From assembly GCA_964363825.1 (NCBI GenBank), contig CAYIJR010000002.1, positions 1 to 32,393 on the forward strand: DNA of 32,393 nt, given 5' to 3'. The notes under the pieces were generated by a model. It searched no databases and was not told the origin of the DNA. It worked only from the letters and a program-made list of their open reading frames with translations. A program made the translations under genes and the position numbers. Each line of letters opens with the position of its first letter. Positions within the stretch are counted from its first letter, which is position 1. Origin of the DNA: an uncultured Candidatus Saccharibacteria bacterium. GTDB taxonomy: Bacteria; Patescibacteriota; Minisyncoccia; Minisyncoccales; Staskawiczbacteraceae. Positions 1 through 32,393 of the stretch are shown here, one piece after another.

Positions 1-116
1 CTTTTAACAAAGCCCGGGCCGAATTTTTGAAAGTGGACAAAGATGTGGTGAAAATAACCGATGGCGACTTGAAGATAAAAATTGGCGAGGTTTCTGCCCC
101 GAATCTTGACGAATAG
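1..116 (+). CDS. 3' end of an unidentified CDS entering from the left window edge
   Basis: Frame from nt 3 is open to TAG 114-116 (FNKARAEFLKVDKDVVKITDGDLKIKIGEVSAPNLDE*). Too short to assign a family. Confidence 0.3.
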   Translation, partial: FNKARAEFLKVDKDVVKITDGDLKIKIGEVSAPNLDE

Positions 117-149
117 GGTTATTTTTGATAAACTACATAGTAATGTTTG

Positions 150-179
150 TCTCGCTACGCGAGATCTGGCGTAGCCAGA
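150..179 (+). promoter_or_regulatory. Twin short hairpins directly upstream of rplU (possible ribosomal-protein leader)
   Basis: tctcgc-tac-gcgaga (150-164) is followed at once by tctggc-gta-gccaga (165-179). The rplU ATG follows 10 nt later with no obvious SD. Confidence 0.3.
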
Positions 180-189
180 CAGTTATACA

Positions 190-504
190 ATGTTAGCTGT
201 TATCAAAACCGGCGGAAAACAATACTTGGTCCAGCCCGGGGATAAAATTAAAGTGGAAAAACTGGAAAAAGAAGACGGGAAAGAGATAACTTTCCACGAG
301 GTTTTGTTATTGGATAAAAACAAACATACTGAAATTGGGACTCCTTTTGTCAAAGGCGCCGAAGTAAAAGCGAAGGTTTTGGGCCAAGTAAAAGGAGAAA
401 AACTGATTATTTTTAAATATAAACCGAAGAAAAGATATAAAAGGAAAATCGGCCATAGGCAAAAATTCACCGAAGTTGAAATTGTAGGGATAGAGGTTAA
501 GTAA
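190..504 (+). CDS. rplU: 50S ribosomal protein L21
   Basis: 104 aa with the canonical L21 N-terminus MLAVIKTGGKQYLVQPGDKIKVEKL. Confidence 0.93.
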   Translation: MLAVIKTGGKQYLVQPGDKIKVEKLEKEDGKEITFHEVLLLDKNKHTEIGTPFVKGAEVKAKVLGQVKGEKLIIFKYKPKKRYKRKIGHRQKFTEVEIVGIEVK

Positions 505-531
505 AACTCGCTTGGCGCGAGTTTTTATTTT
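504..531 (+). terminator. Rho-independent terminator of rplU
   Basis: aaaactcgc-ttggc-gcgagtttt followed by tattttt, immediately after the stop codon. Confidence 0.65.
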
Positions 532-568
532 TACGGAAGTTCTTTTCACAACAGAAGGAAAGAGCATT

Positions 569-1066
569 ATGAAAAAATCAAAATCAGCCAAGGTTTCAGT
601 AAGATCGCTGGAATTTTTCTACGCGGTCACCATGAACTCCGCTTGGAAGGTAGTCATTGGAAACGAACGGTGGACGCCGTATATTTTAAAAATAGCGGAG
701 AATGAAGAAAGCAACCAGCTTGTAGGCACCTGCTTGGGTAATGGTAAGTTACTTTCTATTGGCAATCAATTGGTTCTTTTTGAGCCGGAAGTTGGCACCC
801 ACATGAGTCCCAAGTACGAAAAGGAGGTCGCGAAAGTGGATGCCAGTCTTTATTGGGGAGGAGTGACCTCGCGGGTTGTCGCATTGTTTCTGGATGAAGC
901 AATGGCGCTGGATTGCTTGAAAACACAATGTTTGGAAGTCTGCGCCCAGCGGTGGAAAGAAAACACCAAGGAGGTTTTAAGGCTCATTGGACTCAACCAC
1001 CCCAAATGTTCCATCTCGCTTCTGCCTGGCACTTGGTTGATGCCCCTCAAAGAATGGCAGAAGTGA
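569..1066 (+). CDS. Hypothetical protein (165 aa), no recognisable motif
   Basis: ORF-track frame 512..1066. The first ATG is at 569 (MKKSKSAKVS...). It lies between two terminators. Sampled lines are near 48-50% GC, above the neighbours. Confidence 0.5.
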   Translation: MKKSKSAKVSVRSLEFFYAVTMNSAWKVVIGNERWTPYILKIAENEESNQLVGTCLGNGKLLSIGNQLVLFEPEVGTHMSPKYEKEVAKVDASLYWGGVTSRVVALFLDEAMALDCLKTQCLEVCAQRWKENTKEVLRLIGLNHPKCSISLLPGTWLMPLKEWQK

Positions 1067-1076
1067 TTGCGCAAGC

Positions 1077-1106
1077 AAAGAGCGACCCCTTGGGAAGCTC
1101 TTTTTT
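1077..1106 (+). terminator. Rho-independent terminator
   Basis: aaagagc ... gctcttt stem with an inner ccc/ggg pairing, followed by a T-run at 1101-1106. Confidence 0.7.
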
Positions 1107-1193
1107 CTTAAGACCTACTAAATAAAGGTTTCCGCAAGCGGAATGCCGATCATTGACCTTTCGGTCCATTCTTTTTTGTAGTAGAAATAATAT

Positions 1194-1982
1194 ATGCAAA
1201 AAGAAGTTGGATGGTTATTAAAAGAAAAATATGGAGGGGTCAAAACTCCGGCTTTTGATAAAGATGTTAAACGGCTCAACGCCGATGAGCCGTTAGATTA
1301 CGTTATTGGATTTACGGAGTTTTTAGATTGTAAAATAGACTTGTCCAAAAAACCTTTGATTCCGCGCCCCGAAACCGAATTTTGGGTTCAGAAAGCAATA
1401 GAAGAAATATACCCTGATTTTGTAAGCTTACAAAATCAGGGTATAAGGGTTTTGGATATATTTTCGGGCTCGGGATGTATCGGCATTTCTATTGTGGCCC
1501 AGCTAAGCGGGCCAACCCCGCCCAGCGGGGTGCGTCAGATTCTTATTGTGCGACAGATGGTTTTTGCCGAAAAAGAAAAGAAATTTTTAGAGCAAATAAA
1601 AATCAATTGTAAAATAAATAATATTGATAAAAAAAGATATAAGATAATACAATCAGATGTTTTTTCTAATGTAAAAGGGAAATTTAATTACATTTTTGCC
1701 AATCCGCCGTATATTCCAAAAAACAGAAAAAATAAAGTCCAGTCATCGGTTTTAAAATACGAACCAAAGCAGGCGTTGTTTGGGGGAGAAGATGGCTTGT
1801 TGTATATCAGGAAATTTTTGGCCTCGGCCAAAAATTTCCTGAGCCCCGGTGGCAAAATTTTCATGGAATTTGACTATATTCAAAAAATACAGATTGAGGA
1901 GATGCTTAAAAATTATAACTATAAAAACTGGGAATTCCACAAAGATCAATATGGCAAATGGCGCTGGGTTGTTGTACAATAG
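1194..1982 (+). CDS. prmC: Release-factor glutamine N5-methyltransferase (HemK/PrmC)
   Basis: SAM-binding motif [12 protein letters not shown] and catalytic FANPPY (NPPY). The length and order are HemK-like. Confidence 0.88.
1497..1550 (+). repeat. 54-nt in-frame GC-hairpin insertion inside prmC, bounded by direct repeat TATTGTG
   Basis: TATTGTG occurs at 1490-1496 and 1544-1550. Between them lie two hairpin units: ggccc..gggcc (1496-1513) and ccccgc-cca-gcgggg (1516-1530). The segment encodes [18 protein letters not shown] between the SAM motif and the following helix. Confidence 0.85.
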
Positions 1983-2007
1983 ATTTATAATTATCTAATT
2001 TTTAACT

Positions 2008-2601
2008 ATGAACACCAATAAACAATCAGGGGAAATCTCAAGGGTACTTTTGGCTTTGGCTATCGTGACTCTTATTATTGTCGCAGTCGTGTATTTGGTA
2101 ATCAGGATTACTGATTCAAGAAGCGTCCAAAATCCCAGCCAGCAGAATGGCTCTGTGACCGAAGAACCGCCCAAACCCGTTTATGAAACCCAGCTTGGAG
2201 ATGTGAAATTTTCCGTCCAATCAGCCGTTGATTTGGGGAATGTTTTAAAGGGAGACCTGCAAAAAGGCCAAAAGGATTTAAAAACCACCGAAAAGTTCAT
2301 TTGGGTGGTGGTTGGCGCGCAAAACAAAAGCAAGGTCAATCTGCCGCAGTATTCATGGGACTTGGGCAATATTGTTGACGAAGAAGGCAGGAATTTCGTA
2401 CCCATAACCAACCAAGCATATTTTTGGCTGCCGGTTCCGGATTTATGCGGCGCCCTTTTAAAGCCCGAATTTGACCCAATTCCTTGCACGCGGCTTTACG
2501 AAGTTTCAAAAGAATCAACCAAGCTGAAAATACAGGTTTTAACTTTGTCTGCAACTTCGTCTAAGAAAGATCAAGCCCTTTTGGATTTAAATGTTCGCTA
2601 A
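2008..2601 (+). CDS. Membrane-anchored hypothetical protein (N-terminal TM helix, extracytoplasmic domain)
   Basis: ISRVLLALAIVTLIIVAVVYLVI TM segment followed by a beta-rich domain. No catalytic motif. Confidence 0.6.
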   Translation: MNTNKQSGEISRVLLALAIVTLIIVAVVYLVIRITDSRSVQNPSQQNGSVTEEPPKPVYETQLGDVKFSVQSAVDLGNVLKGDLQKGQKDLKTTEKFIWVVVGAQNKSKVNLPQYSWDLGNIVDEEGRNFVPITNQAYFWLPVPDLCGALLKPEFDPIPCTRLYEVSKESTKLKIQVLTLSATSSKKDQALLDLNVR

Positions 2602-2995
2602 TATGGTTAAAAAAGAAGAAAAAAAAATAGACGACCATGGGCAAGAAACCGATATTGAAAAGGAATTATCGCCATCTCCAGAAAAACTGGCAGAATTTGA
2701 TGATGTGAAGGAAACTATTCCCGGCCAGGAAGCAATTTCCAAGGAGGAGTTAATGAAAGAAGTGGAAAATATGGATTCAGATGACAGCTTGAATATGCAG
2801 GCCCAAAGCCAGGCCCAGGATATAAAATCATTAGAGGAAGAGAAAAAGCTGAAGAAATTATTGGATCTTGCCAGGGCCAAAGGCGTGATTTACGCCGTCA
2901 ATGTTGCCAAAAAAATGGACGATCCTTATGTGCTGGATAAATTTCACGACTTATTGGCGGAACAGGGATACTACAAAAAGTTCATGAAAGAGTAA
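2591..2995 (+). CDS. Acidic hypothetical protein (start 2591 or 2603)
   Basis: Glu/Asp/Lys-rich 134-aa ORF that overlaps the upstream stop. No motif recognised. Confidence 0.5.
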   Translation: MFANMVKKEEKKIDDHGQETDIEKELSPSPEKLAEFDDVKETIPGQEAISKEELMKEVENMDSDDSLNMQAQSQAQDIKSLEEEKKLKKLLDLARAKGVIYAVNVAKKMDDPYVLDKFHDLLAEQGYYKKFMKE

Positions 2996-3024
2996 TCACG
3001 AATATACAAATTAAAATTAATATA

Positions 3025-3064
3025 CAAATATACGAATAACGACGATTTATATATTCGTATATTT
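3025..3064 (+). terminator. Word-repeat hairpin after the 2591..2995 ORF
   Basis: caaatatacgaata (3025-3038) pairs with tattcgtatatttg (3051-3064). The same ATACAAAT/ATACGAAT words recur on both sides across 3001-3085. Confidence 0.45.
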
Positions 3065-3098
3065 GCGAGTATTTGTATATTCGCGACTACTCCAATTT

Positions 3099-5546
3099 AT
3101 GCCTCTTATTATATACGCCCTCATCTTAGTTCTCTTTTTGTTATTGTTGGGTTTTTTTATTGCTCTTTTTTCTGAAAAGTCAGAAAAAAATTCGGTCTTT
3201 GGAAAACTGGAAACAGTTTTGTTTTTAGTTTTAATGCCAAAAAACGAATTAAAAAAAGATGATCAAGCGCAAAAAGAAGAGAAGCTTATTATTTCCCAGA
3301 TGGAGCAGGTGCTGGCCAATTTTTTATATTTAAAAAAGCCCAAGTTATTTGGCGAAATTCCATCAGTGGCTTTAGAAATCGCTTCAGAAACCGGCAACCA
3401 GGATATCTCTTTTTATGTTTCCGTCCCAAAATATTTAGAGACCGTCTTTGAAAAGTATGTGCAAGGAGTATATCCGCAGGCTATCGTGGACAAGGTGCCG
3501 CAGGATTATACGGTTTTTGAACCGCTTGGCCAAACAGCCGGGGCTTATTTAAGATTAACCGACAGCGCCCTATTTCCCATCAGCACTTACCAAAAACTGG
3601 AGAAAGACCCTTTGTCCACCATCACCAATAATTTAAATAAAATTGCAACCAATGAAGGGGCGGCCATACAATTGATTATCAGGCCGCTTTCTGCTTCTTA
3701 TATGAGGAAAAAAGGGGAAAAAGCTCTGCAAAAAATCAGGGAAGGCAAGCACGTCAGGAAAGCTGTATCAGAGGTAATGGAAAACCCTTTTATCGGCGTG
3801 CTGTCAGAAATTTTCCAGAGCGCTCCCAAAAAACCGAAAGACGTGCCGGATTTACAAAAAAAAGAACAGGGGATTGACCAGGTCGGGTATGATGCCATCC
3901 AAAGCAAAATCCAAAAACAGCCCTTTGAAACTAATATACGGTTGATTGCTTCGGCAAATACAAAAGAAAGGGCCGAAGACATTGTCAGCCATTTGGTGAG
4001 CGCTTTCAGCCAATTTTCACTATCGGCGACCAATAGTTTGGATGCAGTTTGGGTCAAGGGGGGCGCTTTGAAAAAATTTGTTTATGATGTCAGTTTCAGG
4101 AACTTTAACTCAAGGCAGAGGAACATTTTAAATACCGAAGAACTGGCCAGTATGTATCATTTCCCGACTTCGTTTACCGAAACGCCATATATTAAGGGTA
4201 TGAAGTCAAAAGTGGCGGCGCCTCCATCGGATTTGCCGGAAAAGGGGATTAACTTGATTGGTAAAGTAGTATTCCGCGGAGAAGAGAAAAAGGTGTATTT
4301 TGCTTCAAAGGACGACCGCCGCCGGCATTTTTATATTGTGGGACAGACCGGCACCGGAAAATCCGCTTTTTTGGAAAATATGATAAACCAGGACATTGCC
4401 AATGGCGAAGGCGTGGCGGTAGTGGACCCCCATGGCGAAACCGTGGAGCATGTGCTGGCCAATATTCCCAAAGACAGGATTGACGATGTGGTGCTTTTTG
4501 AGCCGTTTGACTTGGAAAGGCCCATGGGATTGAATATGTTAGAATACGATACGCCAGAACAAAAAGATTTTGCGGTGCAGGAAATGATCGCCATTTTTTA
4601 CAAATTATTCCCGCCCGAAATCATTGGCCCGATGTTTGAGCATTACATGCGAAACGCCATGCTGGCTTTGATGGCCGATCCGCAAAATCCGGGGACACTG
4701 GTGGAAATTCCCAAAATGTTTACCGATCCGGCATTTTTGCAGGAAAGGTTGGATAAAGTTTCCGACCCGGTAGTCAAAAATTTCTGGGTCAAAGAGTGGG
4801 CGCAGACCACGGGCAATACAAGATCGGACATGCTGGGGTATGTGGTTTCCAAAGTCGGGCGATTTATTGAAAACGAAATGATGCGCAATATTATCGGTCA
4901 AAGCCGTTCGGGGTTTGATTTGGCGGAAATCATGGACAACGGTAAAATATTTTTGGCTAATTTGTCAAAGGGCCAAACCGGGGAAGTCAACAGTTCGCTT
5001 TTGGGGCTGATTTTGGTTTCCAAAATCCAAATGGCGGCTATGAAACGGGCCAGGATGCCCGAAAGCCAGCGCAAAGATTTTTATTTGTATGTAGACGAAT
5101 TCCAGAATTTCACTACAGATTCCATTTCCACCATTTTGTCTGAAGCCAGAAAATACAAATTAAATTTGACCATTGCCCACCAGTACATTCCCCAGTTAAC
5201 CGACCAGATTAAAAACGCCGTGCTGGGAAACGTGGGAACCATTGGCGCTTTTCGTATTGGCGCCGAAGATGCCGAATATTTGGAAAAGCAGTTTGAGCCG
5301 GGCTTTTCGCGCTTTGACTTGGTCAATTTGGACAACTTCAGTTTGGTAATAAAAATGATGCTCAACAACAAAACATCCACGCCTTTTAAAATGGAAACCT
5401 ATCCGCCCAAAGAGGGCAAAAACCAAATCATAGACCCCATCAAAAAAATCTCAAAATTAAAATACGGCAAGCCCAAAGCCATGGTAGAGCAAGACATCGC
5501 CCGGCGGTCGTTCGTCTCGCCTTTGCCACCGCCAAGTAACACTTAA
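3099..5546 (+). CDS. VirD4/TraG/TraD-like coupling-type P-loop ATPase with N-terminal TM segment
   Basis: Walker A IVGQTGTGKSAF, Walker B FYLYVDEFQNF, and a TraG-D_C-like ARKYKLNLTIAHQYIPQL. The N-terminus PLIIYALILVLFLLLLGFFIALF is hydrophobic. ATG 3099 is preferred over the track's TTG 3063. Confidence 0.8.
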   Translation: MPLIIYALILVLFLLLLGFFIALFSEKSEKNSVFGKLETVLFLVLMPKNELKKDDQAQKEEKLIISQMEQVLANFLYLKKPKLFGEIPSVALEIASETGNQDISFYVSVPKYLETVFEKYVQGVYPQAIVDKVPQDYTVFEPLGQTAGAYLRLTDSALFPISTYQKLEKDPLSTITNNLNKIATNEGAAIQLIIRPLSASYMRKKGEKALQKIREGKHVRKAVSEVMENPFIGVLSEIFQSAPKKPKDVPDLQKKEQGIDQVGYDAIQSKIQKQPFETNIRLIASANTKERAEDIVSHLVSAFSQFSLSATNSLDAVWVKGGALKKFVYDVSFRNFNSRQRNILNTEELASMYHFPTSFTETPYIKGMKSKVAAPPSDLPEKGINLIGKVVFRGEEKKVYFASKDDRRRHFYIVGQTGTGKSAFLENMINQDIANGEGVAVVDPHGETVEHVLANIPKDRIDDVVLFEPFDLERPMGLNMLEYDTPEQKDFAVQEMIAIFYKLFPPEIIGPMFEHYMRNAMLALMADPQNPGTLVEIPKMFTDPAFLQERLDKVSDPVVKNFWVKEWAQTTGNTRSDMLGYVVSKVGRFIENEMMRNIIGQSRSGFDLAEIMDNGKIFLANLSKGQTGEVNSSLLGLILVSKIQMAAMKRARMPESQRKDFYLYVDEFQNFTTDSISTILSEARKYKLNLTIAHQYIPQLTDQIKNAVLGNVGTIGAFRIGAEDAEYLEKQFEPGFSRFDLVNLDNFSLVIKMMLNNKTSTPFKMETYPPKEGKNQIIDPIKKISKLKYGKPKAMVEQDIARRSFVSPLPPPSNT
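5381..5516 (+). repeat. Direct repeat copy 1 (functional 3' end of the ATPase gene)
   Basis: Matches 6373-6508 at 124 of 136 positions with no gaps (hand alignment). Confidence 0.9.
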
Positions 5547-5664
5547 TTGAAATTTTAATCTGCGTATGACAATAGAAAGCCCTGGGTCAAAGCTCCGGGG
5601 TATTTTGTCGAGAAAATAAATTAATATAGTATAGGTTGTTTTTAATATCTGTGGTATAGTAAAA

Positions 5665-5967
5665 ATGACTAAAATGATGGTAATAAACGCAATAAAAGTT
5701 AAGATAAAAAGCGCAGAGCCTTTTTTGAAGGAAAAATTCCGAGTCAAAAAAATCGGTATTTTCGGTTCGTATTCAAGGGGCGAGCAGAGAAAGAATAGTG
5801 ATATTGATATTCTCGTTGAATTTTATGAAGAACCAAGTTTGTTTGAATTTATACGGTTAGAGCGATACTTAAAGAGTATTTTAAAAATTAAAGTTGATTT
5901 GGTGATGAAAGATTCCTTAAAGCCATACATCGGAAAGCGTATTTTAGACGAAGTAATTTATGTATGA
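5665..5967 (+). CDS. mntA: MntA-type minimal nucleotidyltransferase (antitoxin of HepT/MntA module)
   Basis: GSYSRGEQRKNSDIDILV is the GSxxRG...DxD pol-beta NTase motif. 100 aa. 4-nt ATGA overlap with the next gene. Confidence 0.85.
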   Translation: MTKMMVINAIKVKIKSAEPFLKEKFRVKKIGIFGSYSRGEQRKNSDIDILVEFYEEPSLFEFIRLERYLKSILKIKVDLVMKDSLKPYIGKRILDEVIYV

Positions 5968-6302
5968 AAAAGAGCTCACCAAAAAGGGAGTATAAAAATT
6001 ACGTTTTAGATATTTACCATTCAACAGAAGAAATTGAAAAGTTTGTTGAAGGTTTTACTTTTGAAAAATTTCAGAGTGACAGGAAAACCGTTTACGCTGT
6101 TATCCGCGCCATTGAAATTATTGGCGAGGCGATAAAAAACATTCCCTCGTCGGTAAAAAGCAAACATAAAGAAATTCCATGGCAAGACGCGGCAGATATG
6201 AGAAATAAATTGATACATGAATATTTCGGCGTAAATCTAAAAGTGGTTTGGAAGGCCGTAGAAAAAGATGTTCCGGACTTCAAAATAAAATGCTGGAGTT
6301 AA
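5964..6302 (+). CDS. hepT: HepT-type HEPN toxin (DUF86)
   Basis: RNKLIHEY is the Rx4H HEPN motif followed by the conserved Tyr. 112 aa. Translationally coupled to the NTase gene. Confidence 0.85.
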   Translation: MKKSSPKREYKNYVLDIYHSTEEIEKFVEGFTFEKFQSDRKTVYAVIRAIEIIGEAIKNIPSSVKSKHKEIPWQDAADMRNKLIHEYFGVNLKVVWKAVEKDVPDFKIKCWS

Positions 6303-6372
6303 TGAAGGAATTGGATATTAGCAAAGAGACCCATAGGTTGGTTTGATTAAAAATAGGTGAGTTACTTATTAA

Positions 6373-6529
6373 GCCTTTTAAAATGGAAACCTACCCACCC
6401 AAAGAAGGCAGAAACCAAATTATAGACCCGATTAAAAAAATCTCAAAATTAAAATACGTCAAGCCCAAAGCGATGGTGGAACAAGACATCGCCCGGCGGT
6501 CGTTTGTCCAACAATCGCCGATACAATAA
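6373..6529 (+). pseudogene. Orphan relic copy of the ATPase gene 3' end (direct repeat copy 2 plus its own tail and stop)
   Basis: In-frame PFKMETYPPKEGRNQIIDPIKKISKLKYVKPKAMVEQDIARRSFVQQSPIQ*. A TGA stop lies upstream in the same frame at 6344-6346. Confidence 0.85.
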
Positions 6530-6553
6530 TAACCAGGTGGACTCTGGGGCTTT

Positions 6554-6588
6554 AACAAACGCTTCAATCATAGATTGAAGCGTTTGTT
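6554..6588 (+). terminator. Strong hairpin, probably the original terminator of the ATPase gene
   Basis: A 16-bp perfect stem: aacaaacgcttcaatc (6554-6569) pairs with gattgaagcgtttgtt (6573-6588). The trailing T-run is weak. Confidence 0.55.
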
Positions 6589-6622
6589 TACAAGAAAGTT
6601 TTAATTTGATATCTTGTACTAT

Positions 6623-7072
6623 ATGGTTCAGGAAGATAATTTTTCTATAAAAGAGATTGTTCAATATAATGATTATGATCTCAAAGGGCTAAATAAACTT
6701 TTGCGCCAGTGGTCGGCAACGGGATATCAAATGGATGCCGGTTATTTTAAATCTTTAATCAAGCATAGCCACGTTATTTTATTGTGCGACAAGAAAAAAG
6801 TTATCGGCACGGTTACCTTAATTCCCGTGCATAAACTTTCGGGCAAGAAGGGATCTTTGGAACATTTGATAGTGGATGAAAAATATCGGGGCAGGGGATT
6901 AGGGGAAAAGTTAATGCGTCATGCTATTGAACTTGCCAAAACACTAAACATGGAAACAGTGTTTTTAACCTATGAACCAGACCGGGTCGCGGCGGGTTCG
7001 CTTTATAAAAAATTGGGGTTTAAAATAAAAAAAACAAATTTTTGTTATTTGCACTTAAAAAATGGAAAATAA
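6623..7072 (+). CDS. GNAT family N-acetyltransferase
   Basis: Motif A is LIVDEKYRGRGLGEKLMRHAIELAK. ATG 6623 is preferred to TTG 6614. Confidence 0.8.
   Translation: MVQEDNFSIKEIVQYNDYDLKGLNKLLRQWSATGYQMDAGYFKSLIKHSHVILLCDKKKVIGTVTLIPVHKLSGKKGSLEHLIVDEKYRGRGLGEKLMRHAIELAKTLNMETVFLTYEPDRVAAGSLYKKLGFKIKKTNFCYLHLKNGK
6779..6792 (+). repeat. Copy of the TTATTGTGCGACAA word (inside the GNAT gene, read L-L-C-D-K)
   Basis: Exact ttattgtgcgacaa. Confidence 0.9.
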
Positions 7073-8216
7073 TATAAAAATTTCAGCTCTAACATTAGAC
7101 ATTCAAAAAGACGGATGGGAAACATCCAAAGGTTTTATCAAAAGAGAAGTTGATATGCCGGTGTTGGACGAAATTAAAAATCCAAAAGACGCTTTATCTG
7201 TTATTTTAAAAATACAATACGCGGGAGTTTGCGGGTCCGACCGCGGAATTTGGAACCGCCAGGCCTTTAAAAATTTATTATACAGTTCGCTTGATAAAGA
7301 AAACAAAGATATGAGAATTTTGGGCCACGAATTTTTTGGCGTAATTGAAAGCGCGGGCAGTAAAGTGGCAGGGGAGTACGGCTTATTAGCAGGAGATGGC
7401 GTTTCTGGGGATTCCCATGTGACTTGCGGTGAATGTTACCAATGCAAAATAGGGGAAAACAATGTGTGTACTAATGAGGCTATTTTGGGAATTTCCATTG
7501 ACGGGATATTCGCTGAATATGTAAAAGTTCCGGCAAAAAATTTGTGGAAAATTAATACCGAAAAAGTCCGGCCGGAAATTGCCGCTATTTACGACCCTTT
7601 TGGAAATGCGGTCCATGCTGTTTCAAAGGCAATCTCAAAAAACCAGAGCGTGGCGATTTTTGGGGCAGGCCCCATCGGGCTTTTTGCTGTGGCATTGCAA
7701 AAACATTTTGGAGCCTCAAAAATCATTGTTGCAGACATTAACAGCCAAAACCTCCAAATGGCTAAAAAAATGGGGGCGGATGAAGTGATACTGATTAATG
7801 AAAAAGAAAATGCGGCCGAGCAAGTAAAAACCATGACTTACGGCGTTGGGGCCGATATTGTAATGGAAATGGCGGGACCTCTTTCTTCTGTGATTGCTTG
7901 TATAAATAGCGCAAGAAGGGGCGGGCACGTTATTTTATTTGGCATAAAAGACGGGGATTTCACTATTCCCGGTTTTTCTGGCATTATTACCAAAGGGCTG
8001 ACGTTGCACGGCGTTATCGGAAGGCGGATTTTTGAAACCTGGAAAACATCAGAAAAAGTGCTTTCTGAAAAATCAAATGGCGTGCAAGATAAAATATGGG
8101 ACGTGATGTTAAAAAAAGGAGAAGGGACAATTTTACCTTTTGAAAATTATAAAATTGAGGATTTTGAAAAATCAATGCAAGAGAATCCAAAAGTAATTTT
8201 TAAATTTACAAAATAA
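7062..8216 (+). CDS. tdh: Zn-dependent alcohol-dehydrogenase family, probably L-threonine 3-dehydrogenase
   Basis: GHEFFGVIESAG and the structural-zinc motif CGECYQCKIGENNVC. A Rossmann motif AIFGAGPIGL. Sits immediately upstream of kbl. Confidence 0.7.
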   Translation: MENNIKISALTLDIQKDGWETSKGFIKREVDMPVLDEIKNPKDALSVILKIQYAGVCGSDRGIWNRQAFKNLLYSSLDKENKDMRILGHEFFGVIESAGSKVAGEYGLLAGDGVSGDSHVTCGECYQCKIGENNVCTNEAILGISIDGIFAEYVKVPAKNLWKINTEKVRPEIAAIYDPFGNAVHAVSKAISKNQSVAIFGAGPIGLFAVALQKHFGASKIIVADINSQNLQMAKKMGADEVILINEKENAAEQVKTMTYGVGADIVMEMAGPLSSVIACINSARRGGHVILFGIKDGDFTIPGFSGIITKGLTLHGVIGRRIFETWKTSEKVLSEKSNGVQDKIWDVMLKKGEGTILPFENYKIEDFEKSMQENPKVIFKFTK

Positions 8217-8224
8217 TCATGTTC

Positions 8225-8248
8225 TTGTGGCCGCTATAGCGGCCACAA
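8225..8248. repeat. Perfect 24-nt palindrome between tdh and kbl
   Basis: ttgtggccgcta/tagcggccacaa. The core ggccgc-tata-gcggcc resembles the hairpin units in prmC and in the composite repeats. Confidence 0.9.
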
Positions 8249-8268
8249 GGTTAACCAGTAAAAATAGA

Positions 8269-9462
8269 ATGAACGAAAATTTCAAAAAAATCATACAAGA
8301 TGAATTAGCGTCAATCAAAGAAAAGGGGCTTTTTAAGGAAGAAAAAATAATTTCTTCAAGACAGGGAAGGGAGATTGTGGTGGATTCAAAAAAGTATTTA
8401 AACTTTTGCTCTAATAATTATTTGGGGTTATCTGGCAGGCAAGAATTGGCCAATGCCGGTAAAAAAGCGCTGGAAAAATGGGGGTTCGGGCTGTCTTCTG
8501 TCAGATTTATCTGCGGAACTTTAAAAATCCACAAAGAACTGGAAAAAAAGCTGGCCCAATTTATGGGTTATGAAGACGCCATTTTGTATACATCTTGTTA
8601 TGATGCCAATACAGGGTTATTCCAGACAATTTTAACAGACCAAGATGCGGTAATCTCTGACGAATTAAATCACGCCTCAATTATTGACGGCATAAGATTG
8701 GCTAAAGCGGAAAGATTGATTTATAAAAATTCTGACATGAAAGATTTGGAAGAAAAACTTTTACAGGCAAAAAACAAAAGATTAAGGCTGATAGTTACCG
8801 ACGGCGTTTTTAGTATGGAGGGAGGAATTGCCAAAGTGAAAGAAATTGTAGATTTGGCCAAAAAATATGATGCCATGACCGTCGTGGACGATTCGCACGC
8901 CACGGGATTCATGGGTAAAACCGGCAAAGGGACGCACGAATTGGCGGGCGTGGGCAATAAAATTGATTTTATAACGTCAACCTTCGGCAAAGCGTTGGGC
9001 GGGGCTTCCGGCGGATTTATTGTTTCTTCTAAAGAAAACATTGAATTTTTAAGGCAAAGATCAAGGAATTATATTTTTTCCAATTCGCTTTCTCCCACTA
9101 TCACAGCGGTTACTTTATTTTTGGTTGATTATATAAAAAAGAATTCAGCCCCAAGAAAAACGCTTTGGGCAAATTTGAGGCGCTTTAGGCAAAAGATGCA
9201 GGAAGCCGGTTTTGAAGTTTCCAAACAAGAGCATCCCATTGTGCCAATTATGCTGGGCGATGCCAAAGTTGCCAAAGAAATGGCAGAAAAACTTTTTAAA
9301 GAGGGAATTTATGTGCGGGCATTCAGTTATCCGGTGGTTCCTGAAGGAAAGGCAAGGATAAGGGTGCAGATTTCAGCCGCCCACACGCAAAAAGACATTG
9401 ATCAAGCCGTTGCGGCATTTGCAAGGGTTTATAAAGCTGTAAAGCGAGAAATTAGAAAATAG
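8269..9462 (+). CDS. kbl: 2-amino-3-ketobutyrate CoA ligase (glycine C-acetyltransferase)
   Basis: PLP-lysine region STFGKALGGASGGF and DDSHATGF. ATG 8269 (MNENFKKI) is preferred, because the track's GTG 8227 lies inside the palindrome. Confidence 0.85.
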   Translation: MNENFKKIIQDELASIKEKGLFKEEKIISSRQGREIVVDSKKYLNFCSNNYLGLSGRQELANAGKKALEKWGFGLSSVRFICGTLKIHKELEKKLAQFMGYEDAILYTSCYDANTGLFQTILTDQDAVISDELNHASIIDGIRLAKAERLIYKNSDMKDLEEKLLQAKNKRLRLIVTDGVFSMEGGIAKVKEIVDLAKKYDAMTVVDDSHATGFMGKTGKGTHELAGVGNKIDFITSTFGKALGGASGGFIVSSKENIEFLRQRSRNYIFSNSLSPTITAVTLFLVDYIKKNSAPRKTLWANLRRFRQKMQEAGFEVSKQEHPIVPIMLGDAKVAKEMAEKLFKEGIYVRAFSYPVVPEGKARIRVQISAAHTQKDIDQAVAAFARVYKAVKREIRK

Positions 9463-9527
9463 TAAATAGAAAATAGAATACGAAATAATAAAAAATTCTA
9501 CTTTCTAACTTCTACTTTCTATTTTCT
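9454..9527. repeat. Word-repeat hairpin (AGAAAATAGAA arm, TTCTACTTTCT arm), same family as 28566-28646
   Basis: tagaaaatagaatacgaaa at 9467-9485, and ttctactttctaacttctactttctattttct on the right arm. The left arm overlaps the kbl stop. Confidence 0.8.
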
Positions 9528-9535
9528 CATCACGC

Positions 9536-11332
9536 ATGTGCGGAATTGTTGGCTACATAGGAAGCAACAAAGCCCTTCCTTTTTTAATGTCAGGATTGAA
9601 AAAATTGGAATACCGGGGTTATGACAGCTCGGGTGTTTGTGTTAAAGAAAACAACGATTTTTATTTGCTTAAAAAACCGGGCAAAGTCAGCGAGCTGGAA
9701 AAAAATATAGAAAAAGAAAATGTTGCCGGTACTGCTGGCATTGCCCACACCCGCTGGGCGACTCATGGTGTTCCCAATGAAAAAAACGCTCATCCCCACA
9801 CAGACTGCACAGGCAAGATTGCCATTGTCCATAACGGCATTGTGGAAAATTACCAAGCATTAAAAGAGTTGCTCGTGCAAGAAGGGCATAAAATAATTTC
9901 AGACACCGATTCAGAAATCATCGCCCATTTGATTGAAAAATTCTACGATGGGGATATTGAAAACGCAACTACCAAAGCTTTAAAATTGATTGAAGGCGCG
10001 TACGGCCTGGCCATTTTGGATAAAAATTCAGAAAAAATAATTGCCGCCCGGAAAAGCAGTCCGTTGGTGTTGGGCATTGGCCAGGGCGAAAACTTTATTG
10101 CATCTGATGCGTCAGCCATTTTGGGCTACACCAAAAATGTCGTGTATTTAGATGACGGAGAAATGGCGGTGATGACCAAAGATAGCTATGTGGTGAAAAA
10201 ATTAAACGGCGAATTAGTAGACAAAAAAGTCCATCAGATTGCCATGACCATTGACCAGATAGAAAAGAGGGGATTCAAGCATTTCATGCTCAAAGAAATT
10301 TTTGAACAGCCCGAAGCCATTGAAAATACCTTGAGGGGTAGAATTATTGGTAATAAAGTAAAGCTCAATATTGATTTGGACTTGTCGTCAATCCAAAGGA
10401 TTATTATTACTGCTTGCGGCACCAGTTGGTATTCCGGGCTCATCGGTAAATACTTGATTGAAAAGTTGGCTGGAATTCCGGTTGAAGTTGATTATGCTTC
10501 GGAATTTCGGTATCGCGATCCTATTGTGCGACAAAGCGATTTGATGATTGTCATTTCGCAATCTGGCGAAACGGCCGACACGCTGGCGGCGCTCAAAGAG
10601 GCAAAGCAAAAAGGGGCCAAGACATTGGGCATTATCAATGTGGTTGGGTCTACCATTTCGCGTGAAGTTGATTCTGGAATTTACTTGCACGCCGGCCCGG
10701 AAATAGGGGTGGCCAGCACTAAGGCTTTTACCTGTCAGGTTACAGCCTTGGCGTTGCTGGCTTTATATTTTAAACAGGAAAAAGGGGAATCGCAAAAGGG
10801 GATATTAGAAGAATTGCCAAAAATACCGGAAAAAATCAGGGAAATTTTGAAAATGTCCGGCGACATACGTAATTTGGCCGAAAAATTTAAAGAGTACAAA
10901 AACTTTTTGTACTTGGGCAGGAATTTGAATTTCCCGGTGGCCTTGGAGGGAGCGTTAAAATTAAAAGAAATTTCGTACATCCATGCCGAAGGGTATCCGG
11001 CGGCCGAAATGAAGCACGGCCCCATTGCATTAATAGACGAAAATATGCCCGTGGTTTTCATTTGCCCCAAAGACGGCACCTATGCCAAAATTTTAAGCAA
11101 CATGGAAGAAGTCAAAGCCCGCGGGGGGAATATCATTGCCATCACCAATGAAGACGACGGCAACATTTCAAAATTGGCAAACCACATTATCAAAGTCCCA
11201 AAAACCATAGACATTTTGTCTCCATTAATCAATGTCATCCCGTTGCAATTGTTGGCCTACCACATCGCCGACTTGAAAGGATTAAATGTTGACAAACCGC
11301 GCAACTTAGCCAAATCCGTGACGGTGGAGTAG
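9536..11332 (+). CDS. glmS: Glutamine--fructose-6-phosphate aminotransferase
   Basis: MCGIVGY N-terminal nucleophile, two SIS domains (ISQSGETADT), C-terminal KSVTVE. 598 aa. Confidence 0.95.
   Translation: MCGIVGYIGSNKALPFLMSGLKKLEYRGYDSSGVCVKENNDFYLLKKPGKVSELEKNIEKENVAGTAGIAHTRWATHGVPNEKNAHPHTDCTGKIAIVHNGIVENYQALKELLVQEGHKIISDTDSEIIAHLIEKFYDGDIENATTKALKLIEGAYGLAILDKNSEKIIAARKSSPLVLGIGQGENFIASDASAILGYTKNVVYLDDGEMAVMTKDSYVVKKLNGELVDKKVHQIAMTIDQIEKRGFKHFMLKEIFEQPEAIENTLRGRIIGNKVKLNIDLDLSSIQRIIITACGTSWYSGLIGKYLIEKLAGIPVEVDYASEFRYRDPIVRQSDLMIVISQSGETADTLAALKEAKQKGAKTLGIINVVGSTISREVDSGIYLHAGPEIGVASTKAFTCQVTALALLALYFKQEKGESQKGILEELPKIPEKIREILKMSGDIRNLAEKFKEYKNFLYLGRNLNFPVALEGALKLKEISYIHAEGYPAAEMKHGPIALIDENMPVVFICPKDGTYAKILSNMEEVKARGGNIIAITNEDDGNISKLANHIIKVPKTIDILSPLINVIPLQLLAYHIADLKGLNVDKPRNLAKSVTVE
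10521..10535 (+). repeat. Copy of the word CTATTGTGCGACAAA (inside glmS, read P-I-V-R-Q)
   Basis: Exact match to the core attgtgcgacaa. Confidence 0.9.
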
Positions 11333-11374
11333 GGCCGCTCGTACCCGCGTGCCAAAACTCCCGACGGATAATTT

Positions 11375-11408
11375 ACCCCCAAAACTGACGATCGTCACTT
11401 TTGGGGGT
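11375..11408. other. Long hairpin in a GC-rich non-coding 100-nt stretch after glmS
   Basis: acccccaaaactgacga/tcgtcacttttgggggt is a 16-bp stem with one C-C mismatch. There is no T-run on either strand. Confidence 0.6.
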
Positions 11409-11432
11409 AAGCCCTGCCTACCCACCCCTTAC

Positions 11433-11450
11433 CTTATTGTGCGACAAAAT
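11433..11450 (+). repeat. Copy of the word CTTATTGTGCGACAAAAT at the left edge of the high-GC block
   Basis: Exact core, in an intergenic position. Confidence 0.9.
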
Positions 11451-11459
11451 TAGAAAAAC

Positions 11460-11489
11460 TTGACAATATGACAATAAGTATGATACGAT
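11460..11489 (+). promoter_or_regulatory. Candidate sigma70-type promoter for the 11570 ORF
   Basis: TTGACA at 11460-11465, an 18-nt spacer, then TACGAT at 11484-11489 (alternatively TATGAT at 11479). It shares cTTGACAATrT with the promoter at 13810 (the (-)-strand promoter at 16395-16423 has aTTGACAATAT). Confidence 0.4.
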
Positions 11490-11569
11490 TGCGTTAGTAC
11501 AAAACCGGTCTATTTTACCAATCGTCTCGTTGATGAAGTCGTAAAAAGACCAAACGATGGAGTATAGCA

Positions 11570-12289
11570 GTGAAAATTATCCGCGACGAAAAGCTGGCGA
11601 CGCTTATGTTCGTTCCCGTGGAGAGTAACGAGGTCAAATGGCTTTCTTTGCTCATCAAGACTCTCAAGAAGGGAGACCTGGTACACTACGATGGCAGGGA
11701 AGATGATAAGGAAGATCGCCGGTTCTGCGACATCCATCTGCGCTTTGGCAAGTGGCAGAAGAAGGAGCGCACGAAAAAGTACAAGAATGGAAGTAGCTTC
11801 CGTTGGTCAGAAATCGTGGGTGGGCATAAACTCAAAATCCGTGGAAGCACGGAGCAAGACCGGCACGAGGTCAACCGCGTTCGCAACGGCGCGTGCTATG
11901 TTGGCAGTCTTGTTTACCTTAATGAAGTCGAGGTGGACGGGCAGAGGTCTGTCGTCTTTACCATCGGCTACTGTCCGCACTGCGGCGTGGCAATGATTGA
12001 CTCCACTTCGTGCGAGTGGCGCATCTGCAATGCTTGCGCTGCAAAGTGCAAGCACAACTGGGTCGAAGGTTTGGTGAAAGGGGGCGGCATCCCTGGCGGC
12101 CATGGAGTTGGCAAGTTCTGCGACAAGTGCGGGCGTGGCAAAATGCCCACCAAGAGACAAAAAAAGATGTCTCAAGCAGAACACGCCCTTGAGCTTGAGC
12201 GCAAGCTCGGCTTCCTGACCATCTACAAGAACACGCCCCTCACTCCCAGGCAGATCGTTGAACGGGAAAAAGCTGTTGCTTCCCGCTAA
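11570..12289 (+). CDS. Cys-rich (zinc-ribbon-like) hypothetical protein, 239 aa
   Basis: GTG start 7 nt after GGAG. CPHCG...CEWRICNACAAKCKH...CDKCG cysteine clusters. Sampled GC is about 53%. A clean terminator follows. Confidence 0.6.
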   Translation: MKIIRDEKLATLMFVPVESNEVKWLSLLIKTLKKGDLVHYDGREDDKEDRRFCDIHLRFGKWQKKERTKKYKNGSSFRWSEIVGGHKLKIRGSTEQDRHEVNRVRNGACYVGSLVYLNEVEVDGQRSVVFTIGYCPHCGVAMIDSTSCEWRICNACAAKCKHNWVEGLVKGGGIPGGHGVGKFCDKCGRGKMPTKRQKKMSQAEHALELERKLGFLTIYKNTPLTPRQIVEREKAVASR

Positions 12290-12314
12290 TTCTTCAAAAA
12301 ATCAGAAAGTATAT

Positions 12315-12346
12315 GACCGCATGGTTTATCCAGCGGTCTTTTTTTT
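12315..12346 (+). terminator. Rho-independent terminator of the 11570 ORF
   Basis: gaccgc (12315-12320) pairs with gcggtc (12333-12338), then a T8 run. Confidence 0.8.
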
Positions 12347-12373
12347 CACAAAAAATCCGCCAGAGGACGGATT
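12347..12373 (-). terminator. Rho-independent terminator of efp
   Basis: On the minus strand, aatccg-tcctctgg-cggatt is followed by ttttttgtg. Confidence 0.75.
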
Positions 12374-12378
12374 CGTAA

Positions 12379-12410
12379 GTCTTAAATCTTATATCTTAAA
12401 TCTTAAATCT
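12379..12410. repeat. Tandem 7-mer (ATCTTAA) x 4.5 just downstream of the efp stop
   Basis: gtcttaa atcttat atcttaa atcttaa atct. Confidence 0.85.
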
Positions 12411-12975
12411 ATTCGCTTGCCCGCTTTACATACTCTCCCAAGTCGGTGTTGACTTCAATGACATCGCCTTCTTCGATGAAAAGCGGGACTTGGATGGTGG
12501 CTCCCGTTTCCAGAATGGCTTCTTTGGTGCCGCCTTGGGCGCGGTCGCCTTTGATTCCCGGCGGCGCTTCTTTTATTTTCAGCGCCACTTTAATGGGGCT
12601 TTTCACGGTGATGATTTTGTCATCAAATAAAATTCCCTGTACCAAAGAATTCGGTTTGAAAAACTTTGCCTGCGAGCCCAGCAAATCTTCGCCAAAAGAA
12701 AAGCGTTTTGAGGGGTCGTTGGCCTCGCAGAAAAAATACTGGCCTTTATTGGAATACAAAAACTTAATATCTTTTTTTACCAGATCAGCTTCTTGGAACA
12801 TGTCTCCTTGCTGGAAGGTTTTTTCCTGGACGGATCCGGTAATTAAGTTGCGGATTTTCGTCTGCACCACCGGTCTGCGCTGGGCCATTTTTACATGCAA
12901 AGAATCCAGCACTTCCCAAGGCTGGTTTTCAAAAATAAACTGCGTCCCCTTTTTTAGGTCAGTGTGAGTTAACAT
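12409..12975 (-). CDS. efp: Elongation factor P
   Basis: 188 aa. MLTHTDLKKGTQFIFENQPWEVLDSLHVKMAQRRPVVQTKIRNLITG is the typical EF-P N-terminal KOW-like domain. Confidence 0.92.
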   Translation of the reverse strand: MLTHTDLKKGTQFIFENQPWEVLDSLHVKMAQRRPVVQTKIRNLITGSVQEKTFQQGDMFQEADLVKKDIKFLYSNKGQYFFCEANDPSKRFSFGEDLLGSQAKFFKPNSLVQGILFDDKIITVKSPIKVALKIKEAPPGIKGDRAQGGTKEAILETGATIQVPLFIEEGDVIEVNTDLGEYVKRASE

Positions 12976-13109
12976 AATCTGTGAATTTAGAATTTAGTAT
13001 CTGGCAGCTTGAATTGAATTTTGAATACTGAAGCACCGGCGGGGAGTCCCTCTGGGTCCAGCAGAATTCCATATTCTATTCCAACTTCAAGATACAAGAT
13101 TCAATATTC

Positions 13110-13772
13110 TCACTCGATTGACCTCCACTCGATCTCCGCTTCTTTCCCCGCGTAGAGCAGCCATTCACCGCTTTTGGAAATAACATATTTTTTGCCGTTT
13201 TTTTCTACCATCGGGTCGCCCCGGTAAAACGGTTTTTTGACGATTTCTTTGGGTTTTAAGCGGTCCAACTCCAGCCACTTTTTAAAAACGGTTTCAATGG
13301 TGTAATCTAATTTCCGGGAATTGGCCCAGGCGGCCACGGTATCGATAGCTTTTTTGGATGCTTCAATCCCACCGGCCAATTCCAACAGTTGTTTGGCGGG
13401 TTTGACGAATCGTGAATAGATTATCTTTCTTTTTTTAGCATTTTCTTTCAATTCTTGCAAGCCCAAGCCTTTGGATTTAAAAAAATGGGGGATAATGACC
13501 TGCAAAGCGGTTTCTTCTTCCAATTTTTCATATTCTTTAATGCGGGATTTTTTAATGTATTCTTCAATTTTTTTGGCATTTTTTTCGCCAATACCGGCTT
13601 CTCGAATGCCTTTTAGCCCTTTTTCTTGGTAAATTTCAGAAATATCGGTTTTCAAATATTCCAAAATTCGTGCCGATTTTCGGTAGGCATTTATGCGAAA
13701 AGCCGATTCTCCCTTAATCTCCAAAAGCTCCGCCATTTTCTTGAAAATATCCGCGATATTATCATTCATCAT
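13110..13772 (-). CDS. Helix-hairpin-helix protein resembling the N-terminal (8 kDa/HhH) part of family X DNA polymerases; no polymerase core
   Basis: NIADIFKKMAELLEIKGESAFRINAYRKSARILE and GIGEKNAKKIEEYI match the Pol X N-terminal pattern. The C-terminal 120 aa are unassigned. Confidence 0.55.
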   Translation of the reverse strand: MMNDNIADIFKKMAELLEIKGESAFRINAYRKSARILEYLKTDISEIYQEKGLKGIREAGIGEKNAKKIEEYIKKSRIKEYEKLEEETALQVIIPHFFKSKGLGLQELKENAKKRKIIYSRFVKPAKQLLELAGGIEASKKAIDTVAAWANSRKLDYTIETVFKKWLELDRLKPKEIVKKPFYRGDPMVEKNGKKYVISKSGEWLLYAGKEAEIEWRSIE

Positions 13773-13809
13773 AACTTATCATACTACAACACAAAATCGC
13801 GAAAAGGTC

Positions 13810-13837
13810 TTGACAATGTATATGTGTATGATAATAT
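13810..13837 (+). promoter_or_regulatory. Near-consensus promoter with extended -10 for the 13908 operon
   Basis: TTGACA at 13810-13815, a 16-nt spacer, then TGaTAATAT (TAATAT at 13832-13837). An 8-bp leader hairpin follows at 13850-13870. Confidence 0.6.
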
Positions 13838-13907
13838 GGTTCTTACAAGCTAAAACAGTGTATGTTTTAGGCTAAATCCTGATCATTGACAAGAAGGGAG
13901 GTTTCCC

Positions 13908-14645
13908 GTGAATAACGCGTTAGAGGAAAAACAAGAAGTTTTTTCCGGCCCGTTTGAGGAATGCTTGAAGCATTTTGCAGCGGATTTTTCTGCAAAAATG
14001 CCCAAGTTTGCACAAAAAACAGTCGATGCTAAAATTTTTATCGCTGATTTTTGTGGAAGAAACATCTACACCATTAGCGAATGGTTAGCGGCCAAGTATC
14101 AACCTGCGGGCACATCACTGATGAAGATGATGTGCTATCTGGACATGGTTGGCTACAGAATCTTTGAGCTGGAAAGGATGTCCAAGGCCAAGAGGCACTT
14201 TATTGAGCTTATTGGATTTGGAATCTTATCTGCTCAAGAAGGATCTCAATTGCTGTCCTATTCTCAGCCCGGGCAACTTCTGAAAATCCTTAGAGAAGAT
14301 GTCGGCACAACCGAATCTAAGGAACAGAGGATGTGGGAGATTTGGCGAGAGCGCAAGGAAGTGCTCGAGCAAAAAAAAATGCAACGCCGCCAAGCGTTAC
14401 CGGGTGTGCCAGAAAAAAACCTTTTTCAGAAAGAGCCTTTTGTTAAGGCCAATGGGATGATTGATAGCATTGACGCTATGGTCACCATGGAGAATTTGCT
14501 CCGCACCCTAGATGAAGACTTTTCCCAAGAAGTGTTTGAAAACCTTCTTCGCGGAAAGGGGACAGTGCTCCGGCTTTCAGCCAAGCTCAACGAATTGAGT
14601 TACACAATCCTCAAGGCAGAGGAAAAGAAAGGAGGTGATTCTTGA
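13908..14645 (+). CDS. Hypothetical protein with a possible XRE-like HTH (245 aa)
   Basis: GTG start after GGGAGG. The IYTISEWLAAKYQPAGTSLMKMMCYL segment resembles an HTH. The C-terminal part is coiled and charged. Confidence 0.6.
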   Translation: MNNALEEKQEVFSGPFEECLKHFAADFSAKMPKFAQKTVDAKIFIADFCGRNIYTISEWLAAKYQPAGTSLMKMMCYLDMVGYRIFELERMSKAKRHFIELIGFGILSAQEGSQLLSYSQPGQLLKILREDVGTTESKEQRMWEIWRERKEVLEQKKMQRRQALPGVPEKNLFQKEPFVKANGMIDSIDAMVTMENLLRTLDEDFSQEVFENLLRGKGTVLRLSAKLNELSYTILKAEEKKGGDS

Positions 14646-14905
14646 AAAAAGAAGAAAAGGAGTATCAGGCAACTGTCGACAAAGTCATTGTTGACGGCAA
14701 GCACGGAAGCTACGGCGTTGCGCGGTGCAAGGAATTGGGCGTAATCACTTTTTCGCTGGACCAGAAAGTCTGGCAAGAAGAAGACGCGCCTGAACCTGGT
14801 ACTTGCGTCATATTGTCAAAAATCCGTAAAAAGCGCCTTGGTTGGCGCGCGGAAGTCGCGCGGTTTGTGACGCCGCTCGATGAACAGCAACATCAGAACC
14901 AGTAA
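14642..14905 (+). CDS. Small hypothetical protein (87 aa)
   Basis: TTG start overlapping the upstream TGA (cTTGA), preceded by AAAGGAGGTG. No motif recognised. Confidence 0.55.
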   Translation: MKKEEKEYQATVDKVIVDGKHGSYGVARCKELGVITFSLDQKVWQEEDAPEPGTCVILSKIRKKRLGWRAEVARFVTPLDEQQHQNQ

Positions 14906-14923
14906 CCAGTAACAGCAAGGAGA

Positions 14924-15850
14924 ATGAGCATGAAGATCATCAAGAAAAACCTGGTCGTGGAGCTTGAAAAAATCCACACCAACCTGTTTGTCAGGAAGGC
15001 CCTAGATGCCAACCGCAAAAAGCATTTCGAGGATCTCATTGCCGAGATTGTTGCCCTGCAGAACCAGGGCAAGACGCTCGACCCCCAGCTTTTGGACAAT
15101 GTCCGTCCGATGCTGGTCACGCCGGCGTACGAAGTGTTGGGCAACGGCAAGTTGCGGTATCTGCCCGACACCCCTTACTATGAGGGAGTTGATGGCCGGC
15201 ATCGTCACTGGGCCTGGACTGTTCATGGAGTCAAGGAGACTGCCGTGACGGTGGCCGAGTATGAGACCTACGTGGATCTTATTTCGGAGGCCTCAAAAGC
15301 CAATCTTGGCGGTTCTATGCCACCGACTCCCGAAGACCGGAAACTCACCGTACGGAATCTTGTGCAAGCCGGCGCCAGTCACCGCGAAGTCGCTGAAGCC
15401 ATCGGGTTTACGATGGGCATGACTCGTCGCATGGTGGAGCAGGCTAAGGCAGAAATCAACCGTGCCCGGTTGATCGATGCCCTTGACGAGTACCGCCTTG
15501 GCAATACTCCCCTGCCCCAGATTGCCGCAAAGCATCGCGTGGATGAGGATAAGTTACGCGAGCTTGTGGGGGTGTCTGGCCGCCGGGGCAAGAAAAAGAT
15601 CAAGGAGCTGCACACCCAGCTTACCGCCACAGCCAAAGGAAACGCGGCCCGGCGGTCCAAGCTCTTTGCCAGTCTTATGGACAAGTACCAAGACCGGGAA
15701 GTGACGGTCAAGCAAGTCAGGCAAGTGTTCAAACACTTGCAAGATACCTTGGCGCGTCAGGAAAAACACATCAAGGAATGGGAAAGTCGTTTTGAAGCTG
15801 CCATAAGAGGAGGCAGCCAAGATCAAAATGAAAAAAAGGAATCGGCGTAA
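14924..15850 (+). CDS. ParB/Srx-fold (ParB-like nuclease domain) protein with central HTH
   Basis: The VDGRHRHWAW (DGxHR) motif lies about 90 aa from the N-terminus. An HTH-like segment is SHREVAEAIGFTMGMTRRMVEQAK. SD AAGGAGA. Confidence 0.65.
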   Translation: MSMKIIKKNLVVELEKIHTNLFVRKALDANRKKHFEDLIAEIVALQNQGKTLDPQLLDNVRPMLVTPAYEVLGNGKLRYLPDTPYYEGVDGRHRHWAWTVHGVKETAVTVAEYETYVDLISEASKANLGGSMPPTPEDRKLTVRNLVQAGASHREVAEAIGFTMGMTRRMVEQAKAEINRARLIDALDEYRLGNTPLPQIAAKHRVDEDKLRELVGVSGRRGKKKIKELHTQLTATAKGNAARRSKLFASLMDKYQDREVTVKQVRQVFKHLQDTLARQEKHIKEWESRFEAAIRGGSQDQNEKKESA

Positions 15851-15861
15851 GCCGAGTTCAG

Positions 15862-15898
15862 GCCGAGGCACACACATTGTGTGTTCCTCGGCTTTTTT
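15862..15898 (+). terminator. Rho-independent terminator of the 13908-15850 operon
   Basis: gccgaggcacaca-cat-tgtgtgttcctcggc, followed by T6. Confidence 0.8.
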
Positions 15899-15916
15899 AT
15901 TAATTAACTTTTTTAT

Positions 15917-15949
15917 AAGAAAAAAGCTCGAACTGGGCGTCCGAGCTTT
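15917..15949 (-). terminator. Rho-independent terminator of the 15976..16377 ORF
   Basis: On the minus strand, aaagctcg-loop-cgagcttt is followed by a T-run. Confidence 0.7.
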
Positions 15950-15975
15950 GTCTTCCTTAGCGGAGCCAAGTAGAC

Positions 15976-16377
15976 TTAGTGTTGTAGGACGAAGCCATCA
16001 ACGCTTTGGCTATTGATTTCTCGGAGGCTTCGATTCTCTTCACGAAGGTAGTAATTAGCCTGTTTTAACCCATAAATGGTTCCGATGAGATTGAAGATAC
16101 ATTGGGGTAATTTTTCAATCGGATCTTCGCCTTCTTCGAGTTGGACTATGGGCGTCAGGTTGCTTGCATCAACCTCATTCACAACCCTGTGTTGCGGGTA
16201 AACCAGCTTCAATATGAAGTTACCTGGTGTTCCACTCATTGGGTGTGGTTCGATTTGCTCCACAACCACGCCGAGACTTTCAAAATTTGCTTCGCAGGGA
16301 CCATGGCAAGTGTACGCTACGAGCGTATCTTTCTGAATTTTCACGTTTCTGTCCTCATGTGAGCGAAAGGATGGCAC
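15976..16377 (-). CDS. Hypothetical protein (133 aa), convergent with the ParB-like operon
   Basis: Only a GTG start is available and there is no clear SD. It has its own promoter-like element and terminator. Confidence 0.45.
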   Translation of the reverse strand: MPSFRSHEDRNVKIQKDTLVAYTCHGPCEANFESLGVVVEQIEPHPMSGTPGNFILKLVYPQHRVVNEVDASNLTPIVQLEEGEDPIEKLPQCIFNLIGTIYGLKQANYYLREENRSLREINSQSVDGFVLQH

Positions 16378-16394
16378 TGTTTCGACACACTTTC

Positions 16395-16423
16395 ATCATA
16401 AGTCTATTACAAGATATTGTCAA
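16395..16423 (-). promoter_or_regulatory. Consensus-type promoter on the minus strand
   Basis: On the minus strand: TTGACA (16418-16423), a 17-nt spacer, TATGAT (16395-16400). The context is aTTGACAATAT, as in the other two block promoters. Confidence 0.55.
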
Positions 16424-16460
16424 TAGTGAAAATGGGCTTGATTTTTGATAGAGTTCAACT

Positions 16461-17060
16461 ATGCAAAAGAAACACAGGATTTTTATTGCCATCAATTTTC
16501 CATCCGAGGTTAAAAAGTATTTGGCAAAGTTCCAAGAAAGATGGGCGGAGCTTCCGGCAAAGTGGGCGAGTGCCGAAAATTTGCATATCACCATGGTTTT
16601 TCTGGGAGACTTGACCGACCAAGAACTGGGCGAAGTTTGTATGGCTACAAAAGAAGTTGTAAAAAACTGCAACTCTTTTGATATTAATTTAAATAAAGTG
16701 AGTTACGGACCCGACGACAAAATTCCGCCGCGCATGGTGTGGGTCGGCGGAGGAAAAAATAAAGAATTGTCTTTGTTAAAGAAAAATTTAGAAGAGTCGT
16801 TATTGGGTAAAATAAATTTTAAATTAGAAGAAAGGTTATTCAACCCCCACGTTACATTGGCAAGGATTAGCACGTTTTTATGGCGGCAGATTGAGCCGGA
16901 AGAACGGCCGGAAGTTGCCGAAAATATTGACGTGAGTTTTACCGTGGAATCCATTGAAGTCATGGAGTCAGAATTAAAACGCAGCGGCCTGCCTGCGCCG
17001 AGCTCTGCGCGGCAGGCAGGCCCGCAATACATTACCATTGAATCGCATCAGCTTCAATAG
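16461..17060 (+). CDS. thpR: RNA 2',3'-cyclic phosphodiesterase / 2'-5' RNA ligase family (2H phosphoesterase)
   Basis: Two HxT/S motifs, HITMVFLG and HVTLAR. 199 aa. Confidence 0.8.
   Translation: MQKKHRIFIAINFPSEVKKYLAKFQERWAELPAKWASAENLHITMVFLGDLTDQELGEVCMATKEVVKNCNSFDINLNKVSYGPDDKIPPRMVWVGGGKNKELSLLKKNLEESLLGKINFKLEERLFNPHVTLARISTFLWRQIEPEERPEVAENIDVSFTVESIEVMESELKRSGLPAPSSARQAGPQYITIESHQLQ
16986..17022. repeat. GC-rich palindrome lying in frame in the thpR 3' region
   Basis: ggcctgcctgc (16986-16996) pairs with gcaggcaggcc (17012-17022) around gcgc-c-gagctc-t-gcgc. It encodes GLPAPSSARQAG. Confidence 0.8.
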
Positions 17061-17081
17061 TATAATAAAAGTGCAAGAAGT

Positions 17082-17111
17082 ACATCTCTAATTCGCGCGA
17101 ATTAGAGATGT
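17082..17111. promoter_or_regulatory. Perfect 30-bp palindrome upstream of the ArsR-family gene (candidate operator)
   Basis: acatctctaattcgc/gcgaattagagatgt. It sits 29 nt before ATG 17140. No T-run follows. Confidence 0.5.
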
Positions 17112-17139
17112 GTTAAATGGGGTTAAATTCATTAAAGTT

Positions 17140-17412
17140 ATGGATAAAATAAAGGGAGTAGAAAAAGTACTTAAAGTTTTGGCTAATAAAAGAAGGTTAG
17201 CGATTATTAAATATTTAAAGAAAAGTAAAGAAGCGAAAGTGGGGGATATCTCAGAAGAAATTAAGCTTTCTTTCAAAGCGACTTCCAAACATTTAAATTT
17301 GCTTTTTAATGCTGATATTGTAGAAAAAGAGCAAAGGAGTCTCCAAATGTGGTATAAACTTTCACCAAGCCTGAATCATATATCAAAATATATCTCTAAT
17401 TCGCTCGAATAA
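17140..17412 (+). CDS. ArsR/SmtB-family winged-helix transcriptional regulator
   Basis: LKVLANKRRLAIIKYLKKSKEAKVGDISEEIKLSFKATSKHLNLL fits the ArsR HTH pattern. ATG 17140 is preferred to the track start 17110, which lies in the palindrome. Confidence 0.75.
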   Translation: MDKIKGVEKVLKVLANKRRLAIIKYLKKSKEAKVGDISEEIKLSFKATSKHLNLLFNADIVEKEQRSLQMWYKLSPSLNHISKYISNSLE

Positions 17413-17453
17413 GGGTATATGATTTTTATACTCTGTTAAAACTATAATTAAGA

Positions 17454-18734
17454 ATGAAAATCCACTTTATTGGCATTGGCGGAATCGGTATGTCTTCATT
17501 GGCGCAGTATTACTTTGAAAAAGGCCACGAAATCAGTGGCTCTGATTTGGCTGAGTCGGAAGTGACGGATTTTTTGAAAAATAAGGGCGTAAAAATTTTA
17601 ATAGGAAATAATGCAGAAAATATAAAAAAAGAGGTTGATTTAATTATTTACAGCCCCGCAGTGCCCAAAGACAATGCCGAGTTGCTACAAGCTAAAAGCT
17701 ACAAGCTAAAAACTAAAAGCTACCCGGAAGCACTCGGCGAACTGACAAAAAATTATTTTACCATTGCGGTTTCGGGCAGCCACGGCAAAAGCACCGCAAC
17801 GGCAATGCTTGGCTTGGCATTAATCAAAGCCGGGCTTGACCCGACGGTTATTGTTGGCACGCGGCTGAAGGAATTTTCCAATAGCAATTTTAGAATGGGA
17901 GGGGGTAAGTATTTGGTAATTGAAGCATGTGAATACGATGGGTCATTTTTAAATTACTCGCCAAAAATAGTTGTGGTAACCAATGTGGACAAAGAACACT
18001 TGGATTATTTTAAAACGTTTGCCAATGTTAAAAAAACCTTCAAAGATTTTATTGTGCGATTGCCGAAAGACGGATTTTTAGTATTTAACAGCGATGATAA
18101 AAATTTGAGGAAAATTTCCCGCGGGAAATTTTCCGCCGTGCCGTATTCGTTGGGACAACAAGAAGCCAAAAAAATAAAAAAAATCTTGCAAATTCCCGGC
18201 CGGCACAACGTGTCAAATGCGTTGGCAGTTTTGACAGTAGCCAGGATTTTAAAAATTCCAGATAATATTACTCTTGAATCAATTTCTCAATACCAAGGCA
18301 GCTGGCGGCGGTTTGAAATAATAAAAACTAAGCCCTACACGATTGTTTCAGACTATGCCCATCATCCCAATGAAATTTCAGCGACATTGAAAGCGGCGCG
18401 GGAAAAATATCCCAAGCAAAAAATATGGCTGATTTTCCAGCCGCATCAATACCAACGGACTTTTTATTTATTCAAAGATTTTGTGAAAGTTTTTAGGCAG
18501 GCAAAAATAGACGAAATTATTATTACTGATATTTATGATGTTGCCGGCAGGGAAGAACAAAAAATCAACCAAAGCGTCAATTCGAAAAAATTGGTAAAAA
18601 GCATCGGTAAAAAATATATAAGATACTTAAGTATTCTTGAAGCGGAAAAATTCGTGAAAGAAAATATCAAAATCGGGGAAGTGCTTGTAATAATGGGGGC
18701 GGGCGACGTATACAAACTTACGGATAAATTCTAA
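17454..18734 (+). CDS. murC: UDP-N-acetylmuramate--L-alanine ligase
   Basis: MKIHFIGIGGIGMSSLAQYY, P-loop VSGSHGKSTATAM, and DYAHHP. Confidence 0.9.
   Translation: MKIHFIGIGGIGMSSLAQYYFEKGHEISGSDLAESEVTDFLKNKGVKILIGNNAENIKKEVDLIIYSPAVPKDNAELLQAKSYKLKTKSYPEALGELTKNYFTIAVSGSHGKSTATAMLGLALIKAGLDPTVIVGTRLKEFSNSNFRMGGGKYLVIEACEYDGSFLNYSPKIVVVTNVDKEHLDYFKTFANVKKTFKDFIVRLPKDGFLVFNSDDKNLRKISRGKFSAVPYSLGQQEAKKIKKILQIPGRHNVSNALAVLTVARILKIPDNITLESISQYQGSWRRFEIIKTKPYTIVSDYAHHPNEISATLKAAREKYPKQKIWLIFQPHQYQRTFYLFKDFVKVFRQAKIDEIIITDIYDVAGREEQKINQSVNSKKLVKSIGKKYIRYLSILEAEKFVKENIKIGEVLVIMGAGDVYKLTDKF
18049..18060 (+). repeat. One-mismatch copy of the word (TTATTGTGCGAT) inside murC, read F-I-V-R-L
   Basis: 11 of 12 match the core. 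Confidence 0.7.
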
Positions 18735-18768
18735 AAAAAAGCAAAGCTGGGTGGCTTCGCTTTGTGCA

Positions 18769-18972
18769 CTAACGACTGACAGTTTTGTAAAATGTTTTTT
18801 CCGGATGATCGGATATCCGTTCGTTGCCGTATGAATTTTTATTCAACTCTTCTCGGCATGGACCGCAAAAACCGTCACCTGGTTTTCTTTTTCTACTACA
18901 TCCGTCGGAGTTGCATTGATCATCGGATGATTTTTTATTAATATTTATTTTAATCATCGCTCTTTTTTTCAT
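18769..18972 (-). CDS. Small Cys-containing hypothetical protein (67 aa from the ATG at 18972)
   Basis: AGGAG lies 8 nt upstream of MKKRAMIKIN. Contains CNSDGC...CGPC. Antisense to its neighbours. Confidence 0.4.
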   Translation of the reverse strand: MKKRAMIKININKKSSDDQCNSDGCSRKRKPGDGFCGPCREELNKNSYGNERISDHPEKTFYKTVSR

Positions 18973-19088
18973 TTTAGATTCTCCTAAAAAAGTTTTCAAA
19001 AGGGCAGTTGATGAATAATATATAATTTTTCCCTCACTGTCAATTATGCACTTTTAAAATTCCAAAATATGAGTATAATAGGTTGAAT

Positions 19089-20285
19089 ATGGCAGAAATT
19101 AAACCACAAACAGTAGAAGATATTCTAAGCAGGGGAGTCCAGGAGGTTATTGTAAGGGAGGATTTAAAGAAAAAATTGCTCTCGGGCAATAAATTGAGGG
19201 TGTATTTTGGCGTTGATCCGACAGGCAGCCAGCTACATTTGGGGCACGCGGTCGTGCTGCGGAAATTGAAAGCATTATCTGATTTGGGCCATGAAGTGAT
19301 TCTTTTGATTGGAGATTTTACGGCTAAAATCGGCGACCCTTCGGGTAGGGATGCCATGAGAGTTCCACTTTCTGACAAGCAAATAAAAGAAAATATGAAA
19401 GATTACAAAAAACAGGCTACGAAAATTTTAGATTTTTCAAAAGTTAAAATAAAATATAATTCACAATGGCTGGCAAAATTACAACTCGCAGATATTTTAC
19501 AGTTATCCTCCTATTTTACAGTTCAACAAATGTTACATCGCGATATGTTTGACAAACGAATAAAAGAAAATAAGGCAATAAGTTTAAGTGAATTTATGTA
19601 TCCGTTAATGCAGGGATATGATTCTGTGGCTATGGATGTTGATTTGGAAATTGGCGGGAATGATCAAATGTTTAATATGTTAATGGGTAGAATGTTGCAA
19701 AAAACATATGGTAGTAAAAAAGACAAGGATATTTTAACAACGAAGCTTTTACCCGGAATTGATGGGCGGAAGATGAGTAAAACCTATAATAACGCGATTT
19801 ACTTAACTGATGAACCAAATGATATGTATGGCAAAATAATGTCTATTAAAGACGAATTGATTTCAGATTATGCAGAGCTTTGCACGGATTTAGATTTGCA
19901 AGAAATTAAAAAAATGCCCAATCCGCGGGATCAAAAGGCAATGCTGGCAAAAGAGGTTGTGAAAATGTATCATGGGGAGAAGGCGGCCGTTCAAGCGGCG
20001 GAAAATTTTGATAAAATTTTCCGCCGGCACGACACGCCCTCTGAAATGCCGATTTTTGAAACCTCGCGCCAAAATTACCCCATTTTAGACTTATTGTGCG
20101 ACAGCGGTCTGGCTGAATCAAAAAATGATGCCAAAAGGGTTATTGAAGGCGGAGGCGTAACCGTCATTGCGAGCGGAGCGAAGCAATCCCTAAAAGTTAC
20201 AGATTGGCGGGAAGAAATAAAAATTGAGGATGGAATGATTATTCAATTCGGCAAAAGAAAGTTTGTAAAAGTTAAATTAAGGTAG
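19089..20285 (+). CDS. tyrS: Tyrosine--tRNA ligase
   Basis: HLGHAV (HIGH), KMSKT (KMSKS), and a C-terminal S4-like domain. Confidence 0.92.
   Translation: MAEIKPQTVEDILSRGVQEVIVREDLKKKLLSGNKLRVYFGVDPTGSQLHLGHAVVLRKLKALSDLGHEVILLIGDFTAKIGDPSGRDAMRVPLSDKQIKENMKDYKKQATKILDFSKVKIKYNSQWLAKLQLADILQLSSYFTVQQMLHRDMFDKRIKENKAISLSEFMYPLMQGYDSVAMDVDLEIGGNDQMFNMLMGRMLQKTYGSKKDKDILTTKLLPGIDGRKMSKTYNNAIYLTDEPNDMYGKIMSIKDELISDYAELCTDLDLQEIKKMPNPRDQKAMLAKEVVKMYHGEKAAVQAAENFDKIFRRHDTPSEMPIFETSRQNYPILDLLCDSGLAESKNDAKRVIEGGGVTVIASGAKQSLKVTDWREEIKIEDGMIIQFGKRKFVKVKLR
20090..20103 (+). repeat. Copy of the word CTTATTGTGCGACA inside tyrS (read L-L-C-D-S)
   Basis: Exact core. Confidence 0.9.
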
Positions 20286-20287
20286 GT

Positions 20288-20740
20288 ATGGAACTTGCTG
20301 AATTCCTAATAAAAGCAAAAAAGAATACCTATGCCAGCAGTGGAGAAGGCGGAGAAAGAAAATTAGAAAACGGCGGCAGGGAATTAATATATAAAGAAGG
20401 CGGATATAAATACGTAGATACTTATTTTGGATTCGACCCGTTTATCGGCCAGGAAGTAGTTTCAAAAGATGGAAAAGTTATTTGGGTGATGGATTACTGG
20501 GGACTCATTCGTGACAATGCCGTTGATCCCAAAGAAGTTTATAAATTTTTGAAAAAAGCATTAATGCAGCCCGATTTAATAGTTCCATTACGCGGACCAG
20601 ATTATTTTGAAGAAGGGGATTTCACGTATCATTTGAGTGGTGGTGGGGCTATAGACTTATATTTCCAAAAAGTTGAGAGTATAGGTTATAAGGGGAAAAG
20701 AGTCTATGAGGGTCAATGTTTTGGCGGTGTGCCTAAGTAA
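20288..20740 (+). CDS. Hypothetical protein, pattern resembles the DUF5680 family
   Basis: FLIKAKKNTYASSG...LIYKEGGYKYVDTYFGFDPFIGQEVV...WVMDYWG. The family assignment is from memory and was not searched. Confidence 0.5.
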   Translation: MELAEFLIKAKKNTYASSGEGGERKLENGGRELIYKEGGYKYVDTYFGFDPFIGQEVVSKDGKVIWVMDYWGLIRDNAVDPKEVYKFLKKALMQPDLIVPLRGPDYFEEGDFTYHLSGGGAIDLYFQKVESIGYKGKRVYEGQCFGGVPK

Positions 20741-20756
20741 ATAGGTAAATAAAAAT

Positions 20757-20945
20757 ATGGCAAGATTTTTAATTTCAGAGGGGGTAAAAAAAGCCCAAAA
20801 AAAACAAGACGATATTTTTAAAAAAATGACTACTGAACAAAAATTAACTATGACAGGCCAGCTTTTTGAACTTGGGAAAACATTAAATGCGCTAAACGAC
20901 CGGAGAAAAAATGGAGATAACAGCTTTTCTCGTAAAAATAGCTAA
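20757..20945 (+). CDS. Small hypothetical protein (62 aa), overlaps the next gene by 35 nt
   Basis: ATG start. Helical, Lys-rich. Possible partner of the downstream NTase. Confidence 0.4.
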   Translation: MARFLISEGVKKAQKKQDDIFKKMTTEQKLTMTGQLFELGKTLNALNDRRKNGDNSFSRKNS

Positions 20946-21471
20946 GATACTGGACCAGCTTGGCATACCTTATGCTATTACCGGAGGCATGGCGGTTTCT
21001 GTCTGGGGAAGGGTGCGCCATACTGCCGATGTTGATATTATTGTTGAGTTGGCGCCTAAAAATATCAAAGACTTGGTTCAAGAATTAATGAAATTTGATA
21101 AAGATGTGTATGTTTCAAAGGAGGCAATTATAGAAGCATTAAAACATAAAGGTGAATTTAATTTTATTGACCCAAATACCCGGTTAAAAGCCGACTTCTG
21201 GATTGTAAAAGATTACTTTGCCGAAGAAGAAATAAAACGGGCGGTTGCCAAAGACATCCAGGGCTATAAGGTCAATTTCGTCTGTCCTGAAGATTTGATT
21301 TTAAGCAAACTTTTGTGGTATAAGACAACCGAATCAACTCGCCAGCTTGAAGACATAGAATCAGTGATAAGTATTTCAGAAGTTGACTTGCCGTATCTTC
21401 GCGAAACGGCCCAGAGGCAGGACAGTTTACAATTATTAGAAACTTTAATTAAAAAAGTAGGAGAAAAGTAA
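20911..21471 (+). CDS. Nucleotidyltransferase-fold protein (GG...R.T.D.D motif; AbiEii/DUF6036-like)
   Basis: PYAITGGMAVSVWGRVRHTADVDIIV. GGAG lies 6 nt upstream of the ATG. Confidence 0.55.
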   Translation: MEITAFLVKIAKILDQLGIPYAITGGMAVSVWGRVRHTADVDIIVELAPKNIKDLVQELMKFDKDVYVSKEAIIEALKHKGEFNFIDPNTRLKADFWIVKDYFAEEEIKRAVAKDIQGYKVNFVCPEDLILSKLLWYKTTESTRQLEDIESVISISEVDLPYLRETAQRQDSLQLLETLIKKVGEK

Positions 21472-21472
21472 C

Positions 21473-22804
21473 ATGCAAAGATTTTTAATAACGGAGGCAA
21501 TAAAGCATATAGGCGAGAAGGTCAAGGTGGCCGGGTGGGTGAATGTCCGCCGGGCGCACGGCAAAATAATTTTTATTGACCTGCGCGACAAGAGCGGTAT
21601 TTTGCAGTGCGTTTTCGTGCCGTCCAATAAAAATGCTTACGAGGCGGTTGGAGAGGTAAGGACTGAATGGGTGGTGGAATTGACAGGCCAAATTGTCAAA
21701 AGGCCGGAGAATATGGTTAATAAAAATATTGAAAGCGGGATGGTTGAGCTTTCGGTTGAGGAGTTGAAAGTGTTGTCAAAAGCAGAGACTTCGCCAATTC
21801 CAGTGGGAGAAGAGGTTCCCGAAGAAACAGATATTGATAAAAGAATGGATTGGCGTTGGATTGATTTGCGTAAAAATAAGAATGCCCTGGTTTTTAAAGT
21901 GTGGACGCTCATGGAAGCCGCTTTTAGGCAATACTGGACTTCAAATAATTATATAGAAATACATTCTCCAAAACTTATTGCCACTGCCAGCGAATCGGGG
22001 GCAGAAGTTTTTGAAGTAAAATATTTTAAAACAAAAGCATATCTTGCCCAGAGCCCGCAATTTTATAAGCAAATGGCTATGGCGGCTGGATTTGAAAAAG
22101 TTTTTGAAGTAGGCCCGGTTTTTCGCGCCGAACCCTCGTTCACTTCCCGCCATGCCACTGAATTCACCGGTTATGATGCGGAAATTTCTTTTATTGATTC
22201 CCATTATGATGTGATGGAAGAAGAAGAGAGGATGATTGCTTTTGGGTTACAAAAAGTAAAAGAAACTTACGGCGAAGAGATTAAAAAAGAATTTAACAGA
22301 GAAGTTATTGTCCCATCTATTCCATTTCCCAAAATATCAATGAAAGAAGCAAAAAATATTCTTTCAAGTCGCGGCGTTCACAGTGATAAAGAAGGGGATT
22401 TGTCTCCGGAAGAAGAAAGAGGCTTGAGCGAATATGTGAAAGAAAAACAGGGGCATGAATTTGTATTTGTTACAGAATATCCGGTAAGCGTAAGGCCGTT
22501 TTATCATATGCATGATGAGAAGGACCCATCGCTAACCAAAAGTTTTGACCTGCTTTGGAATGGCCTTGAAATCACCACGGGCGCCCAAAGAGAGCATCGG
22601 TATGATATTTTAAAAGCACAGGCAAAAGCAAAAAAGGTGAATATAAAAAATTTGCAATTTTATTTAGATTTTTTCAAGTATGGTTGCCCGCCTCACGGCG
22701 GTTATGGCATGGGGCCGAACAGAATGATTATGAAACTTTTCGGAATTGATAATGTCAGAGACGCCATGTTTGTTTACCGCGGTGTAAAAAGGCTAACGCC
22801 ATAG
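21473..22804 (+). CDS. aspS: Aspartate--tRNA ligase, archaeal/eukaryal type (class IIb, 443 aa)
   Basis: LAQSPQFYKQ, FRAEPSFTSRHATEF, and GGYGMGPNRM. Its short length lacks the bacterial insertion domain. Confidence 0.85.
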   Translation: MQRFLITEAIKHIGEKVKVAGWVNVRRAHGKIIFIDLRDKSGILQCVFVPSNKNAYEAVGEVRTEWVVELTGQIVKRPENMVNKNIESGMVELSVEELKVLSKAETSPIPVGEEVPEETDIDKRMDWRWIDLRKNKNALVFKVWTLMEAAFRQYWTSNNYIEIHSPKLIATASESGAEVFEVKYFKTKAYLAQSPQFYKQMAMAAGFEKVFEVGPVFRAEPSFTSRHATEFTGYDAEISFIDSHYDVMEEEERMIAFGLQKVKETYGEEIKKEFNREVIVPSIPFPKISMKEAKNILSSRGVHSDKEGDLSPEEERGLSEYVKEKQGHEFVFVTEYPVSVRPFYHMHDEKDPSLTKSFDLLWNGLEITTGAQREHRYDILKAQAKAKKVNIKNLQFYLDFFKYGCPPHGGYGMGPNRMIMKLFGIDNVRDAMFVYRGVKRLTP

Positions 22805-22812
22805 TTAAATGT

Positions 22813-23763
22813 ATGAATTTCTACCAAGTGTTAAAAAGTATTGTAGTGCTTTTGCTCTTCGTCTTAGGATCGGCAAGCGTTTTTTATTCAGTGGATGTGT
22901 TTGCAAAAAGTCTGGGCGATTTTTTTTACCAAAAAGCCGCCGCCAGCGCTTCATATAGTTTTCAGCCCGAATGGGTAAACGGTCAAGTTTCAGCAATTCA
23001 GCAAAAAGAAACAACAAGCATTGATTCAGAATCCTTTATTTCAGTCAGGGCGCAGGATAATCAATATAATATTTTATTCAGCAAAAATGAGCAAGAGAGA
23101 TTGCCAATAGCCAGTTTGACAAAATTAATGGCCACTATCATTGTTTTGGATAATTATGATTTGGATAAAAAGGTAACCATAAGCGATGCAGCAATAGCCC
23201 AAGAGGGCGAGCAAGGAAATTTAAAGATGGGGGAAGTGATGTCAGTAAAAAATCTTTTATATATCACACTAATTGAATCCAGCAACCGGGCGGCTTTTGC
23301 CCTTTCCGAGGTTGTGGGGCCGGAAAAATTTATTGGCTTGATGAATAAGAAAGCAAAGGAAGTAGGCCTGGCCAATACCCATTTTGAAGACAGCACTGGG
23401 CTTTCAGAAAAGTCTTATTCCAGCGCGGAAGATTTGGTCGAACTTTCAATTTACTTATTTGATAATTATCCGTTATTCAGAGAAATTGTGAACCTGAAAG
23501 AATTTGACCTTTATGTAAACGGCAAACTGCACCACAAACTCGTTAGCACCAACAAGTTTTTGGGCGAGATTACCGATGTTGTTGGCGGCAAAACCGGCTG
23601 GACGATTTTTTCTAAAGGATGTTTTATGGTAATACAGCAAACTCCGGGCAGCCATAGTTATTTTGTAAATGTTATTTTGGGGGCTAATGACCGTTTTTTA
23701 GAAATGCAAAAATTAATTGATTGGGTCAATATAAATTCAAATGATCACAACTCTTACCTTTAA
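22813..23763 (+). CDS. D-alanyl-D-alanine carboxypeptidase (peptidase S11 / PBP5-like)
   Basis: SLTK (SxxK), SSN (SxN), KTGWT (KTG), and an N-terminal signal/TM segment. Confidence 0.8.
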   Translation: MNFYQVLKSIVVLLLFVLGSASVFYSVDVFAKSLGDFFYQKAAASASYSFQPEWVNGQVSAIQQKETTSIDSESFISVRAQDNQYNILFSKNEQERLPIASLTKLMATIIVLDNYDLDKKVTISDAAIAQEGEQGNLKMGEVMSVKNLLYITLIESSNRAAFALSEVVGPEKFIGLMNKKAKEVGLANTHFEDSTGLSEKSYSSAEDLVELSIYLFDNYPLFREIVNLKEFDLYVNGKLHHKLVSTNKFLGEITDVVGGKTGWTIFSKGCFMVIQQTPGSHSYFVNVILGANDRFLEMQKLIDWVNINSNDHNSYL

Positions 23764-24805
23764 CGTGATAAAAGTTTTGGGCATATCAGCTTTGGCTTCG
23801 GGCATCGCCATTTTATGGTGCCCATTGCTGATTGATTTTTTATATAAGCACAAGCTTTGGAAAAAAGAAGCTCGCTTAAAAGCCATAAGCGGGGAAGATG
23901 CAGTCGTTTTTAATTCGCTTCATAAAGAAAGGGAAACCAAAGTTCCCAGATTCGGCGGGATTTTAATTCTGGTCACAACTGTTTTTGTTGTTTTTGCTTT
24001 TTATATTATTTCTTTAATTTTTCCCGACAGTTTTTTTGCCGGTTTTAATTTTTTGTCAAGAAGCCAGACATGGCTGCCGCTTGCCACATTTATTGTGGCA
24101 TCTTTAGCTGGGCTTTTTGACGACATTCTGGTTGTTTCTTCGCTTGGGAAATACATAGGAGGGGGGATTTCATTTAAAAAAAGGCTTTTGACGGTTTTGG
24201 TAATAGGACTGGTGGGAGCAATTTGGTTTTATTCAAAGTTGGGATGGGATACAATCAGCATTCCATTGCTTGGGCATTTTTCAATTGGCATTTGGTACAT
24301 CCCCTTTTTTGTTTTGGTTATGGTTGCCTGCTGGGCAGGAGGCGTCATTGATGGCTTAGATGGTTTAGCCGGCGGGTCATTCGCCTCAATTTTTGGAGCT
24401 TTTACAATTATTTCTTTTGCGCAAGGTAAAGTTGACCTCGCCACTTTTTGCGCGGTTATCACGGGAACCTTATTTTCATTTTTATGGTTTAATATCCCAC
24501 CGGCCAGATTTTACATGTCAGAAGTGGGCATTTTGGGTTTGACGACCACGTTGTCGGTGGTGGCATTTTTGACCGACTCTGTTTTCGTCTTGCCTATAAT
24601 TGCAGGTCTTTTGGTGCTGGAAGTAGGGTCTGTGATTTTGCAGCTTCTATCAAAAAAATTCCGCCATAAAAAAATATTCCTTTCTACGCCCATACACCAC
24701 CATTTTGAAGCCATTGGCTGGCCGGCATATAAAGTTGTTATGAGAGCTTGGATTGTGGGCATTGTGCTGGCAATTATCGGCGTAGTTATAAAACTTTTAG
24801 GATAA
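23741..24805 (+). CDS. mraY: Phospho-N-acetylmuramoyl-pentapeptide transferase
   Basis: DGLDGLAGG and STPIHHHFEAIGW. Polytopic membrane profile. Confidence 0.9.
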   Translation: MITTLTFNVIKVLGISALASGIAILWCPLLIDFLYKHKLWKKEARLKAISGEDAVVFNSLHKERETKVPRFGGILILVTTVFVVFAFYIISLIFPDSFFAGFNFLSRSQTWLPLATFIVASLAGLFDDILVVSSLGKYIGGGISFKKRLLTVLVIGLVGAIWFYSKLGWDTISIPLLGHFSIGIWYIPFFVLVMVACWAGGVIDGLDGLAGGSFASIFGAFTIISFAQGKVDLATFCAVITGTLFSFLWFNIPPARFYMSEVGILGLTTTLSVVAFLTDSVFVLPIIAGLLVLEVGSVILQLLSKKFRHKKIFLSTPIHHHFEAIGWPAYKVVMRAWIVGIVLAIIGVVIKLLG

Positions 24806-24810
24806 CTAAA

Positions 24811-24846
24811 CTAGTAAGGCAACTAGTAAGGCTAAGCCTTACTAGT
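24811..24846 (+). terminator. Word-repeat hairpin terminator after mraY
   Basis: ctagtaaggc is a direct copy at 24811-20. Then actagtaaggc (24822-32) pairs with gccttactagt (24836-46). T-rich downstream. Confidence 0.6.
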
Positions 24847-24890
24847 AAACTGGCTTGTGGATTTTTTATTTTTATGCCAAAATAAGTACC

Positions 24891-26084
24891 ATGTTTAGCG
24901 TGAACAAAAAGAAAATATTTTATGGTTTAGTTCTGGTTGCACTTTTTTGTATTGTTTTTTACGGCGGATTTTACATCGGCAAAACCAGCGTGGTTTGCAA
25001 AGCCTGCAAGCCAGAAACCATTGATTTTTCCCTTTTTTGGGATGCTTACAACAAATTGCACCAGCATTTTATTAATAGCGACAAATTAGACGACCAAAAA
25101 ATAATTTATGGCGCCATTTCCGGCATGGCCAAAAGCACGGATGATCCTTATACTGACTTTTTTAATCCCCAGCAGGCAAAAATGTTCCAGCAGGATTTGT
25201 TGGGAACCTTTGACGGCATTGGCGTGGAAGTGGCAATTAAAAAAGACCAGCTGACCATTGTTGCTCCATTAAAAGACACGCCTGGCGAAAAAGCTGGGTT
25301 GAAAGCCGGTGACCAGATTATAAAAATAAATGGCAAGAGCACTTCTGACATGTCCATCGATGAGGCCATCAATGCCATCCGCGGGCCGAAGGGAACCAGC
25401 GTCAATTTAACCATTTTCCGCGATGGCTGGAGCCAAACCAAAGACTTTACCATTGTCAGGGATACCATTAAAGTTGAATCGGTAAAGTGGGAATTAAAAG
25501 ATGGAGATGTGGCCTACATCCACATCCGCCAATTTGACCAGGCCTTGTCCAATGACTTTAAAAAAGTAGCTTTTGAAATTATTTCCAGCCCGGCTAAAAA
25601 AATTATTGTTGATTTGCGGAATAATCCAGGTGGATACTTGGAAGTTTGCCAGGATATTGCCGGTTGGTTTTTGCCGCAAGGCCAAGTAGTAACCATTGAA
25701 GACTTTGGTAAAGGCAAAGACCAGCAGCAATACAAAGCCCAGGGAAATGGCAGTTTGGTCGGATATCCAACAGTAATTTTGATAAATAAGGGCTCGGCTT
25801 CGGCCGCGGAAATTTTAGCCGGAGCTTTGCATGACAACCGCAGCATCCAGTTAATTGGCGAAAAATCTTTTGGCAAAGGATCAGTCCAGGAAGTGGTGGA
25901 TTTGCAAGACGGAAAATCCTTCCTGAAAGTAACCATTGCCAAATGGCTGACGCCAAAAGGCAACTCAATTTCAGATGTTGGCTTAAATCCTGATATTAAA
26001 GTGGTGATAACCGATGATGACACGAATGCCAAAAGGGATCCGCAATTGGACAAAGCCCTTGAAATTGTTAAGGGTTTAAAGTAA
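24891..26084 (+). CDS. Carboxy-terminal processing protease (peptidase S41) with PDZ domain
   Basis: PDZ GEKAGLKAGDQIIKING, catalytic NKGSASAAEI, and GKGSVQ. ATG 24891 is preferred to TTG 24855. Confidence 0.85.
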   Translation: MFSVNKKKIFYGLVLVALFCIVFYGGFYIGKTSVVCKACKPETIDFSLFWDAYNKLHQHFINSDKLDDQKIIYGAISGMAKSTDDPYTDFFNPQQAKMFQQDLLGTFDGIGVEVAIKKDQLTIVAPLKDTPGEKAGLKAGDQIIKINGKSTSDMSIDEAINAIRGPKGTSVNLTIFRDGWSQTKDFTIVRDTIKVESVKWELKDGDVAYIHIRQFDQALSNDFKKVAFEIISSPAKKIIVDLRNNPGGYLEVCQDIAGWFLPQGQVVTIEDFGKGKDQQQYKAQGNGSLVGYPTVILINKGSASAAEILAGALHDNRSIQLIGEKSFGKGSVQEVVDLQDGKSFLKVTIAKWLTPKGNSISDVGLNPDIKVVITDDDTNAKRDPQLDKALEIVKGLK

Positions 26085-26100
26085 AATACTAATCATAAAA

Positions 26101-26173
26101 CATGAAACGTAAAACGTGAAACATTTTACGAATTGTTTCGTTATGTTTCAAGTTTCAGGTTTCAAGTTTCATG
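26101..26173. repeat. Word-repeat hairpin (GAAAC / GTTTC words) between the S41 protease gene and rplI
   Basis: catgaaacgtaaaacgtgaaaca opposes tgtttcgttatgtttcaagtttcaggtttcaagtttcatg. Confidence 0.75.
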
Positions 26174-26175
26174 AT

Positions 26176-26631
26176 ATGAAGGTTATTCTTCTTGAAGACG
26201 TGGAAAACTTGGGCAAGAAATACGAAGTAAAGGAAATAAAGTCCGGCTATGCCAGGAATTTTTTAATTCCTAAAAACCTGGTCAAACTTGCTACCAAACA
26301 AAACTTAAAATGGCTTCGAGACCAAAAAGCGGCCATGGAAAAACAGTCCGAAGAAGACCTGAAAAAGTCCCAAGAAGCGGCTTCAAAAATTGATGGCCTG
26401 GAAGTATCGATTTCTGTAAAAGTAGGGCCAGAAGGCCAGTTGTTTGAGTCTATAAATAATGTCAAAATAGCCGAAAAATTAAAAGAAATGGGTTTTAACA
26501 TCAAAAAATCCCAAATTAATTTAGAAAAACCGATTAAGGAGCTCGGTGAATTCCCGGTGAAAATAAATTTGGATCACAATTTGGAAACAGAAATAAACTT
26601 AATTGTTATTGAGGAAAAAGAAAATGGCTAA
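26176..26631 (+). CDS. rplI: 50S ribosomal protein L9
   Basis: MKVILLEDVENLGKKYEVKEIKSGYARNFLIPKNL is the canonical L9 N-domain. ATG 26176 is preferred to the track start. Confidence 0.9.
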   Translation: MKVILLEDVENLGKKYEVKEIKSGYARNFLIPKNLVKLATKQNLKWLRDQKAAMEKQSEEDLKKSQEAASKIDGLEVSISVKVGPEGQLFESINNVKIAEKLKEMGFNIKKSQINLEKPIKELGEFPVKINLDHNLETEINLIVIEEKENG

Positions 26632-28240
26632 ATACATTTTTGTTGCGGGTGGAGTGATGTCTGGCATTGGCAAAGGAGTGGCCACCGCCAGCATCGCAAG
26701 AATATTAAAAAGCAAAGGGTTTGGAGTTACCGCAATAAAAATTGATCCCTATATCAACGTTGACGCAGGCACCATGAATCCAGTTGAGCACGGTGAAGTA
26801 TTTGTAACCGAAGACGGCACTGAATGCGACCAAGACATTGGAAATTACGAACGGTTTTTAGAAGAAGATATTTACACTGGCAACTACATGACCACCGGTC
26901 GGGTGTACCAAGCAGTCATCAACCGGGAAAGGAATTTGGAATACAACGGCAAATGCGTTGAAGTGGTGCCAGACATCCCCAACGAAGTTATTTTGCGCAT
27001 TAAAAAAACCGGCCAGAAGACCAAAGCCGACTTTGTATTAATTGAAATCGGCGGCACGGTGGGCGAGTACCAGAATCTGCTATTTCTGGAGGCCGCCAGA
27101 ATGATGAAAATTTCACATCCAAAAGATATGCTTTTTGTTTTGGTCAGTTACATGCCCGTTCCCGAAATGATTGGAGAAATGAAAACCAAGCCCACACAGT
27201 ACGCGGTCAGGACATTGAATTCCGCAGGCATCCAGCCAGACATCATTTTAGCTAGATCTGTCGTTGCCCTTGACGAACCGCGCAAAATAAAACTTTCCAA
27301 TTTTTGCAATGTTTTACCAGAAGATATTATTTCCGCTCCCGATGTAAAATCCATTTATGAAGTCCCGATTAATTTTGAAAAAGAAAATTTGGGAAATGAA
27401 ATTTTAAAAAAATTTGGCATGCGGACCCGTAAAAGCGATTTGAAAAAATGGAAAGCCTTGGTGGCTATAATAAAAAATTCGCCCAAACCCATTGAAATCG
27501 GCATTGTGGGGAAATATTTTGAATCGGGAAAATTCACGCTAGCAGATTCTTATATTTCCGTCATTGAAGCAGTCAAACACGCTTGTTTTTCCCAGCACCG
27601 AAAACCGCATATCACATGGGTTTCAGCTGAAGATTTTGAAAAAAATCCCTCATCATTGAAAAAATTAAAAGCATTTGACGGCATCATTGTGCCCGGCGGA
27701 TTTGGTAACCGCGGCATAGAAGGAAAAATAAAAACCATTGAATATTGCCGGAAAAATAAAATCCCGTTTTTGGGGTTGTGTCTGGGGATGCAGCTTTTAG
27801 TCATAGAATTTGCCAGGCATGTGTGCGGACTTAAGGATGCCAATTCAGCAGAATTTAATCCTTCGTCAAAAAACAAGGTGATTAATGTCATGGAAGAGCA
27901 AAAAGCTTTGCTCCAAGAAAAAAACTACGGGGGGACGATGCGGCTTGGGTCATATGAATGCGAATTAAAGCCAAAAACCATCAGCCGCAAAGCGTATGGC
28001 AAAAGCACTATTACCGAAAGGCACCGGCACCGATACGAATTAAATAACGCTTACCGCAAAACCCTTGAGCAAAATGGCATAGTCATGGCCGGCATCAATC
28101 CCGAAAAAGACTTGGTGGAAATCATTGAGTTGCCCAGCCACCCGTTTTTTGTGGGCACCCAATTCCATCCTGAATTCAAGTCCCGGCCCTTGGATCCCCA
28201 TCCTTTGTTTAAGGAATTTATTAAGGTTGCGGCAAAGTAA
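26624..28240 (+). CDS. pyrG: CTP synthase
   Basis: MAKYIFVAGGVMSGIGKG, GATase motif GLCLGMQ, and FHPEF. Overlaps rplI by 8 nt. Confidence 0.95.
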   Translation: MAKYIFVAGGVMSGIGKGVATASIARILKSKGFGVTAIKIDPYINVDAGTMNPVEHGEVFVTEDGTECDQDIGNYERFLEEDIYTGNYMTTGRVYQAVINRERNLEYNGKCVEVVPDIPNEVILRIKKTGQKTKADFVLIEIGGTVGEYQNLLFLEAARMMKISHPKDMLFVLVSYMPVPEMIGEMKTKPTQYAVRTLNSAGIQPDIILARSVVALDEPRKIKLSNFCNVLPEDIISAPDVKSIYEVPINFEKENLGNEILKKFGMRTRKSDLKKWKALVAIIKNSPKPIEIGIVGKYFESGKFTLADSYISVIEAVKHACFSQHRKPHITWVSAEDFEKNPSSLKKLKAFDGIIVPGGFGNRGIEGKIKTIEYCRKNKIPFLGLCLGMQLLVIEFARHVCGLKDANSAEFNPSSKNKVINVMEEQKALLQEKNYGGTMRLGSYECELKPKTISRKAYGKSTITERHRHRYELNNAYRKTLEQNGIVMAGINPEKDLVEIIELPSHPFFVGTQFHPEFKSRPLDPHPLFKEFIKVAAK

Positions 28241-28245
28241 AAAAA

Positions 28246-28265
28246 ATCAACCCGCGCGGGCTGAT
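28246..28265. terminator. Bidirectional hairpin between convergent pyrG and rpmA
   Basis: atcaacccgc/gcgggctgat with an A-run upstream and T-rich sequence downstream. Confidence 0.6.
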
Positions 28266-28273
28266 TTAAAATT

Positions 28274-28558
28274 TTACTTTTTACCCTCTACAACACTAAC
28301 CACTTTTGCCATTCTTTGTTTTCCGTTAAATAACTTTTTTAGTTTTGTTCCAAAGCTAACTACACCGTCTTTTACAGCGTAAATTGTATCGTCTGAACCT
28401 TTTCTCACGTTTTTCCCGGGAAGGTATCTTGTGCCCCGCTGGCGGATAATAATGTTGCCGATTTTGGCAATTTGCCCGGCAGAAATTTTAACACCCAGCC
28501 GCTGGGCTTCAGAATCTCTGCCTAATCTGGACGCGCCAGTTGATTTACTTGTGCTCAT
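28274..28558 (-). CDS. rpmA: 50S ribosomal protein L27
   Basis: [19 protein letters not shown]...[21 protein letters not shown] 28558 is preferred to the longer track ORF. Confidence 0.9.
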
Positions 28559-28565
28559 GTTTGGT

Positions 28566-28646
28566 GAGAATCTAGAATCTAGAAAATAGAATCTAGAATA
28601 CGAAACGTTCACATTCTATTTTCTACTTTCTATTTTCTACTTTCTA
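28566..28646. repeat. Word-repeat hairpin of the same family as 9454-9527, in a divergent spacer
   Basis: tagaaaatagaat (28580-92) pairs perfectly with attctattttcta (28613-25). It shares tagaatacgaaa and ttctactttct with the kbl-glmS spacer. Confidence 0.85.
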
Positions 28647-28654
28647 ATAAAATT

Positions 28655-28822
28655 ATGTTATCAAAATTATTTGAATTTGTCAAAGCCCATATAGATACGA
28701 TTATTTTATCCGTCGTAATAATGCTTTTTTTATTGTTTTCTTTTGCCGCAGGATATATAATGGCAAAATACCAAGATAGGCAGCCAATTTACATACAACA
28801 AGACAACAAGCCAAATAAATGA
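28655..28822 (+). CDS. Small membrane protein (55 aa), translationally coupled to uppS
   Basis: MLSKLFEFVKAHIDTIILSVVIMLFLLFSFAAGYIMAKYQDRQPIYIQQDNKPNK. ATGA overlap with the uppS start. Below the ORF-track length cutoff. Confidence 0.4.
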   Translation: MLSKLFEFVKAHIDTIILSVVIMLFLLFSFAAGYIMAKYQDRQPIYIQQDNKPNK

Positions 28823-29505
28823 AAAACATACCACAGCACATTGTTTTATTTCCCGATGGCAACCGCCGCTGGGCAAAAGAAAAAGGATTAGATTCTTTCA
28901 AAGGCCACTATCAAGGATATAAAAATATCATTAATTTTGGCGAATGGTGCAAAAATAGGGGAGTGAAAGTTATTACCGCTTTTGGATTTTCAACCGAAAA
29001 CTGGAAACGGTCGGAAGACGAAGTAACATATCTCATGAATCTGCTGAACATGGGTTTGGCGGAATCTCTTGAAAGGTTCCAGAAAAACAATGTGCGGGTA
29101 AAAATTATCGGTCAGGTGGAACGATTACCAAAGGTTTGCCAAAAAACAATACAAGACATTGAAGAAAAAACAAGAAACAATACAGCCTTGCACCTGAACT
29201 TAGCTGTCAGCTACGGAGGCCAATGGGATATTTTACAAGCTGTCAAAAAGATTGCTGAAGAAAAAATTCCGCCAGAAAAAATTGATGAAGCATTGTTTGA
29301 AAATTATTTATCAACAGCCGGTTTGCCAAATCCAGATTTGGTCATAAGAGCCGGCGGCGAAATGCGCCTTTCTAATTTTGTTTTGTGGCAGGCAGCTTAC
29401 TCGGAATTATATTTTTCGCCAAAAATGTGGCCGGAATTTTCAGAAGAAGATTTTAATCTGGCTTTGGAAGAATTTGACCGGCGCACTCGCCGTTTTGGAA
29501 AATAG
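28819..29505 (+). CDS. uppS: Undecaprenyl (isoprenyl) diphosphate synthase, cis-prenyltransferase
   Basis: VLFPDGNRRWAKEKG and IRAGGEMRLSNFVLWQAAYSELYF. Confidence 0.9.
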   Translation: MKNIPQHIVLFPDGNRRWAKEKGLDSFKGHYQGYKNIINFGEWCKNRGVKVITAFGFSTENWKRSEDEVTYLMNLLNMGLAESLERFQKNNVRVKIIGQVERLPKVCQKTIQDIEEKTRNNTALHLNLAVSYGGQWDILQAVKKIAEEKIPPEKIDEALFENYLSTAGLPNPDLVIRAGGEMRLSNFVLWQAAYSELYFSPKMWPEFSEEDFNLALEEFDRRTRRFGK

Positions 29506-29527
29506 TTAAAATATAGTCTTAAATTGG

Positions 29528-29559
29528 TGCAAAAATGCTACGATCGTATCATTTTTGCA
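29528..29559 (+). terminator. Hairpin after uppS
   Basis: tgcaaaaatg (29528-37) pairs with catttttgca (29550-59). The loop contains acgatcgt. No clean T-run. Confidence 0.4.
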
Positions 29560-29628
29560 TGAATTTAAAGTAGAAATTAGAAAATATGCAAAACATATTT
29601 TTTAAATTCTAAATTATAAAAAAAGAGG

Positions 29629-30129
29629 TTACGCCTCTTTTTTTATTAACGTTTTCGCCATCTCTATCCACTTTGATCGGCGCGGCTTTTGCTTGTACTT
29701 GGCGGTTGATTTGTGGATTTCCATCAAAGTGTGCAAATCACTTTTGGGCCATTTGGCCAAATAGACACCTTTGTTTTTATGGATAATGGCAACCGCTTTT
29801 TGCCACATTTCAAAATCCCGTCTCTTTTTTTCCAGTTGTAATTTATTTTTTTTGAAAAATGGGACAACTGCGTCATGGATGCCATCAATGTCTTGGACAG
29901 AAAACCGCGCTTGGTCTTTGATAATATGTATGTCTCCACAGCCCATCATTTTTTTGACTTTTCCCATCATTTTGGAATTTTCTTTCGGGCTGGTGATTAC
30001 AAATTGCAGCTTCCAACGGTAATAGGTGGGCGAGCCTGTCCTTTCATGCCTTGTGTCTTTGCGGAATTGCAAATCAAAACAGCAGTCGTTGTTAATTAGA
30101 GAGGTAATAGTTGAATTTTCTTTTGCCAT
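29629..30129 (-). CDS. Free-standing single-motif LAGLIDADG-type homing endonuclease homolog (degenerate motif)
   Basis: The I-CreI-like layout aligns by eye: ITSLINNDCCFDLQF (motif position), RWKLQFVITS, MGCGDIHIIKDQARFSVQDIDGIHDAVVPFFKKNKLQLEKKRRDFEMW. ATG 30129. Confidence 0.65.
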   Translation of the reverse strand: MAKENSTITSLINNDCCFDLQFRKDTRHERTGSPTYYRWKLQFVITSPKENSKMMGKVKKMMGCGDIHIIKDQARFSVQDIDGIHDAVVPFFKKNKLQLEKKRRDFEMWQKAVAIIHKNKGVYLAKWPKSDLHTLMEIHKSTAKYKQKPRRSKWIEMAKTLIKKEA

Positions 30130-30151
30130 AATATTATTATAGCAAAGAATT

Positions 30152-30165
30152 AGTTGTGCGACAAT
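30152..30165 (+). repeat. Variant copy of the word (AGTTGTGCGACAAT)
   Basis: The core ttgtgcgacaa is exact. Confidence 0.75.
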
Positions 30166-30173
30166 CCCCAAAT

Positions 30174-30210
30174 CTTATTGTGCGACTCCGCTTAGCGGGG
30201 TGCGACAAAT
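30174..30210 (+). repeat. Composite unit: word interrupted by GC hairpin
   Basis: cttattgtgcgac-tccgc-tta-gcgggg-tgcgacaaat. Confidence 0.9.
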
Positions 30211-30213
30211 ATC

Positions 30214-30241
30214 TTGTTTATTATTATTTTTTTGATAATAT
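30214..30241 (+). promoter_or_regulatory. Candidate promoter of rdgB with extended -10
   Basis: TTGTTT at 30214-19, a 16-nt spacer, then TGaTAATAT (TAATAT at 30236-41). SD AAGGAGA lies before ATG 30271. Confidence 0.5.
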
Positions 30242-30270
30242 TACGTTAACCAATCAAAAAGGAGAAACGT

Positions 30271-30858
30271 ATGCAAATAGTTCTTTCAACGCGCAATCCA
30301 AGCAAAGCAGAGCAAATTAAGGCAATCTTTGCGTCTTTGCCAATTTCAATCTTAACCCTTGCTGAGGCGGGGATTGAAGGCGAAGCAATTGAAGACGGTG
30401 TAACTCTTCAAGAGAATGCTTTAAAAAAAGCTCTATTTGCCCATCAGCCGGGATTATGGGCAATGGCTGATGACACGGGAATATTCATTGATGCCCTTAA
30501 TGGTTTGCCTGGTGTAAATACCGCCCGGTGGTCAGGTGGCCACAAAGAAACCGAACAAATGACCAACTGGATATTAAAACAGCTTGAAGGCTTTGATAAC
30601 CGCTCGGCTACGTTTGAAACAGTGGTTGCACTTGTTTCACCAAATGGCGAACAGTTCTTTTTTGGCGGCAAAGTGAGGGGGCGTATTCTTGAGGCGCCAA
30701 AGACTCAGCCACAACCCAAAATGCCCTACAGCTCAATTTTTTCGCCAGAAGGCAGTGATAAAGTTTGGGCAGAAATGACCATTGAAGAAGAAAACGATAT
30801 TTCGCATCGCGGGCAAGCTTTTCGTAAAGCAAGAGCTTTCTTAATAACATTTCTATAA
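30271..30858 (+). CDS. rdgB: Non-canonical purine NTP pyrophosphatase (RdgB/HAM1 family)
   Basis: STRNPSKAEQI, ADDTGIFIDALNGLPGVNTARW, and ISHRGQAFRK. Confidence 0.88.
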   Translation: MQIVLSTRNPSKAEQIKAIFASLPISILTLAEAGIEGEAIEDGVTLQENALKKALFAHQPGLWAMADDTGIFIDALNGLPGVNTARWSGGHKETEQMTNWILKQLEGFDNRSATFETVVALVSPNGEQFFFGGKVRGRILEAPKTQPQPKMPYSSIFSPEGSDKVWAEMTIEEENDISHRGQAFRKARAFLITFL

Positions 30859-30898
30859 ATCAACCCACGCCAACGGCCTCGCAAAAATAGCGGGGCTT

Positions 30899-30934
30899 TT
30901 TATTGTGCGACCCCGCTTAGCGGGGTGCGACAAG
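30899..30934 (+). repeat. Composite unit: word interrupted by GC hairpin
   Basis: tttattgtgcgac-cccgc-tta-gcgggg-tgcgacaag, directly after the rdgB terminator hairpin gcctcgc..gcggggc-ttttt. Confidence 0.9.
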
Positions 30935-31015
30935 TTTTGACTGCATTACTATAATTTGATAGCATATATCTGGTGCTTGATCACTGTTTAATAAACTTAA
31001 TGAAGGGGAGTTGAA

Positions 31016-31477
31016 ATGAACGGCACTGTTGTTGGAATTTTCGTCCACGCTAAAGCTGGCGAACCAATGCAGCAAGTGCAAGAAGTTGAGGCGGTCGCCG
31101 GCAAAGGCCTTAGTGGAGACCGATATTGTGCAGGCGAAGGAAGTTTTAACAAAGGCGCCCAGGGAAAAAGGCAAGTAAGTCTCATCAATGCGATTTTCTT
31201 TGAGGGCAGTGATTTTGAGTATGCCGATAGCCGCCGCAATATAGTCGTTAAGGATGTTGAGCTGATGTGGCTTATTGGTAGGGAGTTCAAAATCGGAGAA
31301 GCTCTTTTCAGGGGCGTAAAGTACTGCGACCCTTGCGAAAAACCAAAAAGCTCGCAAAACAAAGAAAAAATTTTCAAAGAGGAGTTCTTTGATCGCGGAG
31401 GGCTTATTGCAGAAGTTTTAGTGAGTGGTGTGATTAAGACAGGGGACGCTATTATTTCTCCGCCAAAAGGGTACTAA
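31016..31477 (+). CDS. MOSC domain-containing protein
   Basis: 153 aa. GKGLSGDRY, RQVSLIN, and the conserved-Cys segment FRGVKYCDPCE. Confidence 0.8.
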   Translation: MNGTVVGIFVHAKAGEPMQQVQEVEAVAGKGLSGDRYCAGEGSFNKGAQGKRQVSLINAIFFEGSDFEYADSRRNIVVKDVELMWLIGREFKIGEALFRGVKYCDPCEKPKSSQNKEKIFKEEFFDRGGLIAEVLVSGVIKTGDAIISPPKGY

Positions 31478-31494
31478 CTGCCTAAAAAAACAAT

Positions 31495-31527
31495 GCCGCT
31501 CAGCAACTTCTGCTGGCGGCCTTTTTA
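31495..31527 (+). terminator. Rho-independent terminator of the MOSC gene
   Basis: gccgc(t)cagca-acttc-tgctggcggc, followed by cttttt. Confidence 0.8.
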
Positions 31528-31540
31528 TTCATAGAAGATT

Positions 31541-31597
31541 CTTATTGTGCGACCCCGCTTAGCGGGGTGCGACAAAATCATGGATGTCGCACAATAA
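31541..31597. repeat. Composite unit plus the only reverse-orientation copy of the word (inverted pair)
   Basis: cttattgtgcgac-cccgc-tta-gcgggg-tgcgacaaaat (31541-77), catggat, then tgtcgcacaataa (31585-97). Confidence 0.9.
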
Positions 31598-31667
31598 AAA
31601 TGGGCGAGGCATCGGTGGGCGAGGGGAGTAGTACGATTTAAGATTTTTGATTTTAGATTGCAGATTT

Positions 31668-31684
31668 CTATTGTGCGACAAATT
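31668..31684 (+). repeat. Copy of the word CTATTGTGCGACAAATT, 11 nt from the recombinase stop codon
   Basis: Exact core. Confidence 0.9.
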
Positions 31685-31694
31685 GGGCAGGGGA

Positions 31695-32393
31695 TTAGGA
31701 TTTCAAATTTTTGCCGCTGTGGAATTGACGGTGGATATCGCGCAGGCGCTTGTTGGTTACGTGTGTGTAAATTTGAGTGGTGGCAATATTTTTATGGCCC
31801 AAAAATTCCTGGATAGTGCGCAAGTCAACTCCTTGGTTGAGCAAATCCGTGGCGTAAGAATGGCGAAGCGTATGGGGAGTGGTAAAAACAGGTATGCCGG
31901 CCATGATAGCATATTTTTTAACAATCCTTTCAATGGATCTTGAAGTCAGCCTTCCGCCAGATTTGTCTTTAGCCCGAAAATTCAAGAATAAAGCTTTTTC
32001 TTTTGAGTTGCGTATGGACATATACTTTTTAATCCATTCCAAAGCCCTTTCTGAAAAGTACACAGTGCGGGGATTTCCCCCTTTGCCAATGATGCCGATT
32101 TCAAAATCTTTCTTGTCTTTTATATTTGCAAACTGTTCGGTGTTGAGAGCCACTAATTCGGCGATTCTCAAGCCGGTTGAAAAAAAACTTTCAAGAATGG
32201 TGCGATCCCTGATGGCGGTATAGTTTTTGGGTTCGGCAGCGGTTAAAAGCTTCTCTACTTGCTCTAAAGCAAGGAATTTGACGGTTTTTTCGCTTTTATT
32301 GCCCTTAGGAAGGGTTATTTTATCAGGGGGCAATGAAAGTATGTCTTTAGTCACAAAATAGCCTAAAAAGGCCCTTAATGCGATTAAATAGTA
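31695..32393 (-). CDS. Tyrosine recombinase, XerC/XerD-like (5' end beyond the window)
   Basis: GLRIAEL (Arg I), HTLRHSYATDLLNQGVDLRTIQEFLGHKNIATTQIYTHV (RHR-Y catalytic set). The frame stays open upstream of the track start to nt 32393 (YYLIALRAFLGYFV). Confidence 0.85.
   Translation of the reverse strand, partial: YYLIALRAFLGYFVTKDILSLPPDKITLPKGNKSEKTVKFLALEQVEKLLTAAEPKNYTAIRDRTILESFFSTGLRIAELVALNTEQFANIKDKKDFEIGIIGKGGNPRTVYFSERALEWIKKYMSIRNSKEKALFLNFRAKDKSGGRLTSRSIERIVKKYAIMAGIPVFTTPHTLRHSYATDLLNQGVDLRTIQEFLGHKNIATTQIYTHVTNKRLRDIHRQFHSGKNLKS

Follow-up and report, generated by a model that had tools for sequence, protein, structure and literature searches.

A short word, ATTGTGCGACA, is over-represented and strand-polar in the 32,393 nucleotides analysed here (the window), flips its orientation at an xer gene and the dif-like palindrome next to it, clusters beside xer, and is similar in sequence to that palindrome. 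Its copies may be Xer half-sites forming a polar array around the terminus, nearest among described systems to the XDS sites of B. subtilis and to KOPS, a reading that is given a probability of about 0.4 and that draws on sequence comparison. As the copies nearly always face xer/dif, a new terminus-directed signal is likelier than a DNA-uptake sequence. From these patterns we infer that Xer binds the word and that the bound protein has an action there.

The host is an uncultured groundwater bacterium, a Staskawiczbacteria-like member of the Patescibacteria. Allowing up to one mismatch, ATTGTGCGACA has 12 matches in the window, 11 on the forward strand and one on the reverse, where 100 dinucleotide shuffles give an expectation of 0.56 and a maximum of 3. 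The exact 9-mer TTGTGCGAC occurs ten times forward and once in reverse, the top strand-skewed 8-mers of the window are fragments of the word, and its 11-mer core is locally enriched more than 300-fold. The over-representation and the 11:1 polarity claimed in an earlier note on this DNA therefore stand. Every copy listed there exists, some with starts wrong by 1-2 nt (corrected 15-mer starts open the forward-strand lines below, the split variant at 1491 and the degenerate match at 4332 aside). The conserved word it described is likewise real, with a conserved stretch exceeding its statement: the span is T-Y-T-T-ATTGTGCGACA-R, about 16 nt, of which 11 positions are nearly invariant. The word is also given in the form TYTTATTGTGCGACAR, and its dialect form is ATTATGCGACA. 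The features are as follows.

1491..1538, forward strand: split variant copy in prmC, ATTG TG[36-nt double GC hairpin]TGCGTCAG
1542..1556, forward strand: copy within prmC, frame I-V-R-Q
4332..4346, forward strand: degenerate match ATTGTGGGACA in a TraG/VirD4-like gene, 3 mismatches to the 15-mer, not counted
6778..6792, forward strand: copy within a GNAT acetyltransferase gene, frame L-L-C-D
10520..10534, forward strand: copy within glmS, frame P-I-V-R-Q
11433..11447, forward strand: intergenic copy, left edge of a GC-rich patch
18048..18062, forward strand: variant copy ATTGTGCGATT within murC, frame F-I-V-R-L
20090..20104, forward strand: copy within tyrS, frame L-L-C-D
29629..30171, reverse strand: gene for a free-standing homing endonuclease of the LAGLIDADG type, within the hypervariable uppS-xer stretch
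30150..30164, forward strand: variant copy GTTGTGCGACAA
30174..30208, forward strand: copy with a 15-nt palindrome CTCCGCTTAGCGGGG and flanking TGCGA duplication
30899..30933, forward strand: copy with CCCCGCTTAGCGGGG and TGCGA duplication
31541..31575, forward strand: copy with CCCCGCTTAGCGGGG and TGCGA duplication, 3' of the MOSC gene terminator
31584..31598, reverse strand: sole reverse copy, ATTGTGCGACAT, with a C-rich stretch before it; homologous to 347(+) of locus L010
31667..31681, forward strand: copy just past the xer stop codon, antisense to xer
31695..32393, reverse strand: xerD-like tyrosine recombinase gene, 3' two-thirds, cut by the window end

All 12 copies lie within 31 kb of dif, their flanking sequences are unrelated to each other, and the GC-rich patches hold no copy inside. 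Rfam covariance models gave zero matches at gathering score across the whole window. The degenerate match at 4332-4346, immediately 5' of the codons for the Walker-A motif (P-loop) in the TraG-like gene, is probably a chance occurrence. Several intergenic copies sit near expression signals: that at 11433 has the glmS terminator (11373-11410) on one side and a TTGACA-17-TATGAT promoter-like site on the other, and that at 30899 is directly 3' of the terminator of a Ham1-like gene and 5' of a promoter-like site. The reverse complement of the variant at 30150 supplies TTGTCG as the -35 element of a TTGTCG-17-TATAAT promoter-like site for the LAGLIDADG gene, whose true start is probably an ATG near 30129. 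A promoter reading of the word was rejected; the reverse-complement word is the -35 of the LAGLIDADG gene in several genomes, and the other copies have no consistent -10.

Five copies lie inside unrelated genes and are read in two frames, as the earlier note had it, the translations giving LIVRQ, PIVRQ and FIVRL in prmC, glmS and murC and ILLCDK and LLCDS in the GNAT gene and tyrS. The glmS copy occupies a variable dipeptide and shows no indel against 12 orthologues, and the comparison with orthologues resolves both this copy and one in gltX into substitutions without indel. The coding copies thus originated by substitution, not insertion. Together with the two frames, their placement at variable residues without indels supports the proposal that conservation acts at the DNA level. 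The glmS comparison drew on 80 metagenome loci, in which relatives at 52-69% identity were without the word and so served for the glmS alignment only. A protein-level cause was considered and set aside, fitting the MurL YCATK site alone and probably two other orthologous sites in relatives.

The word also serves as the insertion point of GC hairpins, as previously proposed, in three intergenic copies and in the split prmC copy. The intergenic copies (30177, 30902 and 31544) read ATTGTGCGA[C(C/T)CCGCTTAGCGGGG]TGCGACAA, so that hairpins with a 5-nt duplication are present in three words, and the 36-nt double-hairpin insertion in prmC keeps the frame and adds 12 residues. It is conceivable, if quite improbable, that the copies are footprints of recombination or mobile DNA, either dif-like arms left over from the integration of IMEX-like cassettes or a part or target of a GC-hairpin mini-element. 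The duplications in the three hairpin-bearing words speak for such an origin, as do the variability of the xer-uppS stretch in every relative and the direct-orientation words that flank each of the LAGLIDADG, Ham1 and MOSC genes in the window. Against it, no cassette is flanked by a two-armed site, the arms of the lone inverted pair stand back to back, the hairpin has also been inserted at one non-word site (L209), and the variable cassettes of L211 and L216 are free of words. A mobile repeat of the MITE or REP kind would show a longer shared unit and gain by insertion; the unrelated flanks and the indel-free glmS and gltX copies show neither.

The xerD-like gene at the window end is of housekeeping type, with 75-99% identity across more than 100 Staskawiczbacteria-like proteins; the Xer protein, P0001, is 319 aa long. 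Genes converge on xer in every relative, GC skew switches sign at xer in L216, and GC skew is positive throughout the window. The convergence of gene orientation at the xerD-like gene, joined in a relative by that of GC skew, makes this the probable replication terminus, which the window end adjoins. A comparison of the regions upstream of xer located a candidate dif, a 28-bp imperfect palindrome, TTGTCGCAAAA-TGTAGG-TAAAGCGACAT, about 330 bp past the window end on a contig of the same species (L201, 598-625). The 11-6-11 palindrome TGTCGCAAAA-TGTAGG-TAAAGCGAC is found 50-130 bp upstream of xer in eight loci (L201, L202, L203, L211, L212, L213, L216 and L070), and its form, position and conservation suggest that it is dif; L001 has a classical CGCATAA-type dif in its place. 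The dif sequences of E. coli and B. subtilis, used as queries, gave no convincing match. The inverted pair 31544/31585 (31541-31575 with 31584-31598) was rejected as dif because of the back-to-back arrangement of its arms and its lack of conservation in L010. A small protein of 109 aa encoded upstream of dif, P0121, was also considered; it is membrane-anchored, has no Pfam match and gives no sign of DNA binding. The stretch between uppS and xer differs in every relative.

Taking the window with 11 terminus-proximal loci, 35 of 38 copies face dif-xer, a count that covers the ATTNTGCGACA family together with other matches to ATTGTGCGACA at a single mismatch. At dif-xer the orientation reverses, as the gltX copy across dif in the same species also shows; the reverse copy at 31584-31598 faces away from dif. 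An orientation-blind scan of GTDB genomes for the exact 14-mer returned matches of which, among those listed, most are due to chance and Staskawiczbacteria-like MAGs are enriched, providing 13 test loci. Copy orientation agrees with the sign of GC skew in 13/13 of these loci (among the matches listed), which, with the flip at xer, bears out the suggestion of a KOPS-type polarity. Replication and transcription polarity are not fully separable, since 85-100% of genes run in the direction of replication. In L203, the reverse strand carries a copy located between xer(+) and a LAGLIDADG gene(+), which indicates that orientation tracks dif rather than local genes.

The distribution of copies is uneven. 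Six lie in 1.5 kb beside xer in the window, half of all copies, each within 2.6 kb of dif, and L218, which has the ATTATGCGACA dialect, has four in 1.4 kb. The position of the 31667 copy is kept in L211, L070 and L201/L220, and in L203 as ATTATGCGACA. At least five of the 13 GTDB loci (among the matches listed) fall within about 10 kb of xer, and 7/13 show no synteny with the region of some 60 kb surrounding xer, from which it follows that the word is not limited to the terminus; the copies there are co-oriented with GC skew in 7/7. No word occurs in the 4.9 kb that follow in this species (L209), 14.8 kb of one relative are word-free, as is L216 over 21 kb, and relatives carry 0-2 copies per 8-20 kb. 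L212 and L216/217, with the same dif and an Xer 80-83% identical, have no word. Within about 40 kb of this species the density is very uneven, and the uniform spacing of about one copy per 3 kb implied by the earlier note finds no support, given the pile-up near dif and the empty 4.9-kb and 14.8-kb stretches.

The same distribution bears on the suggestion that the word is a DNA-uptake sequence of the DUS/USS kind, built up by biased uptake of same-species DNA through com/type IV pilus machinery. DUS of Neisseriaceae and USS of Pasteurellaceae resemble the word in being 10-16-nt, hugely over-represented, placed in tolerant codons and near terminators, found as inverted pairs, and split into dialects. 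High over-representation and a substitution-based fit into variable codons accord with uptake, as do one inverted pair between convergent genes, a dialect in relatives and GC-rich patches free of the word. DUS/USS occur about once per kb genome-wide, and we know of no uptake sequence with replication polarity. The word here differs in being polar, patchy, concentrated at dif and dif-arm-like: both orientations would be equal in an uptake sequence, and the split here is 11:1 in the window, with 13/13 relative loci (among the matches listed) following GC skew, about 92% polarity in all, flipping at dif. Six copies in 1.5 kb by xer against none in 4.9, 14.8 and 21 kb (L216) also count against uptake, as does the absence of any reported uptake sequence for the host group from the literature searched, in which the word itself is likewise unmentioned. 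The presence of com genes in Patescibacteria and the natural transformability of Saccharibacteria (PMC10633639) add to the case for uptake. The uneven density and the word-free relatives with 80-83% identical Xer leave the uptake reading of the earlier note very unlikely.

The resemblance to dif is close. The reverse-complement word TTGTCGCACAAT and the left arm of the candidate dif plus one base, TTGTCGCAAAAT, are identical at 11/12 positions, a match that was spotted post hoc and that is attained by 20-27 in 100,000 12-mers drawn at random or by shuffling (about 2-3 in 10,000). The word would thus resemble one arm of its own dif, as an XDS-like half-site should, if the palindrome is indeed dif. 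Several points tell against the half-site view: lineages with the same dif are word-free, the dialect position of the word (C, T or G against A in dif) has no mirror change in dif, L001 retains the word despite differing dif arms, and the conserved 5' flank TYTT has no match to the dif central region. A further cost, heavy for accessory sites, is that five copies, each requiring several substitutions, sit in housekeeping genes 12-31 kb from dif. The earlier note had mentioned neither the likeness to a dif arm nor the proximity to the probable terminus.

A polar motif of the KOPS/AIMS type whose reader is not Xer but a translocase (FtsK/SpoIIIE-like) or another motor, which the motif would steer to dif, is an unlikely alternative. 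KOPS, SRS and AIMS measure 7-8 nt, are rich in G or purines and are recognised by the FtsK gamma domain; they are few-fold enriched and unlike dif arms. Like the word, they are co-oriented with replication, switch at dif and rise in density toward it; the switch of strand skew at dif is seen in the 35/38 copies of the window and 11 loci. Relatives' copies far from the terminus that still agree with GC skew (7/7, among the matches listed) fit such a motif, and a substitution origin of coding copies is expected of any selected genomic word. The word here is about 16 nt, arm-like at 11/12 positions and enriched locally more than 300-fold at its 11-mer core, far beyond the enrichment of KOPS; its length and the dif-arm identity point to a recombinase rather than a translocase as reader.

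The least probable of the readings considered takes the word for a Chi-like recombination hotspot or for a signal in sense-strand RNA, for instance one that an RNA-binding protein or an RNase would recognise. The leading-strand and sense-strand bias fits either. The word is longer than any known Chi (5-8 nt), and the dif likeness and the pile-up at xer are left unexplained; the L203 copy between two forward genes and the conserved post-xer copy antisense to xer do not fit a sense-strand signal.

Under the half-site reading, the word would be a dif-arm-like single binding arm for the one Xer recombinase of the lineage, and the half-sites would form a polar array aimed at dif-xer from both chromosome arms, densest beside dif-xer, acting as an orientation-dependent terminus signal. 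Such an array may unload or stop SMC complexes, as XDS do in B. subtilis, or, in the manner of KOPS, it may guide a DNA translocase toward dif or confine it. In B. subtilis, XerD at dif-like XDS in the terminus region unloads Smc-ScpAB (Karaboja 2021, via PMC11840125 and PMC12322038). In the description of these citing papers, XDS are, like the word, extra non-recombining dif-like sites around the terminus dif, tens or fewer, and presumably Xer-bound. Against XDS so described, the word here goes with a single Xer and a dif adjoining xer, is strictly polar with a flip, has several copies in coding genes as distant as 31 kb, is sub-lineage-restricted and has dialects. In the window and in L218 the copies are sited in the terminus region around dif, as XDS are, and some relatives' copies lie elsewhere.

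Two further systems invite comparison. The Ter sites of Tus in E. coli and RTP in B. subtilis are, like the word, asymmetric (14-23 bp) and form two opposed groups around the terminus; they number about 10 per genome, are rarely genic, and belong to taxonomically narrow Tus/RTP; the word gives no sign of fork arrest. The difSL/XerS and difH/XerH systems share one Xer with an adjoining dif, a likeness that concerns the candidate dif and not the word, and we know of no scattered polar half-sites in either.

It could also be speculated, although this is doubtful, that a single Xer on dozens of oriented half-sites would block, or unload, motors that extrude loops or translocate, and do so directionally. 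Such an arrangement would make a bacterial equivalent of convergent CTCF sites, defining a terminus domain in the minimal Patescibacteria chromosome, with selection strong enough to rewrite housekeeping codons. A strand-polar DNA-uptake sequence comes second to this and is less likely.

To our knowledge, nothing is known of chromosome organisation, segregation or resolution in candidate-phyla-radiation bacteria. If the half-site reading is true, the palindrome would be a candidate dif for a large Parcubacteria lineage and the word the first candidate cis-acting terminus signal in this group, as well as a practical marker for terminus location and contig orientation in metagenome-assembled genomes. 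It would also mean that Xer half-site arrays, so far described in B. subtilis, can be polar and imposed on coding sequence.

The 32,393-nt window has 12 copies of the word ATTGTGCGACA at up to one mismatch, against a mean of 0.56 and a maximum of 3 in dinucleotide shuffles, and the word's exact 9-mer TTGTGCGAC is found ten times on the + strand and once on the - strand. The copies listed in the earlier note were all recovered, a few with start coordinates shifted by 1-2 nt. Alignment of the 12 copies, with hairpin inserts taken out beforehand, gave the consensus T-Y-T-T-A-T-T-G-T-G-C-G-A-C-A-R, in which 11 positions are nearly invariant, and the most strand-skewed 8-mers of the window are pieces of the word. 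Seven copies are intergenic, six of them in the final 1.5 kb, and five are coding (prmC, a GNAT gene, glmS, murC and tyrS), where translation gives either IVRQ/IVRL or LLCD, the two readings already described for copies inside unrelated genes.

Comparison of orthologues indicates that the coding copies were made by substitution. Compared with 12 orthologues, the glmS copy takes the place of a variable dipeptide and brings in no indel, and gltX reads TTA TTG TGC GAC AAA in relative L202 and TTA ATT GCT TCG CAA AAA in relative L203; this species (L220) and L213 share the gltX copy of L202. The copy in MurL encodes YCATK, a conserved motif, and is for the most part dictated by the protein. The indel-free replacement in glmS and the substitutions in gltX thus speak against an inserted mobile unit as the source of the coding copies, and footprints of recombination or mobile elements are an improbable origin of the word.

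A 15-nt GC palindrome, CCCCGCTTAGCGGGG, lies inside three intergenic words with a duplication of TGCGA on its flanks, TGCGA being the centre of the quasi-palindrome TTG-TGCGA-CAA. Units of this type are located at:
Window 30185-30199
Window 30910-30926
Window 31552-31568
Window 1497-1531
L209 (same species) ~1085-1112

In prmC, two hairpin units form a 36-nt in-frame insertion adding 12 residues, and the L209 unit occupies the tip of a CAC-TTCG-GTG hairpin, with CTTCG on its flanks. CCCCGCTTAGCGGGG acts like a very small insertion that duplicates 5 nt of its target (TGCGA or CTTCG), and in every case a small quasi-palindrome is centred on it. Since the L209 insertion is at a non-word hairpin, the unit targets small palindromes generally, the word being a favoured target and not part of the element; the earlier note's observation that the word hosts hairpin insertions is supported.

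As judged from related DNA and recombinase homologues, the window belongs to Staskawiczbacteria-like Patescibacteria. About 40 kb of same-species sequence was covered, including contigs L201, L209, L210 and L220 from Hainich groundwater (protein identity 99-100%); tRNA genes and Rfam families had no match anywhere in the window. The xerD-like gene inside which the window ends is taken as the housekeeping Xer because it is 75-99% identical across >100 lineage proteins. A 28-bp imperfect palindrome, (T)TGTCGCAAAA-TGTAGG-TAAAGCGAC(A/G)T, lies 50-130 bp upstream of xer and is conserved in relatives:
L201 598-625, ~330 bp past the window end: candidate dif
L202, L203, L211, L212, L213/215, L216/217, L070: candidate dif also present

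Its 11-6-11 form, its conservation in genomes with GC contents of 31-40% and its place beside a single xer make it the likely dif of this Parcubacteria lineage; difSL adjoins xerS in the same arrangement. At the equivalent position, L001 carries ACTTCGCATAA-TGGTTC-TTTATCGAAGT, which looks like a classical dif. Gene orientation on both flanks converges on xer in every relative, GC skew switches sign at xer in L216 and is positive along the entire window, and the window therefore probably adjoins the replication terminus.

Across the window and 11 terminus-proximal loci, 35 of 38 word copies are directed toward dif-xer and 3 away, a count that took in the ATTNTGCGACA family and other single-mismatch matches to ATTGTGCGACA and includes orthologous copies (MurL in 5 loci, gltX in 3).

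Table. Word copies directed toward and away from dif-xer.
Window: toward 11, away 1
L220 (same species, opposite side of dif; copy in gltX): toward 1, away 0
L202: toward 3, away 0
L213: toward 3, away 0
L203: toward 3, away 1
L211: toward 2, away 0
L218: toward 5, away 0
L070: toward 1, away 0
L001: toward 2, away 0
L010: toward 1, away 1
L012: toward 1, away 0
L003: toward 2, away 0

An orientation-blind 14-mer scan of GTDB relatives gave copies agreeing with local GC-skew sign and majority gene strand in 13 of 13 loci among the matches listed, and the strand polarity proposed earlier, 11:1 in the window, is thus confirmed. A different repeat family, AATGAATCGTGTTGTTATTGTGCGACAAGTCTA, includes the same 14-mer in L027, L043 and L059 (MAG CAZTME01, 37% GC), the Pseudomonadales label of which looks doubtful. 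Because 85-100% of genes are co-oriented, replication and transcription polarity are hard to tell apart. Yet the L203 copy between xer(+) and a LAGLIDADG gene(+) sits on the - strand, and in the window, L211 and L070 the conserved copy just beyond the xer stop runs antisense to that gene; both observations fit a dif/replichore rule better than a sense-strand one. A KOPS-like motif read by a translocase is a possible though unlikely explanation; Chi, also likened to the word for its polarity, or RNA signals would be a very doubtful one.

The six copies beside xer lie ≤2.6 kb from the candidate dif and the remaining window copies 12.6-31 kb off; no copy occurs in the adjoining 4.9 kb of same-species sequence. 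L218 (Xer 83%, 50% GC) has four ATTATGCGACA copies ≤1.4 kb from xer and one variant in pyrG, and L203, L213 and L202 each have one such variant on that side. No word was found in 11-21 kb of L212 and L216/217, in L223, or in glmS loci of more distant relatives. Among the matches listed, five of the 13 GTDB loci are within ~10 kb of xer, one is at ~27 kb and seven are elsewhere, four of these representing two orthologous coding sites. From this distribution, the word is lineage-restricted, with dialects, and concentrated at dif yet not confined there.

Read as its reverse complement, TTGTCGCACAAT, the word differs from the left arm of the candidate dif plus first central base, TTGTCGCAAAAT, at 1 of 12 positions; in this post hoc comparison, with 100,000 controls of each kind, only 27 shuffled words and 20 random 12-mers matched the 47-nt dif region equally well. 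The resemblance to DNA-uptake sequences drawn in the earlier note was not upheld: although com genes exist in the group (PMC10633639), the polarity, patchy distribution and dif-arm likeness of the word make an uptake role highly improbable.

Several neighbouring features were also observed. The uppS-xer stretch (window 29505-31695; also L203, L211, L212, L213, L216 and L218) is hypervariable and lies at the probable terminus, differing in gene content in each relative, with MOSC and Ham1 in the window and DEAD helicase, PIN, PP-binding, OmdA or DUF218 elsewhere. A free-standing LAGLIDADG homing-endonuclease gene lies near xer in every locus listed:
Window 29629-30171 (-)
L203 11045-11542
L213 10093-10584
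L218 2040-2531
L001 5188-5652 (within the xer 3' end; xer C-terminus remnant downstream)

Its -35 comes from the reverse complement of the word (TTGTCG-17-TATAAT/TATACT). A 60-nt intergenic stretch (window 29562-29620) is 90% identical to L035 3146-3205, from a distant Staskawiczbacteria MAG (genes ~70%), and could represent a short non-coding element that has been conserved. A long AT-rich intergenic palindrome, AGAAAATAGAA...TTCTATTTTCT, occurs at 9446-9527 (upstream of glmS) and 28566-28652 (upstream of rpmA). A 136-nt direct repeat (5381-5516 and 6373-6508; 91% identical), a duplicated 3' end of a TraG/VirD4-like gene, brackets a nucleotidyltransferase/HEPN pair (5665-6302) that looks like an inserted toxin-antitoxin cassette. 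Patches of 47-54% GC (11570-12289, 13908-16377; background 38-40%) contain no word and are probably foreign DNA; Pfam gave their ORFs no match except a weak IS91-type zinc-finger.

The best fit, with a probability of roughly 40%, is that the word forms an array of Xer half-sites marking the terminus in an orientation-dependent manner. The nearest precedent is B. subtilis, where, according to PMC11840125 and PMC12322038, XerD at dif-like sites (XDS) unloads Smc-ScpAB; in geometry the array matches KOPS. The words share the orientation of the far dif arm, so a motor travelling from the origin would run into one face of the bound protein at a word and into the other face at the near arm, and it could be speculated that this orientation would suit a one-way, trap-like arrangement.

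Follow-up and report, generated by a model that had tools for sequence, protein, structure and literature searches.

In-frame hairpin inserts in a 13-nt word of Staskawiczbacteria genes: a 36-nt insert in prmC and its probable kinship with small palindromic elements

Rickettsia palindromic elements (RPEs) are palindromic repeats that lie in frame within conserved, unrelated genes and are read through at places tolerated by the protein fold; they also occur in intergenic DNA, and their transposase is not known (PMC10969869). Extra DNA in the prmC gene of an uncultured groundwater bacterium, represented by a single 32-kb contig (32,393 nt in all, hereafter the window), resembles RPEs in its placement: both this insert (12 codons in a predicted surface loop) and a second one, in rplU of the locus L002, are in frame at a position compatible with the fold. 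The inserts differ from RPEs in size, host and target: RPEs measure ~100–150 bp and fall into defined sequence families, whereas the inserts described here measure 20–76 nt (36 nt in prmC) and are thus 2–7 times smaller; the hosts belong to the CPR/Parcubacteria, so that kinship in sequence would not be expected; and insertion has repeatedly struck a single bond of one 13-nt word. To our knowledge, RPEs have not been reported to use one defined target word.

REPs, another group of small palindromic units, lie almost entirely outside genes and have a conserved GT(A/G)G head. The inserts resemble elements of the REP/BIME–RAYT type and those derived from IS200/IS605 in that they are tiny hairpin units, sometimes paired in opposite orientation, without a fixed target duplication; a specific short sequence adjoins the insertion, orientation is fixed or strand-biased, and stem structure is conserved over sequence. 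They differ in that the prmC and rplU copies are intragenic, no GTAG/GTGG head is common to the insert classes, the termini vary between classes, and no Y1/RAYT gene is present in the window, which is one 32-kb contig of the genome. Compared with IS200/IS605 in particular, the left flank TT(G/A)TG, the lack of a fixed duplication and the single orientation agree, but single-hairpin inserts exist and the insertion point shifts by 2–5 nt. Classical MITEs possess terminal inverted repeats and a target-site duplication of fixed length, the latter of which is not seen here. Short GC-rich hairpins that invade coding regions of AT-rich genomes, also in frame, are known from fungal mitochondria as GC clusters, double-hairpin elements and “byp” elements. 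These elements are organellar, and hopping ribosomes bypass the byps, whereas every insert described here keeps the frame and is free of stops; nor is the target word common to the fungal elements and ours.

The ORF that holds the insert (positions 1194–1982, + strand; 262 aa) is prmC, encoding a release-factor glutamine N5-methyltransferase of the HemK family. The HemK-type identity assigned to it in the preliminary description, which was made from the sequence alone, is upheld by several lines of evidence: the product contains the GSGCIG and NPPY motifs and conforms to the class I SAM-dependent fold of HemK/PrmC; a Pfam search assigns the MTS domain to it; solved HemK structures are recovered as its homologues (PDB 1sg9, 1nv8, 2b3t and 1t43; E = 2e-16); and its homologues carry the source name release-factor glutamine methyltransferase, Candidatus Staskawiczbacteria. 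An AlphaFold model built with a 39-sequence alignment (pLDDT 92, pTM 0.88) predicts a strand at residues 84–89, a helix at 95–104, a coil at 105–118 and a strand at 119–126. The insert corresponds to residues 102–113, between helix αA and strand β2 of the model, and residues 101–120 have pLDDT values of 62–70 versus 97 on both sides; in an alignment with T. maritima HemK, a 14-residue gap lies opposite the insert. In the model the insert is a low-confidence surface loop that extends the αA–β2 connection, a placement that the preliminary description had proposed to check; the topology of the fold would put this connection next to the N terminus of β2, on the side opposite to the SAM pocket.

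The preliminary description had taken as the inserted unit the 54 nt between two copies of TATTGTG (1490–1496 and 1544–1550), and thereby implied a flanking 7-nt duplication. The repeats are present as described and the intervening 54 nt are in frame and stop-free, but a 54-nt unit with a 7-nt duplication is ruled out by the spacing in orthologues and by the junction in a second species, which together give an insert of 36 nt. The two TATTGTG copies are instead the left halves of two copies of a 13-nt word, TTATTGTGCGACA: one belongs to a split word (TATTGTG^...^CGTCA) and the other to an intact word at 1543–1555. The final 18 nt of the 54-nt segment are host sequence, in which lie this intact word and one codon more than in all relatives; and if all 54 nt were removed, which had been thought to restore a normal linker, the linker would fall short of that of every relative by 5 residues. 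The observation of in-frame extra DNA in prmC after the GSG motif is therefore real, and the boundaries originally given to it are wrong.

In its revised form the site is read as TCTATTGTG^[36]^CGTCA on the + strand. The left half of the split native word, TCTATTGTG, occupies 1488–1496 (codons S-I-V at the end of helix αA) and is identified by comparison with empty-site orthologues; the element occupies 1497–1532 (36 nt, 12 codons) and was found only in the window and in two further loci, L009 and L001; and the right half occupies 1533–1537 in a degenerate form, CGTCA for CGACA, the latter being what L001 has here. Because GTG is present on both sides, the ends of the 36-nt insert can be placed only to within 3 nt. 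The second, intact copy of the word at 1543–1555 (+ strand; codons L-I-V-R-Q) lies in a stretch that replaces KNAK of the relatives and has one extra codon. Folded as single-stranded DNA, 1497–1532 forms the two stem-loops that had been predicted (MFE −12.7 kcal/mol, z = −3.6; 1 of 200 shuffles equal): hairpin 1 at 1497–1512 (+), GCCC(A)GC-TAA-GCGGGC with a bulged A, and hairpin 2 at 1515–1531 (+), A-CCCCGC-CCA-GCGGGG-T, whose stem is shared with intergenic CCCCGC-TTA-GCGGGG units of the same contig. By inspection, hairpin 1 resembles the intergenic hairpin with the orientation of its loop reversed. An Rfam scan of the window returned no family match, and there is no RNA family or tRNA in or near the insert.

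We compared the gene with 39 close PrmC homologues, 80 prmC loci of species-representative genomes and several contigs for individual homologues. The spacing from GSG to QIKIN is 29 residues in 67 of the 87 prmC loci scored, compared with 42 in the window (29 + 12 + 1) and 41 in L001 (29 + 12), a second species (Logan SRR25547171) with the same insert at the same prmC site. The L001 junction reads TCTATTATG|GCCCAGCTgAGCGGGCCAACCCCGCCtAGCGGGGTG|CGACAATTT, with the 36-nt part directly before CGACAA and the normal linker. In the empty sites of L010, L029 and L092, TCTATTATG^CGACA is continuous, with nothing between the halves, and L023 has TATATTATG^CGACA; the empty-site sequence is the word with one G/A difference, and the base that follows CGACA is A, T or C. 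The closest relative of the window gene (P0002, locus L002), to which it is 74% identical in aa by multiple alignment, contains neither word nor insert at the prmC site. In-frame insertion of a palindromic repeat into prmC, as first proposed, is thus borne out, this closest orthologue and most others being without the insert, and in sequence comparison it is the filled and empty sites that show the insertion itself.

The insert is far better conserved than the gene around it. Between L001 and the window it is identical at 34 of 36 nt (94%) and 12 of 12 aa, both nucleotide differences falling in hairpin loops, whereas prmC outside the insert shows 71% nt and 64% aa identity (67% for the core). 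In the prmC tree, which is poorly resolved except at a few nodes, the L001 protein (P0003) and that of empty-site L092 (P0120) are sisters in 200 of 200 bootstraps, the window protein (P0001) and P0002 are sisters in 133 of 200, and a small clade that unites P0001 with P0003 appears in 2 of 200. Such conservation in phylogenetically separate prmC genes supports mobility. A codon-based test of the age of the insert is not significant on its own (identical codons 10/12 inside and 92/151 outside, p = 0.21), so the case is built on identity at the nucleotide and amino-acid levels. A distant orthologue with a homologous segment lacking the DNA repeat had been named beforehand as evidence that would count against an inserted element; L001 does have the 12 residues, but with the same DNA hairpins. 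That L001 keeps the hairpin structure and that its sister L092 has an empty site argue for mobility, not against it; formally, repeated precise loss from an ancient insertion is still an alternative to gain.

The window holds further copies of both the word and the hairpin. The word was proposed from the outset to be genome-wide, and within this contig that proposal stands: CTTATTGTGCGACA has 10 matches at ≤2 mismatches versus 0.19 expected, and its core, TTGTGCGAC, is found at 11 places, 10 of which are on the + strand. The assignment of the prmC insert and the intergenic units at 30.2–31.6 kb to one hairpin family, CCCCGC-NNN-GCGGGG, also stands, since the 21-nt pattern CCCGCNNAGCGGGGTGCGNCA (the 3′ hairpin and its flank) is found four times versus 0 expected, in prmC and at 30187, 30912 and 31554. 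A listing of repeat families places three intergenic units of the form TTATTGTG|CGAC(C/T)CCGCTTAGCGGGGTG|CGACAA on the + strand: one at 30175–30208, in which the word is split by a 20-nt hairpin (TTATTGTG|CGACTCCGCTTAGCGGGGTG|CGACAA); one at 30900–30933, directly after the terminator of a Ham1-family gene; and one at 31542–31575, after a MOSC-domain gene and followed by an inverted word at 31585–31597 (−). The full 36-mer has a narrower distribution: a scan of metagenome contigs with the two-hairpin pattern AGCGGGCCAACCCCGCNNAGCGGGG gave a single match, in the same gene (L009), and a scan of viral contigs for the intergenic unit gave nothing. As the 36-mer is found only in prmC, mobility of the two-hairpin form rests on the two prmC lineages and on its likeness to the intergenic units.

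Scanning for the word itself located, on the + strand, an intact copy in a GNAT acetyltransferase gene (6779–6791, frame LLCD); the form CTATTGTGCGACA in glmS (10521–10533, frame IVRQ), a gene that presumably shows no length change relative to E. coli GlmS; an intact intergenic copy downstream of glmS (11434–11446); an intact copy in tyrS (20091–20103, frame LLCD); and CTATTGTGCGACA again just downstream of a tyrosine-recombinase gene (31668–31680), where it forms an inverted pair with the copy at 31585–31597 (−). The tyrS word has essentially the same gene position in L006 (offsets of 1007 and 1011 within the gene). Most words stand alone; an inverted pair of 11 + 8 + 11 nt (8-nt spacer) lies at 31563–31595, ~100 nt from the tyrosine-recombinase gene.

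Beyond this contig, TTATTGTGCGACA at ≤1 mismatch occurs 48 times in 86 non-redundant Parcubacteria loci (1.3 Mb) versus ~1.6 expected by our own calculation. Forty-seven of these 48 copies are on the prmC strand (+); ~80% of the locus DNA lies in + ORFs and 12% in − ORFs, few words are near − genes, and the bias may follow either transcription or replication. Within one prmC neighbourhood the word is read in three registers according to lineage: TTA TTG TGC GAC (LLCD), CTT ATT GTG CGA CAG (LIVRQ, as in the window) and T CAT TGT GCG ACA (H/YCAT). It is also found at conserved positions of rplU and tyrS, and when the coding 12-mers of the query gene are ranked by conservation it comes among the first, despite its many different positions. 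The use of three frames in the same neighbourhood of prmC suggests that selection acts on the DNA and not on the protein. Copies in intergenic DNA tend to sit just after the end of a gene or a terminator, and conservation extends beyond the word only to two T's upstream. The density of the word is 11 per 32 kb in the window and 0–3 per 8–20 kb, or about 1 per 30–60 kb, in relatives. The word was also considered as the −35 box of a sigma-70 promoter; there is one intergenic GCGACA-17-TATAAT, but a −10 box follows 3 of 47 words versus 4.6 in controls, and this idea was rejected.

As a word, TTATTGTGCGACA resembles the DUS and USS uptake sequences of Neisseria and Pasteurellaceae: these too are words of 10–13 nt that are over-represented in coding DNA (in all frames) and in non-coding DNA, often just after terminators, and are common to relatives. 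The likeness is limited to the word. Uptake sequences use both orientations about equally, whereas TTATTGTGCGACA is almost confined to one strand and has a low density in most relatives; and we know of no uptake sequence that serves as an insertion site for hairpins.

In other Staskawiczbacteria the same TG^CG junction of prmC is filled by hairpin inserts of at least three unrelated kinds (42, 48/60 and 75 nt). An insert of 48 nt in L005 and L008 and one of 60 nt in L007 share the family TCCCGAT...ATCGGGA; one of 42 nt in L006/L012 forms a single long hairpin; and one of 75 nt in L048 forms two AT-rich hairpins. All of these lengths are multiples of 3, and all of the inserts are stop-free and fold with z-scores of −2.6 to −8.6. 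A parallel case is provided by rplU, in which the native word is read as codons EVLLCD in L005, L006, L010, L038 and L051. In L002 a 42-nt hairpin interrupts the rplU word at TG^CG and adds 14 aa in frame, and in L007 a 20-nt perfect hairpin interrupts the rplU word; among homologues of the product, L21, 83 of 120 have the modal spacing and at least five classes of insert occur at EVLLC|D. The L002 rplU hairpin and the L006 prmC insert are members of one family, with 15 of 15 pairs formed in both and 5 of them through double compensatory changes. In these sequences, then, hairpins are kept by compensation, families recur at different copies of the word, the junction is used repeatedly, and orientation is single.

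A scan for halves of the word around a strongly folded segment found 17 cases, all on the + strand, compared with a mean of 3.8 and a maximum of 8 for 25 permuted pairs of half-sites. The insertion point is not the same throughout: it is TG^CG in the 48- and 42-nt types, TTATTG^TGCGAC in inserts of the “LL|...|CD” kind from further PrmC lineages (e.g. L013), and after GAC, i.e. after the word, in L091 rplU. Element termini differ between insert classes, and the insertion point shifts by 2–5 nt in some. Comparison of filled with empty sites reveals no target duplication for the 42- and 48-nt inserts, and an overlap of at most 2–3 nt for the 36-mer. The central position of the insertion within a native word, and the recurrence of this junction as a landing site, in rplU as well, had been missed in the preliminary description.

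We propose, as the probable explanation, that the prmC insert is a target-specific micro hairpin element of the RPE/REP type, a 36-nt non-autonomous repeat that inserted into the word and is read through as a tolerated loop. According to this proposal, 1497–1532 would be a repeat of two small GC-rich stem-loops, kin of the CCCCGC-TTA-GCGGGG units that lie between genes at three places; within this Staskawiczbacteria clade, prmC would natively bear the word at the end of helix αA; and the element would have entered at its centre (TG^CG) in TTATT(G/A)TG^CGACA, with no fixed target duplication. The insert would be translated, as the reading frame suggests, because its length is a multiple of three and it contains no stop; and the enzyme would tolerate it because the 12-residue loop is added on a side of the Rossmann fold that does not face the SAM pocket. 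The word may be the preferred landing site for a set of very small (20–76 nt) hairpin elements. Such elements may move as folded single-stranded hairpin DNA through a sequence-specific nuclease–ligase, and the nearest known chemistry for such an enzyme would be HUH/Y1, of the IS200/IS605 or REP–RAYT type.

Domain searches among the ORFs of the 32-kb window found no transposase and no Y1/Y2/HUH, RAYT or DDE protein. A Cys-rich 239-aa ORF (11570–12289) gave a sub-threshold match to Zn_Tnp_IS91; it has no catalytic domain, and we judge the match to be a zinc-finger coincidence. The ORFs of the window comprise housekeeping genes, an MNT/HepT pair, a T4SS-coupling-like ATPase, a LAGLIDADG ORF and a 219-aa XerC/D-like recombinase. 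The last consists of the catalytic domain only and adjoins the densest cluster of words as well as the inverted word pair; it was rejected as a general partner of the word, as tblastn detected a homologue in only 1 of ~90 loci. The position of this gene recalls integron attC sites and the CTX attP–XerCD system, in which hairpins defined by structure recombine with a short conserved double-stranded site. Core sites of tyrosine recombinases consist of two inverted binding arms about a spacer of 6–8 bp, and their crossover region is duplicated at the two junctions of an insert. Unlike those systems, most inserts have no core in common with the word at both flanks, the crossover region is not duplicated (the 42- and 48-nt inserts have no duplicated core) and cassette ORFs are absent; and the recombinase here, besides its reduced domain content, is absent from most related loci.

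Other explanations can be set against the same observations. The word and hairpin could together be a functional DNA or RNA signal (for uptake, recombination or chromosome orientation, or as the binding arm of a recombinase), with hairpins kept by selection and a prmC copy that is incidental in coding DNA. The enrichment of the word and its near-exclusive use of one strand across the 86 Parcubacteria loci fit such a signal, as do its presence in three prmC frames and at conserved rplU and tyrS positions, which implies DNA selection, the compensatory changes in the stems, and the inverted pair close to the tyrosine-recombinase gene. We nevertheless regard this explanation as unlikely: the majority of words lack a hairpin; those hairpins that share a site are unrelated in sequence, number and length; −10 boxes downstream of the word are not enriched; there is no Rfam match; the density of the word is low in relatives; its strong strand bias is unlike that of known uptake sequences; and the recombinase has a homologue in only one other locus. 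Were the word instead a recurrent cleavage site for a site-specific nuclease or recombinase, the hairpins might be DNA captured or synthesised during repair of the break and not self-transposing elements. Unrelated inserts at exactly the same phosphodiester bond, with no target duplication and no conserved termini, would be expected from such repair, and a free-standing LAGLIDADG endonuclease gene and the tyrosine-recombinase gene flank the word cluster at 29.6–32.4 kb. Typical LAGLIDADG targets, however, are longer than a 13-nt word; by inspection, the inserts are not derived from their flanks; and families recur across loci and genomes, which random filler would not do: prmC and rplU both contain the 42-nt family, and the CCCCGC hairpin is present in three intergenic units as well as in prmC. 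We therefore consider repair filler improbable.

Ordinary lineage-specific expansion of a PrmC loop, by slippage or duplication and drift, would make the hairpins and the likeness to repeats coincidental. In many lineages the length of the PrmC αA–β2 linker varies, and the low confidence of the model is as expected of a loop under little constraint. Coincidence is hard to reconcile with the 21-nt pattern common to prmC and three intergenic copies where none is expected, with the significant fold z-scores, with near-identical inserts in prmC genes that are 71% identical elsewhere, or with the same family in rplU with compensatory changes in its stem, and we give this explanation very little credence. 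An assembly artefact or chimera across 1480–1560, a concern raised at the outset, has next to no probability: L009, a 1516-nt contig from an independent Hainich groundwater assembly (ERZ1292623), is identical to the window in both gene and insert, which excludes a misassembly; the second species, L001, has the same insert at the same site; and the reading frame is intact.

Insertion of micro hairpin elements into the word is, for these reasons, the explanation that we favour. A bolder form of it, which we put forward as possible rather than probable, is that the strand-specific word TTATTGTGCGACA, present clade-wide in Parcubacteria and kept by selection on DNA, doubles as an attachment site for undescribed, ultra-small (20–76 nt) hairpin mobile elements that insert at one bond, without a target duplication of fixed length, and repeatedly remodel surface loops of core proteins in frame. 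A literature search found no description of in-frame palindromic inserts in the CPR, of the word itself, or of REP elements in Patescibacteria. In-frame palindromic inserts in conserved genes are already known from RPEs, and the role of the word as a target has the best claim to being new.

In conclusion, micro hairpins that land in a 13-nt word and are read as loops would be a cheap and recurrent source of loop variation in genes that are among the most conserved (a ribosomal protein and a release-factor methyltransferase) of bacteria with minimal genomes. The inserts at the word should help to date insertion events between strains, and odd extra segments in CPR proteins could be flagged as repeat-derived rather than as functional domains. 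The near-absolute strand bias and the use of three frames make the word a candidate for a chromosome-level signal in this radiation, and word and hairpin together offer a handle for finding the responsible enzyme in CPR genomes. If the word is indeed an attachment site, these organisms would possess a sequence-specific machinery for the insertion of single-stranded DNA that has so far gone unrecognised in them.

In-frame hairpin inserts of 7-20 residues occur in several Staskawiczbacteria within ribosomal protein L21 (rplU), at the EVLLC|D site whose codons spell the word, that is, the strand-biased 13-nt sequence TTATT(G/A)TG^CGACA with its TG^CG landing junction. The inserted peptides include WDARASRKAGDPVL, LPAGRQAT and LCPSEALAKEGA (among proteins P0121-P0240), and two of the rplU inserts lie at positions 9158-9199 of the related Parcubacteria locus L002 and 4728-4747 of L007. 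Further extra segments are common in PrmC orthologues (P0004, P0010, P0019, P0025, P0039, P0083, P0103, P0113 and others in alignment A1): one is an N-terminal extension, KEIHPVKYRGAVILPKTKLFNRV, and examples of loop inserts are RRSLGEGG, SSGQNL and CEDSAESVAISSSSVGLPRFARNDD. These extra segments look like other small GC-rich repeats that are translated. Inserts of the RRSLGEGG type interrupt the word at its second site in PrmC, where it is read in another frame (LL|...|CD). An intergenic layout of word, hairpins and word is present in a genome other than that of the window, immediately 3' of the prmC stop codon (L021, 10776-10870), where an intact word is followed by two strong hairpins (79 nt) and then by GGTTATG^CGACAG.

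Several other repeats and unusual stretches are found in the window. Purine-rich and pyrimidine-rich blocks of TAGAAAATAGAA / TTCTATTTTCTA repeats, both intergenic (9446-9527 and 28566-28652), are related to each other directly as well as invertedly (repeat families D7, D12, I1, I7 and I8). A 136-nt direct repeat (5381-5516 and 6373-6508; 91% identical) corresponds to the 3' end of the gene for an 827-aa T4SS-coupling-like ATPase, copied beyond an MNT/HepT (nucleotidyltransferase/HEPN) toxin-antitoxin pair (5665-6302); the pair looks like an insertion that duplicated its target in the process. Downstream of glmS lie, in order, a near-perfect 34-nt palindrome (ACCCCCAAAACTGACGATCGTCACTTTTGGGGGT, 11375-11408), a word and a Cys-rich ORF of 239 aa and ~50% GC (11570-12289), whose sole profile match is a sub-threshold one to an IS91 zinc finger; this ORF is probably foreign DNA. 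GC content is highest at 14500-16000 (0.49-0.57 vs. ~0.40 for the contig), and neither of the two ORFs there, of 308 aa (14924-15850) and 132 aa (15976-16377, minus strand), has a match in Pfam.

Two words (30154 and 30175) immediately adjoin a free-standing LAGLIDADG endonuclease ORF (29629-30171, minus strand; Pfam E = 3.7e-10), which sits in a setting without rRNA or intron; an Rfam search of the whole window gave no match. Three more words, of alternating orientation (31542, +; 31597, -; 31668, +), lie just downstream of the gene for a 219-aa XerC/D-like tyrosine recombinase (31695-32354, minus strand), and the sequence GGGTGCGACAA / AATCATGG / ATGTCGCACAA at 31563-31595 resembles an 11+8+11 core site. 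An inverted word pair (31585-31597 and 31668-31680) bounds a segment of ~70 nt, so region 31541-31680 may serve as a site of recombination or inversion.

What the first reader, a model, noticed from the sequence alone, without database searches (positions are those of the whole stretch)
11333..16440. Higher-GC block with orphan genes interrupting the glmS-thpR interval
Hand counts of 60-nt lines inside 11570-12289 and 13908-16377 give about 50-58% GC, against about 27-42% for most flanking genes.

The block's ORFs have no recognisable housekeeping function. They use GTG or TTG starts with strong SD sites (GGAG, GGGAGG, AAAGGAGGTG, AAGGAGA). They have near-consensus promoters sharing TTGACAATRT (11460, 13810, 16423 minus) and textbook terminators.

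The block is split by two minus-strand genes, efp and an HhH protein. These are among the few minus-strand genes in the window, and efp itself sampled at about 48-60% GC. So either two insertions flank a native inverted segment, or the whole 5 kb including efp is one acquired or rearranged segment. No integrase and no obvious flanking direct repeats were seen. The left edge carries a copy of the 13-mer word (11433) and a 34-nt hairpin.
Basis: partly seen in the sequence, partly recalled or inferred. Interest (0 to 1): 0.65.

Follow-up and report, generated by a model that had tools for sequence, protein, structure and literature searches.

The report
Two small foreign gene cassettes
The GC-rich "block" is really two small gene cassettes, acquired separately by horizontal transfer, sitting in the spacers on either side of a native efp gene pair in an uncultured groundwater bacterium; this is an ordinary kind of event, although the cargo genes are uncharacterised.

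Summary
The GC anomaly is real, but it is two separate peaks and not one 5-kb block. One peak is at 11.5-12.3 kb (GC 0.55, z 4.2). The other is at 14.7-15.9 kb (GC 0.57, z 4.8).

The host is a Candidatus Staskawiczbacteria (CPR) bacterium. In about 80 related genomes the order glmS> <efp <HhH | thpR> murC> recurs, so efp and the HhH gene are native. The minus-strand 122/133-aa ORF is also native: it has positional homologues, and its terminator is conserved at a relative's empty site.

Two self-contained units, each running from its own promoter to its own terminator, were inserted:
- **Cassette 1 (about 11447-12350).** One gene for a 239-aa Cys-rich zinc-ribbon protein. It belongs to a small CPR family, and its confident predicted fold matches nothing in PDB or BFVD.
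- **Cassette 2 (about 13806-15902).** A three-gene operon, A-B-C. C is a divergent ParB/Srx-plus-HTH protein. An 83%-identical copy lies between different genes in another metagenome. The B-C pair recurs in distant relatives.

Codon usage of the inserted genes is foreign and resembles higher-GC lineages. All four genes are under purifying selection. I found no integrase, tRNA, terminal repeat, phage hit or plasmid hit. Independent assemblies and even read depth rule out a chimera. The functions of the cargo genes are inferred, not shown.

The parts
9536..11332 (+). glmS, native left flank
   Evidence: GATase/SIS domains on the same gene in L001 and L091. Convergent with efp in relatives L006, L010, L011, L012 and L074. 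GC 0.430.
11373..11410 (.). 38-nt palindrome (19-nt arms, 95% complementary) after glmS. No T-run. Absent from the related species L091.
   Evidence: I3; alignment.
11433..11446 (+). Copy of the over-represented, strand-biased word CTTATTGTGCGACA. It is native and marks the left edge of insertion 1.
   Evidence: 13 matches with up to 3 mismatches against 2.7 expected. Also found in relatives. Variants are present at the empty glmS|efp sites of L006 and L011, and a copy lies at the same place in L091.
11447..12350 (+). Insertion 1: a single-gene expression cassette (promoter, leader, 239-aa ORF, terminator).
   Evidence: Bounded by the native word and the efp terminator, which lie about 45 bp apart at the empty site of L011. 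Absent at this locus in all 80 relatives. Present at the same place, 76% nt identical, in L091.
11460..11489 (+). Promoter-like site of cassette 1 (TTGACA, 18 nt, TACGAT with TG). TGACAATA is repeated in tandem.
   Evidence: Conserved in L091 as TTGACAGTAT...TATGATA.
11570..12289 (+). 239-aa Cys-rich zinc-ribbon protein of a CPR family ('o239'). GTG start, GGAG SD.
   Evidence: GC3 0.667, codon-bias z 3.8. 30 homologues at 39-79% identity, with invariant CxxC...CxxC..C.H...CxxC. dN/dS 0.094. AF2 pLDDT 83.5. No structural match. Only sub-threshold zinc-ribbon Pfam hits.
12315..12346 (+). Terminator of cassette 1 (GACCGC, 12-nt loop, GCGGTC, then T8).
   Evidence: Sequence. Conserved in L091.
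12348..12373 (-). Native efp terminator (AATCCG...CGGATT plus T-run on the minus strand).
   Evidence: Sequence. The same hairpin is present at the empty site of L011 and in L091.
12409..12975 (-). efp (elongation factor P), native.
   Evidence: Pfam EFP_N and Elong-fact-P_C. Adjacent to HhH in most of the 80 relatives. GC 0.460, z 1.5.
13110..13772 (-). HhH protein (HHH_8, like the N-terminal part of PolX), native.
   Evidence: Pfam HHH_8 at 4.5e-15. PolX N-terminal region at 3.8e-11. 327 relatives found, 58-77% identical among the 80 kept. GC 0.403.
13806..15902 (+). Insertion 2: three-gene A-B-C operon cassette with its own promoter and terminator.
   Evidence: 83% nt identical to L002 over 13883-15901 only; in L002 it lies between an ABC ATPase and obg. 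At the L004 empty site the HhH start codon is 35 bp from the o122 terminator hairpin. No homologue in the 80 relatives.
13810..13837 (+). Promoter-like site of cassette 2 (TTGACA, 16 nt, TAATAT with TG).
   Evidence: The hexamers are conserved in L002.
13884..13903 (+). Conserved leader element (C/A)TTTGACA just upstream of the SD GGGAGG. Candidate operator or RNA element.
   Evidence: Identical in L002. CTTTGACA is at the equivalent place in L092 and L101.
13908..14645 (+). Gene A, 245 aa. No family match. Possible tandem HTH, but this is weak.
   Evidence: 75% identical in L002 and 37% in L092 and L098. dN/dS 0.20. Best PDB profile hit is an XRE-like protein at E 0.21. Replaced by an unrelated 111-aa gene in L101.
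14642..14905 (+). Gene B, 87 aa. The most conserved partner. TTG start overlapping the stop of A.
   Evidence: 91% (L002), 58% (L092, L098) and 48% (L101) identical. dN/dS 0.08. No family or PDB hit.
14930..15850 (+). Gene C, 306 aa (an in-frame ATG also lies at 14924). Divergent ParB/Srx fold, then HTH(s), then a C-terminal helical region.
   Evidence: Family of 348 clusters. The family profile hits PDB ParB, Spo0J and sulfiredoxin over positions about 21-93 (best ParB E 7e-4). 35 of 54 members hit phrog_1033, ParB-like partition protein. HTH_23 and psq hits occur in members. G89 and R90 are invariant, H91 and R92 nearly so. dN/dS 0.07. GC3 0.648.
15861..15898 (+). Terminator of cassette 2 (GGCCGAGG...CCTCGGC plus T6).
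   Evidence: Sequence. The stem sequence is shared with L002 and with the distant cassette in L092.
15923..15949 (-). Terminator of the native small gene o122.
   Evidence: Conserved at the L004 empty site.
15976..16344 (-). o122 (listed as a 133-aa ORF ending at 16377). A native, fast-evolving small gene divergent from thpR.
   Evidence: Called as 122 aa in L003. Positional homologues at 28-31% identity in L004, L009 and L014. GC3 z 0.8.
16395..16423 (-). Promoter-like site of o122 (TTGACA, 17 nt, TATGAT; 11 of 12 matches).
16461..17060 (+). thpR (2',5' RNA ligase / LigT family), native right flank.
   Evidence: Pfam LigT_PEase at 6.8e-22. Syntenic with murC and HhH in relatives.

Best explanation
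**What is there (shown).** The interval is a native Staskawiczbacteria backbone: glmS>, <efp, <HhH, <o122, thpR>, murC>. Two unrelated, self-contained expression cassettes from other, GC-richer CPR-type lineages were inserted into it independently. Each went into a short intergenic spacer next to a native terminator.
- **Cassette 1 (about 0.9 kb)** carries one gene for a 239-aa zinc-ribbon protein.
- **Cassette 2 (about 2.1 kb)** carries an operon A-B-C. Its conserved core is the small protein B plus C, a divergent ParB/Srx-fold protein with helix-turn-helix domains.
- Both cassettes bring their own strong promoter, SD sites and terminator, and both are kept by purifying selection.

**How they arrived (inferred).** They carry no integrase, transposase, terminal repeats or target duplication. 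The most likely route is uptake of foreign DNA and recombination into permissive spacers. Both spacers hold different cargo in other relatives. I put this at about 0.5.

**What the cargo does (inferred).**
- C most likely acts as an orphan ParB-type, nucleotide-switched DNA-binding regulator or clamp, working with B. Autoregulation may go through the conserved CTTTGACA leader or the terminator palindrome. KorB-KorA, BisD and VirB are the models. I put this at about 0.4.
- The 239-aa protein is most likely a zinc-dependent nucleic-acid-binding protein of unknown role. I put this at about 0.3.

The overall confidence given (0.8) is for the structural and evolutionary part: a native backbone plus two independent, horizontally acquired cassettes.
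For: **Native backbone**
- Synteny in 80 relatives.
- Composition of efp, HhH and o122 is within the native range.
- o122 has positional homologues.

**Insertions**
- Empty sites in L004, L006 and L011 bracket both cassettes to within tens of bases.
- Neither cassette is found at these loci in the 80 relatives.
- Cassette 2 recurs at 83% nt identity between unrelated genes in L002, and the similarity stops at the promoter and the terminator.
- o239 relatives sit in four other contexts, each with its own promoter and terminator.

**Foreign origin**
- GC, GC3, codon-bias and tetranucleotide z-scores are 3.5-8.
- Codon usage correlates at r = 0.10 with host genes and r = 0.61 with housekeeping genes of high-GC loci.
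- The same families are GC-rich in other low-GC hosts: L089 0.596 against 0.39, L098 0.589 against 0.40.

**Functional genes**
- dN/dS is 0.07-0.20.

**Not an artefact**
- Independent assemblies L001 and L003 are 99.6-99.7% identical.
- Four runs show even depth of about 5x, with contigs crossing every junction.

**C is ParB-like**.

**The B-C core is conserved**.

**Published context**
- Orphan ParB-fold proteins are common and linked to mobile elements (PMC12704722).
- Gene exchange, mostly between Patescibacteria, is reported for aquifer genomes (PMC12455944).
Against: - No mobility gene, att site, target duplication or terminal repeat was found, so the insertion mechanism is not shown.
- The window's own C protein does not reach any Pfam or PHROG ParB model. 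The assignment is transitive, through its family profile.
- The AF2 model of C was poor (pLDDT 47).
- Cassette 1 has co-diverged with its flanks: dS is 1.33 against 1.16 for glmS and 0.88 for efp. Yet it keeps GC3 at 0.67 in both species. Simple decay of GC towards the host's level (amelioration) explains this only if the donor GC3 was about 0.8 or selection slows the decay.
- The taxonomy of the hosts of L002, L092, L098 and L101 was not determined, so 'GC-richer CPR donors' rests on the named Kerfeld- and Kaiserbacteria homologues of o239 and on locus composition only.
- There are no expression data.
Confidence: 0.8

Rival explanations
1. The whole 5-kb interval, including efp and HhH, is one acquired or inverted segment.
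For: efp and HhH are among the few minus-strand genes in the window. efp GC3 (0.545) is the highest among the native genes.
Against: efp-HhH divergent from thpR-murC is the arrangement in most of the 80 relatives, and glmS is convergent with efp in five. HhH has native composition, and efp is only z 1.5-2.1. The two GC peaks are separated by 1.5 kb of host-like sequence. The two cassettes have unrelated distributions.
Confidence: 0.03
2. The GC-rich genes are native genes whose codon usage is shaped by very high expression or another internal constraint, not by transfer.
For: They have strong promoters and SD sites. Native genes of higher GC3 do exist, such as efp and glmS. Cassette 1 has kept GC3 at 0.67 through dS of about 1.3 in two species. 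The order of GC3 (A below B below C) is the same in every host.
Against: The genes are absent at these loci from 80 relatives. The same cassette lies in a different context in L002. Codon preferences are not an exaggeration of the host's GC3-rich genes: r is 0.30, against 0.61 with high-GC lineages, and there are opposite choices for Arg, Leu, Lys and Ile. The distribution across Kerfeld-, Kaiser- and Staskawiczbacteria is patchy.
Confidence: 0.07
3. The cassettes are the last surviving pieces of larger integrated elements (prophage, plasmid or ICE) that have otherwise decayed.
For: Relatives of C match phage 'ParB-like partition protein' PHROGs. Orphan ParB-fold genes are often linked to mobile elements (PMC12704722). 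One o239 homologue lies beside a serine recombinase, a LAGLIDADG gene and DDE transposases (L085). One cassette 2 relative follows a tRNA cluster (L092).
Against: There are no matches in IMG/VR, INPHARED phages or PLSDB plasmids for any of the proteins tried. The unit ends exactly at its promoter and terminator in two contexts. Distant versions are again just two or three genes between housekeeping genes. The empty sites leave no room for remnants.
Confidence: 0.12
4. The interval is a chimeric assembly that joins DNA from different organisms.
For: Composition switches sharply within a low-coverage metagenome contig.
Against: Two independent contigs from another assembly reproduce all junctions at 99.6-99.7% identity. 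A second species has glmS-o239-efp. Word depth of about 5x is even across native and inserted parts in four runs, and single contigs cross each junction.
Confidence: 0.01
5. At the level of function: cassette 2, cassette 1 or both are an anti-phage defence system or a toxin-antitoxin/addiction module, rather than a regulator or clamp.
For: They are small, self-contained, horizontally moving cassettes kept by selection in variable spacers. One C relative lies next to a GHKL-type ATPase (L097). o239 has sub-threshold MqsA-like zinc-ribbon hits.
Against: There is no significant PADLOC hit for any of the proteins. No recognisable nuclease, ATPase or toxin domain was found in A, B, C or o239.
Confidence: 0.15

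Closest known systems
Orphan ParB-CTPase-fold DNA-binding proteins outside parAB operons (KorB of RK2, BisD of ICEclc, VirB, Noc)
   Same: Gene C has an N-terminal ParB/Srx-type region with counterparts of boxes I-III, including the GxxR P-motif (G89..R92). This is followed by helix-turn-helix domain(s) and a helical C-terminus. There is no parA neighbour, and the gene moves horizontally. That matches the class surveyed in PMC12704722. Like KorB with KorA, it is always paired with a small partner protein.
   Different: Pfam ParB_N does not detect it: there is no hit for the window protein and only 1 of 54 relatives hits. The HTHs are of the HTH_23 / psq / transposase-N-terminal type. Partner B is not an HTH protein and matches nothing. 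No parS-like site, NTP binding or clamp behaviour has been shown. It sits on the chromosome as a 2-kb cassette.
Horizontally acquired genes and genomic islands of groundwater Patescibacteria (PMC12455944)
   Same: Compositionally deviant genes in aquifer Patescibacteria, with probable exchange between Patescibacteria, and uptake by competence proposed as one route.
   Different: These units are far smaller (0.9 and 2.1 kb). Each is a complete promoter-to-terminator unit in a 35-80 bp spacer. They carry no mobility genes. One of them is old enough to have co-diverged with its flanks.
Tn7-type insertion at attTn7 downstream of glmS
   Same: Cassette 1 lies immediately downstream of glmS in two species.
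   Different: There are no Tns genes, Tn7 ends or 5-bp duplication. Other family members are not next to glmS. Relatives carry unrelated cargo at the same spacer.
Zinc-ribbon modules such as DUF2321, the IS91 transposase zinc-binding domain and the MqsA N-terminal domain
   Same: The CxxC...CxxC...CxxC region of the 239-aa protein gives weak hits to these models. DUF2321 hits 18 of 30 members, best E 2e-4.
   Different: All hits are below the curated cut-offs and cover only about 40-60 residues. The beta-rich N-terminal 130 residues and the whole predicted fold have no match in PDB or BFVD.

Membership tests
Horizontally acquired islet / genomic island | Base composition and codon usage deviate from the host genome | tested here: met
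   GC z 4.2-4.8, tetranucleotide z 6-8, GC3 z about 4 for o239 and C. Codon usage correlates at r = 0.10 with the host. Only the 32-kb window and relatives' loci served as background, not a whole genome.
Horizontally acquired islet / genomic island | Absent from the same locus in close relatives (an empty site exists) | tested here: met
   No homologue at these loci in 80 relatives. Empty sites are aligned in L004, L006 and L011. Exception: cassette 1 is shared with one related species, L091.
Horizontally acquired islet / genomic island | The same unit is found in unrelated genomic contexts | tested here: met
   Cassette 2 lies between an ABC ATPase and obg in L002. Relatives lie next to rpmG/tRNAs, dnaE and others. 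The o239 family is found in four other contexts.
Horizontally acquired islet / genomic island | Mobility genes (integrase, transposase) and flanking repeats or a tRNA target | tested here: not met
   No such Pfam, PHROG or NCBIfam hit. No tRNA in the window. No flanking direct or inverted repeats.
ParB/Srx (ParB-CTPase fold) superfamily, for gene C | N-terminal ParB/Srx fold detectable by profile | tested here: inconclusive
   The window protein alone matches no ParB model: no Pfam ParB_N hit at E up to 0.1 and no ParB-like PHROG. Its family profile hits PDB ParB chains (E 7e-4), Spo0J (5e-3) and sulfiredoxins over one region. 35 of 54 members hit phrog_1033, best E 1e-11. The AF2 model was too poor to test the fold.
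ParB/Srx (ParB-CTPase fold) superfamily, for gene C | Box II P-motif GxxR (with box I and box III counterparts) | tested here: met
   G89 and R90 are invariant, H91 and R92 are at least 90% conserved, and N125 is invariant within 'AN.GG'. The motif definition is from PMC12704722.
ParB/Srx (ParB-CTPase fold) superfamily, for gene C | Central helix-turn-helix DNA-binding domain | tested here: met
   HTH_23, HTH_psq, HTH_28 and HTH_Tnp_1 hits occur in 4-12 of 54 members. The window protein itself gives only a weak HTH PHROG hit at E 0.002.
Canonical ParABS partition system | Adjacent parA ATPase gene and parS site | tested here: not met
   There is no ATPase gene in the cassette or next to it here, or in L002, L092, L098 or L101. 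parS could not be tested.
ParB-type NTP switch | Binds and hydrolyses CTP or another NTP, and clamps DNA | not testable with these tools
   This needs a biochemical assay. PMC12704722 reports that nucleotide specificity cannot be predicted from sequence or from AlphaFold3.
Prophage or phage remnant | Phage structural or replication genes, or similarity to known phage genomes | tested here: not met
   No IMG/VR relatives for A, B, C or o239. No INPHARED match for C. No significant PHROG hits for the window proteins apart from a weak HTH hit.
Insertion sequence / transposon (including Tn7 at glmS) | Transposase gene, terminal inverted repeats and target-site duplication | tested here: not met
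   The IS91 hit is only to a zinc-binding motif (17-21 bits against cut-offs of 26 and 125).
Known anti-phage defence systems (PADLOC) | Match to a defence-system protein model | tested here: not met
   No hit better than E 0.008 for any of nine proteins.

The most novel reading that the evidence does not exclude
The B-C pair could be a widespread, undescribed two-protein system of uncultivated bacteria. B is a small conserved protein. C is a ParB/Srx-HTH protein that Pfam ParB_N does not detect. The C family has about 350 clusters at 50% identity. The system would be a new kind of nucleotide-switched DNA clamp or silencer, or it might even promote its own integrase-free insertion, given its transposase-type HTHs and its precise promoter-to-terminator mobility. 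Separately, the 239-aa zinc protein could represent a new fold and function that spreads as a single-gene cassette.
Probability: 0.15. Interest if true: 0.6.

Novelty: new member of a known kind. Interest (0 to 1): 0.35.

Why it matters
For annotation, it settles several points:
- efp and its neighbour are native.
- The anomaly is two separate small acquisitions.
- The assembly is sound.

More broadly, it gives a clean, base-resolved example of how streamlined CPR genomes gain genes. Complete expression cassettes drop into short spacers without any recognisable recombinase. The same two spacers carry different cargo in related species.

It also flags two uncharacterised families that may be worth a biochemical look:
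- a ParB-like/HTH protein with an obligate small partner, which standard ParB models miss;
- a zinc protein with a confident predicted fold that has no structural relative.

None of this is surprising in kind. Horizontal transfer in Patescibacteria and orphan ParB-like genes on mobile DNA are both documented.

Tried and rejected
**Searches that found nothing**
- Rfam on the window and six loci, to see whether GC-rich spacers hide an RNA gene: no hits.
- IMG/VR scans for A, B, C and o239: no relatives. A scan with the 54-sequence C alignment could not be run because no stretch was conserved enough.
- Phage and plasmid tblastn for C: no match.
- The JGI metagenome scan for C returned only the contig already known.
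- PDB profile searches for A, B and o239: nothing significant.
- PADLOC: nothing.
- RNA-seq runs: none available.
- Cluster look-up for organism names of the C-family hosts: none on record.

**Structure**
- AF2 of C with a two-sequence alignment gave pLDDT 47 and was not used.
- The fold search of the good o239 model gave no match. The best was a HIRAN-domain protein at E 0.027 and TM 0.23-0.38. I treat this as no evidence.

**Ideas rejected**
- L096 as a second context for a C relative: it is the same locus with indels.
- The fourth TTGACAATAT, antisense inside gene B, as a promoter: it has no -10 box and is explained by the conserved codons for I-L-S-K.
- The shared TTGACAATRT as a sign of common foreign origin: one of the three promoters belongs to the native o122 gene.
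- Translational selection as the cause of the high GC3: rejected on codon-level comparison.
- The 13-mer word as a cassette end: rejected because it is present at empty sites.

Full report
**1. The observation**

The window averages 41.1% GC. Sliding 500-bp windows outside 11333-16440 have GC 0.399 +/- 0.036, with a maximum of 0.470. Inside the interval there are two separate peaks: 0.554 at 11751-12250 (z 4.2) and 0.574 at 15001-15500 (z 4.8). Tetranucleotide distance peaks at the same two places (z 6.2 and 8.0). It falls back to background over 12.5-14.0 kb.

Per-gene values:

| Gene | GC | GC3 | Note |
|---|---|---|---|
| 239-aa ORF, 11570-12289 | 0.537 | 0.667 (z 4.1) | strong outlier |
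| 306-aa ORF, 14930-15850 | 0.546 | 0.648 (z 3.8) | strong outlier |
| 87-aa ORF, 14642-14905 | 0.504 | 0.557 (z 2.3) | intermediate |
| 245-aa ORF, 13908-14645 | 0.447 | 0.492 (z 1.2) | within or at the edge of the native spread |
| efp | 0.460 | 0.545 (z 2.1) | within or at the edge of the native spread |
| minus-strand ORF at 15976 | 0.453 | 0.463 (z 0.8) | within or at the edge of the native spread |
| HhH gene | 0.403 | 0.457 (z 0.7) | native-like |

The anomaly is therefore real and well beyond the local variance.

- The three promoter-like sites, the SD sites and the hairpin/T-run terminators.
- TTGACAATRT, which occurs four times in the window, all inside the block, against 0.16 expected.
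- The 19-nt-arm palindrome at 11373-11410 and the word copy at 11433.
- The absence of tRNAs, flanking repeats and integrase-like genes.

**2. The host and its native gene order**

The HhH protein recovered 327 relatives in the species-representative genome collection. The 80 best are named mostly Candidatus Staskawiczbacteria, or other Parcubacteria/Patescibacteria.

I mapped the window's proteins onto those 80 loci. In the large majority, efp lies next to HhH, and thpR-murC lies on the other side in the divergent orientation. In L006, L010, L011, L012 and L074, glmS is convergent with efp. The order glmS> <efp <HhH | thpR> murC> is therefore ancestral, and the two minus-strand genes are not an acquired or inverted piece.

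None of the 80 loci encodes a relative of the 239-, 245-, 87- or 306-aa proteins (tblastn at 1e-5).

**3. The minus-strand 133-aa ORF is native**

It is called as 122 aa in an independent assembly. That start, GTG at 16344, has a GAGGA SD site. It also aligns with the start of positional homologues in the same thpR-divergent slot of L004, L009 and L014. These are 28-31% identical. phmmer gives 3.5e-7 for L004, and jackhmmer converges on the three. Its terminator hairpin is conserved nearly base for base in L004.

**4. Insertion 2, a three-gene cassette**

The 306-aa protein has one close relative, 89% identical. The contig that carries it (L002, a JGI metagenome) holds the same three genes (245, 88 and 306 aa) between an ABC-type ATPase and obg.

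Nucleotide similarity to the window is 83% and runs only from 13883 to 15901. The promoter hexamers and the leader upstream are recognisably conserved, and the similarity ends at the terminator T-run.

In L004, the closest relative by HhH, the HhH start codon lies 35 bp from the o122 terminator hairpin. In the window, the cassette sits exactly between these two landmarks. The inserted unit is therefore about 13806-15902, running from its promoter to its terminator.

**5. Insertion 1, a single-gene cassette**

The 239-aa protein has 30 homologues at 39-79% identity. Two are named by NCBI as Kerfeldbacteria and Kaiserbacteria proteins.

The closest one (79%) lies between glmS and efp in another Staskawiczbacteria-like genome (L091). 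The others lie in four different contexts:
- beside RNase T and DnaB;
- after a 2',5' RNA ligase gene;
- beside a serine recombinase, a LAGLIDADG gene and DDE transposases.

Each copy has its own promoter, leader and terminator. Two copies in hosts of very different GC share those non-coding parts.

The empty glmS|efp spacers of L006 (74 bp) and L011 (279 bp) contain variants of the 13-mer word (one mismatch in L011, a more divergent form in L006). L011 also has the efp terminator hairpin about 45 bp beyond the word; L006 has an unrelated terminator hairpin. The window and L091 have the cassette between those two landmarks. The unit is about 11447-12350.

**6. Foreign origin, and some caveats**

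Codon usage of the inserted genes correlates at r = 0.10 with the host's ordinary genes and at r = 0.30 with the host's GC3-rich genes. It correlates at r = 0.61 with housekeeping genes of two high-GC loci that carry relatives. The preferences for Arg, Leu, Ile, Lys and Glu are opposite to the host's. This is not an exaggeration of the host's own bias.

The same families stand out in other low-GC hosts. The o239 relative in L089 is 0.596 against about 0.39. The C relative in L098 is 0.589 against about 0.40. Both families blend in, or fall slightly below, in high-GC hosts. This is what one expects of genes that circulate among hosts of different composition.

Two qualifications apply:
- Cassette 1 is old. 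Between the window and L091 its dS is 1.33, against 1.16 for glmS and 0.88 for efp. So it has co-diverged with its flanks, yet it keeps GC3 at 0.66-0.67 in both species. My rough decay (amelioration) estimate is an inference. It takes a host equilibrium GC3 of about 0.45-0.5 and assumes most synonymous changes are between strong and weak bases. On that estimate the retention is compatible with passive decay only if the donor GC3 was about 0.8, as in other family members (0.76-0.79), or if selection slows the decay.
- Within cassette 2 the order of GC3 (A below B below C) is the same in every host examined. Part of the composition is therefore specific to each gene.

**7. The genes are functional, and the assembly is sound**

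dN/dS is 0.094 for o239, 0.20 for A, 0.08 for B and 0.07 for C.

Two contigs from a separate ENA assembly of the same aquifer reproduce every junction at 99.6-99.7% identity. In four public groundwater runs the word depth is even, at about 5x, over native and inserted parts. Single contigs cross each junction, and no joint skips a cassette. Because these are contigs, they show presence only. A minority of cassette-free cells cannot be excluded.

**8. What the cargo encodes**

*Gene C.*
- It matches no Pfam family by itself.
- An exhaustive HMMER search found 348 clusters at E up to 1e-3 and 180 at E up to 1e-10.
- A 54-sequence profile of the family matches solved ParB proteins (E about 7e-4), Spo0J (5e-3) and sulfiredoxins, always over the same N-terminal region.
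- 35 of the 54 members match PHROG 1033, 'ParB-like partition protein', with best E 1e-11.
- Members carry HTH_23, psq and HTH_28 type helix-turn-helix domains.
- The conserved positions include V21-R22 and G89-R90 (invariant), H91-R92 (at least 90% conserved) and invariant N125. G89..R92 forms the GxxR P-motif of box II, as defined in PMC12704722.
- There is no parA gene nearby.
- C is therefore a divergent orphan ParB/Srx-plus-HTH protein, of the class recently surveyed and found to be often linked to mobile elements (PMC12704722). That survey was built on PF02195, which does not detect this family.

*The operon around C.* Relatives of C at only 26-33% identity sit in the same kind of operon:
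- 247-89-264 aa after rpmG and a tRNA cluster (L092);
- 236-81-261 aa before dnaE (L098).

Across those two operons A is 37% and B is 58% identical to the window's proteins. In L101 the order is B, then an unrelated 111-aa gene, then C, with B 48% identical. A sequence variant, L105, has an XRE-type HTH fused in that middle position. The conserved core is therefore B plus C, with a replaceable third gene. In L097 a C relative lies next to a GHKL-type ATPase instead.

*Genes A and B.* Neither matches anything in Pfam, PHROGs, NCBIfam, PADLOC or PDB. By eye, B's sequence pattern recalls a small beta-barrel, cold-shock-like protein. This is a recollection, not a test.

*Conserved non-coding elements.* Two survive between distant cassettes:
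- CTTTGACA, 10-25 nt upstream of the first SD site, in four of five cassettes;
- the terminator stem AGCCGAGGC...GCCTCGGC, in the window, L002 and L092.

These are candidate binding sites.

*The 239-aa protein.* It has eight conserved Cys/His residues in CxxC pairs. It gives only sub-threshold zinc-ribbon hits. Its AlphaFold2 model is confident (pLDDT 83.5) but has no significant match in PDB or BFVD. Its role is unknown. I favour a zinc-dependent nucleic-acid-binding protein, on weak grounds.

**9. How the cassettes got there**

Nothing in or beside either cassette encodes a recombinase. There are no terminal repeats or target duplications.

Both spacers are variable in the clade. At glmS|efp, relatives carry secreted repeat proteins. 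At thpR|HhH they carry HD-domain, PaaX-like and Y1-transposase-like genes; these labels are from reading the ORF translations, not from a family search. The gaps range from 41 bp to about 1.9 kb in close relatives.

The simplest reading is uptake of foreign DNA and recombination into spacers where an insertion does no harm. This is an inference. It is consistent with the competence and pilus genes reported for Patescibacteria and with predominantly intra-Patescibacteria exchange in aquifers (PMC12455944). A role of C itself in insertion cannot be excluded, but nothing supports it.

**10. Verdict**

The finding is a correct detection of foreign DNA, and one of its two proposed structures is right. 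It is an ordinary kind of event, small horizontally acquired cassettes, documented here at unusual resolution.

The cargo families are uncharacterised. One of them, B plus the ParB-like C, is widespread enough to merit follow-up.

Noticed in passing
window 1542, 6778, 10520, 11433, 20090, 30174, 30899, 31541, 31585(-), 31667 and others: The word CTTATTGTGCGACA (core ATTGTGCGAC) is strongly over-represented: 13 matches with up to 3 mismatches against 2.7 expected, and 10 exact cores in 32 kb. Almost all copies are on one strand, both inside genes and between them. The core also recurs, on the equivalent strand, in many related Staskawiczbacteria loci. It could be an uptake-signal-like or chromosome-polarity-type word, but nothing here tests that.
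   Followed up: partly
window 17082-17111: A perfect 30-nt palindrome (ACATCTCTAATTCGC/GCGAATTAGAGATGT) ends at the start codon of the ArsR-family gene (17110-17412). It is a likely operator for autoregulation.
   Followed up: no
window 12976-13109 (efp-HhH spacer): Contigs in all four groundwater runs, at 16-23x against about 5x for this genome, replace 13003-13064 with a different 23-nt stretch. Conserved parts of efp and HhH also show raised depth. More abundant close relatives with a different spacer therefore coexist in the aquifer.
   Followed up: no
window 12373-12410: A short tandem motif, TCTTAAATCTTA (about three imperfect copies), lies just downstream of the efp stop codon. It is conserved in the related species L091.
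   Followed up: no
loci L005, L007, L010, L012, L014, L024, L031, L035, L041, L053, L074 (thpR|HhH and glmS|efp spacers): Both spacers are hot spots of variable cargo in the clade. They hold HD-domain proteins, PaaX-like proteins, a Y1 (IS200/REP-type) transposase-like ORF, secreted repeat proteins and GC-rich unknown ORFs, for example in L031 (gap GC 0.488 against 0.358). The protein labels are from reading the translations by eye.
   Followed up: partly
L097:5243-8023: A relative of gene C (340 aa) lies directly after a 549-aa GHKL/HATPase_c_3 protein and two unknown genes, not after A-B. This is a different partnership for the same ParB-like family.
   Followed up: no
window 13884-13903 and 15861-15898; L002, L092, L101: Two non-coding elements are conserved between cassettes whose proteins are only 26-58% identical: CTTTGACA just upstream of the first SD site, and the terminator stem AGCCGAGGC...GCCTCGGC. 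Conservation of the sequence itself, not just of the base-pairing, suggests protein-binding sites.
   Followed up: partly
window 14817 (runs X1, X2): One contig in each of two runs matches the window only from 14817 rightwards, inside gene B, and continues leftwards into unrelated sequence. This may be a diverged second copy of the cassette in another community member.
   Followed up: no
L085:4971-11261: One homologue of the 239-aa protein sits in a region with a serine recombinase, a LAGLIDADG-like gene, a tRNA-Gln and two DDE transposases. It is the only context seen with classical mobility genes.
   Followed up: no

Follow-up and report, generated by a model that had tools for sequence, protein, structure and literature searches.

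The three hairpin-bearing units near the end of the window (the whole 32,393-nucleotide stretch of DNA that was analysed) are best explained as dif half-sites that carry a small palindromic insertion and lie near a housekeeping Xer recombinase gene at the presumed terminus, and not as the sites of a gene cassette system. We give this reading about even odds (roughly 0.5). The observations that carry it are the identity of a short word with one arm of a dif-like site, the polarity of this word, its conservation at the DNA level, the fixed point at which insertions enter it, the recurrence of the hairpin, and the variable gene content of the adjacent spacer. From these, we infer the binding of Xer to the words, the role of the words and the routes by which hairpins and gene modules may have been inserted. 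The data comprise 36.6 kb of the window genome (the window together with locus L002) and about 21 kb for each relative.

The Xer locus, its dif-like site and the solo half-site words

The genes at the end of the window and the dif-like site beyond it are as follows.

29629..30129, minus strand: LAGLIDADG gene, free-standing, 166 aa, Pfam LAGLIDADG_1
30271..30858, plus strand: rdgB (Ham1 family), Pfam Ham1p_like, with its own terminator at 30875-30897
31016..31477, plus strand: MOSC-domain gene, Pfam MOSC, with a promoter-like site at 30927-30965 and a terminator at ~31492-31521
31695..32393, minus strand: Xer-family tyrosine recombinase gene (xer), 3' two-thirds, running off the window; 319 aa in full
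L002:5541-5568: dif-like 28-mer in the xer leader, ~340 bp past the window end

The recombinase matches Pfam Phage_integrase, and its protein identity is 70-90% across hundreds of Parcubacteria (candidate phyla radiation, CPR). Its best NCBIfam matches are XerD, XerC and XerA, with scores under all curated cut-offs, and it is no closer to XerS than to these three. The NCBIfam integron-integrase models cover residues 235-304 only, and their scores of 103 and 60 bits fall well short of the respective cut-offs, 265 and 435. The recombinase is a single housekeeping Xer, not a cassette integrase.

Of 58 loci, 53 carry the 28-mer TTGTCGCAAAA-TGTAGG-TAAAGCGACAT at a distance of 35-270 bp upstream of the xer gene. 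Its geometry is 11-6-11, with arm symmetry at 7 of 11 positions, and it is identical to E. coli dif at 16 of 28 positions, a match that only 25 of 20000 shuffles reached. At xer, the GC skew changes from positive to negative in the window genome and in 23 of the 24 relatives for which 6.7 kb or more flanks the gene on each side, and the AT skew also switches sign there. This is consistent with the xer locus being the replication terminus. In single-recombinase systems, the xer gene adjoins dif (PMC5357621, PMC2731167). XerS/difSL of streptococci and lactococci and XerH/difH of Helicobacter and Campylobacter provide the closest parallels, having one Xer gene directly beside a terminus dif-like site and unequal arms, one strong and one weaker (PMC5357621, PMC2731167). 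Unlike difSL, with its 11-bp centre, the site described here is canonical 11-6-11, and the clade is Parcubacteria. The result is a concrete, testable dif site together with a putative Xer half-site motif for Parcubacteria/CPR, a large group of uncultivated bacteria; literature searches returned nothing on dif or Xer in CPR, no description of the motif, and only primers that matched it.

Read in reverse complement, the word matches the left arm of the 28-mer, AyGTCGCA(C/A)AAT, at 10-12 of 12 positions. In other words, what recurs as a solo copy is the left (XerC-type) arm of the clade's 28-bp dif-like site. It is no local repeat, and it occurs in housekeeping genes as well. In the window, TTGTGCGACAA at up to one mismatch has 9 matches against 0.66 expected, with a strand bias of 10:1. 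The words that carry no hairpin are listed below.

6782..6792, plus strand: distant plain word within a GNAT acetyltransferase gene
10524..10534, plus strand: distant plain word within glmS, in native coding sequence with no indel
11437..11447, plus strand: distant plain word in the intergenic spacer 3' of glmS
20094..20104, plus strand: distant plain word within tyrS, in native coding sequence with no indel
30154..30164, plus strand: plain word beside the LAGLIDADG start, 10 nt before unit 1
31584..31596, minus strand: reverse word, TTATTGTGCGACA on the minus strand, ~100 nt downstream of the xer stop
31668..31681, plus strand: xer-proximal plain word, 14 nt from the xer stop codon

The last two are the reverse and simple copies that had already been placed between the MOSC gene and the recombinase. 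The layout first drawn for this region holds for the units and for the genes (by Pfam), but it omitted the word at 30154-30164. In reverse complement, that word supplies TTGTCG as the -35 hexamer for the LAGLIDADG promoter, at a spacing of 17 nt to TATAAT, and it is kept in every relative having the LAGLIDADG gene. The xer-proximal word occurs in 46 non-redundant relatives, 20-60 bp (at most ~120 bp) past the xer stop, and distant relatives keep it with no LAGLIDADG gene nearby. The reverse word is kept at +101 to +104 in L094, L097 and L104 and is displaced by an insert in L106. Neither a word nor a unit was found in the spacer between the LAGLIDADG gene and uppS (Pfam Prenyltransf), in agreement with the original description.

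The word is 13-14 nt long and rare, most relatives having 1 copy per 21 kb. Its two orientations are split 28 to 4 on the upstream side of xer and 80 to 5 on the downstream side. The solo words point to the xer/dif locus from both flanks and are located on the G-rich strand, a placement that would fit the leading strands of two replichores converging there. They recur at orthologous coding positions in three reading frames, with 0 synonymous changes inside the word against saturation at neighbouring synonymous sites. Polar conserved words are also present within housekeeping genes to either side of xer, and there it is the DNA sequence itself that is maintained.

Several other roles were rejected. 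The xer-proximal word has no partner arm to its left or right, whatever the spacing; therefore, it is not a recombination site by itself and is ruled out as dif. Tight inverted word pairs, spaced 6 bp in L094, 8 bp in the window and 9 bp in L088, were dismissed as dif, their arms having the reverse polarity to those of the conserved 28-mer. Nor does the word form a promoter within genes, in either the sense or the antisense direction, as the contexts inspected hold no -10 partner, and its scarcity and fixed place beside xer rule out a DNA uptake sequence.

The function of the solo sites is proposed by analogy only: like the XerD-binding sites (XDS) of Bacillus subtilis, the words most likely bind Xer monomers, which would read them without recombination. 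In the terminus region, XerD unloads SMC (condensin) complexes while bound to sites of its own (PMC10945525, PMC11894783, citing Karaboja 2021). XDS and E. coli matS/MatP are likewise solo sites apart from dif, scattered in the terminus and not recombining (PMC10945525, PMC11894783). The solo site in the present system copies the left (XerC-type) arm in a one-recombinase setting, with putative Xer binding; additionally, the sites are strictly replichore-polar, which XDS are not known to be, they occur in coding regions whose synonymous positions are frozen, and they delimit variable modules. Should the analogy hold, the idea of solo Xer-binding sites would be extended from Bacillus subtilis to a one-recombinase system, with strict replichore polarity and DNA-word selection inside coding sequence as unexpected additions.

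Hairpin insertions at a fixed point of the word

Four sites of the window genome bear a hairpin.

1499..1556, plus strand: degenerate hairpin and word in prmC/hemK, consisting of CCCGCCCAGCGGG, GTGCGTC and a full word
30175..30208, plus strand: unit 1, half-site word TTATTGTGCGAC, hairpin TCCGC-TTA-GCGGG and repeat GTGCGACAA, in the spacer between the LAGLIDADG gene and rdgB
30900..30933, plus strand: unit 2, immediately 3' of the rdgB terminator
31542..31575, plus strand: unit 3, 3' of the MOSC terminator

The pattern TTATTGTGCGAC-YCCGCTTAGCGGG-GTGCGACAA has exactly 3 matches in the window, all on the plus strand, with 0 expected from 100 shuffles, which bears out the hairpin-split units of the first-pass annotation. 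The unit cores are 34 nt long and identical, apart from one base in unit 1 (stem T instead of C). GTGCGAC is indeed duplicated on both sides of the hairpin. The suggested check of single-stranded DNA folding gave a positive answer for each unit: a 7-bp GC stem, a TTA loop and extra TTGT/ACAA pairing, made imperfect by two single-base bulges, with energies of -8.4 to -11.7 kcal/mol and z of -3.0 to -4.7. The insertion amounts to 13 nt plus a 7-nt repeat of the half-site's outer part. It enters at one fixed point on the half-site's outer edge, after GCGAC and before AA, and the insert ends in CGAC.

The context of each unit differs. The position of unit 1 is an indel relative to L088 and holds a plain second word in L104, L109 and L115. 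Unit 2 corresponds to a plain word at the orthologous position in L088, and the MOSC promoter has its predicted -35 hexamer in the GCGACA of this unit. Unit 3 faces the reverse word across a gap of 8-10 nt. Terminator function is ruled out for all three, which have no T-tract, were not called by the terminator scan and lie just downstream of separate terminators; they are not the ubiquitous simple terminators that had been considered at the outset. A search of 185,579 GTDB species representatives with the unit returned only noise and unrelated Prevotellaceae tandem repeats, IMG/VR gave no match to the unit or to the 28-mer, 80 related loci contained no hairpin units, and no known RNA family or tRNA target was found.

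The same anatomy recurs elsewhere. The prmC hairpin, 29 kb from the three units, sits in a 14-15 aa in-frame insertion. In L109, L111 and L112, an in-frame 39-nt insert carries two CCGC-NNN-GCGG hairpins directly after GTGCGAC and ends in CGAC; its host in L109 and L112 is a gene with an FYCAT motif, named for the conserved peptide. L088 and L106 contain an unlike 125-nt insert that enters at the same point and also ends in CGAC. These words (prmC, the FYCAT-motif gene and L088/L106) are not orthologous. In the 36.6 kb of the window genome, the four hairpins are always at a word, one being coding and three falling within 1.4 kb, and the other intergenic spacers contain none. Only ~5 hairpin insertion sites in 2 genomes are known, with inserts of 13-34 nt. 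We take the hairpin to be a probable miniature target-specific palindromic insertion spreading among half-sites, rather than a cassette recombination site. Such a 13-34 nt palindrome would be able to home to one fixed base position of a putative protein-binding site. The IS1202 family, which targets dif and pdif, similarly inserts at a fixed short distance outside an Xer-binding arm and in one orientation, but its members are 1.5 kb long, with a transposase and terminal inverted repeats, whereas the inserts found here are 13-125 nt and non-coding (PMC10132070).

Two other explanations start from the same observations. Word and hairpin could be the ends or targets of single-strand transposition by an HUH Y1 enzyme, in the manner of REP/RAYT or IS200/IS605-derived elements, with a polarity coupled to replication. 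We regard this as improbable, even though a hairpin with a fixed flank, insertion 3' of a defined sequence, inserts ending in the same CGAC, orientation linked to replichore and tolerance of in-frame insertion in genes would all be expected of it, and a Y1_Tnp gene is present in another CPR genome from the same sample. Rickettsia palindromic elements are likewise tolerated as in-frame insertions in genes, and all these families share with the present inserts short hairpins, a fixed flank and an orientation bias. However, the majority of words have no hairpin, and they are a dif arm kept at orthologous positions though Xer is only ~70% identical; those in glmS and tyrS arose in native coding sequence. 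Furthermore, the ORFs in the 36.6 kb of the window plus L002 include no Y1 transposase of the REP-associated RAYT type, and hairpin sites in this span number only four. Unlike the elements of these families, the inserts here are much smaller and occur only at dif half-sites, and the abundant plain words are no elements at all. The fixed-target hairpin repeat family put forward earlier survives as a fixed-point insertion recurring at non-orthologous words, but is improbable in its REP/RAYT form.

Less probable still is a polar guide or barrier motif, KOPS-like (FtsK) or Ter-like (fork trap) and perhaps read by the LAGLIDADG protein, with the hairpin inserts as scars of cleavage or fork stalling (a 4-nt CGAC stagger and captured filler DNA). 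The strict polarity converging at the skew switch would suit this explanation, as would a long, low-copy motif under selection at the DNA level. The overlap of the word with the LAGLIDADG promoter -35 in all relatives with the gene recalls TerB, which overlaps the tus promoter; the minimal segment repeated at all inserts is the 4-nt CGAC, and a 4-nt stagger is typical of LAGLIDADG cleavage. In opposition to it, a reverse word lies inside the left group, the xer-proximal word is present in distant relatives with no LAGLIDADG gene nearby, and homologous hairpins at independent sites oppose random filler. The word is also a dif arm, which indicates Xer as its reader. Like KOPS, the word has an orientation skewed by replichore that switches at the dif-like locus. 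KOPS is a frequent 7-8 nt genome-wide motif read by FtsK gamma; the 13-14 nt word has one copy in the 21 kb available for most relatives.

The variable gene spacer beside xer

The LAGLIDADG gene is a conserved neighbour of xer in the closer relatives, and the spacer between the two contains a different single gene in almost every relative. Its occupants include rdgB, MOSC, purD, a sigma-54 activator, an AsnA-like gene, TspO and unknown genes. For instance, rdgB is at the same place in L088 and L106 and absent there in L094, L096, L113, L123, L178 and L179, while MOSC is absent from the syntenic L088, L089 and L106. Each module is bounded by words of the same orientation, which are plain in the relatives and replaced by hairpin units only in the window genome. 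rdgB and MOSC are bracketed because they lie in this variable xer-adjacent spacer, in which every single-gene module is word-bounded. The notion that genes come and go as repeat-bounded units is therefore supported in that MOSC is missing from L088 and L106 and the content varies, but the bounds are plain words. Given the fixed-point inserts and the variable spacer genes, the earlier ideas of insertion and of variable genes were each partly right. The terminus-proximal xer spacer emerges as the place where reduced genomes swap single metabolic genes (rdgB, MOSC, purD, AsnA-like, TspO).

A cassette system driven by Xer, whether of the dif-module, IMEX (Xer-exploiting integrative element) or integron-like kind, would make the units recombination sites, perhaps folded like attC, that capture circular rdgB and MOSC cassettes. 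This ranks lower again. Its appeal lies in the array of unit, gene, unit, gene and unit ending at a tyrosine recombinase, in the lack of MOSC from a syntenic relative, in the different single genes that relatives hold between same-orientation words, and in the imperfect, doubly bulged folding of the units; moreover, Acinetobacter has gene modules with Xer sites at their flanks (PMC6449649, PMC7399989). Nevertheless, the modules of relatives are flanked by plain solo half-sites with no hairpins, neither a second arm nor a central region is conserved beside the words, and no full two-armed (11-6-11) site was found flanking the modules. The inner sides of the module junctions have only the 34-nt unit in common, and xer lies between them and the real dif-like site. 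The same words occur within essential genes, homologous in-frame hairpins occur in genes far from any cassette, and the integron-integrase model scores fall far under their cut-offs. MOSC as a travelling word-flanked cassette is ruled out, its homologues being found in four other contexts with no words. A cassette system using the neighbouring recombinase, as first proposed, is not supported: the enzyme is a housekeeping Xer, the word is not cassette-specific and two-armed sites are missing from the module flanks.

Acinetobacter pdif modules and IMEX (CTX phage, gonococcal genetic island) resemble the spacer in being modules of variable content bounded by Xer-type sites (PMC6449649, PMC7399989, PMC12907356). 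However, pdif modules have complete XerC-XerD sites in alternating orientation and are mostly on plasmids, whereas the sites described here are solo half-sites in direct orientation, and none competent for recombination was found at the modules. Integron attC arrays similarly consist of single genes separated by imperfect foldable palindromes beside a tyrosine recombinase. The first-pass annotation rightly denied a classical integron: there is no IntI signature, GTTRRRY/RYYYAAC cores are absent (GTTRRRY from the units themselves), the recombinase is convergent, tail-to-tail with the genes, a promoter-like site and a terminator-like hairpin accompany both rdgB and MOSC, and the palindrome is confined to this genome.

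A wider form of the half-site reading is unlikely in full, though less so than any of the alternatives. It holds that the Parcubacteria terminus may be organised by polar solo dif half-sites, read by a single Xer and kept even in essential genes, which would double as landing pads for an edge-inserting miniature palindrome (at times in frame in proteins) and for single-gene capture beside xer, forming an Xer-linked gene-capture zone in ultra-small genomes. If the Xer or the LAGLIDADG protein drives either insertion process, CPR bacteria would have a new way of gaining genes.

The least probable explanation is that the units are functionless, one chance palindromic insertion having spread locally to two adjacent words, through gene conversion or unequal exchange, and serving at most as extra stem-loops between transcription units; three near-identical units within 1.4 kb, the plain form of other words in this genome and empty searches of GTDB, IMG/VR and the 80 related loci speak for it, but the units have no T-tract and are not called as terminators, L109 has a homologous hairpin at the same point of the word in another genome and gene, and a degenerate one lies far off in prmC. 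On the half-site reading, the clustering of three of the four hairpin sites is equally well explained by local copying, through gene conversion or duplication at module insertion.

Hairpin units and plain words near the recombinase gene

The hairpin-split repeats that the first-pass annotation had noticed beside the tyrosine recombinase gene (xer) are real, and they are more structured than could be seen there. We give about an even chance to the reading that the underlying short words would be dif half-sites of a single-Xer system at the replication terminus, that a miniature palindromic insertion would have parasitised or modified three of them, and that these insertion-bearing words would lie beside xer in a spacer whose single-gene modules vary. 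Xer binding to the words, their role, and the mechanisms of hairpin and module insertion are what we infer.

Pfam agrees with the earlier gene identities (uppS, LAGLIDADG, rdgB (Ham1), MOSC and tyrosine recombinase), and promoter-like and terminator-like sites of their own are found at rdgB and the MOSC gene, as had been claimed. A window search with the pattern TTATTGTGCGAC-YCCGCTTAGCGGG-GTGCGACAA finds three units with an identical core, where none is expected by chance; their sequence identity ends exactly at the 34-mer borders. Each unit, folded as ssDNA, gives a stem-loop with a 7-bp GC stem and a TTA loop (-8.4 to -11.7 kcal/mol; z -3.0 to -4.7), which outer TTGT/ACAA pairing lengthens into a quasi-palindrome of 31 nt containing two single-base bulges. 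A terminator scan does not call the units, so a terminator reading is set aside. The word (Y)TTATTGTGCGACA(R) also occurs without a hairpin.

Units, words and associated features (window coordinates unless a locus is named)
1499-1556: in-frame insertion of 14-15 aa, relative to solved HemK structures, within prmC/hemK (1194-1982)
1546, + strand: word inside prmC
6782, + strand: word inside a GNAT gene
10524, + strand: word inside glmS
11437, + strand: word in an intergenic spacer
20094, + strand: word inside tyrS
29629-30129, - strand: free-standing LAGLIDADG gene, a conserved neighbour of xer in closer relatives
30154-30164: plain word, 10 nt before unit 1
30175-30208, + strand: unit 1
30900-30933, + strand: unit 2
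31542-31575, + strand: unit 3
31584-31596: reverse word, 8-10 nt after unit 3
31668-31681: plain word, 14 nt from the recombinase stop codon
L002:5541-5568, - strand of the window: dif-like 28-mer in the xer leader, about 340 bp beyond the window end

The distant words inside genes occupy two different reading frames, and those in glmS and tyrS are native coding sequence without an indel. An assembly of the same population, L002, reaches 4.2 kb beyond the window; there the genes turn to the - strand, the GC skew changes sign, and the sole word lies on the - strand inside gltX.

Including L002, three other assemblies of the same Hainich groundwater population carry identical units. The exact unit is absent from 80 related loci, which form the comparison set, and from IMG/VR, while GTDB species representatives return only noise and unrelated Prevotellaceae repeats. 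The latter are many 22-bp tandem-repeat arrays containing ATTGTGCGACA, found by pattern scan in Prevotellaceae KH2P17 and Prevotellamassilia, organisms unrelated to that of the window (loci L006, L012, L016, L022, L032, L067 and others).

A dif-like site and its solo half-sites

The full recombinase (319 aa) is Xer-like; its top matches are XerD, XerC and XerA, each under the curated cut-off. Integron-integrase models score far below these, so integron membership fails, as the first-pass annotation had held. The protein is 70-90% identical across hundreds of Parcubacteria (named in the sources as Staskawiczbacteria and Nealsonbacteria) and is thus more conserved than rdgB. Of the 24 loci with sufficient flanking sequence, 23 show GC and AT skew switching from + to - at xer, the pattern of converging replichores.

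A nearly invariant 28-mer lies upstream of xer in 53 of 58 loci. The window genome's copy is TTGTCGCAAAA-TGTAGG-TAAAGCGACAT (whole, TTGTCGCAAAATGTAGGTAAAGCGACAT), downstream of a promoter-like TTGACA-N17-TATTAT site; it is laid out 11-6-11, and its arms are symmetric at 7 of 11 positions. It matches E. coli dif at 16 of 28 positions, a level reached in 25 of 20000 shuffles. The window genome shares with XerS/difSL and XerH/difH the arrangement in which a xer gene adjoins its own site at the terminus (PMC5357621, PMC2731167). Read as its reverse complement, the word ATTGTGCGACAT corresponds to AyGTCGCA(C/A)AAT, the 28-mer's left arm, with an exact match in several relatives; the word is therefore the left half-site of dif, occurring on its own. 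In one related locus (L094:11058-11092), two words face each other across a 6-bp spacer to form the perfect palindrome TTATTATGCGACAA-TATATA-TTGTCGCATAATAA; it is probably not the functional dif, since its arm polarity opposes the one seen in the conserved 28-mer.

In 46 non-redundant relatives the xer stop codon is followed, 20-60 bp on, by a word; conservation there extends over only about 14-16 bp, and no partner arm is found at any spacing among these loci. A second word, oppositely oriented, is found in many relatives 460-660 bp upstream of xer, right after the preceding gene. Across all loci, word orientation is 28 versus 4 upstream of xer and 80 versus 5 downstream, so that words aim at the xer/dif locus from either side. 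Within coding regions, words reappear at orthologous sites, in three reading frames overall; the sites are named for their conserved peptides: FYCAT (TAT TGT GCG ACA; 6/6), FIVRQ (5/6) and LLCD, in gltX. No synonymous changes occur inside these words, and flanking synonymous sites vary freely. Fixed positions, polarity, frozen synonymous sites and the native glmS and tyrS words together indicate a DNA-level function of the solo words. This behaviour rules out decayed attachment sites, and a DNA uptake sequence is ruled out by the single, positionally fixed copy per 21 kb in most relatives. The nearest known counterpart is the set of XerD-binding sites of Bacillus subtilis, which are reported to work in the terminus region without recombining (PMC10945525 and PMC11894783, with reference to Karaboja 2021).

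Hairpins at a fixed insertion point

The claim that the hairpins carry a target-site duplication gains support. In the syntenic relative L088/L106, whose rdgB is 76% identical to that of the window, a plain word follows rdgB where the window has a unit, and the position of unit 1 is an indel; three other loci (L104, L109, L115) have a plain second word at the place of unit 1. The same relative carries a 125-nt insert (L088:10850-10975) that splits the xer-proximal word after GTGCGAC, forms three hairpins, contains an internal TATATTGTGT resembling the 5' half of the word, and ends in CGAC. In L109, L111 and L112, an in-frame 39-nt insert, TCCGCTAAGCGGG-GTCAAGG-TCCGCTCAGCGGA-CCGACA, follows GTGCGAC of the FYCAT-site word; orthologues lack it, and the hairpins it forms share homology with those in the window units. 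The prmC insertion, seen by structure-anchored alignment, holds a GC hairpin (CCCGCCCAGCGGG), GTGCGTC and a full word, and has an 18-nt AGATTCTTATTGTGCGAC in common with the left flank of unit 3.

Every insert begins after GCGAC, the outer half-site edge, and ends in CGAC, and members of the hairpin family are present at unlinked sites of two genomes whose Xer proteins are 77% identical. The fixed insertion point and this recurrence favour target-site duplication and argue against random filler DNA. Cleavage by Xer would be expected to fall at the inner rather than the outer end of the arm. A staggered cut of the LAGLIDADG type could, speculatively, account for the minimal repeat of 4 nt. No transposase is found in 36.6 kb (window plus L002). 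The REP/RAYT-like family proposed earlier fits the fixed-target hairpin insertion but leaves the abundant, conserved plain words unexplained.

The variable spacer beside xer

Closer relatives keep the backbone xer - LAGLIDADG - uppS - L27 - pyrG, and the content between xer and the LAGLIDADG gene varies.

Content between xer and the LAGLIDADG gene in the window and related loci
Nothing: L094, L096, L113, L123
rdgB: L088/L106
rdgB and MOSC: window
purD: L104
Sigma-54 activator: L115
AsnA-like gene: L107; L178 (Xer 90% identical)
TspO and others: L172
Genes of unknown family: L099

Downstream of xer in L179 (Xer 87% identical) come SpoVG and copper-resistance genes, with no LAGLIDADG gene close by. 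Each module is oriented opposite to xer and bounded by words of the same orientation; gene content thus turns over at this place between word boundaries. In loci with modules, a word always lies 25-35 bp before the LAGLIDADG start, and its reverse complement supplies the -35 hexamer; in the window's predicted promoter (30136-30164) this is TTGTCG, and TATAAT lies 17 nt away. By eye, the LAGLIDADG motif seems to keep its catalytic Asp.

Allelic replacement, or terminus-associated recombination between the conserved flanks, would give the same picture. Site-specific capture of modules by Xer next to its own gene would likewise account for differing content within a word-bounded spacer; it is possible but unsupported, given that the bounding sites in relatives are solo half-sites with no recombination-competent site at the modules, that the 28-mer lies on the opposite side of xer, and that no words accompany the MOSC homologues of other CPR genomes. 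The cassette array proposed earlier is accordingly half right: synteny bears out variable, word-bounded genes, but plain half-sites, not hairpin units, bound them in relatives.

In another CPR genome of the same Hainich sample (L176:1405-2630, L177:104-1329), a MOSC homologue lies beside an IS200-like gene (Y1_Tnp) that has inverted GAAGCTTAGCTTC hairpins on its flanks, and words are absent there. A typical toxin-antitoxin module, a nucleotidyltransferase (MNT) and HepT-like ribonuclease pair, occupies window positions 5665-6302. The stretch 14000-17000 is GC-rich (0.48-0.50 versus 0.41 overall), has ORFs without a family match (13908-14645, 14924-15850, 15976-16377), and may be foreign DNA. 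A class II aminoacyl-tRNA synthetase (21473-22804) is nearly identical to L088:1167-2609 over its N-terminal 110 aa and unrelated beyond, which suggests that the catalytic part was replaced by recombination. Finally, an 827-aa protein (3063-5546) weakly matches HerA, TrwB and type IV secretion coupling-protein ATPases, and may be a DNA translocase, as such of interest for the biology of the terminus.
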